This document shows, piece by piece, positions 1 through 64,000 of a DNA stretch of 64,000 nucleotides. Position numbers and translations under genes: made by a program. Each line of letters starts with the position of its first letter. Position 1 is the first letter of the stretch. The DNA comes from Alphaproteobacteria bacterium (GTDB lineage Bacteria > Pseudomonadota > Alphaproteobacteria > Bin95). The notes under the pieces were generated by a model. It saw only the letters and a program-made list of their open reading frames with translations. It had not been told where the DNA came from and ran no database searches. The DNA lies in contig CBDBGH010000001.1 in NCBI GenBank assembly GCA_965205265.1, positions 1 through 64,000 on the forward strand, written 5' to 3'.

Positions 1-1512
1 GGGCCAATGATGGTGGGATAATAGAGCGGATTTCGCACGGCCGAACCTCATCTGGAGTTGCCGGTAGCGATGCCTCATGCGGATAGTCCAGCTATCTTGC
101 GGTTCATCGATGAACGGGTAACTGGGCCGTCCACCTTTGCCGAGTCCCAGTCGCCGGTGGGAGAACTCGCAGGTGGCCACACAGCGGCCCGGGTGCTCGA
201 ACGGCTCGGTCTCGGCCTCGACGAAGCGGTGTTCGAATGACCACTGGCCGGCGGTCGATGTTCCATCGTGCCACCAGTCCTCGCTGATCGTGTAGCGCAC
301 GAGCATGCGCATCTGTTCAGCCGCAACCACATTGCAGAATGCGATGGTGTTCTGACCCGGTTCGGGACCGTCGGGGGCATCGTCTTCGATGTAGCGCCCG
401 TGACGCCGAATGCCCATCCGTTCGTCGCGGGCATCGCCGCTGGTGTACTGACCGCGGCAACGTAGGCATTGCATGTCGGGACCGGCCAAGTGGACGCGCC
501 ATTTCGCAGAGAGCAGACGGTCTCGCGAGTCCACGAGAACCCCACCGTCAATCAAGGGAAGGCAGTTTGCGTAAGAGAGGTGATTGAGAACCTCGCGCGC
601 CTCGGCATTGTCGACGCAGCACACGATGAGGTCTGCGTCGGCTGCGAGCCGGTAGGCGCGCTCCGTACGAATGGACAAGGGTACGGGGTGAAGGACCGGA
701 CGGCGCGAGGCGGCAATCCTGCGAAGGTGAGCAACCGCCACATCCGTCTTGGGCAGTCCGAGGCAGTGTCGGTCAGCGTAGATCAGGCGATCGAGGTTTC
801 TGTCCTCGACAAGGTCGGGGTCGATCACGGTGATCTGCTCGAACCCGGTGCGCGCGAGGCATTCGAGGACGATGGAACCGACACTGCCCGCCCCGACGAC
901 GCAGACATGGGTGCGAGCGAGGCGTGCCTGTGCGTAGATGCCCCAACTGTCCACGGTGCGTACGAGGCTTGGACGGCGAGTGTAGGGCGGGTGCGCGCCC
1001 GGAGCGCAATCCGCTCGAGTGCGGCGCGGCCCGACCCGTCGAACGTCCGTACAGTGAGCGGGCGCGATCTGGCCAAGGCCGGCTTCCTGCCAGAAGCGAG
1101 CGCTCCAGACGCCGTCCGAACCCATGGTCAGGCCGAGCAGCGGCAAGCCGGTCTCTCGAACGAAGGGTGAGACGATGTTGCGCTCGGTGTCGTCATCCAT
1201 GCCGCTCAGGGCCTGCCAGCCGGGGCCAGGATGGCTGTGAAGGACGGCAACGCCAGCCTGCGCCTTGAGCGCGCGGTCGAGGACACGGTTGAGGTATCCG
1301 CCGTGCACGGTGACGTTGCCGTGCAGATCCCGGTCGCCGTCTTCCGGCAGGACGATGTCCGCGAGAATCCCGGTATAGCGGTTGAAGCCGTCGCCGCTGT
1401 GCCAGAGCGCGAGGCAAGCCTCTTCCTGCAGGCCACCGCGGCGCAGCCCGCTCAGGAGGTGATCCGCGAGTTGACGGTGGAGCGCCTCGCGCAGAACGAC
1501 GCGATGATTCAA
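1..1512 (-). CDS. JAB/MPN metalloprotease + ThiF/E1-like adenylyltransferase fusion (3'-partial, runs off window)
   Basis: Manual translation from the TTG at 1512, which overlaps the stop of the upstream E2-like gene: MNHRVVLREALHRQLADHLL...QEEAC...VLHSHPGPGWQALSGMDDD (JAB E...HxH...S-x2-D), then VCVVGAGSVG (Rossmann), DPDLVEDRNLDR, DLIVCCVDN and CLRC. 504 codons with no stop before base 1, which is why the ORF track misses it. Confidence 0.9.
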   Translation of the reverse strand, partial: MNHRVVLREALHRQLADHLLSGLRRGGLQEEACLALWHSGDGFNRYTGILADIVLPEDGDRDLHGNVTVHGGYLNRVLDRALKAQAGVAVLHSHPGPGWQALSGMDDDTERNIVSPFVRETGLPLLGLTMGSDGVWSARFWQEAGLGQIAPAHCTDVRRVGPRRTRADCAPGAHPPYTRRPSLVRTVDSWGIYAQARLARTHVCVVGAGSVGSIVLECLARTGFEQITVIDPDLVEDRNLDRLIYADRHCLGLPKTDVAVAHLRRIAASRRPVLHPVPLSIRTERAYRLAADADLIVCCVDNAEAREVLNHLSYANCLPLIDGGVLVDSRDRLLSAKWRVHLAGPDMQCLRCRGQYTSGDARDERMGIRRHGRYIEDDAPDGPEPGQNTIAFCNVVAAEQMRMLVRYTISEDWWHDGTSTAGQWSFEHRFVEAETEPFEHPGRCVATCEFSHRRLGLGKGGRPSYPFIDEPQDSWTIRMRHRYRQLQMRFGRAKSALLSHHHWP

Positions 1513-1934
1513 CGTGGGCTCCAGATTCTGCGAATGTGCCTGTTCAGGTAGGTTTCCATGTTCTTGCCGTTCGGGGTGTCGATCCGATCCCAGAAGTCGC
1601 TCGGCGGGGCGCTGACCGCCATCCAGTCGAGGCCGTGAGCGCACTGGAAGGTCTGGATGGCGCCCGGAGAGCGGGATCCCTTTACCAACTCCGCCAGCAC
1701 GAGGTCGGGGGGCGAGAGGTAAAGCCAGTGGGGCGCAACTTCGGGCCACTCGCCCTCGTCCTGGTGCATCGCGAGGGCCAGGGTCACGATCTCCCCCGTG
1801 CGGCTGCCGTCCTCGATACGGTACGGGAAGCGGACGCCGTCGGCGCCACCCTGCTGTTCGGGCGCTGCGAACGGACTCGTGCGATAGCCCAGGGCGACGA
1901 GTTCGGCGGCGAAGCGCTCGGAGTTGCTGCTCAT
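1509..1934 (-). CDS. Prokaryotic E2/UBC-like protein
   Basis: 141 aa, translationally coupled between the Ubl and the JAB-E1 genes. WPEVAPHWLY and WMAVSAPPSDFW motifs resemble prokaryotic E2 families. The call relies partly on context. Confidence 0.7.
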   Translation of the reverse strand: MSSNSERFAAELVALGYRTSPFAAPEQQGGADGVRFPYRIEDGSRTGEIVTLALAMHQDEGEWPEVAPHWLYLSPPDLVLAELVKGSRSPGAIQTFQCAHGLDWMAVSAPPSDFWDRIDTPNGKNMETYLNRHIRRIWSPR

Positions 1935-2173
1935 GCGAACGGCGCCCCCTCGTCTGGCGCGGCCCGAAACACGCTGTGCTTGTCGAGGTCGACCATTTGC
2001 CCGGAAACAAAGGTGACATCGGAGTCCGGTACTCTCAGCACGTACCCGTTCTTGTCTGGATCCTTGCCGATGGCCTTGCCAGCGAAGGCGATCCGCAACA
2101 GAACGGCAGCATCGACGGTCTGCTGGTCGGCGAAGAAGGTCTCGCCGTTCACCTTGAATTCGAACTCGTCCAT
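1931..2173 (-). CDS. Ubiquitin-like (multi-ubiquitin-domain type, beta-grasp) small protein
   Basis: 80 aa, FEFKVNGETF...VLLRIA...YVL...VDL...F pattern typical of bacterial Ubl domains. ATGA overlap with the E2-like gene. C-terminus is ...APDEGAPFA. Confidence 0.75.
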   Translation of the reverse strand: MDEFEFKVNGETFFADQQTVDAAVLLRIAFAGKAIGKDPDKNGYVLRVPDSDVTFVSGQMVDLDKHSVFRAAPDEGAPFA

Positions 2174-2249
2174 CTCAGTGTCCTCTGATCTGTGGGTTCT
2201 CCCGCACCATTGCGCGGTCCATGCCCAGGGCGATAGAGTCCGGCAGCGG

Positions 2250-2299
2250 ATGTCAACCGGAGGTTGATATTATTAAGAAACAAGTACATTATGTCAACC
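2250..2299. promoter_or_regulatory. Overlapping divergent sigma70 promoters with three ATRTCAACC operator half-sites
   Basis: Minus strand TTGACA-17-AATAAT (towards the Ubl operon); plus strand TTGATA-17-CATTAT (towards the HTH gene). Half-sites ATGTCAACC at 2250-2258 and 2291-2299, inverted GGTTGATAT at 2262-2270. Confidence 0.65.
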
Positions 2300-2325
2300 A
2301 TGGATCAACGAGAGAGGAGGATCGG

Positions 2326-3405
2326 ATGTTTGGACAACGACTCCGGCTCGCCCGGAAGCGGGCCGGTCTATCGATGCGGGAGCTCGCGGACGCGATGAGA
2401 CCGAAGGTGACCGCTCAGGCGATCAGCAAGTACGAGGCGGGCAAGATGCTGCCCTCCTCGGCCGTGCTGGTCGGTCTCGGGAAGGCTCTCGACGTCTCGC
2501 TGGACTTCCTGATGAGTGCGCAGGTCGAGACGCTCGAGGCGCTCGAGTTCCGGAAGCACTCCCGTGCTTCGGCCCGCGATCGTGCAAAGGCCGAGGCGGT
2601 CGTGATTGATATCCTGGAGCGGTATCTGGCGATCGAGCACATCCTCGACATCGGGACCAGCGTCGACTGGATGGAGGGGCGGCGCTACGACAGCGTGGCG
2701 AGCGAGCCCCAGATCGACGAGAGGGCCGATGAACTCCGTGGTGCCTGGGATCTCGGCCTCGACCCCATCCCCAGCTTGTGCAAGCTGCTTGAGGACAAGG
2801 GAATCAAGGTGGTGGAAGCCGATCTCCCGGAGAGCATCAACGGGCTCTCGTGCCACGTTCTCCGGGGCGGCGAGATCGTCGCCGAGGCTGTCGTCGTGTC
2901 CAGCCGGATCAATGTCGAGCGCAAGCGCTTCACTCTGGCCCACGAGCTCGCGCACAGGATCATCCGCTCCACCGGGAATCCGGCAATCGACATCGAACGG
3001 GCAATGAACCGCTTCGCCGGTGCGTTTCTGGTTCCCGGTCAGTGCCTTCGGGAGGAAGTTGGCGCCAATCGGCACAGGATCACCTACTACGAGATCGTCC
3101 GCCTGAAACAAATCTACGGTGTGTCGGCCGCAGCTCTGCTGAGGCGTCTTGGGCAGGTGGGCGTTCTGTCAGAGGGCGCCGTACAGCACGCCTTCGCGAC
3201 CTTTGCCAGGTCCTGGCGCAGATCGGAACCGGACCCGATCCAACCCGAACATGGATTCGCGGCCTTCGAGAAGCCTCGTCGCTTCAAGCGGCTCGTTTGG
3301 CGAGCGGTGGGCGAGGGGTTGATCTCGCCCGTGCGCGCGGCCGCGCTTCTCAACCAGTCGCTCGAATCGGTCGAGCGGCAGATCAGCGGTCCGGCCATCC
3401 AGTGA
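2326..3405 (+). CDS. XRE-family HTH + ImmA/IrrE (HExxH) metallopeptidase fusion regulator
   Basis: MFGQRLRLARKRAGLSMRELA...AISKYEAGK HTH and RFTLAHELAH zincin motif. RBS GAGGAGG precedes the ATG at 2326. Confidence 0.92.
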   Translation: MFGQRLRLARKRAGLSMRELADAMRPKVTAQAISKYEAGKMLPSSAVLVGLGKALDVSLDFLMSAQVETLEALEFRKHSRASARDRAKAEAVVIDILERYLAIEHILDIGTSVDWMEGRRYDSVASEPQIDERADELRGAWDLGLDPIPSLCKLLEDKGIKVVEADLPESINGLSCHVLRGGEIVAEAVVVSSRINVERKRFTLAHELAHRIIRSTGNPAIDIERAMNRFAGAFLVPGQCLREEVGANRHRITYYEIVRLKQIYGVSAAALLRRLGQVGVLSEGAVQHAFATFARSWRRSEPDPIQPEHGFAAFEKPRRFKRLVWRAVGEGLISPVRAAALLNQSLESVERQISGPAIQ

Positions 3406-3932
3406 CATGTGTTATCGTCAACGACGCTTCGTGCCTGATCGACCTCCGCAAGGGAGGTCTGCTGGACGTCGTTTTCGATCTGCCCTACCGACTCGTGATC
3501 CCGTTGCCCGTGCGGGCCTTCGAAATACTCGACCTTTCGGAGGCTGAGTGGAAGGCCCTCGACGAGGCCGGCATGATCACGCACGATCTGACGGAGGAGG
3601 AAGTCGGTCAGGCACTCGTGGTGAAGGGGCGTCATCCAAGTCTCTCCACGAACGACTGCTTCTGCCTGGTTACCGCAACGATCTATTCCGGCATCTTGCT
3701 CACGGGCGACGCCTTGCTGCGCAGGGTTGCTGCGGGAAGCGGAATGCGGGTGCATGGCGTGCTCTGGGTGGTCGACGAACTTGAGGCCGCAGAGGCTTGC
3801 AGCAGATCGCTTCTCAGTCGGGCGCTCAAGGCGTGGCAGTCGGACGACACGGTGTTCCTGCCTTCTGACGAAATCAGCACGCGGCTTGAGTATCTCGCAG
3901 AAGCCGGACCACGGCGGGGGAGGCCAGGATGA
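3402..3932 (+). CDS. PIN-domain protein (VapC-like ribonuclease fold)
   Basis: GTG start overlapping the upstream TGA. IVNDASCLIDL...SLSTNDCFCL...LLTGDALLR...VHGVLWV carries the PIN acidic residues. Confidence 0.85.
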   Translation: MTCVIVNDASCLIDLRKGGLLDVVFDLPYRLVIPLPVRAFEILDLSEAEWKALDEAGMITHDLTEEEVGQALVVKGRHPSLSTNDCFCLVTATIYSGILLTGDALLRRVAAGSGMRVHGVLWVVDELEAAEACSRSLLSRALKAWQSDDTVFLPSDEISTRLEYLAEAGPRRGRPG

Positions 3933-4052
3933 ACGGGCTTCTCGGTCCCCCTCAAGTCGATGCCGACCTCGGAAAGCAGCGCCTTCAGTAAGCGATTGAA
4001 GTACGGCGTCCGTGGCGGTCCCTCCCCTCCCTTTTCCGTTCGACAGTATAGG

Positions 4053-4165
4053 GCATTGCCGGTTACCGGATGGCCATCGGGACGAATCCCCACGGCGTCC
4101 ATCGTGTACCAGGTTATCTGGTTCGCGAAGCATTGCCGGTTACCGGATGGCCATCGGGACGAATC
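4053..4165. repeat. Two identical 36-bp direct repeats separated by a 41-bp unique segment
   Basis: GCATTGCCGGTTACCGGATGGCCATCGGGACGAATC at 4053-4088 and 4130-4165, with internal palindromes CCGG-TTA-CCGG and GATGGCCATC. Confidence 0.9.
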
Positions 4166-4215
4166 ACTTCGGGGGCCGCCATGGCGACAGGTCGGGATCG
4201 GACGGGCGGACGGGC

Positions 4216-4496
4216 CATGCGGACTGGACGCCAGGGAGAGATCCGGGACCGGACGTCCGGAGCCCGGCACTTCCGGAACGCAGGGCCGAACCTGCTGGCG
4301 GCGGCCATCGTCCGCTGGAACACCGACCAGCCCGGCCGTGCAGTCCGGTAACGCAGGCGCACGGGCATCGGGATACGCGACAGCCTTCCCGCCACCCGGA
4401 TGGGAACACATCCTCCTGACAGGCGAATACAGATGGCCCGGAGTGCCGAACCCGATCGTCTGGAGTGTCATTTCGCCCCCTGGCGGAATCGACCCC
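4216..4496 (+). pseudogene. Tn3-family transposase C-terminal remnant with terminal inverted repeat
   Basis: GRQGEIRDRT...GWEHILLTGEYRWP matches the C-terminus of the tnpA at 13755-16658. The 38-bp IR at 4459-4496 reads GGGGTCGATTCCGCCAGGGGGCGAAA... in reverse complement. Confidence 0.8.
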
Positions 4497-4718
4497 TACG
4501 GCGCGTCCGCGTCCGTCCGCGATCCTCTCCAGCCCGCTATCGCCGCACCCTGGCCCCGAAAGCGCCCGTAATGTTGGCTGTCCCTGCGTCGAGGAAACCT
4601 GCGGCCCCGCCGTAACGGGGACCGCCGGGAATGCCCTCGATGGACCACGAACCGTCACCGGCAACCGAACGGAAGGCCATGCCCCGACCCGCCGGTCACG
4701 GGGTGGCCGGGATATCCC

Positions 4719-4760
4719 GTGACTGCCCCCCGCCCTGAAGGACGGGGCCTCCTGCTTCCC
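4719..4760 (-). mobile_element. Orphan IS200/IS605-IS607 (tnpB-type) right-end hairpin
   Basis: Minus strand reads GAAGCAGGAGGCCCCGTCCTTCAGGGCGGGGGGCAGTCAC, resembling the GAAGCAGGAA-CCCCGTCCTTCAGGGCGGGG-GTCAC/GTCAA ends of tnpB elements. No tnpB ORF is seen. Confidence 0.55.
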
Positions 4761-4977
4761 GGCCCACGGAAGACCGCGCGCCCGCGCCACCGTCGCCGAC
4801 GGCCCCACGTCGATGCGCGTCATATGGCCCTCGAACCGCCCGTCCAGAATACGGTCGTTTGCCGGACCTGCCGTCCGCCGGTCCGGAAGGCCCCTTCCGG
4901 ACGGGAACCCGGACAGCTTGCTTTCCGGACGGGTTTCTGGAATGCTGACTCCGGGACTTCGGGTCGGGAGGTGGGCA

Positions 4978-5534
4978 ATGGCCGGGATCGGCTATGTGCG
5001 TGTGTCCACGCACGATCAGGGCGCTGCGCTGCAGTCCGATGCGCTGGCGCAGGCGGGCGTGGAACGCATCTTCGAGGATATCGGTGTGTCGGGCGCGACC
5101 ACCGTCCGGCCGGGACTGGACGCGGCGCTGGACCACCTGCGGGAGGGAGATGCGTTCGTCGTCTGGAGGCTGGGTCGCTCGATGGGCCATCTTCCTGAGA
5201 CGGCTGGCGCACTGGAATCCCGGGGCATCGGGTTCCGGTCCCTGACGGAGTCGACCGACACCACCACGCCCGCCGGTCGTCTGGTGTTCCACATCTTCGG
5301 GGACTGAGCCAGTTCGAGCGCGACCTCATCCGGGAGCGGACACAGGCGGGCCTTCGGGCCGCGCGGGCCCGCGGACGCCGGGGCGGCAGGCCCAAGGCCG
5401 TCACGCCAGCCATCGTCGCGCGCGCCAGGGAGCTCATCGACCAGGGTCTCACGGTGCGCGAGGCCGCGGCCCGTGTCAGGGTCGGCAAGTCAACCCTCTA
5501 CACCGCCCTGGCGGCGGACCGGCCGACGGCCTGA
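4978..5534 (+). pseudogene. Serine resolvase/invertase, frameshifted
   Basis: IGYVRVSTHDQ...DTTTPAGRLVFHIFG, then frameshift near 5300 to SQFERDLIRERT...GGRP...KSTLY. Confidence 0.85.
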
Positions 5535-5574
5535 GATGCGGAACCCACGGGCGAGACCGATGGCCTGGGCTACG

Positions 5575-5700
5575 TTTGCCGAAGCGGCCGAATCAGACGA
5601 AGGCCCCATGAGTGACTTCGTGGCGGAATGCCGGCCACCGAGAGGCTGTGCGCCGGTGCCTTTGGCGGCGGAAGCCCGATGCCCGGTTCGCGCCCGGCCA
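5575..5700 (+). pseudogene. Tn3 transposase internal fragment
   Basis: AEAAESDEGPMSDFVAECR matches tnpA AEAAESNEGLVSDFVAECR. Confidence 0.65.
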
Positions 5701-5791
5701 GCGCCTTCAGGCAGCCCGACAGCTGCGGGGTGTTCGGACAGAGTGCGTTGTTCCGCTGTTCATTCATACGGGTTTCCAGTATAGTGATGTC

Positions 5792-6043
5792 ATGATCGGG
5801 GGCTTCGACCCCGCCAAGGATGCCGCGAACCGGGAGAAGCACGGGCTGTCCCTGGCTCTCGGGCACCGCATCTTCGCGGATCCCGGTTTCCTGATCGTTT
5901 CCTCGGTCCGGGAACGGGTCGGCGCCGTCGGCGGGAAGCTGCATACGGGCGTGTTCGTCTGGCGGGGAGGCAGACCGAGATTCATGTCCGTGAGAGGGAG
6001 CAACGGAAGTGAAGAAAGAACTTACCGACGGACTGAAGGCTGA
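5792..6043 (+). CDS. BrnT-family toxin (probably degenerate, internal deletion)
   Basis: FDPAKDAANREKHGLSL...RFMSVRGSNGSEERTY is the typical BrnT pattern. Confidence 0.7.
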   Translation: MIGGFDPAKDAANREKHGLSLALGHRIFADPGFLIVSSVRERVGAVGGKLHTGVFVWRGGRPRFMSVRGSNGSEERTYRRTEG

Positions 6044-6290
6044 TCCGGACGACCCGGAAGACTTCGATGCGCCCCCCGAGGCCCTGGAGCGGGCCCGGAA
6101 GTCCCGTCTGATCCGCATGACCCGGACCGGACTCGGACTTTCGCAGGCGGAGTTCGCGCGCCGTTTCCGGGTGCCGCAGGGAACTCTGCGCGACTGGGAG
6201 CAGGCGCGCTCAACGCCTCCGGACTTCGCGGCCGCCTATGCCAAGGTGATCGCCCGGTATCCGGATCTCGTGGCGAAGGAAGTCGCCTGA
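6009..6290 (+). CDS. XRE/HigA-like HTH antitoxin
   Basis: GLSQAEFARRFRVPQGTLRDWEQAR; overlaps the toxin gene. Confidence 0.8.
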   Translation: MKKELTDGLKADPDDPEDFDAPPEALERARKSRLIRMTRTGLGLSQAEFARRFRVPQGTLRDWEQARSTPPDFAAAYAKVIARYPDLVAKEVA

Positions 6291-6323
6291 CGCGTTCCGC
6301 ACCCGGCGCTGCGGTCCGCGGGC

Positions 6324-6690
6324 CAATGGCATTCGGATAGCGGAAGCCAGGGCCTTTTCGGTGGCCGTTCGGTGCGGCAGGCGGCCCGGCGCATGGTCCA
6401 CCTGCCGCGTCGCCTCCGGATACACCGCCCGGCCCATGTCCATCCACCATTGCCGCAGGGATTCGACGGCGAAAGCGGCCATGTCGTTTCCGGCGCCGAC
6501 GCTGACCCAGCCAGCATTCCGCGTCATGTCGTGGACGCCATACGGAACCGCCCGTCCGGGTTCAGGATCGGGAAGGTCGTGGACATTCACATCTTCCGGA
6601 AAACCCTTGGCGTGCCAGTCCCGCCCGTGGTTGCGGAAGCGGCCGACGGGCTCCTTCTTTTTCGTGTCCACCGACACGACCGGCTGCATC
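6324..6690 (-). pseudogene. ISAzo13-family transposase fragment, abutted by an IS4-type end
   Basis: QPVVSVDTKKKE...VHD...AVPYGVHD...GWVSVG...FAVESLRQWW. CAATGGCATTCGGATAG at about 6324-6340 matches the IR of the element at 36122. Confidence 0.75.
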
Positions 6691-6856
6691 AGGCGCTGAA
6701 CAGCTTCGGCATCCACTCGCCTTCCGAGTCCGCCAGGTGCTGCTCGGCAATGGCGTGCCAGAGCATGGCCGCCGCCGACGCGCCGCGCACCACGTTGAAC
6801 AGATGAACCTCCGTGACCTCTACCTCGTATGTTCAGAGAATCAGGAATGAAAGGAG

Positions 6857-7246
6857 GTGGTGAGGGCCGGGTTCATGACGCTGACGCGGCGGGGGCTCGC
6901 GGACCTGCGCCGGACCGCCGCGGCGCTGGAGGGCAGCCCGGCCTTGCAGGAGCAGGTGATCGGGTATATCCTCCGGACCTACCAGGACGTGGACCTCGAC
7001 GCCCTCGGCGACGCCGGGGCCAGCCGGATGGAGGGGATCATGGGGACGGTCGCCGAGACACTGAGGGCCGAGGGAAAGGCAGAGGGAAGGGCCGAGTTCC
7101 TTGTCCACCTGCTCGAGAGCCGGTTCGGGCCCCTGCCCCTGAATCTCAGGAGCCGCATCGCCGGCGCGGAGCCCACCCAGCTCGACGGCTGGTTCGACCG
7201 GGGTCCGGGAGCCGGGAGCCTGGACGCGGTCTTCGGGGATGGATGA
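6857..7246 (+). pseudogene. Rpn/YhgA-like (DUF4351-type) C-terminal fragment
   Basis: MGTVAETLRAEGKAEGRAE...LLESRFGPLP...RIAGA...QLDGWFDR; the N-terminal nuclease domain is missing. Confidence 0.6.
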
Positions 7247-7666
7247 TCCGGGGCCCGTATCGGAGTGGCAGGGGACGCCGGTCATGCGGCCGTCACCGAC
7301 GCACAGCAACCACGGCATGGGGACCTCAGCGGCCGCGCCCGCCGCGGTCACCGTCCTCTCCGGGCGCGACGCGGAGACAGCCTGCACAATGGGCGACGCA
7401 TCCGCCTGCGATGTGGTGGCGCGGCACAGTCACGGGCCTGGAACGCCGCGGCGGCGGCGGAACCGTGTCCGGGACCTCCGCGACGGCACTGTTCGGAGCC
7501 AGTGAGTCATCCCGGATCCAGACCCTCACTTTCCAGCAAAAATCGCTTGGAGCCTCTGGAAGTTCGGCTTAAAGGTGAAGTTCGGATTGCGGGAACGACT
7601 TATCCCCTTCGCTAAGGCGAAAAAATAGCTCGATTCGAATCTTCGACGATCAGGCGTGACATTGCT

Positions 7667-8383
7667 TCAACCGAGCCCCTCCAGAAGGACGTCCAACGCG
7701 GTTGCTGTAACAACGCCAACTGAAACATCCCCAAGTGCCTTGGAAACCTGCTGTTTGGAAACCGTGCCCGAACGCAGAGCCTGAGCGGCAGTCACTGCGC
7801 CGGCCAGAAGGGCCGACGTTGTGGCGCCGTCAAGAGCCTCCCCTGCCAAGGTGTCGCCAGGCAGGTCGGAGAGGACGGATTCGACTTGACGCGAGAGTTC
7901 GGCATTTGAATGTCCGGAAGATGAGACGGACGGCATGGCCTCCGCAGCTTCTTCCGTGGCCACGACCTCGATCTCGGGATATCGGGCCAGATGCTCCCTG
8001 ATTGCGCTCGGCGATGCGACCGCCTTCAGTTGAATCGCCCGAATGACGTTGCCATCCACGACGAATTCGACGTCTGCCCCGGGATGATTGGTTGCCTCAA
8101 AAACCTGCGCGGTCACCTCGTCGCCATCGTTGTTCTCGGCATGCACGAACAGAAGCTCATGGTAGAGGCCTTTCACATTGGCCGCCAAGCCGCGCAGCTG
8201 TTCGGGCGACATGGGTCCGACATGCTCGGCGAGCCGTTCCACGCTGGCTTCGTTCAGGTCTGGGGCCGACCTTCGCAGAGCATCCAACACCAAGCGTTCC
8301 TCCAGTGTCCAGAACCGCCTGGCGTCATCCACGAGACGCTGAAGCGTGACAGCGATGACAACCGCCGCGCTTCGGCTCAACAT
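7667..8383 (-). CDS. Putative PD-(D/E)XK nuclease-fold protein with hydrophobic C-terminus
   Basis: Start ATG at 8383 overlaps the upstream stop (ATGTTGA). Motifs KGLYHE...NHPGAD...IQLKA; Ala/Gly-rich hydrophobic tail. Confidence 0.6.
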   Translation of the reverse strand: MLSRSAAVVIAVTLQRLVDDARRFWTLEERLVLDALRRSAPDLNEASVERLAEHVGPMSPEQLRGLAANVKGLYHELLFVHAENNDGDEVTAQVFEATNHPGADVEFVVDGNVIRAIQLKAVASPSAIREHLARYPEIEVVATEEAAEAMPSVSSSGHSNAELSRQVESVLSDLPGDTLAGEALDGATTSALLAGAVTAAQALRSGTVSKQQVSKALGDVSVGVVTATALDVLLEGLG

Positions 8384-9261
8384 CCGTCTTTCGCCATCAT
8401 CGCCGACAGCGCGAACCGCCCCAGCTCGGTCCTGCATTGGTCGAGCTTGCGCCGTTGCCAGATGGCGAGACTTCGGTTGAAGGGTTGACATTCGCTCTTT
8501 CCGCTCTCCTGGAGGGACACGGTGTCCCAGTGTTGATTGATCTGGTGGACAAGCGGAATCAACGCGTGTTCCGAGACAAGTCGCATATCGGCCGAGGAAG
8601 GTTCCCGGCCGCTTTCGCGCTGCTCCCTTATCGACTTGATCAGTGCAACGCACGCGACAAGGATCGCCCTTTCGTGGTCCTCAAGGTCCTCTTCAGAACG
8701 CGCCCTTCCAAGTATCTTCCGTTTTCCCAACGCACCCGCGGCAACGCCGGCCCCAAGGCCGCCGGCAGCGAGCAGGAGGCCGCCGCCGGTCACGCCGAGG
8801 CCGACCAGGGACCCGATCCAGTAGAGCTTTGCCGTGGTCGCCGCCGCGCCGGAAAGCGACGCAATCGCGGTTCCTGTCGACGCGATGCCAAAATTTGCAA
8901 CCAGCCCCGCTATTCCGCCGGTGACCGCCACACCGCCCAGCTTCCCGACAATTGCATTGACGGCAATCCGGCCCCGCCTTTCGGATTTCTGCAGAATGGC
9001 CGATACGGTTTCGGTCAGAACCTGTTCGAGGTGTTCGAGCGACGAGGATGCCGGCCTCTTGCCCCGTCCGAATCTCTCGGCGTTTGTCCGGACCCAGGCT
9101 TCGATTGCTTCCGATTCGGGCAATCGCTGCCTGAGACGGGCATTTTGTTCCCGACCCCAGTCAAGTGCTCGTTCAGCCTGTGCCTTCGACCTGATGATGG
9201 ATACGGTCATTTCGGCAGCTTCCCTCACTCGGATCAGGATTTCCTTGCGAGCCAATTTCAT
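8377..9261 (-). CDS. Glycine-zipper membrane protein (hypothetical)
   Basis: Helical N-terminus, then a long hydrophobic GGVAVTGGIAG...ASTGTAIASLSGAAATTAKLYWIG...GGGLLLAAGGLGAGVAAG. RBS GAAAGGGA. Confidence 0.7.
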   Translation of the reverse strand: MKLARKEILIRVREAAEMTVSIIRSKAQAERALDWGREQNARLRQRLPESEAIEAWVRTNAERFGRGKRPASSSLEHLEQVLTETVSAILQKSERRGRIAVNAIVGKLGGVAVTGGIAGLVANFGIASTGTAIASLSGAAATTAKLYWIGSLVGLGVTGGGLLLAAGGLGAGVAAGALGKRKILGRARSEEDLEDHERAILVACVALIKSIREQRESGREPSSADMRLVSEHALIPLVHQINQHWDTVSLQESGKSECQPFNRSLAIWQRRKLDQCRTELGRFALSAMMAKDGC

Positions 9262-9675
9262 GGTCAATGTCCCTTTCTCGTAAAGTCACTCCGGCACCGC
9301 CGCGGAACTCCGACGGCTCAGGCATCCTGAGCTTGACATTGGCACTTGTTCCGCCGCGCAAATTTCACATTCTGGCGACCTCTGGAAGAGGTTTGAATCG
9401 CATTTCATTCGATTGCCACTGGTTGCTCCATGCCGGATCGCGGCCGGTTTCCGATGCCACTTCCTCACGCGAAAGTGCCTTGAACGACGCAGGAGAAATG
9501 CATCTGTTCGACGAACAGGATGGTTGAACGACACCAAGCGACCTGAATTGACAAACATTCCCAAAGCATAAGTTGCAACAGGTTCGGGAATCCTGCAAGA
9601 CCAGCCCGGTTCACTGCCCTTGAATCGTGACTCGGTCCGGCCTGAGCACGGCATGAACCGAAACGCGGAGGAACG

Positions 9676-10332
9676 ATGGCAGGTCAGATTCACGAGGGCG
9701 AAACCCTGAGCGATATGGACAATCCACTGCGTCCTCGCCTGCTCTTCAAGACCATCACGTTCTCGGACGGGACCAAACTGACTCTGGAAGAGGATGACAT
9801 TGTCGTGTTCGTTGGGCCAAACAATGCAGGCAAGAGTGCCGCGTTGCGTGAACTAAACTCTTGGGTTGGAAGGTCCGAGCCCGGATTTGTCGTAAGGAAA
9901 GCCGAACTTCTCAAGGAAGGGAACAGTGAGAGCCTGAGGGCCTATCTGGAAGCCAATGCGCAGAAGAACGGCGACATAGGAAATATCCATTACGGCGGGA
10001 TCGGGTACAATGTCCACCACTCCCACCTCCAGTGTTTTGACCAGTCGGCTGACCGGCATCCGGTGGCACCGTTCTTTGCCAAGCGCCTGGTCACTGAAGG
10101 CCGGATAACGGACTCCAACGCAGCGCCTGCCGTCGCGCTTTACCACGACCCGCCGTCCCACCCCATCCACCTTCTTCTCATGGACGAGAACCTTGCAAAG
10201 GACATCAGCGAGAAATTCAGGCACGCATTCGGCGAGGATCTGATTCCGTTCCGTGCGGGCGGCAGCAAGTTCCCGTTGTATGTCAGTCGCAAGCCAAGTG
10301 TCGGGTCGATTCTGGCTGAAAAGGATGCCTGA
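9676..10332 (+). pseudogene. ABC/AAA_21-type ATPase of OLD/ATP-dependent nuclease family, C-terminally truncated
   Basis: IVVFVGPNNAGKS Walker A. No Walker B before the ORF stops inside a miniature Tn3-like element. Confidence 0.7.
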
Positions 10333-10406
10333 CGTCAAGTCTCGACCCGCAAAACGGTGGCCAAAATCCTTAAAGGGGTTTTCTGCACTCAGCCAGAATC
10401 GACCCG
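10302..10406. mobile_element. 105-bp miniature Tn3-derived element
   Basis: 38-bp ends CGGGTCGATTCTGGCTGAAAAGGATGCCTGACGTCAAG and (revcomp) CGGGTCGATTCTGGCTGAGTGCAGAAAACCCCTTTAAG, with 18 bp perfectly inverted. No clean target duplication. Confidence 0.75.
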
Positions 10407-11039
10407 TGTTTGCAAGCCGCTATAGGTAGGGGGGTGCCCGGTCAGTCTCCCAAACTCATACATATGCGCCTTTCCATCGCGTTCTTCATGCATGTGCACA
10501 AGATAGAACCCTTCCTGACCCACCAACCGAATCTTGTGACAGGCGAGAAGTTCCATGATCTTGCTTTCCCAAGTCGGTCCTTCCTTCCAAAGCGCCTGAT
10601 AATCAGCTTTCTCGCCCAATGGGTTGTCAGCGTGCATGAGTTTGCCGCAACGATTGTAAAACTGGGCAAACTCATCGCGGCCAAGAAACCCGCCTGGCTT
10701 TTCAATGAGTTGTACCTTCACATCCGGATGCTCGGATGGCGCTTCAATAATCGGGACTGGATAGAAATCCGGATTAATTTCCTCGACGCGCTTCAGTATC
10801 GTATCCCCGTTCCACTGTTTACCCAGCTTTCTTCGGCTGTTGTTCATCAGTTCCATGGCTTGGCTGTTCGCCACTAGCGATGACATGGCGATGAGTTCTA
10901 AAACCTTGCGAAACTGGAGATAAATGCATTCCGTCGCAATCTCATTTGGGGAAAAAATTTCCGAAATCTTCTTGATCGCTGCCATCCGCCGCTTGATCTC
11001 TTCCATTTGAGTGATGTAATCATTCAGCAAGATTTCCAT
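10389..11039 (-). CDS. Conserved hypothetical helical protein (possibly HEPN-like)
   Basis: Low-GC 216-aa ORF with YLQFRKVLELIA...FYP...YNRCGKLMHADNP. Its stop lies in the MITE IR. Confidence 0.65.
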   Translation of the reverse strand: MEILLNDYITQMEEIKRRMAAIKKISEIFSPNEIATECIYLQFRKVLELIAMSSLVANSQAMELMNNSRRKLGKQWNGDTILKRVEEINPDFYPVPIIEAPSEHPDVKVQLIEKPGGFLGRDEFAQFYNRCGKLMHADNPLGEKADYQALWKEGPTWESKIMELLACHKIRLVGQEGFYLVHMHEERDGKAHMYEFGRLTGHPPTYSGLQTRVDSG

Positions 11040-11104
11040 GCATCTTCTCCAACTCTAAGGCTTCGGTCGCTTTCAACTCGTCGATCCGAATCTGCATCTT
11101 CGCT

Positions 11105-11126
11105 CCCCCCCCCCCCCCCCCCCCCC
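11105..11126. repeat. Poly-C tract (22 nt)
   Basis: Directly visible homopolymer. Confidence 0.9.
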
Positions 11127-11471
11127 GCAATTTCCGCCCTCGCGCCTCGCCAAGAATATCCCGGTTTCCGGTTCGGATCCGCATCAACTGGTTGCAGCGT
11201 CATACCACCGCCGCGCCCCTGCTCCCAGACGTAATCCTGTTTGAAGGCCCTGGCCCCGGTGAGCACCCGCATGACCCGCCCGTATTCCATGTACATCACG
11301 ACATTCCCTCACGCACGGCCAGTCGCCGAATTCGCAGAATTCGGTTGACGGAGGTTTCGACCATACCCACACGTGCGCAGATTTCCCGGGTGCTGATACC
11401 AAACCAAATAAAGATTCAAGAACAAAAATAGAACATCATGCTGCGTGTGATCGGTGGCGCCGTCCTATATT

Positions 11472-11520
11472 GGCCTAAACCCAACAATGTTACTTTACGT
11501 TCCTTTGTTGGGTTTAGGCC
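11472..11520. mobile_element. 49-bp palindrome made of Tn3-family (Tn3000/ISXc4-like) end sequences
   Basis: GGCCTAAACCCAACAA...TTGTTGGGTTTAGGCC. The right 33 bp recur at about 20006-20038 and 24309-24341, after a resolvase gene. Confidence 0.65.
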
Positions 11521-11561
11521 CATGATGCAAAACAACGATTTGGCAGATCGGAGCAGTATCA

Positions 11562-12215
11562 ATGACCTACAAGATTGGGATGGTGTCCCAAAAAGGCGGC
11601 GTCGGAAAATCCACGCTCGCCCGCATGATGGCGCGAGAGTTCGTCGCTGGTGGCTTGTCCACCAAAATCGCAGACCTCGACACACGCCAACAAACCTGCA
11701 CCCATTGGGCAGGACGGCGCGCCGAGAATGGCGTGACGCCTGAAATCCAGATACAGAGCTTTGCATCGGTAAAGACCGCGCTCGAAGATGGACCGCGCCT
11801 TGACACACTGATCATCGACGGCAGGCCCAATGCCTCGGAGCAAGCCTATGAGATCACCAAAGCCCCCAATCTCATCGTGATTCCGACCGGCCAAACGGTC
11901 GATGACCTGCATCCTGGCGTCATCCTGGCGCATGCGCTTCGCAAGAAGGGCATCGCAACGGAGAAGATCGCCTTTGCCATGTTCAAGACAACGGGAAGCG
12001 AGCGTGAGAACGCCGCCGTGCGTCAATATCTCGAGCAGGCCGGTTACGCCGTTCTCGATGGCGAAGTTTCCGTTTCAACAGCCTATGGCTCGGCCTCTGA
12101 CATTGGCAAGGCCATTACCGAAACCTCGTTCCGCACGCTGAATGATCGTGCGTCGAAGCTGGCGCAAAGCGTAATCGACATGATGGCCGAGCTCGGCGAA
12201 AGGCAGGTGGCGTGA
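11562..12215 (+). CDS. parA: ParA-family partition ATPase (short, type Ib)
   Basis: SQKGGVGKST deviant Walker A, ADLDTRQ, LIIDG. Confidence 0.92.
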   Translation: MTYKIGMVSQKGGVGKSTLARMMAREFVAGGLSTKIADLDTRQQTCTHWAGRRAENGVTPEIQIQSFASVKTALEDGPRLDTLIIDGRPNASEQAYEITKAPNLIVIPTGQTVDDLHPGVILAHALRKKGIATEKIAFAMFKTTGSERENAAVRQYLEQAGYAVLDGEVSVSTAYGSASDIGKAITETSFRTLNDRASKLAQSVIDMMAELGERQVA

Positions 12216-12475
12216 TGGGAACCAATATTGCAAAACTCAAAAGTGGGAAGGGTGCACCGCCTCCAGCCGATAAAGCCCCTGATGTGATCGCAACCGACAC
12301 ACGGGAATCGAAAGAGCCGCTGCAACCGTTACAGGTGCGGATTCCGCAAAGCACCTTCGAAGAGTTCTCGGAAAGGGCAGGGCGCGAGTTCGGCTTTAGC
12401 CAAGGCGCAAAGAAGCAGCTTTTCCTCAAGATGTGGGAAGCATACAAAGCGTACAACATGAAAGCATGTCGATAA
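12212..12475 (+). CDS. Small ParG-like/ribbon-helix-helix partition partner
   Basis: Coupled to parA (GTGA). Flexible N-terminus, then PLQVRIPQSTFEEF RHH-like pattern. Confidence 0.7.
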   Translation: MMGTNIAKLKSGKGAPPPADKAPDVIATDTRESKEPLQPLQVRIPQSTFEEFSERAGREFGFSQGAKKQLFLKMWEAYKAYNMKACR

Positions 12476-12999
12476 TCACACTAAAATCGCAAGCTGATAT
12501 TCACAAAGTCCTGAAACGTATTGAGGACAGTGCTGCGTGTGCGCAAGAAGCTCTCGCAGCATTACCACCTTCACCGCTCCAAGCTTTGGAAGCTATCAAG
12601 TTCCAGCGCATCGGCTCGCACCCATTGGACGACCGGCCGCTCAACCTCATCGAGCAAGTGAACCAGACGTTCACCTATCTCGTTGCGGTGAAAGCGGCCG
12701 GTCTGCTCATGCAATGGCATCCAGAAGCAAAGGGATTCAGACTTGCACCTGGCGCACATGCACCAAAAGGCACTCTCGATGTGGAAAGTCTGGAGCCTGG
12801 ACTTGTCGGCGCGGAGACATTTGCGGCCGTGAGACCAGAGAACAATCAAAAACTGGAAGACGACTTGGCAAAGCTAGAGAGCCGCCCCGAGAGCCATCGC
12901 TATGTGTTCTTCATGTCGCCCATGTTCCCCAAGACAGAACGTCTGCATTCTAAAGAGCGAGAAGGTGTGAAAGTCTACTCAATAGCGCTAGAAGCATGA
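12466..12999 (+). CDS. Hypothetical protein (possible restriction-endonuclease-like fold)
   Basis: Clean 177-aa ORF with LNLIEQVNQTFT, LDVES...AETFAAV...NNQKL. Confidence 0.6.
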   Translation: MSIITLKSQADIHKVLKRIEDSAACAQEALAALPPSPLQALEAIKFQRIGSHPLDDRPLNLIEQVNQTFTYLVAVKAAGLLMQWHPEAKGFRLAPGAHAPKGTLDVESLEPGLVGAETFAAVRPENNQKLEDDLAKLESRPESHRYVFFMSPMFPKTERLHSKEREGVKVYSIALEA

Positions 13000-13061
13000 A
13001 AGCATGTAACGCGCTAATGCGCCTCATGCTAAACGGACCAAAGCTGCATATATGGGAAGTA

Positions 13062-13097
13062 GGGTTCATCCCAACAAAGGTCCCGAAAGTCCCACAG
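13062..13097 (+). repeat. Orphan Tn3-family-like terminal repeat
   Basis: GGGTTCATCCCAACAAAGGTCCCGAAAGTCCCACAG resembles GGCCTAAACCCAACAAAGGAACGTAAAGTAACATAG (revcomp of 20003-20038). Confidence 0.45.
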
Positions 13098-13159
13098 GAT
13101 TTCCGGCTTTGGACTGATGTGACGGGCTTTTTGGCGCATTGGCCTCTCCCGAGCGGCGG

Positions 13160-13580
13160 GGATCAAAGGCGTGGAACACGCGAATGGGCTTTCCGCCGCC
13201 CTGAACGCGAAGCTCCCGCATGTGACCGTGCCGCGAACCCTTTATCCCCGAGCATTGGGGATACGGCAGTCCGGGCCCCTGCCTACAGGCAGCTCCACCA
13301 CCGCGGGAACGTCCCCATAAGCGTTAACCTGTTCTTCGGACAGGGACTGAATGGCTTCGAATCCTCCATCCCACTGGCCCGAATGGCCAACGAAAGGAGG
13401 GAAACCGGTGAGACCTGCGGATGAATCGACCTTTTGACTGCTTTTTTGGACATTGAAACGTGTCGCAACATGCGGCGACAAAACAGGTTAACGCTTATGG
13501 GGAACGTCCCCCCGTTCGCTCACCGCGGGCGTCTCCCACCAGTCCCCGAACTCGCTCGTATATTCGACGCTCCAGACCAT
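13160..13580 (-). pseudogene. HigB/RelE (Gp49-like) toxin copy interrupted by a MITE
   Basis: Near-identical to 35642-35867, split at 13316-13499. Confidence 0.8.
13316..13499. mobile_element. 184-bp non-autonomous IS4-family (IS231/IS186-like) element
   Basis: 18-bp IR CATAAGCGTTAACCTGTT. 11-bp target duplication GGGAACGTCCC at 13305-13315 and 13500-13510. Confidence 0.85.
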
Positions 13581-13629
13581 GACCCATGGTGTTGCGTCGA
13601 TGGAATGCCATCAGGTCACAAAACGACAC

Positions 13630-13721
13630 CCCACTTCCATTCCGAAGTGCAACACTGGCCCCCTGGCGCCGGTGATTCCGGGCCCGGGACGGCTGGAGTC
13701 CCTTCGCGGGAGAGCCTATCG
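13630..13721. repeat. Partial copy of the IS30-family element end
   Basis: Matches 33640-33782 with an internal deletion; cut by the Tn3 IR after ...GAGAGCCTATCG. Confidence 0.75.
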
Positions 13722-13754
13722 GGGGTCGAGTGCCGGAAGGGGCGAAAAACCCCT

Positions 13755-16658
13755 TCAGGCGATTTCGGCTCCCTCTCCAGGCCAGATGTACTGGCCGATG
13801 AGAAGGATATGCTCCCATCCGAGGGGCGAGATATGCGCGAGCAGTTTATCAGGCGTTTCCAGACCCGCGCGCCTGCGCTGCATGACGGCCGCGCCGAGCT
13901 GCCGCGTGTTCCAGAATATGATTATCGCCGTCAGCAGGTTCAGGCCGGCGAGACGGAAGTGCTGGCTCTCGGTTGTCCGGTCCCGGATCTCGCCCTGGCG
14001 GCCGATCCGCAACGCGTTCTTCAGGGCATGGTGTGATTCGCCCTTGTTGAGGCCGATACTGGCCCGTCGCTGCATGTCGGTATCCAGCGCCCATTCAATC
14101 ATGAACAGCGTCCGCTCGATCCGTCCGACCTCCCGCAGCGCTATGGCCAGGTCGTGCTGGCGCGGCCGGGCCGACAGCTGCTTCAGCATCTGGCTCGGCG
14201 GTACCTTGCCGGAGAGCATCGTGGCGGTGCAGCGAAGCACATCGGACCAGTTGTCGATGACCGTCATTTCCCGGATTCTGTCCCCGGTCACGCCTTTGAG
14301 TTCTTTTGGGACGCTTCCGGGATCGAAGACGTGGAACCTCTTGGATGGCAGGTCCCGGATGCGGGGGATGAAGAGATAGCCCAGCAGCGAGCTGGCCGCG
14401 AACACGAGATCGGTGAACCCGCCCGTGTCCGTGTAGTGTTCCCTGATCCGCTTTCCGGTCTCGGTCAGGCACAGGCCGTCCAGAATGTACGGCGCCTCGC
14501 TCACCGTGGAGGGTATGGCGGCGATCCAGAAAGGTCCGAACTGATCGGACAGATGGGTGTAGGCTTTCAGTCCCGCATCCTGACCGTATCTGGCGTTGAC
14601 CAGGTTCATGGCCTCGCCCTGGCGCGCGGCCGGAAAGAACTGCCCGTCGCTGGATGAGGTCCGGCCCGAGCCCCAGTGCCGGGCCATGGGCAGTCTGGAC
14701 TGCGCCTCGATCACCATGGCCAAGGCCTGGTTGATCGCCCCGTTCTCGACGTGCCAGCGCGACAGGCGGGACAGCTGGAGATAGTCATGCGAACTGGTCG
14801 CCTCGGCCATCTTGCTCAGGCCAAGGTTCAGCCCTTCCGCCAGCAGGACATTCAGCAGCCCGATCCTGTCCCTGCAGGGGGTGCCCGTGCGCAGATGCGT
14901 GAAAGGCTCGGTGAAGCCCGTCGCGCTGTCCACGTCGAGAAGGATATCCGTGATCCGGGCATTGGGCAGACGCCGGTACAGATCGCGGACCAGCTCACCG
15001 GCCTCTTCGGGCACATCGGCCTTCAGGCGCTCGATTCGCAGCTCGCCGGCTTCGATGATGCCGTTGGGAAGGGCGCCGTTCCTGACCGCCGCCGCGAGAC
15101 GGGCCAGTCCATCCTCAAGCCGGCGTCTGCGATCCCTGATCCAGGCGCCGGGTTCCAGTGGAATCGTGAGTTCCGGCATGGCCTGCGCCACCTCGACCGG
15201 CACGAGCACCTGTCTTGTGTCGGCATACCGGCGGGCATGTGCCAGCCAGATGTCGTTGGACCGGAAGGCTTCACGCAGATGGCACATCACCGCCACGGTC
15301 CAAAGCCGCTCCATGTCGGTTTCCGGCTTTCGCATCTGTTCCCGCCACTTTGACCGGGGTGCCAGGAAAGGCATCGACCGGGAGGGAATGTCCAGCCCGT
15401 CCCGGATAATGGCTGCGGCATCGAGCAGGGGCTGGGCCGCGGTACCGCCCCTGATATCCAGCGCGTTCAGCATGCGTCTCGCATAGAGCCTGAAACTGTG
15501 GAACCCCTTCACGATATGGTCCAGGGGCTCGGCCTTGGCGGTCTGCCCCAGTCTGGTGGCCTTGGCGACAAGCGTCCCCAGCCCGTCCCAGCCGCAGGAC
15601 GCGTCAACCGCGCCGGTCAGGGCCGCGTCATCGCCCCTTGCCAGCAGCAGCGCCGCGCCCAGCGATCCAAAACCGGCCAGTGTGCCGGAGATGTCCGCCT
15701 GCGCCTCCCTGACCCGAAGTTCACAGTGTTTCCTCGCCTCCCGCCATGCCCGGCCCACGATCCGGTCATGTGTTTCGACGACGACATCCGCAATGGAAGC
15801 GCGCCACTCCACGACGCAGGTGGCCAGAATGGCGAGGCGGCGGTCACCGGTGATCTCCTGAAGACCGCCCGTGAAGTACCGTTCGCCCTGGCGCCGCAGG
15901 CGTTTGATCCGGTGGGGTGGGATATCATCAAGGACCGCGGGCGGGAGGTCGATCCCCTGCAGGAACTCCAGCCGGTCGAGCTGGCGGTTGAGATCGGCCG
16001 TGTTTCGACCCACCTCGAACTGGCGCAGCCAGACGAATCTGCTGATCCTGCCATCCGCGTCCTCGTTGATGAGGCTGTCAAGGCGGTCGCGCATCCCGCC
16101 TTTCAGGCGAGCGACGATCCGGGCGTCGATCCGGCGCTCGGCGGAGACCAGGGCACCGGCGCACAGCCTCTCGATGGTCGAGATGCCGGGCAGGATTATC
16201 CGCTGACGCCGGCATTCCGCCACGAAGTCACTCACGAGGCCTTCGTTTGATTCCGCCGCTTCGGCCTGCTGGCCGATCCAGGATTTCATCCTCTTCGCCC
16301 GCTTGCCCGTGAACATCCTGTACCCGTAAATCCCGCGCAGGGCCGAGAGATGCTCGTACCTGGTGTTCTCGCGGCTTGCGTATGGCAGAAGATCCTCCGT
16401 CCTCAGCCCGATCTGGGCGGCGACGAAACTGGACAGGGCTTCGGGGATCAGTTCGCCCGGCCTCAACAGCCGCCCCGGATAGCGGAACGCGCAGAGCTGC
16501 AGCGCGAAACCGATCTGGTTTTCCGGTCTCCGTCGTAACCGGATGTGTTCGATGTCGTCATCCGCCAAGGTATAGTGACGCAGCAGGGACGCCCCGTCAG
16601 AGGGCAGGTCGAAGAGAGAGGCCCGCTGGCGGGCCGTCAGGACATTGCGTCTTGGCAT
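13755..16658 (-). CDS. tnpA: Tn3-family transposase
   Basis: 967 aa with SSSDGQ, HYTDTGG and LNKGE DDE motifs and a GWEHI C-terminus. Confidence 0.95.
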   Translation of the reverse strand: MPRRNVLTARQRASLFDLPSDGASLLRHYTLADDDIEHIRLRRRPENQIGFALQLCAFRYPGRLLRPGELIPEALSSFVAAQIGLRTEDLLPYASRENTRYEHLSALRGIYGYRMFTGKRAKRMKSWIGQQAEAAESNEGLVSDFVAECRRQRIILPGISTIERLCAGALVSAERRIDARIVARLKGGMRDRLDSLINEDADGRISRFVWLRQFEVGRNTADLNRQLDRLEFLQGIDLPPAVLDDIPPHRIKRLRRQGERYFTGGLQEITGDRRLAILATCVVEWRASIADVVVETHDRIVGRAWREARKHCELRVREAQADISGTLAGFGSLGAALLLARGDDAALTGAVDASCGWDGLGTLVAKATRLGQTAKAEPLDHIVKGFHSFRLYARRMLNALDIRGGTAAQPLLDAAAIIRDGLDIPSRSMPFLAPRSKWREQMRKPETDMERLWTVAVMCHLREAFRSNDIWLAHARRYADTRQVLVPVEVAQAMPELTIPLEPGAWIRDRRRRLEDGLARLAAAVRNGALPNGIIEAGELRIERLKADVPEEAGELVRDLYRRLPNARITDILLDVDSATGFTEPFTHLRTGTPCRDRIGLLNVLLAEGLNLGLSKMAEATSSHDYLQLSRLSRWHVENGAINQALAMVIEAQSRLPMARHWGSGRTSSSDGQFFPAARQGEAMNLVNARYGQDAGLKAYTHLSDQFGPFWIAAIPSTVSEAPYILDGLCLTETGKRIREHYTDTGGFTDLVFAASSLLGYLFIPRIRDLPSKRFHVFDPGSVPKELKGVTGDRIREMTVIDNWSDVLRCTATMLSGKVPPSQMLKQLSARPRQHDLAIALREVGRIERTLFMIEWALDTDMQRRASIGLNKGESHHALKNALRIGRQGEIRDRTTESQHFRLAGLNLLTAIIIFWNTRQLGAAVMQRRRAGLETPDKLLAHISPLGWEHILLIGQYIWPGEGAEIA

Positions 16659-16751
16659 TCAGTCTGTCCTCCTTGAAGGGTGGTCTGTCAGGGACGGTTG
16701 CCCTATGATGGATTTCAATGGGTTACACACCGAAAATCCAGTGGGGTTCAA

Positions 16752-17357
16752 ATGGGACGGTCAGCCGCCATCTACGCCCGTGTCTCGACCGCCGACCAGA
16801 GCTGCGACCGGCAGGTCGCCGACCTGAAGGGATTCGCCCGTCGCTGCGGTTATGAGGTTGTCGGGGTTTTCGAGGAAACCGCTTCGGGAGCCTCGGCCTC
16901 CCGCCGCCTCCGCAGGCAGGTGATCGACCTTGCCCAGGCCCGCCGGATCGACGCCATCCTCGTGACCGAGCTCTCCCGGTGGGGGCGGTCGACCCGGGAT
17001 CTGCTCGCCACCCTGGAAATGCTATCGGGCTGGAATGTCTCACTGGTCGCGATGCACGGCCTGACATTCGAACTGGACACCCCGCACGGACGGATGATGG
17101 CCACAATGCTGGCGGGCATCGCGCAGTTCGAGCGCGACCTGCTGGGCGAGCGCGTCAGGTCAGGACTGGCGGCGGCGAAGGCGCGGGGAAAGAAACTCGG
17201 TCGCCAGCCCGGGCAGAGACCGAAATCGGACAGGCTCGCGCCGAAGGTCATCCGGGCCGTCGGGGAGGGCCGGAGCTACCGATGGATCGCGCACGACCTC
17301 GGAATCAGCAAGAACACCGTGCTTGAAATCATGAAACGGCATCGGGCAAGTCCTTAA
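16752..17357 (+). CDS. tnpR: Serine resolvase
   Basis: AAIYARVSTADQ, ELSRWGRS, GRQPG and a C-terminal HTH. Confidence 0.92.
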   Translation: MGRSAAIYARVSTADQSCDRQVADLKGFARRCGYEVVGVFEETASGASASRRLRRQVIDLAQARRIDAILVTELSRWGRSTRDLLATLEMLSGWNVSLVAMHGLTFELDTPHGRMMATMLAGIAQFERDLLGERVRSGLAAAKARGKKLGRQPGQRPKSDRLAPKVIRAVGEGRSYRWIAHDLGISKNTVLEIMKRHRASP

Positions 17358-17750
17358 CGGGGTTTTTCGCCCCTTCCGGCACTCGACCCGACACTGCGGA
17401 GAGCGGGCGACCGCAAGGCCGCTTTCGCCGCAGCGCCTTCTTTCCTTCAGTTCCCCGTGCTACCATCCAGGGACTATGTCCAGCCCTGATCGACTGATTC
17501 CCACCGCCTCGGCGGTCACCCTCACCGGCATACGGCGGACCGGTCATCAGCCATCGCATCTACATCCGTCGTCATGGACAATCCTCCGGTCACGTTGAAT
17601 GGACCGGGAATCCTCCCCCGAGGCGGCATGGGCGTCATTTGGGGTATACCCGTAATGACGCTCCCGATGAACAGGTGAACAGGCCGTTCCTGTGTCTGTT
17701 CTGGGCCTGAATCGGGATAATGGACAGATCATGTCGAGGGCACACCCGGA

Positions 17751-18306
17751 ATGAACACTTTTCCGGCCAGGATCGGATATGCGCGGATCTCCACCATCAA
17801 TCAGAATCCCGATGCCCAGGTGAAGGCTCTGGAAGCGGCGGGATGTGGCGTGGTCAGGACCGAGCGGAAAGGCGGCGCCACCCTGGAAGGACGACCGGAA
17901 CCGGAAACCATCCCCGACCTCATCAATCCCGGCGAGGCACTGGTGGTCACCCGCATTGACCGGCCTGCCCGCGGCCTCGGCGACCTGCGGACCATCGCGG
18001 CCCACCTGAAATCAAGGGGCGTATCTGGTTGCCACAGAGCAGCCGGCTGACACCTCCTCGGCAACCGGAAAGGCCTTCCTTGACATGCTCGGGGTTCTTG
18101 CTGGGTTCGAGACCAACCTGCGACAGGAGCGCCAGGCCGAGGGCATCGCTGCCGCAAGGCTGCGGGGTGTGTACCGCGGCCGGACCCCCAAGACAGACAT
18201 GGCGGCCATCCAGGACAGACTGACCGAAGGGCTCTCTCCCACAGGGATCGCGCACGAAATGGGTATCTCGCGGGGCACTGTCCACAAAGCGAAGGCATTG
18301 ATGTGA
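17751..18306 (+). pseudogene. Serine resolvase, frameshifted
   Basis: IGYARIST...TRIDRPAR in one frame; FETNLRQERQAEGIAAA...YRGR...ISRGTV in another. Confidence 0.85.
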
Positions 18307-18454
18307 AAGAGAACAGGAGGCGGGTTCGATCCTCAGCCAGGCGGCGGACGCCCGGCAATGCAAACAGGACTGTGATCCGGCCGCCCGCGTCATCCAGGGC
18401 TGTCCCACCGCGCGCTATGCCCCGCAACTCTGTGACCGTCCGCGTCGCGACCTC

Positions 18455-18805
18455 ATGAAGGCCTGTCGCGAAGTTGCTGAAACCCATGGGCTCACCGTCG
18501 AGGGAGAGGATCCGGGCGACATCGATCTGCGGCACGGGTTCGGGATCGGGTTCCGTGTCGGGATCCCGATGGAAGACGGGGCCCTCCACTCGCCGGACAA
18601 GGCCCTGTTCGAGGTTCTGGCACCGCAATTCGGGTTGGAACCTTCCGATTACGGCCGGACGTTCTCGCGGGAAGGTGAACGCTATCGGATCGTGGGGATC
18701 AATCCCAACCGGCCCAAATGCCCGGTCAGCGCCGAGCGGGTCGCGGATGGACGTGGATACAGGTTTCCGGCCGAAAATATCGCGCGCCATCCGCTGTATT
18801 CATAA
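18455..18805 (+). CDS. Hypothetical protein (N-terminus probably decayed)
   Basis: FGLEPSDYGRTF...YRIVGINPNRPK pattern with coding-like composition. Confidence 0.55.
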   Translation: MKACREVAETHGLTVEGEDPGDIDLRHGFGIGFRVGIPMEDGALHSPDKALFEVLAPQFGLEPSDYGRTFSREGERYRIVGINPNRPKCPVSAERVADGRGYRFPAENIARHPLYS

Positions 18806-18939
18806 GGGGATCATGGACGCCGGATTTGTGTTCATTAAGACAGCCATTTGTTCCCCATTCGTTCTTTCAGATGTCCATATATGCAGCTATGGTCCGTTTA
18901 GGCCTATTTCTCCGGCGGGAATGAATCGGGGGCAGGCCA

Positions 18940-19187
18940 GGTGCGCGGGACACGAACCCAATGTCGCGCTCATGGTACCGTTCCGGTGGGAAGAACCGCC
19001 TTGCCGCACGGAAATAGCCGTAGGCCACAAGGAACCCGATCCGGTTGGCCGGCCCCCGCAGACACCGCGCCACATGCATGACCGATTGGGAGAGGTCGAA
19101 GTGCCGCCTGCGCTCGGCAGCGCTGAAAACCGGGGGATGTTCGAAGCGTGCCTGTTCAGCCGCGTTCAGGATGCGCATTCGGGGCAT
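18940..19187 (-). pseudogene. Tn3-family transposase N-terminal remnant
   Basis: MPRMRILNAAEQARFEHPPVFSAAERRRHF...IGFLVAYGYFRAARRFF; divergent from a resolvase. Confidence 0.7.
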
Positions 19188-19326
19188 GCTGTTCCTCTTC
19201 AGGGATGTTTCAGGGGCGTTCCCGAAACCAGGGTTTCGGGAACGCGTTGCCATAAATATCCCCGATATACGGTTCCTTTTCCTTGTTCCCGTGGAAATGT
19301 TCCGATAGCTGCCTCCGCGGACCGTT

Positions 19327-20039
19327 TTGGGAACCTTTGCGGAGACCAGCTGGCCTGTCGGCTATGCCCGGGTTTCGACCCTTGACCAGAACCCGTCCCT
19401 CCAGCTCGAGGCCCTGGGCGGCGCGGGGTGTGGCAGGCTCTTCGTCGAAAAGGCCTCCGGCGCACGGGCTGACCGGCCGCAGCTGAAGGCCGCGTTCGCG
19501 TATCTCCGCGGCGGCGATGCCCTGGTCGTCCGGAAGCTCTCGCGGCTGGTGCGTTCCCTGAGGCAGGCCATCCAGACCGTTCAGGACATGCAGGCCCGGA
19601 ACATCGACCTTCGGGTACTCACGCAGAACATCGACACCGCCACACCGGAAGGGCGCCTGCTCTTCCACATGACGGCGGCCTTCGACGGGTTCCAGCGGGA
19701 GCTGATCGTGGAGAACACCAGGGCGGGGCTGGCGGCAGCCAGCAGGCAGGGCCGCAGGGGCGGCCGGCCCCGGTCGATGGACGACGGGAAAATCCGCCTT
19801 GCGGAGTCACTGCTCCGGGACACGGAGAACCATCCGTTCGTCAGCGATGTCATCAGGCAGCTCGGGATCGGGAAAACCGCGTTCCACCGCTACTTTCCGC
19901 CCGAACGTATCCGGGAACTCAGACCGCCGCCCACGCGCCCATGTCAACATGCCCGGCAAAGGACGGCACGATCCCTGCGGTCCTTCCGGACCGGAACGGG
20001 GCCTATGTTACTTTACGTTCCTTTGTTGGGTTTAGGCCG
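19327..20039 (+). pseudogene. Serine resolvase (stop lost) followed by Tn3-type end
   Basis: VGYARVSTLDQ...NIDTATPEGRL...GGRP; reads through the IR at about 20003-20038. Confidence 0.8.
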
Positions 20040-20300
20040 ATCCGGGGCGCCTATCGGTGATCAATTGTTTGGTTTGGTATTAGTGTGCCAATCGGCCCTA
20101 CATTCCTCCATGGGGTCTATCTGCGTAAAGGCTCCGACAAGCCCGGAGAAAACGGCATCGAATGTCCGCCTAATGTTCGTTTTCGTGGTCAAATATGCAG
20201 CTTCGAGCCCATCACCCCATAAAGCTCTGAGGGGTTCGTTCTGGCCAACCGCCGGATAATCAGGATACTTCTGTTCAGGATGATCGCCGATGGCCCTATC

Positions 20301-21304
20301 TCACCTCCTGAAATGCGGATTCGTCCCGGGATTGCGCGTCCGGCAAATCTTCTGGATGGCATCCACACGCCAGCACATGCCTAAAGCTGCCCCTTCCTCT
20401 TTGGCCCCGGCACGGCCACTGTAGCAGCCGATGAACATGGTGCCCTGACTGCCCCACAGCATCACGTCGCTTCTCTCCCAGAAACCGGGCTCGGCCGGAT
20501 CTATCTCACGGTACGGATCGCTCGTATCCCAAGGGCCATGGTAACGTGATGGTAACGTGCGAATACCGGCGATCCCGACATGCCGGCACGCGTCTGCGCA
20601 TCAATGAAGAAAGCCGGGATATCCCTACCTCCTGCGAGACCGCCATACTCCTGTGATTTTCCTGCAAGCCGGACATCATAGTATGGCTCGGAGGCCACAT
20701 ATCCAGACTTCCACAACGGCAAGCCGAAACCGACGCTGATGGCGTGCGGAAAGCCGATCACGAAGACAGTGCATCCGGGCTCGACGGGTATGTTGGTCTT
20801 GCTGATTCGGTTCGCGGCGTTGTGCATGGGATCGGGACAGGAGGTAGGCCTCTCGAAAGGGATGGCGACCACGTCACAGGACCGCCCAAGGTCCGGATGT
20901 TCAAGCCAAACCGGATGCTCGCCGCGGTAGAGGGGAATCTCATGAGGCGCGAGTCCGAATGACCGGCTGTTGCCGGCACCTACAGAATAGGAAGCCAATT
21001 TGGCGGTCAGGCTGAAAGGTTCACGGAACTGCGTCGCCACCGGCTCACCAGTTAGGAAGTTAAGGCCGCTGACCACATGCCAGTTCGTAATGATGAACCA
21101 TGCGTCCTCCATCTCGAAGAAGAAGGCGCTGGCCGACGACTGGATCTTTCCGGACTGATCACGCACCTGCAATTGAAAGGGGCATTGTGAATAGGTGCTT
21201 CTGATGCCGTGCTCTGGCATGGACCAAGCGTCTCCATCCGCCGTTTCCTGCCGCCCTGCCCCGCGCCGTCTGTACCGGTCCAATAAAGCCAATGCGACAG
21301 TCAT
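20301..21304 (-). pseudogene. Trypsin-like serine protease, frameshifted by an 11-bp tandem duplication
   Basis: Catalytic triad motifs ITNWHVV, CDVVAI and TRAGMSGSPV. ATGGTAACGTG is duplicated at 20538-20559; removing one copy restores ...GCYSGR...LGMCWR...RR* ending at 20301. Confidence 0.85.
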
Positions 21305-21674
21305 CGCGGTTGGTTCCTATAGGCATCCGGTGGGGAATAGCAATATCTCTCAGGCGGCGAGTCGGATCCCGGAATGGTAGGGTGACAGGTAGCGGACTGG
21401 GCCTGTCACCGAATCATGGGGTCCGTATGTCGGGAGGAGCACCTGAACCTATGGTCCGTGCAGCGGCCCCTCCTGACAGATGCCATGAGAGGCGCCGGCG
21501 TTTGCCTTCGCCGGGGATCCACCGCCCGCCGGAACCGCCCGTTCCTTCGCGGGAGGCCAGAGTACCGGAAATCCCGTCAGGACAGCTCGATGCCGGACAC
21601 CGCCCGTCCCGGCGACCTGTCAGGGACGGTTGCAGATATGACCTGCCATGGTGTAGGAGGAATGGCGATCCGGC

Positions 21675-22427
21675 ATGGAGGATATCATGGAGTGCGTCAC
21701 TGGTCCCATGGGATCGCAGTTCCACCGCATCGACAGCATACCCCTGTACATGATGGAGAGACTGGCCGGAATGGACTGGAACCTGGCGGGCCGTCGCGTG
21801 ATGGTCGACGCAGCCCAGGGCATCATCTGCTGGATGTCACCGTCAAGTGTCCATGAAGTCAACGCCAAAGCGACGGATCGGCTCGTGGAGATCGCCGGAT
21901 CCCTTTTGGGGAAGCAGGTGGTGCTCCTGGGAGGCACCCGCTGGAAACGTCCCGGAGATCCGGAGGGCACGGGTCTAGAGGCGGACGCGGCCTTCTATGT
22001 CGGCGGGAACGCCGAGGCCTGGTATGCCTCCGCGAAAACGGGCAAGCGGGCGCTTCAGGACTTCGAGTCCGCCACACCGTCGGATCTGGTGGTGGAGGTG
22101 GAGGTCACCCATCTCGACCATGACAAGCCAGACCGTTACGCGGCCCTTGGCGCACGTGAGATGTGGCAGGTGACGGAAAGGGAAAGCGATACGCCCCCCA
22201 TCGTCCAGATCCTTGACCTCCAGGCGGAAAGAGGCCCCACACCGATGGAGACCTCAAGGCTCCTGCCCGTCCTGTCAAGTGACCGTCTCTCCGAGGCCCT
22301 GTGGATCGCGCGGATGAATCCCCGGGCGGAGACAGAGAACCGTCTCAGTGATCTGCTCGACCGTCGGCCCGGACCGGACACAGAGCGGGACCGTGGCGCG
22401 TGGCGGGCACCCTCGCCGTTCGACTGA
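21675..22427 (+). CDS. Uma2-family PD-(D/E)XK endonuclease
   Basis: MSPSSVHE, GLEADAAFY, PSDLVVEVEVT, KPDRYAALGAREMW. Confidence 0.88.
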   Translation: MEDIMECVTGPMGSQFHRIDSIPLYMMERLAGMDWNLAGRRVMVDAAQGIICWMSPSSVHEVNAKATDRLVEIAGSLLGKQVVLLGGTRWKRPGDPEGTGLEADAAFYVGGNAEAWYASAKTGKRALQDFESATPSDLVVEVEVTHLDHDKPDRYAALGAREMWQVTERESDTPPIVQILDLQAERGPTPMETSRLLPVLSSDRLSEALWIARMNPRAETENRLSDLLDRRPGPDTERDRGAWRAPSPFD

Positions 22428-22545
22428 TGGCCTGACCCGCATCTTCCATTGGGAGGGGTCGCGGGGTCCATGGGAACGCAGGCCATCCGTCTTCCCTCCC
22501 GAAACACCCATTGCAGCGGAGCGGGCCCGGAACGGGTTGCGGTCC

Positions 22546-23778
22546 TCATCCCCCGACACCCACGGCGACGGTGCGGTCCCTTACCGACGCGACGCCGATC
22601 GATCGCCCGATGGACCGATGCAGCGCCTCCCACGGCGCGGTCGGGGCGGGCACGACCTCATGCAGCGCCCTCACATTGGCGGCCGACGGCTCCGGCATCC
22701 GCGCCCCGCACGACCTTCGGAACCTCACCGTCACGGCCCGCCGTGGCCATCGCCCTGATCTCGGAGGCCGTGAAGGCGCCGTAGAGCCGCGCCGCGAGAA
22801 TCCCTTGGTCCATCCCCATATCTGGCGATCCGAGCGCCGCGGCCAGGACATCCCGCTCCCGCCGAAGCGTCGGGACATCCATTTCCGGCCGCCCCTTTCC
22901 GAGCGCACCGGTCATCGCCTCCGCGGTCCGCTCCGGCCCGTCCCCTTTGGCGGCCACCACCGCCGCGGCAACCAGCCGCTCCAGCGGAGTCGGCACGACC
23001 TCCCGCCGCGCCAGCCGCCCCGCGGCCCTTCCATACCGGTCCCGCCATTCCCCGGCAAGCGCCGGATCGGCGTAGACCGGCTCTCCCCGGAACCTTTCGG
23101 TTTCGGCCGCGAGGGGACTCTCCTATATCCCCTGGCTGACGGAGACACGGAGGTCGGCCTCCGCCCTCGCGCGGGCGATCACGCGGGCCGTGGCGGTGAT
23201 ACCGGCCTCCCGCCCGGACCGGTCCCGCACGGCGTCCTTCAGAAGGGCATGGATCGCGTCCTGAAGACCGGGCCCGTGGACCGGACTGTCGGCGGCGGTC
23301 CTGCGGGTGACCACACAGGCAAGCAGCAGCGCCAGTTCCCGGCAGTGACCCTCCGCCATGGCACCGCCGACCCGTGAAAAGGCTGCGCCCTGCCCCGCTA
23401 GGCCGCAGCCGGGCCCCTTTCCCTGGCGTAGCCCGCCACACGCCGCCTGCGTCGTCCGGCACCCCCGATTCCGAACAGTCCGAGGGCGTCTCGGGCGACC
23501 TGTTCGTCGGATTTCTCCACGGCGGCGAGGATGCCGCCGATGTCGAGACCCCGCCGCATCGGCCGCCGCCTCCTCCTCCGCCGACGTTCCCCGGTGCCGC
23601 AAGGCAGGTCGTCCATCCGCGTCCCCTCTCCCGCTCCGCGCCCTTTCGGGGCGACCAGGTCATCCACCTTGCCGAGCATCCGCGCGATCCCGGCCCGCTG
23701 GCCGTAGAGCGCCAGTCCGGCGGGGACCCGCTCCCCGATGCCGCGGAGGTGCCGGCCCATCTCCGCGGTGCTGGCCCT
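22546..23778 (-). pseudogene. Decayed GC-rich coding remnant of unknown function
   Basis: Several protein-like segments in shifting frames (e.g. ILAARLYGAFTASEIRAMA), cut at 23779 by the resolvase duplication. Confidence 0.35.
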
Positions 23779-24342
23779 GCCGCAGCTGAAGGCCGCGTTC
23801 GCGTATCTCCGCGGCGGCGATGCCCTGGTCGTCCGGAAGCTCTCGCGGCTGGTGCGTTCCCTGAGGCAGGCCATCCAGACCGTTCAGGACATGCAGGCCC
23901 GGAACATCGACCTTCGGGTACTCACGCAGAACATCGACACCGCCACACCGGAAGGGCGCCTGCTCTTCCACATGACGGCGGCCTTCGACGGGTTCCAGCG
24001 GGAGCTGATCGTGGAGAACACCAGGGCGGGGCTGGCGGCAGCCAGCAGGCAGGGCCGCAGGGGCGGCCGGCCCCGGTCGATGGACGACGGGAAAATCCGC
24101 CTTGCGGAGTCACTGCTCCGGGACACGGAGAACCATCCGTTCGTCAGCGATGTCATCAGGCAGCTCGGGATCGGGAAAACCGCGTTCCACCGCTACTTTC
24201 CGCCCGAACGTATCCGGGAACTCAGACCGCCGCCCACGCGCCCATGTCAACATGCCCGGCAAAGGACGGCACGATCCCTGCGGTCCTTCCGGACCGGAAC
24301 GGGGCCTATGTTACTTTACGTTCCTTTGTTGGGTTTAGGCCG
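23779..24342 (+). repeat. 564-bp direct duplicate of 19476-20039 (resolvase 3' half + Tn3-type end)
   Basis: Identical translated ORFs at an offset of 4303. Confidence 0.92.
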
Positions 24343-24536
24343 GAAATCGGCCGGGTCCATGCGGTCCTGCGCTCCCGTTGGCCGACGATGAATCGGACGG
24401 ATGTGGCCGTCGGTCTCCTGCATATGGGTGTCGGAAAAGCCTGACTGAACCTCCGTCTCCAAGGCTTCAGGTCCTGGACCAAGCGAAGAAGCTGGCTTCA
24501 GGCGCCGGAATCCTGTAGGATCCCAGCATCAATGTC

Positions 24537-25934
24537 ATGAAAGGACAGAAAATGGTCGATCTGCAGGGTCTGGAGGAATTCAGCCATATGCCGGACCGCG
24601 ATGAGGCCCCATTCCTGACCGGTCGCGATGGAGAGATGCGGCTTATCGACAGGCTCTGCCGAAATGCCTTGGGGAAAGTGACGGCTGGAAAAGAAGCCTC
24701 CAGCATGACGGCGCTGCTGCAGGGGGCGCCCGGCGCCGGCAAGACCTCGATCCTCAACCATCTCATCGACCGGTGGAGAAAGGATGCGGAGAACGCGCCC
24801 TATGTCGTGAAGATCAAACCTGCGGATCTGGAGGATGAGGCGGAACTGGCCGTTGCCATAATCGAGGCCGTGCGTCCCGGCGCTTCCCTGGTCTGGCGCA
24901 CGGAACATACTGCCGGACGAACGGGACGGGCCGGATTTTCCGGCACCGGTATGGAACTGGCCGACGGTACCATCGTACAGCCTGGTCCACGGTCCCTGAA
25001 CAATATCCTGTCAACGCTGTGCGGCGACAGGATCAAGGGGCCGAACTGGATCTGGGACCGCCCCATCGTGCTGATGGTGGATGAGATTCAGAGCCTGCAG
25101 CCACCGGTGGCGTCAATGATCCAGTCGCTGCATACGGGCTTGCATGGACTTCCGCTCGTGCCATTGTTCGCCGGTCTGGGCGATTCCCTTTCGGTCATCG
25201 AAAGATTCGCCAGCGGCTCCCGCCTGACGGCGGACAATGTCATGCGGTTGGGGTCGCTGCAGCCGGAGCAGGCGGCCAGCGTGGCGCACAGGATGTTCCG
25301 GACCTATGACGTTCGCGGCAGCGATGCCGCCCGCCGGCAATGGACCGACTGGGCCGTGGATGTCTCCGACGCCTGGCCGCAGCATCTGCACAATGCCCTG
25401 CGGGCCATGGCCCGCGGACTACTGCGGACCCGCGGGCGGTTGGACGATGTTGACGCTGGACAGGTTCATGAACAGGAACGGAACCTGCGACTTGCTGTCT
25501 ATAGGCGGCGACTGTCGGATCCCATGAAAGACGCCCGCCGACTGGTGGCGGCGGTCATGCGCGACTGCTCTCCAGGGACGGATGGATACGGGCCATATCA
25601 GGACGACATGCTCGCCTCCATCCGTCGGCACCGGCGCTTTGGGGACAGGCCGGAGGATGTGTCCTGGGAACTGCCGAAACATCCACCGCAGACACCCAGG
25701 GCCGGTCAGCCCATGGACGAGGATTCATTCCTGCGCCATCTCATCCATCGCGGGAGCCTGCATGAACGCGAGGATGGAGGTTTCGAATGTCCGATCCCGA
25801 CATTCCGCGACTTCCTTGTCCATCGGGGGAATCCGGTTCCGGCCCTGGAACATTGTATTGACCCATCCCCATCAAGGATATCCGCGACGGAACCGGAGCT
25901 GGTTCCGGATAAGGACGCGGATCCCTCACCGTAG
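24537..25934 (+). CDS. AAA+/P-loop ATPase
   Basis: FLTGRDGE, GAPGAGKTS (Walker A), LMVDEIQ (Walker B), WPQHLH, CPIPTFRDFL. Confidence 0.88.
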   Translation: MKGQKMVDLQGLEEFSHMPDRDEAPFLTGRDGEMRLIDRLCRNALGKVTAGKEASSMTALLQGAPGAGKTSILNHLIDRWRKDAENAPYVVKIKPADLEDEAELAVAIIEAVRPGASLVWRTEHTAGRTGRAGFSGTGMELADGTIVQPGPRSLNNILSTLCGDRIKGPNWIWDRPIVLMVDEIQSLQPPVASMIQSLHTGLHGLPLVPLFAGLGDSLSVIERFASGSRLTADNVMRLGSLQPEQAASVAHRMFRTYDVRGSDAARRQWTDWAVDVSDAWPQHLHNALRAMARGLLRTRGRLDDVDAGQVHEQERNLRLAVYRRRLSDPMKDARRLVAAVMRDCSPGTDGYGPYQDDMLASIRRHRRFGDRPEDVSWELPKHPPQTPRAGQPMDEDSFLRHLIHRGSLHEREDGGFECPIPTFRDFLVHRGNPVPALEHCIDPSPSRISATEPELVPDKDADPSP

Positions 25935-25979
25935 AAATGGATGCATCCATTCACCGCTTCCCTCCTTTTCAGCCCGCCG

Positions 25980-26899
25980 ACCTGGAGGGATATCCTCCCC
26001 GCCAGCCCGATGGCCTCCGACGTGGGGCGGGCCACGGCGGCGCGGCTTCACGCCGCCGCCGGATAGCGCATGCGGCGGCGCCGAACGGTGATGCCGGTCC
26101 CGTCCAGAAGCGCCGAAAGCACGGCGCAGGCGACGATGCCCAGCCCGTACTGCAGCGGCCCCGGCATGGTGTCGGGGAACGCCCCCGTCGTCCGGGCCTG
26201 GCAGCGCGGGCAGTCCCTGACCCCGGCCACGACCCGGCGCCCGGCGGTCTCGAACACGATGTCGGCCCCGCCGCGCTCCCGTGCCCCGTGCATTCGGTTC
26301 CGGTCAGGTCGTGGCCGCACCCGCGGCACCCGGCCACCGGGCTGGTCCCGGTCACGGCGACCGTCCGCAGGTTGCCCGGGTCCGTCTCCCCCGCCTTCGG
26401 CCCCCTGCCGCCGGAGCCCTTTCCGGCGCTCCGCGCGGTCCCGTCCCCGTCCCTGCGCGACGGCGGCAGGCCGGAGTTGCGCGGGGTCCTCCGCGTCGTC
26501 CTCCCGGCAGCACCGCCACCAGGATGTCCAGCAGCATGAAGGGCGCGTTGACCGTCCCGACCGTCTCCGCGCCCGCCCCGCCACTCCGCCTGATGGCACC
26601 GGACCGGGACTGGCAGCCGTCAAGCTGCCTAGGCAGCGACGCCCCGTTCACCGTCGGCATCGACCCGCCCCCGTATGGACGCGGCGCGGTGGCGCGGCCC
26701 TGGTTCCCGATCCGAAGTGGCCCATCCGCGGCCCCCGATAGCCCGCCCGGCCTACGCTGTCAAACCCTTCGCGCACAGTCGGACGGAAACGGCCGGATCG
26801 TCCAATGCATGACCGTGCCCTGTCAGGGAATCCGGAACGGCAGCTGCGCGGTCAGCATTGCATCGGGCCGGATTCAGCGGGAAAGGGGAGAGTAGTTAC
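25980..26899 (-). mobile_element. IS66-family element remnant
   Basis: GTAAC end at 26899 (minus strand). CRGCG and CPRC...FPDTMPGPLQYG segments are homologous to the element at 39881. Confidence 0.75.
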
Positions 26900-27937
26900 C
26901 CCGTCGTTTATGATCCGCTCGATCTGTGTGGCGGTCGCCAGGATATCTTCGAATCCGGGAGCCGCGCCAAAGATCATGGCAGTAGTGTTGGCATAATCAC
27001 GACCAAGCGCATCAATCATCTCGCTGACCGGTGCGATGGCAAATGATCCCGGGGCGGCGGAGGTCAGATCATAGTCCGGTCGATCAAAGAATATGCGGGC
27101 GTGGCGCACGCAATCGGCGCCGAGTTCGCGGTCCGTGAGCGCCGCTTTTCCGACCTCGGAGCCGAGCAGGCAATGCAGGTCGTAATAGTGCCGTGACACG
27201 CGCTGGCCTTCCTGCCGGAGCACGCCGCGCCGTTCGTACCAGCGCCGCAAGCCATGTGCGATCACCACCTTGTCCCAGAAGGTACGGGTGGCTTCAATCG
27301 TGGTGACGCCGACGACCGTCAGATCGAGCCCACCAGCCTCCTCACTGACATAGGGTCGAATTGTAACGGGACGGTTGGGATCGAGCGCTGACTTCGCGCC
27401 GGATTCGATTCGCACTGCCGGCCGCACATAGGCTCCGTCGCGTGGCTCAACCTCGGGATACCAGACGAGCAACGTCTGACCATCGGGATCGGCTTCGTCG
27501 ATCTCAATCCGCCCGGTGCCATTGGTGGCGTCACCGAGCTGTGCGCTGAGGAATTCGTTGAGCGGACCCGTGATATAGGCACGGCATGCGTCCCGGATCG
27601 CGTCAAGCCTGGCGCGGCGTTTCTTGTTCGACAGAGCCTCCAGTTCCTCGACCGAAGCGGCCTCATTGAGGTCGCCGCGGAAGACGGTGACATCGATGTC
27701 CTCGGAAAAGCGCTCGATTAGGCCATAAGCTTTCGACAACGAGGTGCCGCCCTTGAATAGCAGGCGTGGTCCGTCGGCGGGCCGTTCGTGATAGAGCGCA
27801 TTCAAGGTCCAGCAGACCCAGAAATCCTTTTCGACATTACCGATCGGCGTGCCGAGCCGATTGGCGGTGGTAAGAAACAGATCAAGCCGGTCAGACGGCG
27901 GCGCGGCGATGACCTGCTTGTAGGCTGCGGTGGTCAT
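26852..27937 (-). CDS. abiEii: AbiEii/AbiGii nucleotidyltransferase toxin (type IV TA)
   Basis: VEKDFWV, LLFKGGTSLSKAYGLIERFSEDID, RTFWDK, SRHYYD. The last residues come from the IS66 end. Confidence 0.92.
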   Translation of the reverse strand: MTTAAYKQVIAAPPSDRLDLFLTTANRLGTPIGNVEKDFWVCWTLNALYHERPADGPRLLFKGGTSLSKAYGLIERFSEDIDVTVFRGDLNEAASVEELEALSNKKRRARLDAIRDACRAYITGPLNEFLSAQLGDATNGTGRIEIDEADPDGQTLLVWYPEVEPRDGAYVRPAVRIESGAKSALDPNRPVTIRPYVSEEAGGLDLTVVGVTTIEATRTFWDKVVIAHGLRRWYERRGVLRQEGQRVSRHYYDLHCLLGSEVGKAALTDRELGADCVRHARIFFDRPDYDLTSAAPGSFAIAPVSEMIDALGRDYANTTAMIFGAAPGFEDILATATQIERIINDGVTTLPFPAESGPMQC

Positions 27938-28602
27938 GGCTGACCCTCGTCCGCATCGGTTACGCTGAGCAGGCCTCGCAAGAACTCCTGCATCCAGATC
28001 GGCAGCGCGGATAGGCCGGCGCGTAGATCGTCGCGGATCGCCTGCCCATGCTGCGGGTCGGCGAAAAGGCGGCGCAGCGCGGTCTGGACGCGGGAGCGCT
28101 CATCGTCCTGGGTTAGCATGTCCTGCATCCAGTGCAGCGCCTGGACAACGCGCATCGCCGGCCGGCCGGCCCAATAGAGGCGGCTGGGCGCGGCGAATTT
28201 GAAGTGGATCTCTTGGCTACCGAGCTTGATCGGCTTCAGGCGTGCATCCACCAGTACCTCGATGCGCGCGGGCACGGCGGTGGTGAGGCCGAGATCGTTC
28301 GCGGCGGTCATGCCGTCCACCACGGCACGCGCCTGGTCGCGGCGGGTGACGGCGCGGATGACGGCGCGATAATCGGGCACGGTGGGGCGGCCGGTCAGCT
28401 CATTCTTGCGGGGCTGATTGTAGAGACCGCGGTCGATGCGGCGTAGATCGCCTGCAGTGGCGAGGCGCTGCAGGGTTTTGTCGATGGCGGCGCGGCCGCC
28501 AAGATCGGCGAAATCGCCGGGCGTCCAGACCTCGTTCGGGCTGGAGGCGATCCGGGCGAGGAGCCGGGATCGAAGGTCACTATCGTGTGCTGAGGTCGCC
28601 AT
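27934..28602 (-). CDS. AbiEi-like antitoxin (DUF6088-type)
   Basis: Winged-HTH TPGDFADLG...LRRIDRGLY and AANDLGLTTAVPAR; coupled to abiEii. Confidence 0.85.
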   Translation of the reverse strand: MATSAHDSDLRSRLLARIASSPNEVWTPGDFADLGGRAAIDKTLQRLATAGDLRRIDRGLYNQPRKNELTGRPTVPDYRAVIRAVTRRDQARAVVDGMTAANDLGLTTAVPARIEVLVDARLKPIKLGSQEIHFKFAAPSRLYWAGRPAMRVVQALHWMQDMLTQDDERSRVQTALRRLFADPQHGQAIRDDLRAGLSALPIWMQEFLRGLLSVTDADEGQP

Positions 28603-28671
28603 GTCCGAAATATGATACATTTTTCGGACAGATACAAGGTTGTGTCCGAAGAGTGCTACATTCTTCGGACA
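28602..28671. promoter_or_regulatory. Tandem inverted-repeat operators of the abiE promoter
   Basis: TGTCCGAAA-N11-TTTCGGACA (28602-28630) and TGTCCGAAGA-N9-TCTTCGGACA (28643-28671). Confidence 0.7.
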
Positions 28672-28853
28672 GATTAGTGCTGTCGGCAGCGCCATGACCG
28701 GGCTTTGAGCCTTTGGTCAGTCACCGACGATAGTCCACCCTTCGGTTGGCCGTCGTCAGTTCCCACCCTCGTAAACACCAGCCCGACGGAGCAGGTCTCC
28801 GATACTTGTGGGCCCTGTACGCACGAAGTGGGTCAAAAACGGCCAGGTTTTCA

Positions 28854-29411
28854 TTAGAGCTGGGTTTTGCGCTTGATGCGGTCGATCGTGGCGACGCCGA
28901 CGTTGAAGTGTCGGGCGATGGCGCGAATTGACTGACCATCCCCGAGCATTGACCTGACCTGGCTCTGTTGGTGTTGCGTCAGTTTACATTTTCGGCCGAA
29001 CTTCACGCCACGTTTTTTCGCCGACGTCCGGCCTTCCTCGGTGCGTTCGTTGATGGGATTGCGCTCGAGTCCGGAAAGTCCGGCGAAAACAGTGAGCGGG
29101 AACCTGCCCATGGAGCCTGTTGTGTCCGCCCATGGCTCACGCAGGGACCGGAACGAGGCTCCGGCGGATTCAATTCCGTGGGTGATGGCGAAGAGGTCGT
29201 TGGTCGAACGTGCGAGACGGTCAAGGCTGGTGACCAGCAGGATGTCATCCGGCTGCAATGTGCCGGGCATCCTCCCGGGCTGGGGACGGCGACGATCAGA
29301 TCCGGCCATTTTTTCCTGGAAGACCGTCTCACAGCCCTCGGACTGGAGGTGCTCGATCTGGCTTTCCAGGTTCTGTCCTGTCGTTGAAACCCTTGCATAT
29401 CCGATCAGCAT
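28854..29411 (-). CDS. tnpR: Serine resolvase (several helix-breaking substitutions; possibly inactive)
   Basis: MLIGYARVSTTGQ, SLDRLARS, GVKFGRK and an HTH. Confidence 0.85.
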   Translation of the reverse strand: MLIGYARVSTTGQNLESQIEHLQSEGCETVFQEKMAGSDRRRPQPGRMPGTLQPDDILLVTSLDRLARSTNDLFAITHGIESAGASFRSLREPWADTTGSMGRFPLTVFAGLSGLERNPINERTEEGRTSAKKRGVKFGRKCKLTQHQQSQVRSMLGDGQSIRAIARHFNVGVATIDRIKRKTQL

Positions 29412-29523
29412 CGGTTCTGGCTTGGTTTCGCCGGGTGTTTACGGAACGGATATACGGGTTTTTCAAGGTGCTGGTTTCGCGCGCAAAAAATTCTGTTCCG
29501 GAATTTATAGGTTTCGGAACGCA

Positions 29524-32452
29524 TCATGCTGCCATTTTCATATCTTCGAGTGGGAGTCGTGCCTCCATATCGAGATCGAAGAGACCATACGGGTTGAAGT
29601 GGCGGTGGGGCAGCGGGTTCAGTGCGGCCATGCCACGGGCGGTCATCCTTTCCCGCCAGGCAGGCTCTGCCAATATCTCCTGGATCATGAGGGTATCGAT
29701 GTAGACCATCGCTGCCTGCAGCGGATGCAGGGCAAGGACGGATATCTCCTGATCGTCACGTCGGTTGGAAACCAGCTCGTTGCCATTGCCGTGGAAAATG
29801 AAGTCGTTCACCCCATTCCAGCGCTCGATGACATTGAGCCCGGAATTGATCTCGCGGCGCAACTCTGCATTGCCGGGGCATCGGCACAGGAAAATGGTCT
29901 TGACGGCTTTGCCCAGTTCCAGAAGTGCCGAGAGGACGGGATGGGTTTGGCCGCGCCTGAAGCGACGCAGGATAGCCTCAGCGCCTGCAGTGCGCAGTTT
30001 AAGTGCGCTCGCGAGGCGGATCATCCCATCATAGTGCCGCGAGACCAGATCCCAGTCGACGGGCTCGACCGTGCGGATTGGCTCGATATTGGTGTGGCGG
30101 TGGGCGTTTTGCCTGTCCGCGCGGGCGAGCTTCTGGCTGGCAATCCCTTTCAGACGCGGCATCGGACCGAAGCCAGGCAGATGGCAAAAGGCGAACCCAA
30201 CAACACTTTGTCCATGGGTGTCGACAGACTGGCGTTCGATATCCAGGTCTGTGCCATGGTGCAGCACGCCTTCGATCATCGCCGCAACTTCCGAGGAGGA
30301 CACCTGTTTCAGTTGTGAGTGGATACAGGTGGCCTGTCTGTCGACATGCCAGTGGATCATCACCCCGCGCCCGCCATAGCGTTGGTGCCATTCCGTCATC
30401 AGGTTCTGATCCCAGGAGGCCAATTGCGTGGAATCCGATGCGCAGCCTGTGCCACCATCGCCCCGGATATTCGGTGTTCCGAATTCGATAGGTGGCGTCT
30501 GCAATGCGTCGTGTCGCATCCTGGAGCGCCGTTTTGTGAATGAAGCGCTGGCGGGTATGGAGCAACTCTCTGTAGCTGACCCTATGGGGACCGGCTGCGA
30601 TGGCCTTGAGGCCGATGTTCGTCCCGATTCCGAACAACGCGGGCAAAAGTCGCCGGGATACTTCGTCCGGCGACAATGCCTGCCTGGAGCTGGCTGCGCG
30701 GAACAGTGGGGTGAATTCAGTGCGCAGGTCGACTTCTTTCAGCACATCCAGCAGGCTGGTCATGGGCCAGCGCCGGGCGAGTTCGGCCTTTGAAGCCTCC
30801 AGCGCCGCAGGATCGACCTGCGGACCAAGCGGGCGCAGCGAAATGAACATCCTACCACCCCGGGATTTGAGTTTGACATCCTTGTTCGACGGGAAGCCCT
30901 GATCAAACCCTCGCAGGGCGCCACGCAGATCCTCCCGCACCGACTGAACAAACCGGTCTGCGTTCATAGGCTGGCCCAGGAGACCGAAATAGTGCCCTTT
31001 CCTTGGGTCGAAATCAGCGGGCAGGTCCTGATCCGGACCGCAGTATCGCCTGGCACCCTCAAGCCAGACCTCCTTTGTCCGTAACTTGTCGCGTAGCGCC
31101 TGCAGAACACATATCTCGTAATCGATCCTATTGATGCGAACTGTGCCTCCGGGTCCAGCCTCCAGAACAATTTCGCGCGACTTGGGACGGATGACACCAT
31201 CGATCGGGACCTCATCCTCGGCATAAAACTGTGGCTTGCGCTCCGATGTTTCTGTCAGCGCTGCAAGCGCGGCCAGTAACGGCTGCGCGCTCGAACCGCT
31301 GGCCCGGAATGTCAGAGCACCCGGAATCACTGGTAGGATTCGGCGATAATGCCGGGCATGGGACCGCCGGATGGTGCGATGTACGCGGGTCGTAAAAGAG
31401 GGTGTGTCTGTCAGGTAGCCCTTTGCCAGCTCCCGGACCGTCCCGCGCGGGACCACCGGGAAGATGACATGGGGAATATCTCCGTCCGGCTGACCATCGA
31501 CAGCGGTCACGATCCTGCCCAAAACGGTGTCCTTGCTTTCCGTCTTCCGAAAATCAGCCACGTACTCCTTGATCACCTCACTCTCAGCGCGCGCTGAGAC
31601 CTTGTGGGTGATGCTGATAGCCAGGTCGCCCAGATCATCCGTGAGTTCAGTTGCCCTGACGACACAGAAGCAACTCAGCAAGGCATATCGCACCGCATCG
31701 GGATGACGGCGCATATCCCGGGCATCCTCACTGGCTGCGCACCGCGCCAGAATGGCAATGCGCTCCGGATCAATGCCGCTGAAAATGCCGTGATTGAGAC
31801 CAATGCACCGCACCCTGTCCAATCGTGTCACGACATCCTGTACAGCCTGCACACCTGCTCCGCCTGGGCTGCGGGCCAGCATGGCGAAAGAGGACGCGGT
31901 TTCCCCGGTCACCGGCAATCCGTCCAGACCGCGTTTCCGCCGGGCGGTCAGCCGATCCGAAATCCTCCTGTGGAGCACCCGCTCGAACCTGCGCTCCGCC
32001 TTGGCAACCAGCGCACTCAAACGCGCCGTATTCGGCTGGATTACCCGGTTCGCCAGGAACCACGCCGTCATTCGGGTGTCAAGGGTCGAAACCTGTGGTG
32101 CGTCCGGCAACGCCTCCACAACAAGCCAGTCCAGAAAGGCCGTCGACTTTTCCGCGCCGAGCCGGCCAAGCTTCAGAAACGTTTCAACGGCACGTCGATA
32201 ACGGCGGTCTGAACGCTCGGGTACATGCGAAGGTAACGGACCCTCATACGCAATCCGCTCTCCCGGAAACTGCCCAACCGCATCCGGAACTGGATCAGCC
32301 AATCCGGGGAACCGGGCATGACGCTGAAAGAACTTCAGATAGTACCCAAGCACCAAGCGCCGCCGGGGCGACAGACCCTCAAGCAGCCGCAGTTCCTGGG
32401 ACGTCAACACCCAATGCGCCCTAAGCGCTTCCGCCGACCAAAGCTGCTCCAT
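29524..32452 (-). pseudogene. tnpA: Tn3-family transposase, frameshifted near 30470
   Basis: 807-aa N-terminal part, then CASDST, VDTHGQS, GLNVIERWN and HFNPYG in a second frame. Confidence 0.88.
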
Positions 32453-32472
32453 ATATCCCCCAATACCTCAAT

Positions 32473-32985
32473 ATGCTGATCGCGCGGCACGACCGGCGGC
32501 CCCGGCGCCGCGTTCTGGACCCGTTCTGTGGAACCGCGACAACGGCCCTGAGCGCCGCGTACCATGGACATGAGGGGATAACGACAGACATCAATCCGTT
32601 CCTGGTGTGGTTTGGTGGCGTGAAGACAGCGCGGTACTCCGGCGCTGCGATAGCTTCCACGCGCGACGCAGGCGCCCGGGTGATGGAGGCGGTCGGGCGC
32701 GGCACATTCGATCCTGTCGAGCCACCTCCCATCCATAACATCGATAGATGGTGGTGTCAGGAGGCGCTGGAGTCCTGTGCAGGGCCGATCATCCGTGCGC
32801 CTGCACCGTACAGCCCCGTTCATGACAGATCGGCAGCGGGCCAGGAAGCCCAACCGATCGATCCCGCTGGACGCCTTGCGCCCCTGCTGCTATCGCTTTG
32901 GGCAGTACATTTCTGTACTTCCCTTTTTGTCGCTGACTGCATGGCCGAGAATGTGCGTAAAGGGGACTGGGACTTCGAACGATGA
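32473..32985 (+). pseudogene. Amino-DNA methyltransferase fragment
   Basis: VLDPFCGTATT...DINPF SAM-binding motif. No catalytic (S/D/N)PPY motif. Confidence 0.65.
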
Positions 32986-33113
32986 CCGAATATGATCGCA
33001 AGAAGATGATGGAACTGAACAGAAAGCGAACGCGAATTGCCGGATACGTCGGGTGGTGAAGTCGCGGCGTTCCCTTAGGGTTGATGGCATTTACGGATAA
33101 AGGAATTCACCGG

Positions 33114-33317
33114 ATGTCGGCAGTGACAAACAATCCTCTTTCTCCTCTGGTTTCGGAGTTCGATTCAGTTGAGCAGGAGGCCAGCTACAACGAATGGCTA
33201 CGCGCCAAGGTTGCCGCCAGTCTGGCTGACACCCGCCCGGCGCTCCCTCATGACGCGGTGATGGCTGAAATGGACGCTCTGATCGACCGGATCGCCGCAG
33301 AAAATCCTGAGCGCTGA
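33114..33317 (+). CDS. PaaA2/StbD-like antitoxin
   Basis: SPLVSEF...YNEWLRAKVAASLAD...PHDAVMAEM. Confidence 0.82.
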   Translation: MSAVTNNPLSPLVSEFDSVEQEASYNEWLRAKVAASLADTRPALPHDAVMAEMDALIDRIAAENPER

Positions 33318-33598
33318 TGCTCCCAATTTTCTGGCGGGAGACGGCCCGCAGCGATTTGCGCCAAATCGTGACCTACATTGCCAACGAGGATCCGCACGCT
33401 GCCCGTCGCATGAAAATTCGACTGGAAGCAGTAGTGCTTCCTTTGTCAGAGCACCCCTACCTGTATCGTCGGAGTGATCGCGTTCCGGGCCTGCGCGAGA
33501 TCGTGGCTCATCCGAATTACATCGTGTTATATCGGGTTGCCGCTGATTGCATCGAAGTCGTGAATGTGGTCCACGCGCGCCAGCCGTTCCCCAAATAA
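33317..33598 (+). CDS. RelE/ParE-family toxin
   Basis: WRETARSDLRQIVTYIA...GLREIVAHPNYIVLYRV...VVHARQ. Confidence 0.9.
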   Translation: MLPIFWRETARSDLRQIVTYIANEDPHAARRMKIRLEAVVLPLSEHPYLYRRSDRVPGLREIVAHPNYIVLYRVAADCIEVVNVVHARQPFPK

Positions 33599-33639
33599 AA
33601 GAGGATTACATACCTAACTTACCTAACTTGACAACATAT

Positions 33640-35028
33640 CCCCACTTCCAGTCCGAAGTGCAACACCGGCCATTTTCCCCGCCCGGGCGGGGAAAATGGC
33701 CGGAAGGCGGGATTCCCGGCCCCCTGGCGCCGGTGATTCCGGGCCCGGGACGGCTGGAGTCCCTTCGCGGGAGAGCCTATCGGCGCTTTCCGGGCAGCGC
33801 AAGGCCGCCGCCGGGGCGGGTCGCGTCCGTCCGGGCGCAGGGAGGGCGCAGCCCGACCGGAGCCCGGACGGACGCGACGTCGAAATCCTGTCCACCCCCT
33901 TCCGGCGCAGCCATCCGCGCCGTCTGGAGGCGGGCGGGCCGCGTCAGGGTGGGCGGGCCCGGCGGAACACCTCGGCGGGCGTCCGGTAGCCGAGCACCCT
34001 GCGCGGTCGCGCGTTCAGGCGGTCCTGCACCGCTTTCACCTCCGCGTCGGTGACCGCCCGCAGGTCCGTCCCCTTCGGCAGGTACTGCCGGACCAGCCCG
34101 TTGGTGTGCCCGGTCGGGCCCCGCTCCCAGGAGTGCTGGGGGGTCGGGAGGAAGAACCCGGCCTTCAGCGCCTCCGCCACGCCGGCGTGGCCCGCGAACT
34201 CCCTGCCGTTGTCCGCCGTGACCGTGTGGACGGCGACGGCGGACGGCGGCGGCATCGCCAGCATCGCGGCGGAGACCGCAGCCGAGGTGCGCCGGTCAAC
34301 CCTCTGGAGAAACGTGTATTTCGAGGCGCGGTCCACAAGGGAGACCACCGCCCCGCTGTGGCCTTTCCCGATGATCGTGTCCGCCTCCCGGTCGCCCACA
34401 CGCTCCCTGCTCTCCACCTCCGCAGGCCTCTCCGAGATGTCCACCCGGCCCGGGATGTGGCCCCGGCCGGAGTGCCGCCCGCCCCTCCAGTTGGGCTTTT
34501 TCCCGCGGCGGCGCAGCAGCGGGAACAGCCCGCCGCCCGCCTTCCTGTCGGCCTTCAGGTGCTCGTATATCCACTGCCGGCCCACCGCCCAGCCGCCCTC
34601 CAGCCGCAGCCGTCCCGCGATCCGCTCCGGGCTCCAGCCCTCCTCCAGAAACCCCTCGACACTCGCCCAGCGCTCCGCAGTCATCCTCCGGGGGACCCTG
34701 GACGCCGCGCTGCGGCGCTCCTCCGCTTTCCCCTGCGCCTCGCCGGGGCTGTAGCCCGAATCCCCGCCGTTCCGGCGCAGCTCCCGCCAGACCGACGGGC
34801 GGTCACGGCCCAGACGGGCCGCGATCACCCCGTCCGACAGCCCGCTTTCCTTCAGCGCGCCGATCTGGCATCTATCCTCATGGGTCAGGTGGCGCTGGCC
34901 CTCGGGCATGACAGTCTCCTATGCGTCGTTGCTGGGACTGTCGCCGCTTCCTGGCCGATCCGCAACATCATGCGGCAGGAAAACCGGTCACCACCGCCAC
35001 TGGTGTTGCACTTCGGACTGGAATGGGG
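33640..35028 (-). mobile_element. IS30-family insertion sequence
   Basis: IR cores TTCCAGTCCGAAGTGCAACACC at both ends; transposase at 33944-34909. Confidence 0.88.
33944..34909 (-). pseudogene. IS30-family transposase with substitutions in catalytic motifs
   Basis: GDREADT (usually GHW/DWEAD), TADNGREF, and SWERGPTGHTNG (usually RGxNENTNG; catalytic Glu replaced by Gly). Confidence 0.85.
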
Positions 35029-35031
35029 CTA

Positions 35032-35508
35032 TCATATAAGGAAATTGACGCCCATATATTGATTGATTCGACACAACATGTGGTGTTTGCCAACTTCAGT
35101 GTGTAATCCCCTAAAAATAAGGGGTGGAGCGGACCAGCGGCCGCTGGCGGCCCGTCGTGGTCTGCGGGAACGGTCGCACACAGACGCTCGGGAACGGCGA
35201 TCCGCGGCGGCGTCGGAGAAATTCCCGATGACCACGCTGCCCTGGGGGAAACGCGCGGCAATGTCCAGCCTGCCGCCCATCGCCTCGATGCAGGAGCGAA
35301 GGTTCGACACGTACATGTCGGCCCGCCGTTCCAGCTTTGCGACAGCCGGCTGGTTCACGTCCATCTCCTCGCCAACGGACTTCCGGGTCATGGCCCGGGC
35401 CTGCCGCAGCTCGTGAAGCAGCATGGCCGCGCGAAGATCCCCTTTCCGCGCCCGACCCGCGGGAGACAGTTCCTCCGTCAGCCGCGCGAAAGGATGGTGT
35501 CCCGCCAT
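35032..35508 (-). CDS. XRE/HigA antitoxin (internal deletion, read-through C-terminus)
   Basis: LHELRQARAMT...VNQPAVAKLERRADMYVSNLRS.IEAMGGRL. Confidence 0.8.
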   Translation of the reverse strand: MAGHHPFARLTEELSPAGRARKGDLRAAMLLHELRQARAMTRKSVGEEMDVNQPAVAKLERRADMYVSNLRSCIEAMGGRLDIAARFPQGSVVIGNFSDAAADRRSRASVCDRSRRPRRAASGRWSAPPLIFRGLHTEVGKHHMLCRINQYMGVNFLI

Positions 35509-35867
35509 CAGATCGCTCCTTCTTCCCTGAGTTCCTCGAGATGTACATCATAGAGCCGGTCCGCAAGCGGCACGAACCGCCTGTGGAACAAATCATCTCC
35601 TGTCCTGTCGCCGCCGGTCAGCGGAACTGCCGTGCGTCTGGGATCAAAGGCGTGGAACACGCGAATGGGCTTTCCGCCGCCCTGAACGCGAAGCTCCCGC
35701 ATGTGACCGCGCCGCGAACCCTTTATCCCCGAGCATTGGGGATACGGCAGTCCGGGCCCCTGCTCTCCAGGCAGATCCACCACTGCGGAAACGTCCTCCC
35801 GTTCGCTTGCCGCGGGCGTCTCCCACCAGTCCCCGAACTCGTTCGTATATTCGACGCTCCAGACCAT
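35508..35867 (-). CDS. HigB/RelE (Gp49-like) toxin
   Basis: WSVEYTNEFGDWW...GPGLPYP...IKGSR..HMRELR...AFDPRR...GGD. Confidence 0.85.
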   Translation of the reverse strand: MVWSVEYTNEFGDWWETPAASEREDVSAVVDLPGEQGPGLPYPQCSGIKGSRRGHMRELRVQGGGKPIRVFHAFDPRRTAVPLTGGDRTGDDLFHRRFVPLADRLYDVHLEELREEGAI

Positions 35868-35935
35868 GACCCATGGTGTTCCGTCGATGGAATGCCATCA
35901 GGTCACAAAACGACATCCAGGCGCGAACCGGACCT

Positions 35936-36108
35936 CGGGTCGAGTGCCGGAAGGGGCGAAAGACCCCGTCAAGGACTTGCCCGATGCCGTGTCATGATTC
36001 CAGGCACGGTGTTACTGCTGATTCCGGGGTCGTGCGCGATCCATCGGTAGCTCCGGCCCTCCCCGACGGACCGGATGACCTTCGCCGCGAGCCTGTCCGA
36101 TTTCGGTC
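35936..36108 (-). repeat. Copy of the tnpR-side end of the 13722-17390 transposon
   Basis: CGGGTCGAGTGCCGGAAGGGGCGAAAGACCCCGTCAAG plus PKSDRLAAKVIRSVGEGRSYRWIAHD. Confidence 0.85.
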
Positions 36109-36121
36109 CCCGCCCACGACC

Positions 36122-38513
36122 CAATGGCATTCGGATAAGTTTTTCTGGCGTTCGGACAGGAAAGCCCCCGCGCTTCGGGCATCTGCCGGAAGCCGGGGGC
36201 GCTGTCGGTAACCGGCCCTGTGTCGGGCCTGTTTCATGCGGCGGGTCGGGCCTGCCAGCCACCTGCTCCTGGGTTGCTTCGACTCCCGGGGGTGGCTCCT
36301 TCCGGGCCTTTCGCGCTGGATGCGGCGTGACAGCCCGGCCATGATCCTGGCGACGGATTCCCTGACCGCTCCGGCCTGCGGCGGGAACAGGGCCCCGGTC
36401 CCCTTTCCGACGGGGCGCAGGCCGTTCCTGAAACTGGTGCGCATGGCGGGCAGGCCCTCCTCCCCGCCGCCGCCGGTGGGGTCGCTGTCGCAGCGGTCGG
36501 GGAACTGGCGTGTCAGGGTGAGCGGGGTGAACGCCGCGTATATCTCCTGGCGGACGCCACGCTCCGATCTGGCGCGCAGATCCCCGATCACCCGCTTCCC
36601 GCTTCTGTACATCCCCTCCACGCCCCACCGTCCGTGATGGAGGTCGACGGGGGGCTGGATTCCATATCGGTCGCTGTCCGGAAGCGAGGTGGCGAGGCGG
36701 TATTCGGTGTCCCCGGCGGTGTACCTGACGAGGCGAACGCGGAGTGTCCGGCCGCGAAGGGCGGCTTCGTCCCCTGGTGCGCTGACCGTGACGGTCCGGT
36801 CGGCCACGCCCGATGCGATGAAGCCGTCGAAGGTCGGGTTGGCCCCCCGCTTGATACGGAAGACGAAGTGCAGCCCGCGCTCCGCATGGGCCAGCGCCAT
36901 GGGGAGGGAGTGGTATCCCCTGTCGTAGACGATGACGTCGCCTTCGGCCGCGTGGCCAGGGTGCGTGAGGGCGGCCTGCCGTTCGTTCCCGTGGCCGGAC
37001 AGGTCGAGGTCAACAGGTGTCCTGTCGCGGAGCCGGTGGAGGACGACGGGCATGCCCTGGGGATGGTGGGCACCGTCCGCGATGCGGTAGCCGCGGTCCG
37101 CGAGTTCCCCCGGCAGGGTGAGCTCCGGGCCGTCGACGGCCAGGACCCTGTGGCCCTTCCAGAGGGTGGCGTCGGGACCCCGGGCGAGGACCTCCCGGTG
37201 CAGCCGCCTGAACGCGGCCCCGTCGAGCTTCCCGCGCGCCTCGCAGGCCGTGGATGCCGCCGGGGGCCCGTCCTGCGGCAGGTCGACGCCCGCCGCCGCG
37301 CACTCCTCCCATAGCCCGCACAGCGTGGTGCGGTAGCCCTGGCCGCCAGGCGTGACGGTGAGGCGGAACACGAACGGCATGACGGGCAGGCTGCCGACAC
37401 CCGCCTCCGCCATCGGGCGTCCCCGCGCTCCGCGACAGCCGTGGCGGCCGAACCGGCGGTCCGAGGCGGCGGAGCGCCCCCTCTCCGCCCGCGTCGGCGA
37501 TCCGTCATCCTCCCCGCGCAGGATCCCGCGGGCATTCCCGCGCAGCGGCATCAGGTGGACGCCCTTCACGGTCCTGCCTCCGGTCCCGCCGGTCTCCCCG
37601 ATGTGCCTCCAGCCCGCGCCCCGATGGCACGAGGCCCTGAACCGGGTCCCGTCCACGAATGTCCCGCACATCACCGGACGCCAGCCGTGGAGGCGCTCCC
37701 AGTCGTCCGCGAGCTGCCGCACCGCCAGGGCCAGCGCCGGGGACGCCAGGAACTTCGAGCGCACCCAGGGGAACACGGGGTAGCGCGGGTTCACCACCAT
37801 CAGGTGGCGGTTGCGGTCCCGGCACGGAAGCGTCCTCCTCACCGCCTCGAAGAGCAGGCACCCCAGCCTGCGGCCGTCCCGGTCGGTGAGGAGGTAGCGG
37901 ACGTGCGCCCCGAAGGGGCGCCTGTAACCCAGATGGTGGTGGCGGTCGACGGGCGCGTTCCAGAGCCGCCTGCCCTCCGTGTCCGTCACGGGCTCCAGGC
38001 CCAGCGGCCGGAGATCGCGGAGCCGCGCCGCGACCTCCGGCTGCGGGTCGGAGGCGGAGGTCCAGGCCGGCCTGCCGGCGGCCCTCATGTCGCGGACGCT
38101 CCCCTCCCGCCTCGCCGGCAGCCTGGGGATGCCGTGGCTCTCCAGGGTCCCGGCATGCCGAGGCAGGCCCCGACCCTGCAGGCACCCTTCGCCGTCGTCC
38201 AGCCAAGGTGCCCGCGGATGGTCCTCCCCAGCCCGTTGCGGCTGTCGTTGGGCAGCAGCGCCACGGTCTCCTGGATGTCGGCGGTCCGCCGCCGGGTCAG
38301 GCGGCGGCCGGAGAAGGTGGTCGATCTCAGGTCGGTGATTCGCCGGTCCATGGCCGGTTCCCGTATCTGCCCGACACCAGCATACGAACCAGCGTCCGCC
38401 TGTCAGTGGGTCTGGCGAAAAAAATCTGGAACACCGAAAACCACGCCATGTCAACGGCTTGCGACCGGCAGGGAAAACCGCTCAGGAACGTAAGGGCTAT
38501 CCGAATACCATTG
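36122..38513 (-). mobile_element. IS4-family element with frameshifted DUF4338-DDE fusion transposase
   Basis: IRs CAATGGCATTCGGATAAG / CAATGGTATTCGGATAG. N-terminal HHHLGY...HLMVVNPRY...FVDGTRF (DUF4338-like); C-terminal LAVDG, VYDRGY, HHGRWGVE. Confidence 0.82.
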
Positions 38514-38664
38514 GCTGGGTGGCCGGGGCGTTTCCACGAGCCAAAGTGTGGCGGAATGCCGCAGTGGGTGGCTGGTCGGGCGCCGTCCGCGCATGGCTGG
38601 CTGCGCCGTCCCCTCCGGGGCGGCGTCCGCGGCGTCCGGTGCTGCCTGAACCGGCGGTGCCGGA

Positions 38665-39768
38665 TGGTGAGCCGCATCAGCTGCCCGCCGGTCAGGGCCA
38701 GCACGCCAAAGAACAGGTGGCAGGCCACCCTGGCGTGCCCACGGACACGGACGTGCCGGGCGCCGTACGGGTCCTTCAGGGCGGAGTTCACCCGCCCGCC
38801 GCTGGAGCGCTGCCGGTAACGCACGCGGTCGTGGCGTATGTGGCCCGCCTTCCGCTGCGCCAGAGCCTCTTTCCTGAGGCGCTCCCTCAGGGCCGCATCG
38901 CGGCGGGGGTTGGTGTCGGTGATCGCCACGCGCCCCGTCAGGCAGGCGTGGAACCCGATCCCCGGGGAATCACAGGCCGCGTCCATGAGCTGGTGGCAGT
39001 GGTCCACCCGCCGCGCCGTCATCCTCGAAAGAGGGATGGCGGCCTGGCTGTCGTGCAGCGAAGCGGAGGTCAGGATGCGGCTGATGGGGATGTCCCCATC
39101 AGCCGCGTCGATATGGAGCCTGTACCCCCTCCAGCTCTCCCTGTACCCCTTCGAGTTGCGCTTCGTGCCGGTGTCGCAGGCCTTCGGAAGCTCGCCAGCC
39201 ATCTCCGTGGCGGTCATCCCGTCCGGCGGCCGCCGCTCCAGCCGGGTCGGCTCCTTCGGCCTCTCCTACCCCTTGTTTCGGGCGTCCGCGCTTTCGCTTT
39301 GGCCTCTCCTCCGGCTTCGGCTTCGGCGCCAGCCTCTCCCGCCCGACGACCGAGCCGGCGTACGCGGAGCGGCCCGGCGCCTCGTGCATCCGCTCGGGCA
39401 GCCGGATCTCCGCGAACCAGGGGAGGGCGCGGGAGAAGGCCGGTTCGCCGGGAACCTCCGACACGCGGGACCAGCCGCAGAGCCTGCGCAGCGTCGGGTC
39501 GTACAGCAGCCGGTCGACCGGCACCACCGTGGTCGGCATGTCCCACACCGCCTTCGCGACGAAGGCCCGAGCCAGCGCCCTGCGGTCGGCGGGAGGGTTG
39601 CCGACGCCCCGGTGGCTGTAGTGCACGTGCCTCACGCCCAGCGGGCCGACCTCCCCGGCGAGGGAAGGCAGAAGTTCCCCCTGGAACCGCTGCCAGGCAT
39701 CCGGTATGGATGATCGCAGGGAAATGGAGCCGTCTCCCTGCATGTTGTGGTATTGACACCTGCTTCAT
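38665..39768 (-). pseudogene. DDE transposase (IS5/IS1182-like, DUF772 N-terminus), frameshifted
   Basis: RALARAFVAKAV...LRRLCGW...FSRA and KRNSKGY..SW.GY.LHID...SASLHDSQ...LMDAA. Confidence 0.75.
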
Positions 39769-39880
39769 ACCAGAGGGATGGCTCCATATCCATACCAGCC
39801 ATCAGAAAAAACGCCCGTTTCCGAAAAAAATCGCTTGATCGGGAAGTTCTGCAAGAAGCTCATATGATCAAAAGATACGG

Positions 39881-41462
39881 GTAACTGCTCGCCCCTTCAT
39901 CCCTGACCGTCCCGCCTGACGGCTTTCGGGCCGGGCATCCTGTCCCGTCATCCGCGCCCGTCCGCCGTCGGCCATCCCTGGGCCTGGCATAATGGAGCTG
40001 CCCGCTGCACTGTCCATCCGTCCGGGCGAATCACGGCGGAGGCGGCGATCATGGTGGTGGAGGCGGAGCGGTGCCGACGGTGAACGCAGCCTCGCTGCGC
40101 GCGCGGCTGGACGGTTGCCGGGCCCGGTTCGATGCGATCAGGCGGAAGGGCGGGGCGGGCGCGGACACCCCTGCGCCGGTCAAGGCCCTTTTCCTGCCGC
40201 CCGGCGTCCTGGTGGCCGTGCCGCTGGAGCGGACGACCCGCAGGACCGACGCCAGCTCCAGCATCCCCCCGTGGCGGACGGAGAGGGACGGGACCGCCCG
40301 GCGCACCGGAAGGGACGGCGGCCGGGGCGCGGAACCGAACCTGCGGACCGGCACGGACATGGGCGGGACCACCGTCGGGGAGACGGTCGCCGTCGATGCC
40401 TGCGGCGCCGACCTCCCGTGGGTCGCCCCCGCCGGACGCGGGCGGCGCGTCCCGTCCGGCATCGTCCCCGAGGCCGGCGGGCGCCGCGTGGAGGCCGGGG
40501 CCAGGGAATGCCCGGACCGCCGGGCCCGGACCAGGGGGCGGTTCCCCGACGGCATGCCGGGCCCGCTGCGGTACGGCACGGGCCTCCAGGCATTCACGAC
40601 CAGCCTGCCGGGCGCCCACATGCTGTCCCCGCCCCGGGCCGTGGGAGGAGGCCGCCGTCGCGCGGCTGCCGGAACGCCCGGCCCTGCACGCCGACGGGAC
40701 CGGATTCCGGGTCGACGGCAGGAGGCGGTGGCTCCATGTCCCCACCGACGGGTCCCTGACCCTGAAGCGCCCGCACCGCAGGCGCGGATGCGGGGCGATC
40801 GGGGACATCGGCGTCATCCCCCGCCACACCGGCACGCCGGTCCACGACTGCTGGGCGGGCCACCTCACCCACCACCGGTGTACGCACCGGCCCTGTGGCT
40901 CCCATATCCTCCGCGAACTGACGTCCGTCGTGGAATCCAACGGCTTCCGCCGGGCGCGCCTGATGAAAAGGCCGCCGCGCGGGGCCTGCCACGGGGCCAG
41001 CCGAAGCGACACCAAGGTCCCGCCCGAGGCCGGACGCCTGGCCGCGCGCAGGCGTTGCCGGACCATCCCTGCACAGGGCCGCAGGGAGCTGCCGGAGATC
41101 CCGCCGCGTCCGAAGGGAAAGCGCGGGAGGGTCGCGGGATCCGACGCGCACAGCCTCCACGGCCGCCTCGGGAGGCACGGGGGGTCCGTGCCGCGCTTCA
41201 TGGCCGACCCGGACGTCAGCTTCACCGACAACGCCGGCGGGCGGAAAATCCGCATGGCCAGGGTGAGGATCAAGGTGTCAGGCCGCTTCCGGACACAGCT
41301 CCATGCCGGGGCATGGTGCCGGATCTCCAGCTACCCCAGCCCGATGGCCGCCCTCGGTTACAACCCACCCGTCGCCATCCAGACCGCCCTGGCCGGAAAC
41401 GCAGCCGCCATGGCCAGACTGCACAATGCCCGGTCCGCACCCAGAAAGGGGTGAGCAGTTAC
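39881..41462 (+). mobile_element. IS66-family element with decayed transposase
   Basis: GTAACTGCTC...GAGCAGTTAC IRs and an 8-bp target duplication AGATACGG (39873-39880, 41463-41470). LHADGTG, VHDCW, CGSHILREL, FTDNAGGRKIR. Confidence 0.92.
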
Positions 41463-41600
41463 AGATACGGAACCGACAAATCAAGCCTGTCTGGACAAAC
41501 GACAAAAACTCACAAATTTGTCGTGCACCCCACTAGAGAGGCTGAGTTGACAATCAAGTTTCTGCACGCGAATGTAGTCAAATTATCCAGGAGATCGGAT

Positions 41601-42716
41601 TTGCGCGTCGTTGGCATAAAGACTTATCCACTGACGGTTCCTACTGGTGACCTGCAGCGCACTTCCCAGGGCTCATTCGGCACCATTTCGATTCTGGTCG
41701 TCATTGTTGAAACCGACGCGGGAGTCACTGGCGTCGGCGAGGCTCTCGCGCGCCAAGGCCCCACCGCCTACGCTGCTTTGATCGACAACCTTTTGGCGCC
41801 GAAGGTGCTTGGCGCAGATCCGTTCGCCGTCGCTGGCATCTGGAAAACACTGTTCCGATCGTTCACCGGTCGTTCCGGCGGGGTCCTCATCGAAGCGATT
41901 GCCGCTATCGACATGGCCATGTGGGACATCATGGGCAAGGAGACCGGTCGGCCCGTTTACGAACTGCTTGGCCATATGGGCAGGGAGCGCCTTAGAGCCT
42001 ATGCTTCGTCGATCCCATGGGTCGATGACGGCGGCGCAGCTCGTGTCGTTGAGACATGCCTCGAGGCTGGGTTCAGGGAGATGAAGGTCAAGATCGGGGC
42101 TCCGGCGGAAGCAGCGTTGGCGCGTGCACGCCTTGTCCGTGAGCTCGCCGGCCCGGACATTGGCCTAATGGCAGACGGCAACTGGATTTTCGACGTCGAT
42201 GAGGCATTGCAAGTCGGACGAGGTTTGGCAGAGCTCGGATATATCTGGTTTGAAGAGCCCATCGTGCCGGAAGATATGGAAGGATACCGCTACTTGCGGA
42301 ACCGATTGCCGATCAGGCTGGCAGCAGGAGAAAGCGAACACACCGCGGCAGGCGCTGCGCCGCTGCTGGCGGCGCGATTGGTCGGAGTGGTTCAGCCAGA
42401 TGTCGCCCGCTCAGGCGGGATCACCGAAACGCGTAAGATAGCGCTTCTGGCGGATTCGATGCACATCCGCTACGCGCCCCATGTCGGTGCGTCCGGCGCC
42501 ATATGTGCCGCCGCAAGTCTGCATCTGGCGGCGGCCATGCCGAATTTCTGGACCTACGAATGCATGGAGTTTCCCAACCCGCTGCGGGATGCGCTTCTGG
42601 CGTCGCCGGTTCCGGGCCCCGATGACATCGAGGACGGAACGCTGCCGCTGCCTTCAGGGCCTGGGCTGGGAATTGAACTCAACATGGCAGAGGTGGAGAA
42701 ATGGACGAATGCGTAG
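41601..42716 (+). CDS. Mandelate racemase/muconate lactonizing enzyme (enolase superfamily)
   Basis: TTG start after AGGAG. GVTGVGE, AIDMAMWD, KVKIG, DGN, WFEEP, AAGES, PGLG. Confidence 0.9.
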   Translation: MRVVGIKTYPLTVPTGDLQRTSQGSFGTISILVVIVETDAGVTGVGEALARQGPTAYAALIDNLLAPKVLGADPFAVAGIWKTLFRSFTGRSGGVLIEAIAAIDMAMWDIMGKETGRPVYELLGHMGRERLRAYASSIPWVDDGGAARVVETCLEAGFREMKVKIGAPAEAALARARLVRELAGPDIGLMADGNWIFDVDEALQVGRGLAELGYIWFEEPIVPEDMEGYRYLRNRLPIRLAAGESEHTAAGAAPLLAARLVGVVQPDVARSGGITETRKIALLADSMHIRYAPHVGASGAICAAASLHLAAAMPNFWTYECMEFPNPLRDALLASPVPGPDDIEDGTLPLPSGPGLGIELNMAEVEKWTNA

Positions 42717-43538
42717 GCAATACGACGCTGCTTGGCCGCCTTAGCAGAGGCTATTACGAGTTCAGCGTGCCCGAACGGCGTGTTGCCGATTTCGTGCTCG
42801 AGGATCCTTCGAGCATTCCGCGCAAGAACCTTGCAACGATCACCGAGGGCGCAGGAGTCATCGAGCCGACGGTTCTGCGCTTTTGCTGCTCGATCGGCTT
42901 AGATGGTTACGCTCATTGCAAGGTCGAACTCGCTGCGGCACTTACCGCTAGCGGAGCCGCCTGCGTTCATCGCGACGTGTCCATTGATGATGACAAAGCC
43001 ACCGTTCGGACAAAGCTGACCCAGTCGTCGGTCAATGCCTTGACACGCCTGCAGGAGTCCATCGACGACGCAGCAGCCACCGAGGCTGTTGATCGCATTT
43101 CTGATGCACTGCGCGTTCAGCTGTTTGCAGTCAGGCCTCGGCGGTGTACTCGCCCTCGATGCCCAACGGAAGTTCATGCGCCGGGACTTAGTCTGCGAAT
43201 CCCAGCACGACGCCCAATTGCAAACCATGGCGTCAGTAACGCTTGGGCCCGGAGACGTCGTGCAGGCTCTTTCCTACAACGGGCGAATAAAGGACGTCCT
43301 ACGCACGGTGACGACCGCACGCGAGTCCAGTGCTTTCGTCATTGCAGTCGCGCTGCCCGGATCACCCGCCACGAAAGCACCCGATCTAGTGATCGCGGTC
43401 GATCCACCCGAAGACATCTTTTTATATGCACTGATGACATCGCACTTGTCTCAACTGGTCGCAATCGACCGTTTGACGACGTTCGTGGCGGTGCGCCGAG
43501 GACCAGCCATCGTTCCCAGGCTCGAGCGCATCAAGTAA
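42701..43538 (+). pseudogene. RpiR/MurR-family regulator (HTH + SIS), frameshifted near 43130
   Basis: ERRVADFVL...EPTVLRFCCSIGLDGY in one frame; GLGGVLALDAQRKF...LSYNG in another. Confidence 0.8.
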
Positions 43539-43645
43539 TCCCTGAGCGATCAGTGGATCGCGGAGCGTGGCCATTCGAGGCAGCGACCTCGATCGGAATC
43601 ACCCGCGAACGAAGGACCTTCTGATAGGTCACAATGGAGGAAATC

Positions 43646-44926
43646 ATGAGACTAGTATCGCTAACACTCTCTGTCGCCGCCGGGATATTGGCCCTTTCGC
43701 CCAACGATTCGGCTACTGCCCAGGACAAGCCGGAGAAGCTCACCATCATTTCACACCGTGTGCACCAGACGGTCGCGACCGGTGCCCAGGGCGGCGACAT
43801 TACAGCGGCCTGGCGTGAGGCGAACGGTGTCGACGTGGAGTGGGTGACGCTGGGAACAGGGCCACTCCATGAGCGGCTGTTCCGCGAGCTCGAACTTCCT
43901 GAGACGAGCATCGACATCGCGTTTCTCTTGAACACCCGAGCCGTGGCGAGCGTAACGTCGGCGCTGGAGCCCCTGAATGCACATCAGGCTGCAAACCCGA
44001 TCGAGAACATTGACGACGTTTTCCCGGGACTGAGGGCAGCCATGACATTCGGCGGCACGATGTTTGGCGTGCCCTTCCGCCATGCGTCGAGTTGCTTCCA
44101 CTACAACAAGCGCATCCTCGAAGAGCGTGGAATCGATGTTCCCACGACGATCGAGGAATTCGCTGAAGCGGCGCGCGCCGCGACCTACGAGGTAGATGGC
44201 AGCAAGGTGCATGGTTTTGTCATTAACGGTCAGGGATATGCCAACGTCGTCGACCTAGCGCGAGCCTGGGACGGTGACTTCGTCACCCTCGACTACAAGG
44301 TCAAGACGACAGACACCGGCATGATGAATGCCGCCAACCTATTGCGATCGTTCTACGAAAAGGGCGTTTTGCCCAAGAACTGGGCGGCGATCTCCAACGA
44401 AGAGAACAATACGTGGATGCAGACCGGTCGATCGGCCATGACGATCACTTCGTGCGGGCGCAACCGCCTGTACAACGATCCCGAGAAATCGCAGGAGACC
44501 GGCAACATCGTCACAGTTGCGCTGCCCGTCAGCGAGGACTTCCTGGGCGCCTTCGACGTGGCTCCCGCCAAGGTCGAGTTCTGGACGATTGTTATCCCGA
44601 AAAACTCGCGAAACAAGGAGTTCGCCTGGGATTTGGTCAAGACGATGCTCTCGGAAGAAAGCACGTTGATGGCCGCTTTGAACGGTAACGGTCCGGTGCG
44701 AGCATCGACGTATGATCGGCCGGAGATGAAGGACAAGCTCTCCTACGCTGATGAGGAAAAGGCGGTCCTGCTCGTAGGGCGCGTTCCGTTGCCACCGTTC
44801 GAGAATTCCGCTCGCGCCACGGATGTCTTCGTCGAAGAGATCCAGGCCGCTGTTCTGGGTCTGAAGCCTGTCGACGAGGCGATGGCGGAGATTGACAGGC
44901 GCGTAACGCCGTTGCTGCCGCAGTAG
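43646..44926 (+). CDS. CUT1 ABC transporter substrate-binding protein
   Basis: Signal peptide, FGVPF...HYNKRILEERG, and position in an ABC operon. Confidence 0.88.
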   Translation: MRLVSLTLSVAAGILALSPNDSATAQDKPEKLTIISHRVHQTVATGAQGGDITAAWREANGVDVEWVTLGTGPLHERLFRELELPETSIDIAFLLNTRAVASVTSALEPLNAHQAANPIENIDDVFPGLRAAMTFGGTMFGVPFRHASSCFHYNKRILEERGIDVPTTIEEFAEAARAATYEVDGSKVHGFVINGQGYANVVDLARAWDGDFVTLDYKVKTTDTGMMNAANLLRSFYEKGVLPKNWAAISNEENNTWMQTGRSAMTITSCGRNRLYNDPEKSQETGNIVTVALPVSEDFLGAFDVAPAKVEFWTIVIPKNSRNKEFAWDLVKTMLSEESTLMAALNGNGPVRASTYDRPEMKDKLSYADEEKAVLLVGRVPLPPFENSARATDVFVEEIQAAVLGLKPVDEAMAEIDRRVTPLLPQ

Positions 44927-45010
44927 ATCGAAATGGGCTGCGGGGTGGCGACCGCGCCATCCCGCGGCGTTGCCAAACTAGATTCAGCCTAACCGAAGGA
45001 ACGATCGCCG

Positions 45011-45880
45011 ATGCGACTCAGCCTGGTTCACGTTCTCCTCGTGGCGCCGGTGCTCTTGCTGTTGATCCTCGTGATCGGCGTACCTTCTATTTACGTGCTG
45101 TGGCTCAGTCTGCAGAAGACCGCCTTCGGTCAGGAGCCGCAGTTTGTCGGCCTCGCCAACTATTACAGCGTTCTGTCCGACCGCTATTTCTGGCGGGCAT
45201 TTCTCAACACGTTCGTTGTCGTCAACATCGTTGTCTATGTGGAGATTACCGCCGCCATCGGCATGGCGTCATTGTTCGCCAGCGGCGCGCCTTTCCGGCG
45301 CATGATGATCTCGCTGGTCATCGCGCCCTACGCGGCCAGTGAGGTCGTGGCGGTCGTGATCTGGAAGTACATGTTCGAACCTGACATTGGACTCGTGTCG
45401 GCCCTGATGACATTCCTCGGTTTGCCAGAATTGACCTGGACCACCGATCGGTGGGCGGCACTCGGGCTAGTGGCGTTGCTCAGTATATGGATGAATCTGC
45501 CGTTCAGTTTCCTGATACTTTACTCCGCGAGATTAGGCTTGCCGAAAGAACTGTACGAGGCTGCCACCATCGACGGCGCAACACCCTGGGATCATTTTCG
45601 GCGCATAACCCTGCCGCTGCTCATGCCGGCGATACTGGTCGCCCTGTTGTTTCGCTATGTATTTGCGTTTCGATTGTTCGCAGAGGTTTGGCTTCTGACG
45701 GGAGGCGGCCCAGCGCGACAGACGGAAGTGCTTGCCATCTACCTGTACCGCCACGCCTTCAGCTACCAGGAGTTTGGCGTCGCCTCGGCCATCGGCTGGC
45801 TGATGGTGATCGGAACGCTGCTGATCGCGTCGGGCTATCTGCGCACCATGTACAAACGGATGCTTACCAGCGATGCGTAA
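45011..45880 (+). CDS. CUT1 ABC permease
   Basis: FVGLANY, ELYEAATIDGA (EAA loop), TGGGP. Confidence 0.93.
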   Translation: MRLSLVHVLLVAPVLLLLILVIGVPSIYVLWLSLQKTAFGQEPQFVGLANYYSVLSDRYFWRAFLNTFVVVNIVVYVEITAAIGMASLFASGAPFRRMMISLVIAPYAASEVVAVVIWKYMFEPDIGLVSALMTFLGLPELTWTTDRWAALGLVALLSIWMNLPFSFLILYSARLGLPKELYEAATIDGATPWDHFRRITLPLLMPAILVALLFRYVFAFRLFAEVWLLTGGGPARQTEVLAIYLYRHAFSYQEFGVASAIGWLMVIGTLLIASGYLRTMYKRMLTSDA

Positions 45881-46706
45881 CCGCAATTCCGCTCTCCGGT
45901 TGCTGAAGGGATTGGCCTATCTGGCGATAGCCCTTTGGTCGGGTGCACCGATTGCACTCCTGGTGCTCTCGTCGCTCAAGCCGCCACGTGACATACTCTC
46001 TTTTCCGCCGACCATCATCTTTACGCCCACACTCGACAATTACCGAGCATTGATTTCCCGCTGGCCGGGATTCTTCGACGCAATGTGGAACAGCTTGATC
46101 ATTACGGTCGGCGCGACCGTCGTCACGGTCATCACGACGACGATGGCCGGCTACGTCTACGCCCGCGTGCGCACCCGGGCCACGGCCATCTCGTCGTTCT
46201 TCATGATCCTCATCCGCATGATCCCGCCGATCGTCATCTCGCTACCGCTCTTTCCGTTGGTCAACATTTTGAGGCTGTCTGACACGCACATCGTCCTCAT
46301 TATCCTCTACGCGACATTCTTCGTCTCACTGAACACGTGGATAATGAAAGCGTTCATCGACCAGATACCGTTGGAGTTGGAAGAGGCGGCGACAGCAGAC
46401 GGTGCAACGCTGCGCCAAGTCCTGCGCCACATCATCGTACCGCTCTCTGCTCAGGGCATGATCGCAGCCTCGACATTCGTTCTCATCTTCTCGTGGAACG
46501 AGTTCCTGTTCGCTTTCATTTTCACGACCACGAACGCCAAGACCGCTCCGATCGTAATCAGCGAGATGGTTGGTGCCATCGACGGCGTCGACTGGGGCAT
46601 TCTGTTCGCGGCGGCGACAGTTCAGCTCGTGCCGATCCTGGTCTTCGTGATAGCTGTGCAGAAATACGTAATCGCCGGCCTCACGGCCGGATCGCTGAAA
46701 GGTTGA
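45873..46706 (+). CDS. CUT1 ABC permease
   Basis: PTLDNY, IPLELEEAATADGA, SWNEF, GLTAGSLKG. Confidence 0.93.
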   Translation: MRNRNSALRLLKGLAYLAIALWSGAPIALLVLSSLKPPRDILSFPPTIIFTPTLDNYRALISRWPGFFDAMWNSLIITVGATVVTVITTTMAGYVYARVRTRATAISSFFMILIRMIPPIVISLPLFPLVNILRLSDTHIVLIILYATFFVSLNTWIMKAFIDQIPLELEEAATADGATLRQVLRHIIVPLSAQGMIAASTFVLIFSWNEFLFAFIFTTTNAKTAPIVISEMVGAIDGVDWGILFAAATVQLVPILVFVIAVQKYVIAGLTAGSLKG

Positions 46707-46722
46707 ATAAGGGAGACACGCG

Positions 46723-47580
46723 TTGAATGATTTCCAGATGGCGCTTTTGCGAGCGGATCCGAAGTTATCACGATTCAGCCCGTTGCAACGGATCATATAT
46801 TTTGACGACTTCGACACCGGTTACAACGGGTGGACGGCCCTTATCGGTAATTATGAGGATGATATCGGCAATATGCACCCTGGGTATAGGCAGCTGACAT
46901 TGCCGATGCTCTCCAATCTATCGTTCTGGGACGCCGGTGCGCATGGCAGTTTTGACGGTAGCTATGCTCTCAAGATCGCAAGCCGGGCCAGGGCCGGTAC
47001 GCAAAACGTGGCGATCAAGCGCATCACCTTCATCAAACCCTGCCCGATCCAGATCGAGTTCTTCTTCACTTTTAAACCTGAGGCAAGCGCTGCGCAGTTG
47101 CTCGATACCGACCTGCGTTCGGTTGGGATTCTTCTGGACCTGCAAGATGACCGACATCGGGTCATGCCCCACCTGCGATACCTCAACGCCTATGAGGGAG
47201 AACGCGTCGAGCGCTGGCAGTTTAAGGAGAAGCGGGTTCCGGTGAAACGCTTCAGCGACAAAACCGTCACCCACTATCACCTAGCGGACCGGGACTGGAA
47301 GCATCTGGGATCCGAACGCCAGGTACTCTGCTACAACGAGATTCCGACCAAGGTGAACTGGCAGTATGCGCGGCTGAAGTTCGACCTGCGCACGATGCGC
47401 TATCTTGAGTTCCAATGTAACGACGTGAGCTACGATGTCGGCGATCTCGGTTCGCTAACTCTCCCCGCCATGCCGAACTTGCGAGGGATGTTCAACGTCG
47501 CCTTCTTTGTAGAGAGCGACGCGGACCGCCGCTCCAGCCTCTATGTGGATTCAGTTCTGGTTTCGGGAGATTGGGAATAA
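46723..47580 (+). CDS. Uncharacterised beta-rich protein (DUF6772-like by recollection)
   Basis: ADPKLSRFSPLQRIIYFDDFD...CYNEIPTKVNW; embedded in the ABC operon. Confidence 0.7.
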   Translation: MNDFQMALLRADPKLSRFSPLQRIIYFDDFDTGYNGWTALIGNYEDDIGNMHPGYRQLTLPMLSNLSFWDAGAHGSFDGSYALKIASRARAGTQNVAIKRITFIKPCPIQIEFFFTFKPEASAAQLLDTDLRSVGILLDLQDDRHRVMPHLRYLNAYEGERVERWQFKEKRVPVKRFSDKTVTHYHLADRDWKHLGSERQVLCYNEIPTKVNWQYARLKFDLRTMRYLEFQCNDVSYDVGDLGSLTLPAMPNLRGMFNVAFFVESDADRRSSLYVDSVLVSGDWE

Positions 47581-47912
47581 TGCCCGCGCTTCGAGAAAGC
47601 TATACGGCGGTCGTGGCACGCGCCGAGACAATCACCAATGGATACGCGACGGAAGCTTACGAGGCCGGTTGGGCCAAGGAAGCTGTCGTGTTCGCCCAGA
47701 ATGTCGAGGTCGGTGCCGCCACCGTACTGCACGTGCAGATCTCGGCCGATGGGATGAACTGGCTGGATGAGGGAAGTCGCCTCGAGATCGCGGCCGACGC
47801 GTCGGGAGAGTTTGCACGCGTCAGTCATTTCGGAAACTGGCTGCGGTTGCGTGCCGAGGTGCCGGACAATGGCAAAAGGCGCCTGACCCTAACGGTTCAT
47901 TTTAAAGCGTAA
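47580..47912 (+). CDS. Small hypothetical beta-sandwich protein
   Basis: TEAYEAGWA...VQISADGMNWLDEG...HFGNWLRL; coupled to the upstream gene. Confidence 0.7.
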   Translation: MPALRESYTAVVARAETITNGYATEAYEAGWAKEAVVFAQNVEVGAATVLHVQISADGMNWLDEGSRLEIAADASGEFARVSHFGNWLRLRAEVPDNGKRRLTLTVHFKA

Positions 47913-47953
47913 GCGTCTTGCGGGATCGGAGCGGCGAAGGGAACAAGTAAACA

Positions 47954-49006
47954 ATGGCGTCAGTCGATATTGTAGATGTCCACAAATCCTTCGGGCAAGT
48001 CAAAGTCCTGCGGGGAATCAGCTTGAGCATCGCCGATGGGGAATTCGTCGTTCTGGTCGGTCCCTCAGGCTGCGGAAAGTCGACGCTCCTGCGCATGCTG
48101 GCAGGGCTCGAAGATATTGCCGCCGGCAAGGTCAGAATAGGCAACCGCGTGGTCAACGAATTGCGCCCCAAGGAGCGCGACGTCGCCATGGTGTTCCAGA
48201 ACTATGCGCTCTACCCACACATGACCGTGGCCGCCAACATGGGCTTTTCGCTGATGTTGCAAAAGATCGAGCAATCGGTGGTCGACACGCGCGTCAAGGG
48301 TGCGGCCGAGATCCTCGGCCTGTCGCCGTTTCTGGATCGCTATCCTCGCCAGCTGTCTGGCGGCCAGCGCCAGCGCGTCGCCATGGGTCGGGCGATCGTG
48401 CGCAACCCGCAGGTATTTCTGTTCGACGAGCCGCTCTCGAACCTGGATGCCAAGCTGCGCGTTGCCATGCGTACCGAGATCAAGGAATTGCACCAGCGCC
48501 TCAAGACCACGACCATCTACGTCACCCACGATCAGATCGAGGCGATGACCATGGCCGACAGGATCGTAGTGATGAACGACGGCGTGGTCGAACAGATCGG
48601 TGCGCCGTTGCAGCTTTACGACGATCCTAGCAATATGTTCGTTGCCGACTTTATCGGGTCCCCTGCCACCAATTTCATCGACGGTCGGCTGGGCGCCGAT
48701 GGCGTCGTCACCGAGGACGGCATCACGCTACCGGTGCGCAATATCAGGGGATCAGGTGGGGGTCGACCGGTGCATTACGGCATACGACCCGAGCATCTGG
48801 AGTTATCGGACAAAGGCCTGGATGCCGAGGTCGTCGTGGTAGAGCCGACCGGGGCCGATACGCTGTTGTTCGCTAGGGTCGGCAATCGCCAACTGGTTGC
48901 CGTGTTTCATGAGCGCCACAGCCTTCACCCTGGACAAAAGGTGAAGCTCTTCCCGCGTCCCGACGCCGCCATGGTCTTCGACCAAGAAACCGGTCGACGC
49001 CTGTAG
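47954..49006 (+). CDS. MalK/UgpC-type ABC ATPase
   Basis: GPSGCGKST, LSGGQRQR, FDEPLSNLD. Confidence 0.95.
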   Translation: MASVDIVDVHKSFGQVKVLRGISLSIADGEFVVLVGPSGCGKSTLLRMLAGLEDIAAGKVRIGNRVVNELRPKERDVAMVFQNYALYPHMTVAANMGFSLMLQKIEQSVVDTRVKGAAEILGLSPFLDRYPRQLSGGQRQRVAMGRAIVRNPQVFLFDEPLSNLDAKLRVAMRTEIKELHQRLKTTTIYVTHDQIEAMTMADRIVVMNDGVVEQIGAPLQLYDDPSNMFVADFIGSPATNFIDGRLGADGVVTEDGITLPVRNIRGSGGGRPVHYGIRPEHLELSDKGLDAEVVVVEPTGADTLLFARVGNRQLVAVFHERHSLHPGQKVKLFPRPDAAMVFDQETGRRL

Positions 49007-49055
49007 CATGACGTGCATCTTCGAACATTCCAGACGCACCCCGGGGGAGTCCTAA

Positions 49056-50429
49056 AATCCTAATAGGCCGAACATACTGTGGTTCACCACCGACCAGCAG
49101 CGGTTCGATACCATCGGTGCGCTCGGCCACTCCGCGGTGTCGACCCCAACGCTGGACAGGTTGGTCGCGGGCGGCTTCGTTTTCACCCACGCCTTCTGCC
49201 AGTCGCCGGTATGCACGCCGAGCCGTGCGAGTTTCATTGCAGGGATGTACCCTAGTAGCATACGGATGAACCGCAACGGCAACGGAGCATTTCCATCCTC
49301 GCCACCGCTTGTCACGAAACTGGTTGCCGACGCGGGCTATGTCTGTGGCAATGTCGGTAGGCTTCACTTGGCCAGCGCTTGGAACGGCTCCGAGGCGCGC
49401 ACCGATGACGGTTACAGCTATTTTGCCTACAGCCACAAACCGAGCCAGCACGGGGGCTACGACTATGCCGCCTGGATCAAGAGCCGCGGAGGTTTGCTTG
49501 ACGCCCTAACTTCAAGTGCAGGCGGCGTTCCGTCACGTTTGCACCAGACGACATGGTGCGTCGGTCGCGCCATTGAGTTCATCGATCGGAACCGGGATCG
49601 CCCGTGGATGCTGACGGTCAACCCGTTCGACCCGCACCCGCCGTTCGATCCGCCAGCAGACTACGTCGACATGTTCGACGCGGACGCCATGCCTAGGCCG
49701 CACATCCGGGAAACCGACCTGGACGCGCAGGCAAAGCTCGCCCGATCGATTTCGGGACGGAGGCCCGGCGGCCGGACAGCGGCAGCAATGCGCTCGGACT
49801 GCACGAAGACTGAGGCGGCTGCAGGCTACCTACTACGCCATGATTCGGTTGATCGACGACCCGACCGGCTTCTAGGCCATCTGAAGGCGGCGAGTCTGGC
49901 GAAGACCACGCTCGTGATCTTCACCAGCGATCACGGCCTCTTGCTGAAAGGTTGCCACTTCTACGAGGGCCTCGCCCGAGTAACGCTTGTCCTTTGTGGG
50001 CCCGGCGTCGTCAGTGCCGGACACCGAAGCGATGCGCATGTCAAACTCACCGATCTCGCACCGACCATCCTCGAACATTGTGGCGTCAAGATTACGTCGG
50101 CAAAGCATGGCCGCAGTCTCGCGCCGATCATGCGCGGAGACACCGATCCATCGGTTCATCGCGACCATGTGCGCTGCGAGTATTTCGACGCGGTCGATAT
50201 GCCGGACAAAACGTCGGCAACCATGTTCCGGAACGCGCGATACAAGCTAGTTGTCTATCACAACCACGATCTCGGCGAACTCTTCGACCTCTCGCGCGAC
50301 CCGTGGGAGTTCCACAATCTGTGGGATTCGGCCGATCACCATTCCATCAAGTCGGACCTGATCCGGCGGAGTTTCAACAGCACGGTCGCGGCTTTCGACA
50401 AAGGGCCAGACAGGATCGCACCCTGGTGA
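49056..50429 (+). pseudogene. Cys-type sulfatase, start codon apparently lost, internal lesions likely
   Basis: RPNILWFTTDQQR follows an in-frame TAA at 49053 with no ATG. CTPSR signature, DPHPP, FTSDHG, ELFDL..DP.E..NL. Confidence 0.8.
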
Positions 50430-50442
50430 GGTTCCTGCAGAG

Positions 50443-50770
50443 ATGCCTATCGAGACCCGTTCCAACATCATTGAATTCTCTACCGGTCAGCACCGCGCTG
50501 ACTTCCTGTGTGTCTCGGGCAAGTCGGTCAGCGCACCGCATATCGACCGGCTGACCTGCGAGCGGACACGTTTCACCGCCCGCATCACCGCAAGCCCAGC
50601 CTATCGGCCGTCACGGGCATCGCTTATGATGGGCATGCCGCCCCTTTCCCATGGTATCCGCGACAGCGGCATCGACCCGCACATGTCGAAACACGGATTT
50701 GCTGCACTGTTGGCCGATGCCTGCAACCAAACAGTCTTTGTCGGTGGCGCGGTCAAATCAAAGCGACAAG
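50443..50770 (+). pseudogene. Second sulfatase N-terminal fragment
   Basis: SNIIEFSTGQHRAD...PHIDRL...PSRASLMMG. Confidence 0.65.
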
Positions 50771-51790
50771 CCCTTCAGGGGTGATGTCCTGTGCCAAATG
50801 CATCAAGACATCCCCCGGCGCCGCTCGTACGGGAATACGCCGGCACAGCACCATCCCCGACGCCATCGCACGAACTGGCTCCGACATGCGCTCAAGTCGT
50901 TCCAGATCGTGCAAGTGGCCGACGATGTCCCCGGGTTCCACTTGATCTCCCAATCCTACGGTGGGCGCAAAGGCACCGTGATGTGACGCGCGTACAAAAT
51001 GCTCCGGCTCTACGAGCATCAGGCGGCTGTTCGCGGGTTCACCGGGAAACGGGCCGGTCAAACTGACGGCAGCCAGGCACCGCCTGATCCCATGTCGGGC
51101 GATATCGAGGGTCGTCGGTCTTACGCCTCCACCTCCACCGAGTTCGGTCGCCATGCCGATGACGCCGCGATCCTGGGCCTCAGACACCAGAGTGCCTCGT
51201 CCGACGGGATTGAGAATGAACGCCGCTGCGGGCGCCCCGAAGGCGAGCATTAGATCGCGCACGGCCGCCGCCTGTTCTGGGTTGTTTGGCAAGCGGCCAA
51301 AGGCGCAAGGGTAGTATTCCAGAGACCGGCCGCCGCTGTGCAGATCTACGAGGTAATCCGCGCGCGACAGCAGCAATTCAGAGATCGCCCAAGCGACCAT
51401 TTCGGTGAGCGTTCCATCGGGCCTGCCGGGAAAACTGCGCGCAAGATCGCCGGCGTCGACCGGCGAAAGCCGGCGTCCGGCCCGGGATTCCGCTGGTCTT
51501 GCCATCGGTACGATGATCGCCCGGCCATTGATCATTGCCGGATCGAGGTCGATAGCCAGTTCGCGAAGGATCAGCTGGCCTTCGTATTCATCGCCATGGA
51601 CGCCCCCTGTGAACAGCATAGTCGGACCCTCTCCGCAATTGATTGCGGCGACGGGGATGACGATCTGGCCATAGGCCGAATCCTCGTGCGAATATGGCAC
51701 GGTCAGCGCGCCGAAATGGCGCCCCGCTGTCTCGAGTTCGAGCGCAAGCGTGGCCGGACCGGCGCTGTGGATGATTGTCGGCGTGCTCAT
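50753..51790 (-). CDS. Succinylglutamate desuccinylase/aspartoacylase-family deacylase
   Basis: GGVHGDEYEG, DLARSFPG, VDLHSGG, ELGGG and a C-terminal barrel-sandwich domain. Confidence 0.88.
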   Translation of the reverse strand: MSTPTIIHSAGPATLALELETAGRHFGALTVPYSHEDSAYGQIVIPVAAINCGEGPTMLFTGGVHGDEYEGQLILRELAIDLDPAMINGRAIIVPMARPAESRAGRRLSPVDAGDLARSFPGRPDGTLTEMVAWAISELLLSRADYLVDLHSGGRSLEYYPCAFGRLPNNPEQAAAVRDLMLAFGAPAAAFILNPVGRGTLVSEAQDRGVIGMATELGGGGGVRPTTLDIARHGIRRCLAAVSLTGPFPGEPANSRLMLVEPEHFVRASHHGAFAPTVGLGDQVEPGDIVGHLHDLERLERMSEPVRAMASGMVLCRRIPVRAAPGDVLMHLAQDITPEGLVALI

Positions 51791-52815
51791 TGTGCAGCCT
51801 TTCGATCAAAAACCGCTGCATGGATGAATAGACCGGGCGCTCCGCCCGAATGAAGGAACATGGCTTTGCCGCCGGTTGGAAGTCGGCCATCACGGAGCGC
51901 AATCTGCATTCCGGCAAGTCCTCGTCCTGAGTAGATCGGGTCGAGGACAAGCCCTTCCGTCCTGCCTGCAAGCTCCACCGCCGAGATGCTCGCCCGCGAA
52001 GGCTTTCCGTAACCAGGAAAAACCGCGTCGTCTACGATGTCGAAATCGTGGGGCAAGATGCGTTCGGCCCAGTAAAGCCAGTCGGCCGCCCGGTCGGCAG
52101 TCTTGATGATCCACTCTTTCAGCCGGCCTTCAGGCTGCTGAACACTGATGCCGACCAATCGAGTTGAGACAGCCAGCCGTTTGAAGCCAAGCGCCAGCCC
52201 GGCGAGGGTCAAACCAGAACCGCAAACCACGACCAGCTGATCTGGTATGCCCGGGAGCGACGCAAAATCGTCGAGCAACTCGCCCGCGCCTGCGGCCCAG
52301 GCCGCGATCCCGACATTCGCGCTTACCCCGGTCAGTTGAACGATATGCGGCGCCCGGTCGGCGGCGCGGTACTGCGCTGCGATGGCTTCGAGCTCGGCGG
52401 TAATCGCGGGGTTCCAAGGGTCGGTATGCTCTGAGAAAGTCACCGTGGCCCCAAAAATATGGTCAAGCAGCAAGTTTCCTACAAGCTCAGTTCCCATATT
52501 GGCCCGAAGGTGCAGGTGACATCCGAGCCCCAGCTTCGCGGTAGCACCGGCGAGAGAGCGGCAGAAATTCGATTGGCTTCCGGCTGTCGCAATCACCATG
52601 TCTGCCTGTTTCTGAATGGCTTCAGCCAGGATGAAATCAAGCTGGCGCAGTTTGTTGCCGCCCAATGCGTAGCCAGACTGATCCTCGCGCTTGATCCACA
52701 GGGAATCCAGGTGCAGCGCGTCCGCAAGCCTTGGGGCGGCATCCAAGGGCGTTGGGAGTCGGGTCAATTCAAGGCGGTCCAGCCCCGTTATCCTGTCTGA
52801 AATCGGTTTTGCCAT
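51787..52815 (-). CDS. PLP lyase of D-cysteine desulfhydrase/ACC deaminase/cysteate sulfo-lyase family
   Basis: PTPL, IKRED...GGNKLR, QSNF, EGLVLDPIYSG, LHSGG. Confidence 0.88.
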   Translation of the reverse strand: MAKPISDRITGLDRLELTRLPTPLDAAPRLADALHLDSLWIKREDQSGYALGGNKLRQLDFILAEAIQKQADMVIATAGSQSNFCRSLAGATAKLGLGCHLHLRANMGTELVGNLLLDHIFGATVTFSEHTDPWNPAITAELEAIAAQYRAADRAPHIVQLTGVSANVGIAAWAAGAGELLDDFASLPGIPDQLVVVCGSGLTLAGLALGFKRLAVSTRLVGISVQQPEGRLKEWIIKTADRAADWLYWAERILPHDFDIVDDAVFPGYGKPSRASISAVELAGRTEGLVLDPIYSGRGLAGMQIALRDGRLPTGGKAMFLHSGGAPGLFIHAAVFDRKAAQ

Positions 52816-53167
52816 CTCGCTTGCAGTTGTTCCAAAACGTGTCGGACATCTAAGCAAAGGACATCAGCAAATGCCAGTCCGTTCACCGAGCTTCATACCA
52901 CCATTTCGACCGCCGATAGTTTCCGCAGAAATTCAAATGGAATTCGCCGGTGAACCTGCAATAAGCTGAGTGTTGTGGCGGCGACAGTGTTGCACTTCGT
53001 GCGTGCGATCGGATTGACGCTACGATGATCGATGTAGGTACAACAGCCAGGGCGATTCGCTTAGAGCCTTGCGAGATTGAGCGCACCAAGATGGCAAAGG
53101 ACGACAACTCGGATTCACGAGTGACCAAGAACGCCGCCCGCAGAACTGCGCACGGTGGAATTGCGAT

Positions 53168-54628
53168 ATGAGGATCTTCGCTGCATCCTTGGCGACGGAG
53201 ACCAATACATTTTCGCCCATTCGCATCGACAGATCTGCCTTCGAGGATGCGTTTTATGCTCCGCCCGGCCAGCACCCGTCCACGCCAACACTCTGCTCGG
53301 CACCGATCATCGCCGCGCGCGAGCGGGCGAGGAGAGAAAGTCTGGAACTAATCGAGGGGTCGGCGGCATGGGCCGAGCCCGCCGGGCTGCTTTCGCGTGC
53401 GGGTTATGAAAGCCTGCGAGACGAGATTCTGGGTCAGCTTACGGAAGCCCGTCCGCTCGATGTGGTGCTACTCGGTCTGCACGGTGCCATGGTGGCGGAG
53501 GGTTATGATGATTGCGAGGGTGATCTGCTAACCCGTGCACGCAGGATCGTGGGTCCGGATGTGACAATCGGCATCGAACTCGATCCCCATTGTCATCTTT
53601 CGGCGGCGATGATTGCTGCGGCCGACATCATGGTCACCTTCAAGGAAGTGCCGCATGTTGATTTCCTTGTCCGGGCCAGGGATCTTGTGGACCTCTGTAT
53701 TCGCCGGGCGCGCCGCGAAATCGCCCCGGTCACGACTGTCCTGGATTGTCGGGCCATAGCCAATTTCATCACAAGTCGCGAGCCTGGTCGGTCGCTGATC
53801 GACGACATCGTTGCGCTCGAGAGGCGGGACGACGTGCTGAGCATTTCGGTCGTGCATGGTTTTCCGGCTGCGGACGTTTACGATGTCGGTACCAAGGTCG
53901 TGGTTATCACCGACGCGGATCCGCATAGGGGCCGGAAAATCGCGTCCGATGTCGCAGAGCGCATTCTGGGTTTTGGTGAAAATCGCCTGCCGCCGATGCC
54001 GGCGCCCAAAGAAGCCCTTATCCTAGCCACGCGGCTACCCGGGCAGCCGATCGTTCTTGCGGATCGTTGGGATAATCCCGGCGGCGGCGTGGGCGGGGAT
54101 AGCACCTTCCTGCTGCGAACTTGCATCGCACGACCTGCTATCGAGGCGGCGCTGGGAGCTCTGTGGGATCCACTTGCGGTTTCCCTGTGCGCTTCGGCGG
54201 GGGTCGGCGCTTCGTTCGACCTGCGCATAGGTGGCAAGAGTGGTCCGGGTGCCGGGGAGCCGGTGGATGTCCGCGTGACGGTGACCGGATTATGCAGCAA
54301 TCTCGACGTGCCCTTTGCGACGAGCCGCGTCTCACTGGGTGCCGCAGCCGCCATACAGACAGGCAACTTGGACATTGTCCTTGCTGCCAAGCGGGTCCAG
54401 ACCTTCCACCCTGGGATATTTGAGCGGATGGGCATCAGGCTTGCGGCTAAAAAAGTGGTGGTGGTTAAGTCGGCGAGTCACTTCCACACCGCGTTCTCAA
54501 CGATCGCGGCAGACATCATCTATGTGAACTGCGGTGGCCCTTATCCGCCGGATCCGACGCTTATTCCCTACACGAAAATCCGCCGTCCCATTGCACCACT
54601 AGAAGCGGCAATGCCAGTCTGGATGTGA
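53168..54628 (+). CDS. M81 (MlrC-like) metallopeptidase
   Basis: ETNTFSP, LHGAM...DDCEGD, LDPHCH, PHVD, DNPGGG, VKS..HF. Confidence 0.9.
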   Translation: MRIFAASLATETNTFSPIRIDRSAFEDAFYAPPGQHPSTPTLCSAPIIAARERARRESLELIEGSAAWAEPAGLLSRAGYESLRDEILGQLTEARPLDVVLLGLHGAMVAEGYDDCEGDLLTRARRIVGPDVTIGIELDPHCHLSAAMIAAADIMVTFKEVPHVDFLVRARDLVDLCIRRARREIAPVTTVLDCRAIANFITSREPGRSLIDDIVALERRDDVLSISVVHGFPAADVYDVGTKVVVITDADPHRGRKIASDVAERILGFGENRLPPMPAPKEALILATRLPGQPIVLADRWDNPGGGVGGDSTFLLRTCIARPAIEAALGALWDPLAVSLCASAGVGASFDLRIGGKSGPGAGEPVDVRVTVTGLCSNLDVPFATSRVSLGAAAAIQTGNLDIVLAAKRVQTFHPGIFERMGIRLAAKKVVVVKSASHFHTAFSTIAADIIYVNCGGPYPPDPTLIPYTKIRRPIAPLEAAMPVWM

Positions 54629-54967
54629 CATCGCCGCCCACAAGCTGCTGTCTTCACAAGATCGGTGACGGCTACTCAGATGCAATTTCCGGACGGTATT
54701 GCGAGACTGTACCGGGTTAAGACAGGGCTCTTGCTGCGAGTTACCGGATGGCCGTCTATCTCGCAGCACTGTAGCGGCGGTTTTCACTGTGTTCTCCAGC
54801 GAACACGTCTCTGAGACCACTGCCAGCATTTCCCAGGTTGTTCCGTTCTGGGCTCACAGCGGACCTCAGAGGCGGCTCAGCGAATGCTAAATCTCAAACT
54901 GATTCAAACGGCCGCCTTAGCCAGTACGCTGGTGTTGCTTCGCACTCGCAGCGAAAGACCACTTCCC

Positions 54968-55120
54968 GCTCATTCTGTTGAAAAACAACGTGTTGCGAGC
55001 TAAGAAAGTGAGATCTGAGTAAGTGCGCGAGTGACTATTGAACAGGGCTTTCGCGTTTGCTGCGGTGCGGGAAAGATCTTCGCCAGCTTGCGGAGGTTCT
55101 GGGCGGTGGCAGCGAGGAGG
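54968..55120 (-). pseudogene. IS1182-family end and transposase C-terminal remnant
   Basis: LLAATAQNLRKLAKIF on the minus strand, followed by an ATTCTGTTGAAAAA terminal motif. Confidence 0.6.
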
Positions 55121-55195
55121 GATGCGTCGTTTGCGCCGCTTGGCCCACGTAATCGGAGCCATCCGGGGCCTAGGATGCGCTTGATGTGCGCGAAG

Positions 55196-55290
55196 GTAAG
55201 CGGTTAAAGTACGGCGTTCGGTCGGGTCCCACCCGTCCTTTTTTGGTTTGACAGTATAGGGCATCGCCCGCCAGTGGCTGGCCATCGGGA
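55196..55290. repeat. Diverged copy of the 3988-4082 element
   Basis: Gap-free alignment: GTAAGCG.TT.AAGTACGGCGT ... GACAGTATAGGGCAT ... TGGCCATCGGGA. Confidence 0.75.
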
Positions 55291-55783
55291 TCGGGGACGG
55301 ATGGCCCATCCGGCTTCGCCGGGCGGGCTGTCCGGGCTGCAGGCGGCCACGGTCGCGACCTAGGAGGGGCGGACCGCCGAGCTGGCGGCCGTGGTCGCGC
55401 CCCTGGCGGTCCAGATCGCCCGGCGCGCGCCCTGTACGGCTCGCGCCCGGAAAGGCGCGGGAAGGCGTCCGACGCCCCCTCCGGCGAAGACGGCAGGACG
55501 GCGACGGCTGCCGCCGCGGCGGCAGGCCTGGACGCAGGAAGGAGCGCGGCGATTCGGTCGGCGACGCCGGACTGCGCTTCGACGGCAAGGTCCCGGTAGT
55601 CGACGGGCTGTCGGAGGACGGTTATGAGGTGGTCCCGGAGCGCGTCCACACTAGCTCGCCGCCCCGGAGTTCCGGCACGTGGTCATCCGCTACCGGCACC
55701 TCGCCGTGTAGGTCAGTGGGACCGAACGGCCGCCGCGCCTACGAGACCGACGCGGAGGCCCGCGGCGGCGCGGTCTCACACCA

Positions 55784-57147
55784 GACCTCCCGGTGCAGCC
55801 GCCTGAACGCGGCCCCGTCGAGCTTCCCGCGCGCCTCGCAGGCCGTGGATGCCGCCGGGGGCCCGTCCTGCGGCAGGTCGACGCCCGCCGCCGCGCACTC
55901 CTCCCATAGCCCGCACAGCGTGGTGCGGTAGCCCTGGCCGCCAGGCGTGACGGTGAGGCGGAACACGAACGGCATGACGGGCAGGCTGCCGACACCCGCC
56001 TCCGCCATCGGGCGTCCCCGCGCTCCGCGACAGCCGTGGCGGCCGCGACGGGCTCCTCCCGGTGGCGGCCGAACCGGCGGTCCGAGGCGGCGGAGCGCCC
56101 CCTCTCCGCCCGCGTCGGCGATCCGTCATCCTCCCCGCGCAGGATCCCGCGGGCATTCCCGCGCAGCGGCATCAGGTGGACGCCCTTCACGGTCCTGCCT
56201 CCGGTCCCGCCGGTCTCCCCGATGTGCCTCCAGCCCGCGCCCCGATGGCACGAGGCCCTGAACCGGGTCCCGTCCACGAATGTCCCGCACATCACCGGAC
56301 GCCAGCCGTGGAGGCGCTCCCAGTCGTCCGCGAGCTGCCGCACCGCCAGGGCCAGCGCCGGGGACGCCAGGAACTTCGAGCGCACCCAGGGGAACACGGG
56401 GTAGCGCGGGTTCACCACCATCAGGTGGCGGTTGCGGTCCCGGCACGGAAGCGTCCTCCTCACCGCCTCGAAGAGCAGGCACCCCAGCCTGCGGCCGTCC
56501 CGGTCGGTGAGGAGGTAGCGGACGTGCGCCCCGAAGGGGCGCCTGTAACCCAGATGGTGGTGGCGGTCGACGGGCGCGTTCCAGAGCCGCCTGCCCTCCG
56601 TGTCCGTCACGGGCTCCAGGCCCAGCGGCCGGAGATCGCGGAGCCGCGCCGCGACCTCCGGCTGCGGGTCGGAGGCGGAGGTCCAGGCCGGCCTGCCGGC
56701 GGCCCTCATGTCGCGGACGCTCCCCTCCCGCCTCGCCGGCAGCCTGGGGATGCCGTGGCTCTCCAGGGTCCCGGCATGCCGAGGCAGGCCCCGACCCTGC
56801 AGGCACCCTTCGCCGTCGTCCAGCCAAGGTGCCCGCGGATGGTCCTCCCCAGCCCGTTGCGGCTGTCGTTGGGCAGCAGCGCCACGGTCTCCTGGATGTC
56901 GGCGGTCCGCCGCCGGGTCAGGCGGCGGCCGGAGAAGGTGGTCGATCTCAGGTCGGTGATTCGCCGGTCCATGGCCGGTTCCCGTATCTGCCCGACACCA
57001 GCATACGAACCAGCGTCCGCCTGTCAGTGGGTCTGGCGAAAAAAATCTGGAACACCGAAAACCACGCCATGTCAACGGCTTGCGACCGGCAGGGAAAACC
57101 GCTCAGGAACGTAAGGGCTATCCGAATGCCATTGGCTGGGTGGCCGG
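55784..57147 (-). repeat. Partial duplicate of the DUF4338-IS4 element (about 37190-38527)
   Basis: Near-identical ORFs. This copy retains 27 bp that are deleted in the first copy, between GTGGCGGCCG repeats. Confidence 0.9.
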
Positions 57148-57195
57148 GTCACCTCCGTCCCGGACGGCCTGCCGATCAAGGCGCGGTACTGGGGG

Positions 57196-57518
57196 TGCAG
57201 ACGCTGGCCCTGCCGGAGTCCGTGGCGCGGCGCAAGGCGCTGTCGATCGGGCATGTCGGCCGCGAGATCGCGCGCGACGGAAGGCTGCTGGCGGGGGGAT
57301 GGAACAGGCCGAGGCCGGACGGGGAGCCCGCGATGGAGCCGGGGAAGTACCTGCAGTTCATCTCGAACACATCCGACTTTATAGAAACTGCGGCGCGGCA
57401 GGTGGCGAAGGCCGGAAAGGGCGGCGAATGGTGGGGCGCGGACCATGCCGCCGCCCGTTTCGTGGCCAGCACCGCCGACGCGGCGGAGCACCTGGCCAAG
57501 GCCATGCTCGGGCTATGA
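57196..57518 (+). pseudogene. MNT-HEPN paralog fragment
   Basis: VQTLALPESVARRKALSIGHVG...AAEHLAKAMLG matches 58682-59719. Confidence 0.8.
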
Positions 57519-57695
57519 GGGGACGCGCGCCGCCTCGCCGTGCGACCCGGCAAGCCCGCGCCGGTGCGGCGGGATCCATATCTCGTATTCCAGCAACCGG
57601 CTGGAGACCAGGGTCTCGTCCCACAGCGAGACCGGCGGCTGTCGGTCCTCGGCGAGGAGATGCGCAAGCGCAATCGACGTGTCGAGATAGATCAC
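57513..57695 (-). pseudogene. VapC/PIN toxin, truncated
   Basis: GTG start, IYLDTSIALAHLLAE...SSRLLEYE. Confidence 0.8.
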
Positions 57696-57985
57696 CGGTC
57701 GCGCCGACTCCCGTCCAGCTCCGCCAGCGCCTCGTCCAGCGCGGCGACCGGCGGCGGCTTCGGCGGCGGACCCGAGCCGGACAGCGCGGGCGCCGCGAGA
57801 ACGCCGGAGCGCACTGCGTCGGCCAGGAAGGCGTCGGCGAGGACCGGGCTCCGGGCCTCCCTGAGCGGTCCGAGTTCCGCCACCACCCTGTCCCGATCCG
57901 TCACCAGGACCGTCTCGCCGGATGCGGCGAGACGCACACACTCGCTCAACCGGCTGCTCAGCGCCTTGATCCCGATCGACCTCAT
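57692..57985 (-). CDS. Phd/YefM-family antitoxin
   Basis: MRSIGIKALSSRLSECVRLAASGETVLVTDRDRVVAEL. Upstream palindrome GGTAGCGA-CCGA-TCGCTACC at about 57993-58012. Confidence 0.85.
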   Translation of the reverse strand: MRSIGIKALSSRLSECVRLAASGETVLVTDRDRVVAELGPLREARSPVLADAFLADAVRSGVLAAPALSGSGPPPKPPPVAALDEALAELDGSRRDR

Positions 57986-58681
57986 GCACTCAAGGTAGCG
58001 ACCGATCGCTACCCCGTCAACAGCGCTTTCCCGCCGGGCGAAGCTGAAGATGATTCTTGCATATCCGGGGACTGCCGGGTAACAGGAGGGCGGTCCCCCT
58101 CGCCCTTCGACTGATCCGGAGAGCCATCGGGCGGCCGGAAGTCCACCGGACATCCCACCCCTTTGGAATCTCCGGAGGCCACCCCGGCGGCCGGACCGAT
58201 TTCGGTCCCGGGGCGGCTGGTCGGTATCTCCAGAGCGCTGAACCTGTCCGTGCATCGGGTGTAGCCCGGAATTCCGTCATGCCGCCGTGGCATGATCCGC
58301 CCGGCACACCCTCCGGGACCTTTCAATGTAACACTGTTGACTCGATGCCAGCGTAGCCGTGCGTGGCCAGATCATGTCCGAGGGAGCGGATATCCGTTCC
58401 GGAGACTCCGTGATTCCAGTGTGGACTGCCGTTCCAGCGGCATGGATCCGGTGACCTGCGCGGTCACGGACGTGAATTCCCGATCGGTTCGGCCCAGCCC
58501 GGCCGGTTCCTGTGGATTGGGCCGCCCATGAAACAAAAGGGACATCGAGTTAACAGTGTCCAGTTGAAAGTCCCGGGACTACGGACCGGAAAGGGGAACA
58601 GAGTCGGAAATCCTGCCCCGCGCGCCCTGTGCAAGACAGCGCTTTCCTTCCTTCGGTTCCCGGTGCTACCATCCCGACACC

Positions 58682-59719
58682 ATGGCCAGCCCTGACAGAC
58701 AGCCGCCCGCCGCCGGGGCGGCGACCCTCGCCGGAATCCGCCGGGCGGCGGAGGAGACCCTCGCCGTCTGGCCCGAGGCCAAGGCGGCGGCGCTGTTCGG
58801 TTCCCGGGCGCGGGGCGACCACCTGCCGTCCAGCGACTGGGACGTCGCCTTCATCACCCGGACCGGCGACCGGGTGACCGCCATCCCGGACGGCTTTCCG
58901 ATCGAGACGCTGTTCTGGGACGTCCAGGCGCTGGCCCTGCCGGAGTCCGTGGCGCGGCGCAAGGCGCTGTCCATCGGGCACGTCGGGCGCGGGGTCGCGC
59001 GCGACGGAAAGCTGCTGGCGGGGGGATGGAACGGGCCGAGGCCGGACGGGGAGCCGGCGATGGAGCCGGAGAGGTACAGGAAATTCATCTTCATCGCGTC
59101 CGACCATATCGAGCATGCGGCGATGAAGGTGACGGAACCCGGAATGGGCGGCGACTGGTGGCTTGCGTTTGATGTCGCCGACCTTTTCGTGGCCCGCACC
59201 GCCGGCGCGGCGGAGCACCTGGCCAAGGCCATGCTCGGGCGGCGCGGGATCGACCCGCATCCGACGCATGGTGTCGACCAGCTCGCCGACCAGACGGCGC
59301 GGGAGGGGCATTCCGCTCTGGCGGAGGACATCCGCGGGATGGACGGCTTCACCAAGGAGGACCATGTGGCGGGCTACGAGGGGACAGCCTCCGCCCGCCT
59401 CCAAAACGCCATCCGTCGCCTGCCCACCGTCGTCCGGCGGCTCGCGCTGGAGCTTGCCTCGGCCGCCGAGGACCCGAAATTCGCCGATGTGGTCGCGCAG
59501 GTCGCCACGGTGGTGACCAGGAAGGCCGCCGCCCGGGACACCCTCCGGCTGGCCATCGTGCGGGACGCCTCGGATCCCTCCCCACCCCCGCAGCACCGGT
59601 GGTTGGCGCCGCTGGTCGTGGCGCGGGAGTCCTTCCTGCCAGAACTCCTGAAGCTCCAGGCCGACCTCCGGCCCCTTGTGGGTCAGGAACGGGACCGCGT
59701 CGCGTGGCGGTCCTCCTGA
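58682..59719 (+). CDS. Minimal nucleotidyltransferase + HEPN-like fusion
   Basis: LFGSRARGDHLPSSDWDVAF (MNT) and AAEHLAKAML...PHPTHGVDQL (HEPN-type AxE..LKA...P.TH). Confidence 0.82.
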   Translation: MASPDRQPPAAGAATLAGIRRAAEETLAVWPEAKAAALFGSRARGDHLPSSDWDVAFITRTGDRVTAIPDGFPIETLFWDVQALALPESVARRKALSIGHVGRGVARDGKLLAGGWNGPRPDGEPAMEPERYRKFIFIASDHIEHAAMKVTEPGMGGDWWLAFDVADLFVARTAGAAEHLAKAMLGRRGIDPHPTHGVDQLADQTAREGHSALAEDIRGMDGFTKEDHVAGYEGTASARLQNAIRRLPTVVRRLALELASAAEDPKFADVVAQVATVVTRKAAARDTLRLAIVRDASDPSPPPQHRWLAPLVVARESFLPELLKLQADLRPLVGQERDRVAWRSS

Positions 59720-59866
59720 CCGTTCGGCTGATCCGTGAGCCACCGGGCGGGCGGGTGTCCACCGGACATCACTTCCATGGTGAAACCCAGCCGACCCGCA
59801 GCCTCCGGTTTCGGGGCAGGGCGGTGCCGGATGGGTCGGCGCCTCGGCGGCCACCGGTCCGCCCAT

Positions 59867-60628
59867 TTAGCAGCAGCGCCCGGCGGCGCCAGTCCGGGGC
59901 GGCGGGCGAACGGGGATAGTCGAGCCACCGCCGCCGCGAGAACATCGGGGCGAGCATGGCCCCGATGCGGAGGGGATGGGGGCGATCATGGTACCGCAGT
60001 CCCATCCCTCGGGCTCCGTGTAGCTCCACATCACGGCATCGATCCTCATCGACGGTCCGTAAGCGATGGGGATGTCCCGGGGGAGACGGCCGCACCCGCC
60101 CGGACCGCAGACGCCGAGCAGGAGATCCCCGCCGGGCGCGGTGGCCTCCGCCATGCCGAGCAGGACGCGGTCGACGTCGGCGAGGGTGTCCTGATGGATG
60201 TAGCCATACCAGAATCCGGTCACCAGCTCCGCAGGCCCGATCCCGGCGAGGTCGCGGGCGTCCCGCTCGATGAAGCTGGCCGCGAACCCTCCGCGGGCGC
60301 GGGCCATCTCCAGCATCCGCGCCGAGCGGTCGACACCGGTGCGCCGCGTCGCCCCGCCTGCCCGCCGCAGGTGGAACCCGGTTCCGCAGGCCACATCGAG
60401 CCACCGGCGGCCGCCTGTCCGCGACCGCAGCAGCGTCTCCACGGTCCCGACCTCGAATTCAGTGTGGGGGCGGTTGACAGGTCCGGTGAGGTACCGGCTG
60501 TCGTAGAGGCGGACGAAGTCCGGGTCGTCATAGGGCCGCGGGGGCGGCGGCCATTCACTTCCGGCGGCGGTTGCCGTCCCGGATCCCGCCACCCGGTCAC
60601 GCCAGCTCGGCGCCGGGGGCCCGGACAC
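59867..60628 (-). CDS. Class I SAM-dependent methyltransferase (ends possibly frameshifted)
   Basis: WLDVACGTG, GVDRSARMLEMAR, APGG. Confidence 0.75.
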   Translation of the reverse strand: MSGPPAPSWRDRVAGSGTATAAGSEWPPPPRPYDDPDFVRLYDSRYLTGPVNRPHTEFEVGTVETLLRSRTGGRRWLDVACGTGFHLRRAGGATRRTGVDRSARMLEMARARGGFAASFIERDARDLAGIGPAELVTGFWYGYIHQDTLADVDRVLLGMAEATAPGGDLLLGVCGPGGCGRLPRDIPIAYGPSMRIDAVMWSYTEPEGWDCGTMIAPIPSASGPCSPRCSRGGGGSTIPVRPPPRTGAAGRCC

Positions 60629-61918
60629 GGCTTCGGGCCGGCGGTTCGCCGCCGGTCAGTTCAGGCAGAGGCGGCGCCAGCCCGCCCCTCTCCATCAGGT
60701 ACGACCTGAACGAGGGGATCGGGCAGGAATGGAGCTCGTTCGTGTTGAACTGCAGGACCCCCCGGTGCACGAGATGTTCCAGGAACCATTCCTCGTCCCG
60801 GCCCTTCGGCAGACTCCAGCCATCCCCTTCCGGATCATCCAGAGGCCGGGCGAGGCTCCTGATCTGTCTCACGATGGTTGAGTCCTCGCTGCCTTTCTCC
60901 GGCAGCTGCCGCATCAGCTCCGCCACGAGGAACCTGGCGTCGCGGATCTCTTTCGAGCGCCGCCGGCTGTAGGAAGCGGTGCGGAACTCCCGCTCCCGCT
61001 GCCGGACCCGCGCCGCGTCGACGTCCGCGAGCCTCCCCCGCATTCCAGCAGCCCCTTCGCGAGCGCCCGCATGCCGTTGTGCAGGTGCTGCGGCCAGCCG
61101 TCGGAAAGACCCGCGATGAGCGTCGGCCAGCTGACCCGCGCGTCCCCGGCGGGGACGCGGAACTCGTCCAGCATCCTCTCGACCGCGTAGGCCGCCTCCC
61201 CGTCCCCGAGGGCGCCGACCTCGTGGACCGCCTCGGATTCCAGCCGGGTCAGGCCCGCCGCCTGGAGCCTGTCATGCGAGTCGCCGAGGCCCGCGTAGAC
61301 CGGCACGACGGGAAGGCCGTGCCGGGCCGTGTGCAGGGCCAGGAGCATGGGCCCGGCCTCCGGCCCGACGGTCTGGATCTCGTCCACCATGAGACAGACC
61401 GGGCGCGGCCATGTCCGTCCCGGCAGCGTCCGCCCGAGGGTGTCGAGGCCCGCGTCCTCCGGATGGACGGACCCCCCGGTGCGCCCGTCGGCACCGGTCC
61501 CGCCCAACCCGACGGCGCCGCCGACGCTCCAGGACCGCTGGGTGCGCCAGTCGCCGCTGGCGCCGGGCGAGCCGGCCTCCGCGATGAGGGAGGCGACGCG
61601 GGCCTGATCACCGAGATCCACCGGCTCCAGATGGACGGTGACCGGCCCCTCCCCGCCCCCGGCCTCCCAGAGCTTCGCGAGTTCCGAAAGTATCGCCGTC
61701 TTGCCGGCCCCCGGCGCGCCCCGCAGCAGCTGCGTGGCGCCCTTGGGGCCCTGACCATCCCCGGCCCTCTTCCCGGCCCTAGCGCAGACATCGGAAATGT
61801 GCCCGATCACGCCCGCGCGGCCGACGAAGAACCTTGCGTCTTCCCGGTCTCCGGTCCTGACGAACTCCGCCAGACCTTCCAGGTCCGGTCCGCTCGAGCC
61901 CATGGAAAACGGTACCAT
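60597..61918 (-). pseudogene. AAA+ ATPase paralog of 24537-25934, frameshifted near 61040
   Basis: FFVGR, GAPGAGKTA, LMVDEIQ, WPQHLHN; then HLVHRG...CPIPSFRSYL in a second frame. Confidence 0.85.
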
Positions 61919-62030
61919 CTGTCTGCCCTCCCGAAGCGCCCGTGCCGGCCGGTCATCCATAGCGGAAAATCCGCCGGGGAGCAACCGCGGGGCGCCGCGG
62001 CGGCCGAACCTCAGATGACGGTCAGGGGCG

Positions 62031-62977
62031 GTGCCGTTCGGTTCCCGGGCGCGGGGCGACCACCTGCCGTCCAGCGACTGGGACGTCGCCTTCATCACCC
62101 GGACGGGCGACCGGGTGACCGCCATCCCGGACGGCTTTCCGATCGAGACGCTGTTCTGGGACGTGCAGGCGCTGGCCCTGCCGGAGTCCGTGGCGCGGCG
62201 CAAGGCGCTGTCCATCGGGCACGTCGGACGCGAGATCGCGCGCGACGGAAGGCTGCTGGCGGGGGGATGGAACAGGCCGAGGCCGGACGGGGAGCCCGCG
62301 ATGGAGCCGGGGAAGTACCTGCAGTTCATCTCGAACACATCTGCCTTTATACGGGATGCGGAGCCGGAGGTGGCGGCAGCCGGAATTGAAGACGACTGGT
62401 GGGATGCGACCTATGCCGCCTACCGTTTCGTGGCCCGCAGAGCCGCGGCGGCGGAGCACCTTGCCAAGGCCATGTTCGGGCGGCGCGGGATCGACCCGCA
62501 TCCGACGCCCGGCGTCGACCAGTTCGCCGACCGGGCGGCGCGGGAGGGGCACTTCGCCCTGGCGGAGGCTGTCCGCGAGATGGACGGCTTCACCAAGGAG
62601 GACCATGTGGCGGGCTACGAGGGGGCGAACGCCGACCGCCTCCGCCACGCAGCCGCGCGCCTGCCCACCGTCGTCCGGCGGCTAGCGCAGGAGCTCGCCT
62701 CGGCCGCCGGGGACCCAAAATTCGCCGAGGTGGCCCGCTGGCCGCCAGGGTCGTGGCCAATTCCGCCCGCGCCGCCGGGGACACCCTCCGGCTGGCCATC
62801 GTGCGGGACGGCGCGGATCCCACCCCGCCTCCGCCGCCGTACCAGTGGCTGGCCCCTTCGGTCAGGGCGCGGGAAACCTTCCTGTCGGAGCTCCTGAAGC
62901 TCCAGGCCGACCTCCGGACCCTTGTGGGTCAGGAACGGGACCGCGGCGCGTGGCGGTCGCCCTCGCCGTTCGGCTGA
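62031..62977 (+). pseudogene. MNT-HEPN paralog, 5'-truncated and frameshifted near 62735
   Basis: FGSRARGDHLPSSDWD...; C-terminus ...LRTLVGQERDRGAWRSPSPFG* in another frame. Confidence 0.82.
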
Positions 62978-63203
62978 TCCGGAGAACCACCAGCCACCTC
63001 CTCCTTTCGTTCCTGATTCTCTGAACATACGAGGCCAACGCGCCGGAAAACCCGTCAAGTCAGCCCATGTCGGCAATCCTGCGGGACTTTCGGGACCTCT
63101 GTCGGGATGGACCCGTCGCTGTCGGACACCGACCGGGCGGGCGGACCGTCAGGAAAGGTTGCGGATGTGTCCCGCCGTGGTGTAGGAGGAATGCCTGTCC
63201 GCT

Positions 63204-63896
63204 ATGGAGGATATGATGGAGACCGCCACAGGTCCCATGGGGTCGCAGTTCCACCGCATCGACAGCATACCCCTGGACATGATGGACAGACTGGCCCGCA
63301 TGGACTGGAACCTGGTGGGACGGCGCGTGATGATCGACGCAGCCCAGGGCATCATCTGCTGGATGTCGCCGTCAAGTGTCCATGAAGGTATCGCCAGGGC
63401 GGCGGACCGGGTGGTGGAGATCGCCGGTTCCCTTTCGGGGCAGCTGGTCGTGATCAGGGGAAGCACCCGCTGGAAACGTCCCGGGGATCCGGAGGGCACG
63501 GGTCTGGAGGCGGATGCGTCCTTCTATCTCGGCGGGAACGCCGAGGCGTGGTATGCGGCCAAGAAAGCCGGTAAACAGGCAGTCCTGGATTTCGAGTCCG
63601 CCACACCGCCCGATCTCGTGGTGGAGGTGGAGGTCACCCATCTCGACCAAGGCAAGCCAGCCCGTTACGCGGCCCTGGGTGTTCGCGAGATGTGGCAGGC
63701 GACGGAGAGGGAAGGCGACACGTCGCCTGCCATCCATTTCCTTGACCTCCAGGCGGAGAAGGGACCCACTCCGATGGAAGCCTCAAGGCTCCTGCCGACC
63801 CTGTCGCGGGACCGTCTCTCCGAAGCCCTGCGGATCGCGGAGACTTATCCCCGGATGGAGACGGAGAACCGTCTGAGTGATCTGCTGGACCGGTGA
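63204..63896 (+). CDS. Uma2-family endonuclease paralog
   Basis: Highly similar to 21675-22427, including upstream DNA; stops just before a decayed copy of the shared tail. Confidence 0.86.
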   Translation: MEDMMETATGPMGSQFHRIDSIPLDMMDRLARMDWNLVGRRVMIDAAQGIICWMSPSSVHEGIARAADRVVEIAGSLSGQLVVIRGSTRWKRPGDPEGTGLEADASFYLGGNAEAWYAAKKAGKQAVLDFESATPPDLVVEVEVTHLDQGKPARYAALGVREMWQATEREGDTSPAIHFLDLQAEKGPTPMEASRLLPTLSRDRLSEALRIAETYPRMETENRLSDLLDR

Positions 63897-64000
63897 CCCG
63901 GGACGGGACCGTGGCGCGGGGCGGCCCGCTCACCTTTCGGCTGATCCCTGGCTCCACCGGCCGCCAGATCCGCACGGTCCTTTCGTGGGTGGTCAATGCG

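Follow-up and report, generated by a model that had tools for sequence, protein, structure and literature searches.

The window analysed here is the first 64,000 nt of a 193-kb plasmid (contig C1) in an alphaproteobacterial genome of 5.7 Mb with a G+C content of 66-68%. It carries Uma2-family and fused nucleotidyltransferase-HEPN (MNT-HEPN) genes and fragments with copies of a 42-nt repeat that encodes a C-terminal tail, here called the tag. The features are as follows.

21675..22427, + strand: Uma2_1, a Uma2-family nuclease gene (Pfam Uma2), the sole fully intact tagged gene of the window
22386-22427, + strand: coding sequence of the Uma2_1 tail, RDRGAWRAPSPFD before the stop codon
24537..25934, + strand: AAA_16-type ATPase (Pfam AAA_16/AAA_22) with the C-terminus ...DKDADPSP, a short P-x-P form of the tag
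57138..57513, + strand: internal fragment of a third MNT-HEPN copy (nucleotide identity and tblastn)
57524..58021, no strand: foreign segment in place of the remainder of MNT-HEPN copy 3 (88% identity to C3:4699309-4699806)
58089..58154, + strand: relic 3' end of MNT-HEPN copy 3 with shared post-stop bases
58682..59719, + strand: MNT-HEPN1, a fused nucleotidyltransferase-HEPN gene (Pfam NTP_transf_2, Polbeta, HEPN)
62024..62984, + strand: MNT-HEPN2 pseudogene (86% identity to 58782-59739; tblastn matches in two frames)
63204..63896, + strand: Uma2_2 (Pfam Uma2; 84% identity to 21587-22379; alignment)

In the plasmid stretch with the repeats, resolvase genes and remnants of Tn3 are abundant.

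The 42-nt repeat is real. The first-pass annotation had claimed five copies, all on the plus strand at gene ends; every one is present at the coordinates given. The 42-mer pattern with up to three mismatches matched at 22386, 59690 and 62936 (shuffled expectation 0 in 100 shuffles), and the 18-nt core matched all five sites against a mean expectation of 0.88 (0 of 100 shuffles reached five). A Hamming scan of the whole genome on both strands, allowing up to 12 mismatches, returned four matches, all on the plus strand of C1: the same three and a sixth copy at C1:65020-65061, slightly beyond the window. BLAST added two decayed copies, at 58089 and 63900. All six lie on the plus strand of this one plasmid, at the 3' ends of two paralog sets only (three Uma2 and three MNT-HEPN genes), and BLAST and Hamming scans found none in the remainder of the genome or in 40 relatives.

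Four of the six copies are broken, and an intact in-frame tail is found only in Uma2_1 (21675-22427) and in Uma2_3, which lies beyond the window. MNT-HEPN1 does contain the tail copy proposed for it (59690-59731), though not a complete tail, as a TGA at 59717-59719 ends it early (RDRVAWRSS). MNT-HEPN2 also has its tail copy (62936-62977, translating as RDRGAWRSPSPFG before a stop) but is no intact gene: it is 5'-truncated, with a frameshift near 62714-62732. In Uma2_2 a stop codon precedes the tail, and the decayed copy described behind it (63904-63944) carries a 1-nt deletion. The supposed orphan gene end at 58089 was correctly placed but is no orphan; it is the relic end of a third MNT-HEPN copy. 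The internal fragment of this copy is 84-87% identical to 58870-59240 and 62105-62481 and matches residues 81-186 of MNT-HEPN1 at 73% (tblastn), the chromosomal counterpart of the foreign segment adjoins a PIN-domain gene, and a GC frame plot gave no coding signal across 58000-58600. The likeness reported beyond the stop codon is also there, 58089-58154 and 59706-59770 being 83% identical over 66 nt.

Between the two families, the tail likeness extends about 20 nt past the stop into non-coding bases, and a tail of about 16 residues is identical in Uma2 and MNT-HEPN; together these indicate a local exchange of tails. Duplication and one tail exchange explain the near-identity at the DNA level. 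Uma2 and fused MNT-HEPN were each triplicated on the plasmid, the tails and some 20 post-stop nucleotides were homogenised through recombination or gene conversion between adjoining genes, and most plasmid tail copies are presently decaying. The idea that the tail had been grafted on is only partly right: a local exchange is indicated, but distant relatives of both families carry such tips natively.

At the protein level, the tail is a disordered C-terminal peptide, roughly D-x-G-W-x-x-P-x-P-(S-P-F-D). In the AlphaFold model of Uma2_1 the fold extends to about residue 229, and pLDDT lies below 50 over residues 233-250; homologs of this protein retain a C-terminal tip, and distant homologs of both families keep it while their linkers vary. 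Chromosomal Uma2 paralogs, no more than 33-34% identical, have the C-termini LPQPSPFD and LPEPSPFD, and encode the shared PSPFD end with TCC-CCC and TCT-CCG, against TCG-CCG on the plasmid. Outside this genome, 28 of 71 MNT-HEPN homologs end in P-x-P or P..PF[DEGC], as do 7 of 27 Uma2 homologs (with 7 variant tips besides) and 3/3 members of a third family, function unassigned, in which the tip is kept at 36-52% identity. Several MNT-HEPN homologs end DDDPSPSPF, and homologs in MAGs labelled Boseongicola end ...ENPFP, ...TDPFKG and ...TNPFKM. An AAA ATPase adjoining an MNT-HEPN gene in another genome has the C-terminus LPEPSPFD; for the ATPase of the window, the end ...DADPSP given by the first-pass annotation proved correct. 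The tag takes approximately the form [D/E]-x-G-(A)-W-x-x-P-x-P-(S-P-F-[D/G])-COOH on a flexible linker, and shortened forms ending P-x-P are common.

The short form is concentrated in a chromosomal island of about 585 kb, where an acidic linker (positions -5, -6 and -8 mostly Asp or Glu) ends in P-x-P, mostly with no Phe, whereas tails of the window end ...PFD or ...PFG. By crude, GC3-based gene calls, P-x-P stands at the exact C-terminus of 43/543 island genes versus 33/4330 elsewhere (odds ratio 11.2, p 2e-22); a six-frame count that does not depend on the gene caller gave 78/1942 versus 222/16230. The motif peaks at offset 0 (44, versus 6-20 at offsets 1-10) in the island only. The 44 tagged proteins occupy 24 of 386 sequence clusters; the clusters, 24 or more in number and mutually unrelated, take in ankyrin, pentapeptide, DUF6878, Uma2, topoisomerase and TraG proteins. 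Pfam searches on 42 tagged proteins assigned 6 to pentapeptide, 5 to DUF6878, 4 to ankyrin and 3 to Uma2 families, with TraG_N, topoisomerase, DnaB, Thg1 and HTH among the others and 19 without a family. None of the IS transposases is tagged, and the tag is absent from Uma2 and MNT-HEPN paralogs outside the island. The exact P-x-P end is confined to about 8% of island genes, and many paralogs have near-miss ends (e.g. LPEPSPA, LPEPGRT), which might also reflect decay or a loose definition of the feature. Taken together, distant homologs, other codons, disorder and island enrichment bear out the earlier suggestion of a C-terminal tag as a conserved peptide motif, and on these sequence comparisons the tag is probably under selection as a peptide.

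It is not a DNA site: distant homologs keep the peptide and chromosomal paralogs use other codons. A DNA or RNA element, whether a cassette recombination site (attC-like or serine-recombinase), a REP-like repeat, a terminator or a processing hairpin, is hardly credible. Co-oriented copies at the 3' ends of successive genes do recall integron attC sites and gene-cassette arrays, resolvase genes and Tn3 remnants are abundant nearby, the likeness runs about 20 nt beyond the stop, and a GGGACCGC/GCGGTC hairpin is possible in two copies. However, the six copies fold differently (z-scores -1.44 to +1.38), with no conserved imperfect palindrome as in attC, the hairpin is not followed by a T-run, and no Rfam match overlaps any copy. 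Unlike integron cassettes, the copies are restricted to two paralog families, each at a homologous position within its family; the whole-genome scan found no intergenic or inverted copies, the other 36 genomes of the order have none, and no integron integrase was found by Pfam among the neighbouring ORFs scanned. The gene-cassette reading offered earlier is not supported. It is also improbable that the tail reflects history alone, with one chimeric rearrangement having fused the same 3' end to Uma2 and MNT-HEPN, duplications having carried it further, and its likeness to other ends rich in proline being compositional and functionless. The restriction of the DNA motif to these loci, the shared non-coding bases, the broken copies, which imply weak present selection, and a G+C content that makes Pro-, Ala- and Gly-rich ends easy would all fit; the tip on variable linkers in distant homologs, the synonymous differences between PSPFD ends, the sharp island-only peak at the last residues and the conservation in the third family would not. 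C-terminal proline slows peptide release in E. coli and can trigger tmRNA tagging, and proline is the last residue of 94/543 island genes versus 357/4330 elsewhere. Even so, it is very unlikely that terminal prolines tune the dosage of island proteins, by this route or through a disordered tail shielded from exoproteases: the conserved Trp, the acidic linker and the SPF[D/G] extension, in which proline is not last, would go unexplained.

Among readings that give the peptide a partner, docking onto a common one other than a secretion machine is unlikely. That partner could be a DNA-metabolism hub, reached via an acidic SSB-tip-like tail with Pro-Phe at its end, or a protease or chaperone adaptor, and within the producer cell it would recruit or regulate nucleases, NTases, helicases and repeat proteins of a DNA-mimic-like kind. 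The SSB C-terminal tip, acidic residues followed by Ile-Pro-Phe-COOH, docks SSB onto partner proteins, and the tag shares its disordered linker and acidic stretch with Pro-Phe; the DDDPSPSPF ends resemble the genome's own SSBs (DDDIPF, DRIPF or DIIPF), nucleic-acid-acting proteins are numerous among those tagged, and the tag occurs in genomes in which no DotM_C was found (10/15). Yet most tagged proteins lack the terminal Phe carboxylate by which the SSB tip is defined, and the lack of tags on paralogs outside the island is more easily reconciled with a reader specific to the element than with a universal host hub. A short linear motif through which symbiont effectors address the host, acting in the eukaryotic cell with the export signal elsewhere, is also rather improbable. 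In eukaryotes P-x-S/T-P is a proline-directed phosphorylation site and NPF/DPF an endocytic motif; many tips contain P-x-[ST]-P, the Boseongicola-labelled ends would suit the second, and families with ankyrin or pentapeptide repeats predominate in the island. Against this, many tips (PQP, PEP, PAP, PGP) have no Ser or Thr, and the tip is present on nucleases, a topoisomerase and TraG as well.

A protein address label is the likeliest role of the tail, and the search for a type IV secretion system found Dot/Icm-like (type IVB) parts in the island: DotH/IcmK, DotG/TrbI-like, IncI-type TraI and DotB-like ATPases, as well as a 1178-aa DotL-like coupling ATPase with a DotM_C gene directly upstream on the same element, as in Legionella. 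Agrobacterium VirB/VirD4 substrates, unrelated proteins, carry an unstructured, Arg-rich C-terminal transport signal, and the plasmid variant, with 3 Arg in 13 residues, resembles it. The VirB/D4 reading of the first-pass annotation, whose interpretation is partly supported overall, nevertheless gains no support: most tagged tails are acidic, the genome has no CagE_TrbE_VirB (VirB4) Pfam match, and its transfer systems are F-type and I-type/type IVB-like. Compared with Legionella DotM chains, the DotM-like protein gives a match at E 1e-11 and keeps the residues aligned with R217 and R314/R315, the numbering offset being inferred. Legionella DotM, in the DotL-DotM-DotN coupling complex, is the receptor for acidic, Glu-rich C-terminal (E-block) effector signals and needs these arginines to bind such peptides (PMC5802825). 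The tag is likewise an unstructured acidic C-terminus found across many unrelated proteins, ankyrin- and pentapeptide-type families among them; it differs in its defined tip (P-x-P, often W-x-x-P-x-P-S-P-F-D), which the E-block description does not have. DotM_C occurs in 5/15 genomes with MNT-HEPN relatives versus 27/400 others in the class sample (the 27 include the unpublished G076).

Several observations count against a type IVB signal. The plasmid tail is far less acidic than island tails, and no DotM homolog was found beside the plasmid's own coupling protein. In 10/15 genomes with MNT-HEPN relatives no DotM_C was found; these are mostly MAGs, and not all MNT-HEPN copies there are tagged. 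At 79 MNT-HEPN loci in other genomes, the neighbours (1210 crude genes) are untagged, with 5 P-x-P ends and [LIV]P[EQSAT]P 7 times versus 4.3 expected. Within 10 kb of these loci, a query set that excluded the island's Dot-like proteins detected no homologs of the genome's F-type/plasmid transfer proteins. The island machine may be incomplete, as no VirB4/DotO-like ATPase was recognised among the island proteins scanned.

Weighing this sequence evidence, we give a probability of roughly 45% to the tag being a substrate signal for the coupling complex of the island's Dot/Icm-like (type IVB, I-type) secretion/conjugation system. The host differs from Legionellales pathogens: it is a bacterium of free-living size (5.7 Mb) that carries a giant island. 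Kept at the peptide level and common to many unrelated proteins of the island, the tag would most likely be read by the DotM-like subunit, and proteins bearing it would be drawn to the coupling complex and passed on into a target cell.

The genome comprises 5.7 Mb in three contigs (66-68% G+C), among them the 193-kb plasmid contig C1 and the chromosomal contig C3. The window covers the first 64 kb of C1. The five copies of a 42-nt repeat that the first-pass annotation had placed at 3' gene ends were all confirmed, and a sixth lies just past the window (C1:65020-65061). With up to three mismatches the 42-mer pattern occurs at 22386, 59690 and 62936, where none is expected (100 shuffles), and an 18-nt core matches five of the five sites (0.88 expected). 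A Hamming scan of both strands of the whole genome with up to 12 mismatches returned four matches, and BLAST added two further decayed copies at homologous positions. The whole-assembly scan suggested by the annotation confines the 42-mer to plus-strand gene ends of C1. Nothing comparable was found in 40 relatives (best foreign match 35 nt, E 8e-5) or in the order's remaining 36 genomes, and a plasmid database search with positions 57000-64000 gave no match. Self-comparison shows the copies to be the 3' ends of two paralog sets, three Uma2 genes (76-80% identical as proteins) and three fused MNT-HEPN genes:

21675-22427, plus strand: Uma2_1
63204-63896, plus strand: Uma2_2, whose stop precedes the tail; the tail copy is short of one base
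C1:64309-65061, plus strand: Uma2_3, outside the window, tagged and intact
58682-59719, plus strand: MNT-HEPN1, intact except for a TGA within the tail
62024-62984, plus strand: MNT-HEPN2, 5'-truncated and frameshifted
57138-57513, plus strand: fragment of MNT-HEPN copy 3, its remainder replaced with a segment that shares 88% identity with chromosomal DNA

The tail at 58089 is an apparent orphan because the rest of MNT-HEPN copy 3 was replaced by this chromosome-like segment. Since Uma2_2 and the MNT-HEPN copies are broken in these ways, Uma2_1 is the only intact tagged gene of the array besides Uma2_3. DNA similarity between the Uma2 and MNT-HEPN genes begins at the tail (22383-22428 against 62933-62978, 89% over 46 nt) and extends about 20 nt beyond the stop codon in five of the six copies. 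In another genome, close relatives from both families share an identical 16-residue end, DPERDRGAWRSPSPFD. This common end, together with the shared non-coding bases, indicates real tail exchange between Uma2 and MNT-HEPN on top of a natively similar tip.

The array resides on a mosaic plasmid. C1 encodes ParA and, directly after the array, a MobA/TraI-type relaxase. It also contains resolvase and Tn3 remnants, and its positions 156-177 kb form an I-type-like transfer region. Recombination genes at 4813-30519 and genes of defence or toxin-antitoxin type around the array are:

4813-5307, 16680-17357, 17751-18050, 19327-20259, 23738-24391 and 28854-29411: serine-recombinase genes or fragments
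13755-16658, minus strand: whole Tn3-family transposase gene
29524-30519: fragment of a Tn3-family transposase gene
2221-3405, plus strand: HTH-IrrE/M78 peptidase regulator
5612-6043, plus strand: BrnT-like toxin
26852-28695, minus strand: AbiEii and DUF6088 pair
55690-57075, minus strand: DruA-like protein

Several smaller repeats accompany these genes. A perfect 147-nt tandem duplication (64084-64230 and 64231-64377; C1:64084-64377, L001:84-377) spans the start of Uma2_3 and arose very recently within the array. Directly after the MNT-HEPN2 tail, a lower-G+C sequence of about 48 nt (62987-63034) recurs with 90-95% identity at C1:142697-142743 (plus), 113448-113496 (minus), 101159-101205 (minus) and 6823-6862 (minus), and could represent a mobile-element end. 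The stretch upstream of Uma2_2 (63031-63114) has an 82% inverted match at 13062-13146, just beyond the 3' end of the whole Tn3-family transposase gene, and 57000-57148 is 99.3% identical over 149 nt to 38379-38527.

A recombination site of a gene-cassette system, one of the readings first proposed for the repeat, found no support. Predicted RNA structures vary among the six copies, with stabilities no greater than those of shuffled sequences (z -1.44 to +1.38), and Rfam matches in 57000-64000 fall far below gathering scores, with none overlapping any copy. Integron attC sites have conserved imperfect inverted repeats with a hairpin and an adjacent integron integrase. The copies lack such a shared fold, and no integron integrase is among the products of the scanned ORFs near the array, which are serine recombinases, a DruA-like protein, a methyltransferase and a relaxase. 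REP/BIME-like and MITE-like elements are dispersed genome-wide in many intergenic copies of both orientations, whereas the four Hamming matches in 5.7 Mb are all on the plus strand of C1 at gene ends, and the repeat does not fit this class. Nor does it fit an intrinsic terminator, which would be a G+C-rich hairpin followed by a T-run: no copy is followed by a T-run and the hairpin is not conserved.

The other initial reading, a C-terminal tag, is supported as a conserved peptide motif, of the approximate form D-x-G-W-x-x-P-x-P-(S-P-F-D), which distant homologs retain and chromosomal paralogs encode with differing codons. Chromosomal Uma2 paralogs with 33-34% identity to the plasmid genes end in LPQPSPFD or LPEPSPFD and use other Ser and Pro codons; further Uma2 paralogs end in LPQP or TPQP, and a chromosomal MNT-HEPN paralog in DIPQP. 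MNT-HEPN relatives (34-73% identity) end in RDRGAWRSPSPFD, AGLPSPSPFED, PPTPSPFD, DSDLPEPSPFC, DDDPSPSPF, DDDGPSP or DWQPPEPSPFGENPFP, and Uma2 relatives in DDSPSPF, GWTPPEP, SSPPSPSM or LPEPTPFVDPTDPFKG. A regular expression recovered the tip from 28 of 71 foreign MNT-HEPN homologs and from 7 of 27 foreign Uma2 proteins (a further 7 have variant tips). In the Uma2 alignment the linker is variable and the P-D ... (W) ... P-x-P tip is retained. The AlphaFold model of Uma2_1 (mean pLDDT 84.9) places the end of the fold at about residue 229, followed by disorder at residues 233-250 (pLDDT <50).

In some tails from other genomes (P0044, P0051, P0052, P0056 and P0008) the first motif is followed by another short one, as in ...PSPFGENPFP, ...PPFDDPTGPFQT, ...SPIEDLTNPFKM and ...PTPFVDPTDPFKG; these repeated x-P-F units are reminiscent of NPF/DPF-type motifs. 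At a locus in another genome (L066:4859-13156), an MNT-HEPN and AAA-ATPase pair, both PSP[FY]D-tipped, is bounded on one side by a 1017-aa gene and on the other by an 87-aa duplicate of the 3' end of this gene, an arrangement resembling site-specific insertion with duplication of the target. In metagenomes, back-translated P[EQ]PSPFD-stop matched 65 stretches, of which 36 have a true stop codon and three of these close an ORF of at least 180 aa; the remaining stretches look like chance matches.

The short form of the tag, an acidic linker ending in P-x-P, is concentrated in a chromosomal island of about 585 kb (C3:4.736-5.321 Mb). In a crude GC3-based call of the whole genome (4873 genes), 43 of 543 island genes end in P-x-P, whereas outside the island 33 of 4330 do (odds ratio 11.2, p 2e-22), and among six-frame ORFs of at least 150 codons the counts are 78 of 1942 and 222 of 16230. 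The motif peaks at the very end of island proteins (44, against 6-20 at offsets 1-10), and genes outside the island give a flat profile. Among their final 15 residues, 28 of 574 island proteins have [LIV]P[EQSA]P, against 15 of 4299 elsewhere. Codons and stop codons differ among the tagged genes, and their downstream DNA is unrelated. Asp or Glu is commonest at positions -5, -6 and -8, and the last 30 residues contain 12% E and 9% D, compared with 7% each in the protein bodies.

The tagged proteins are diverse. Pfam families were assigned to 23 of 42 (six pentapeptide, five DUF6878, four ankyrin and three Uma2, with TraG_N, topoisomerase, DnaB, Thg1-like and HTH once each), and all-against-all clustering with tails removed distributed 44 tagged proteins over 24 of 386 clusters. 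Pentapeptide, DUF6878-like and ankyrin paralogs number 40, 19 and 15 in the island, and many end in near misses to the tag such as LPEPSPA, DWPPEPSPR and PEPSPFGGAPV. The tag never occurs on IS transposases, nor on Uma2 and MNT-HEPN paralogs outside the island. A third, uncharacterised family retains APSP, APAP, LPAP or APTP at 36-52% identity, and the island family was not found in the 40 relatives searched. Since only the closest relatives within DUF6878 end in Pro, the tag follows the element rather than the domain family.

The island itself (C3:4736000-5321000) is flanked by 2.2-kb direct repeats that are 99.6% identical and each contain an integrase gene. It has a gene set typical of an independent replicon (DnaA, DnaG, DnaB, an RpoD-like sigma factor, GyrB, class II ribonucleotide reductase, RecQ, RecJ, RecD2 and a Cas9-like protein), along with topoisomerases, HipA and AbiEii. 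The Cas9-like protein (C3:5127293-5130463) has RuvC_III and HNH domains and 1056 aa. The island resembles an element of megaplasmid size that has integrated, and it probably accounts for the 7.3% "contamination" figure. C3 also has 14 SSB genes, a sign of many integrated mobile elements; one product ends in the canonical DDDIPF, ten in DRIPF, DIIPF or DPPF, and three have no tip.

As for the type IV secretion system that the first-pass annotation had proposed to look for, the island encodes components of a Dot/Icm-like type IVB/I-type set. A scan of 59 large untagged island proteins identified DotH/IcmK, a DotG/TrbI-like protein, an IncI-type TraI (PF16932), two DotB/PilQ-type ATPases with a T2SSF partner, and a 1178-aa DotL-like coupling ATPase with a DotM_C protein encoded immediately upstream (E 4e-29); a TcpQ-like protein lies close to these genes. 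The DotM-like protein matches Legionella IcmP/DotM chains in the PDB (E 1e-11), and its TERL and NRRLWY segments align with DotM R217 and R314/R315 (numbering offset inferred). Meir et al. (PMC5802825) describe binding of acidic, Glu-rich C-terminal effector peptides by DotM, a requirement for R196/R197, R217 and R314/R315 in this binding, and dotM upstream of dotL across type IVB systems; they also raise the possibility that DotM co-evolved with other kinds of C-terminal tail in other species. Of the 15 genomes that contain MNT-HEPN relatives, 5 have DotM_C, against 27 of 400 others in an even sample of the class (26 of 399 without the unpublished genome G076), a binomial tail of about 0.002 by hand for genomes that are non-independent, incomplete and chosen from the loci under study.

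The tag could be a type IVB substrate signal recognised by the DotL/DotM-like complex. Like Dot/Icm-type effector signals, it occupies the last ~20-30 residues, is unstructured, and occurs on many unrelated proteins encoded alongside DotL- and DotM-like proteins. We consider this the leading mechanism, at slightly under even odds. The fuller proposal is that an acidic linker ending in (W-x-x-)P-x-P(-S-P-F-D) would serve as export tag for 40-plus unrelated substrates of the island's Dot/Icm-like system in a non-Legionellales host, and would move from gene to gene by tail exchange, of which the Uma2 and MNT-HEPN genes in the window would be a case; judged from sequence, we give it a probability of about 0.4. 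The proposed repertoire comprises the pentapeptide, DUF6878 and ankyrin families together with nucleases, NTases, a topoisomerase and TraG.

Competing explanations are docking to another partner, history alone, a host-directed motif, a DNA element, and effects on termination or stability. Several observations weigh against the type IVB signal. Dot/Icm signals are acidic and Glu-rich; the island tails are acidic, and the plasmid tail in the window is far less so, with four acidic and three Arg residues. On the plasmid, the gene upstream of the coupling protein has neither similarity to the island DotM-like gene nor a Pfam match. A DotM_C match is missing from 10 of the 15 genomes with MNT-HEPN relatives, the exact P-x-P end occurs on only about 8% of island genes, and no DotO/VirB4-type ATPase was recognised among the scanned island proteins. 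In other genomes the neighbours of MNT-HEPN relatives are untagged, except for an AAA ATPase ending in LPEPSPFD, and no homologs of this genome's F-type or plasmid transfer proteins were found within 10 kb of these relatives.

Other secretion machines and tips were considered as well. VirB/VirD4 signals carry a net positive charge at the C-terminus, where Arg residues are spaced out, and serve a type IVA machine; the Arg-rich signal of this kind initially invoked for the tail is not borne out, as most tails are acidic instead and nothing in the genome matches PF03135 (VirB4 family). An F-type transfer system lies to the left of the island (TraE, V, C, W, N, H and G, a coupling protein, a TrwC relaxase and an integrase), and its TraG ends in ...PEPGWRDPSP, with DWRDQSP, GWGDSSP and GWGASSP in close homologs. 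Seven related elements yielded 316 crude genes in the 60 kb downstream of TraG; one of these genes has a P-x-P end and none has the tag, and the idea of an F-type reader was therefore dropped. A second F-type region (C3:3262078-3264954 and C3:3259746-3260198) has its own coupling protein and a TraG that shares 92% identity with the island-adjacent TraG; no tagged genes surround it. An SSB-type tip, in which acidic residues precede a final Pro-Phe, also fits poorly: window tails end in PFD or PFG and island tails mostly in P-x-P, and only a subset of foreign MNT-HEPN homologs end in ...PSPF.

Type IV secretion signals are fuzzy, and substrates have mostly been identified singly by reporter assays. 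Here, a compact C-terminal tip is common to dozens of unrelated proteins encoded beside DotL/DotM-like coupling proteins. A search of main texts for the tip strings found nothing on bacterial C-terminal tags and no description of the tip. The very large island, which encodes a DnaA, a primase, a sigma factor, a gyrase B, a ribonucleotide reductase and a Cas9-like protein of its own, is unusual in itself. If the type IVB reading is true, type IVB or I-type systems would gain their first compact consensus tip, and this tip would give a direct rule for listing substrates, making effector or transfer proteomes readable from sequence. It would also offer a tractable peptide-receptor pair for cargo choice by DotM-type proteins outside Legionella, and new substrates would arise by a ~50-nt tail swap between neighbouring genes.
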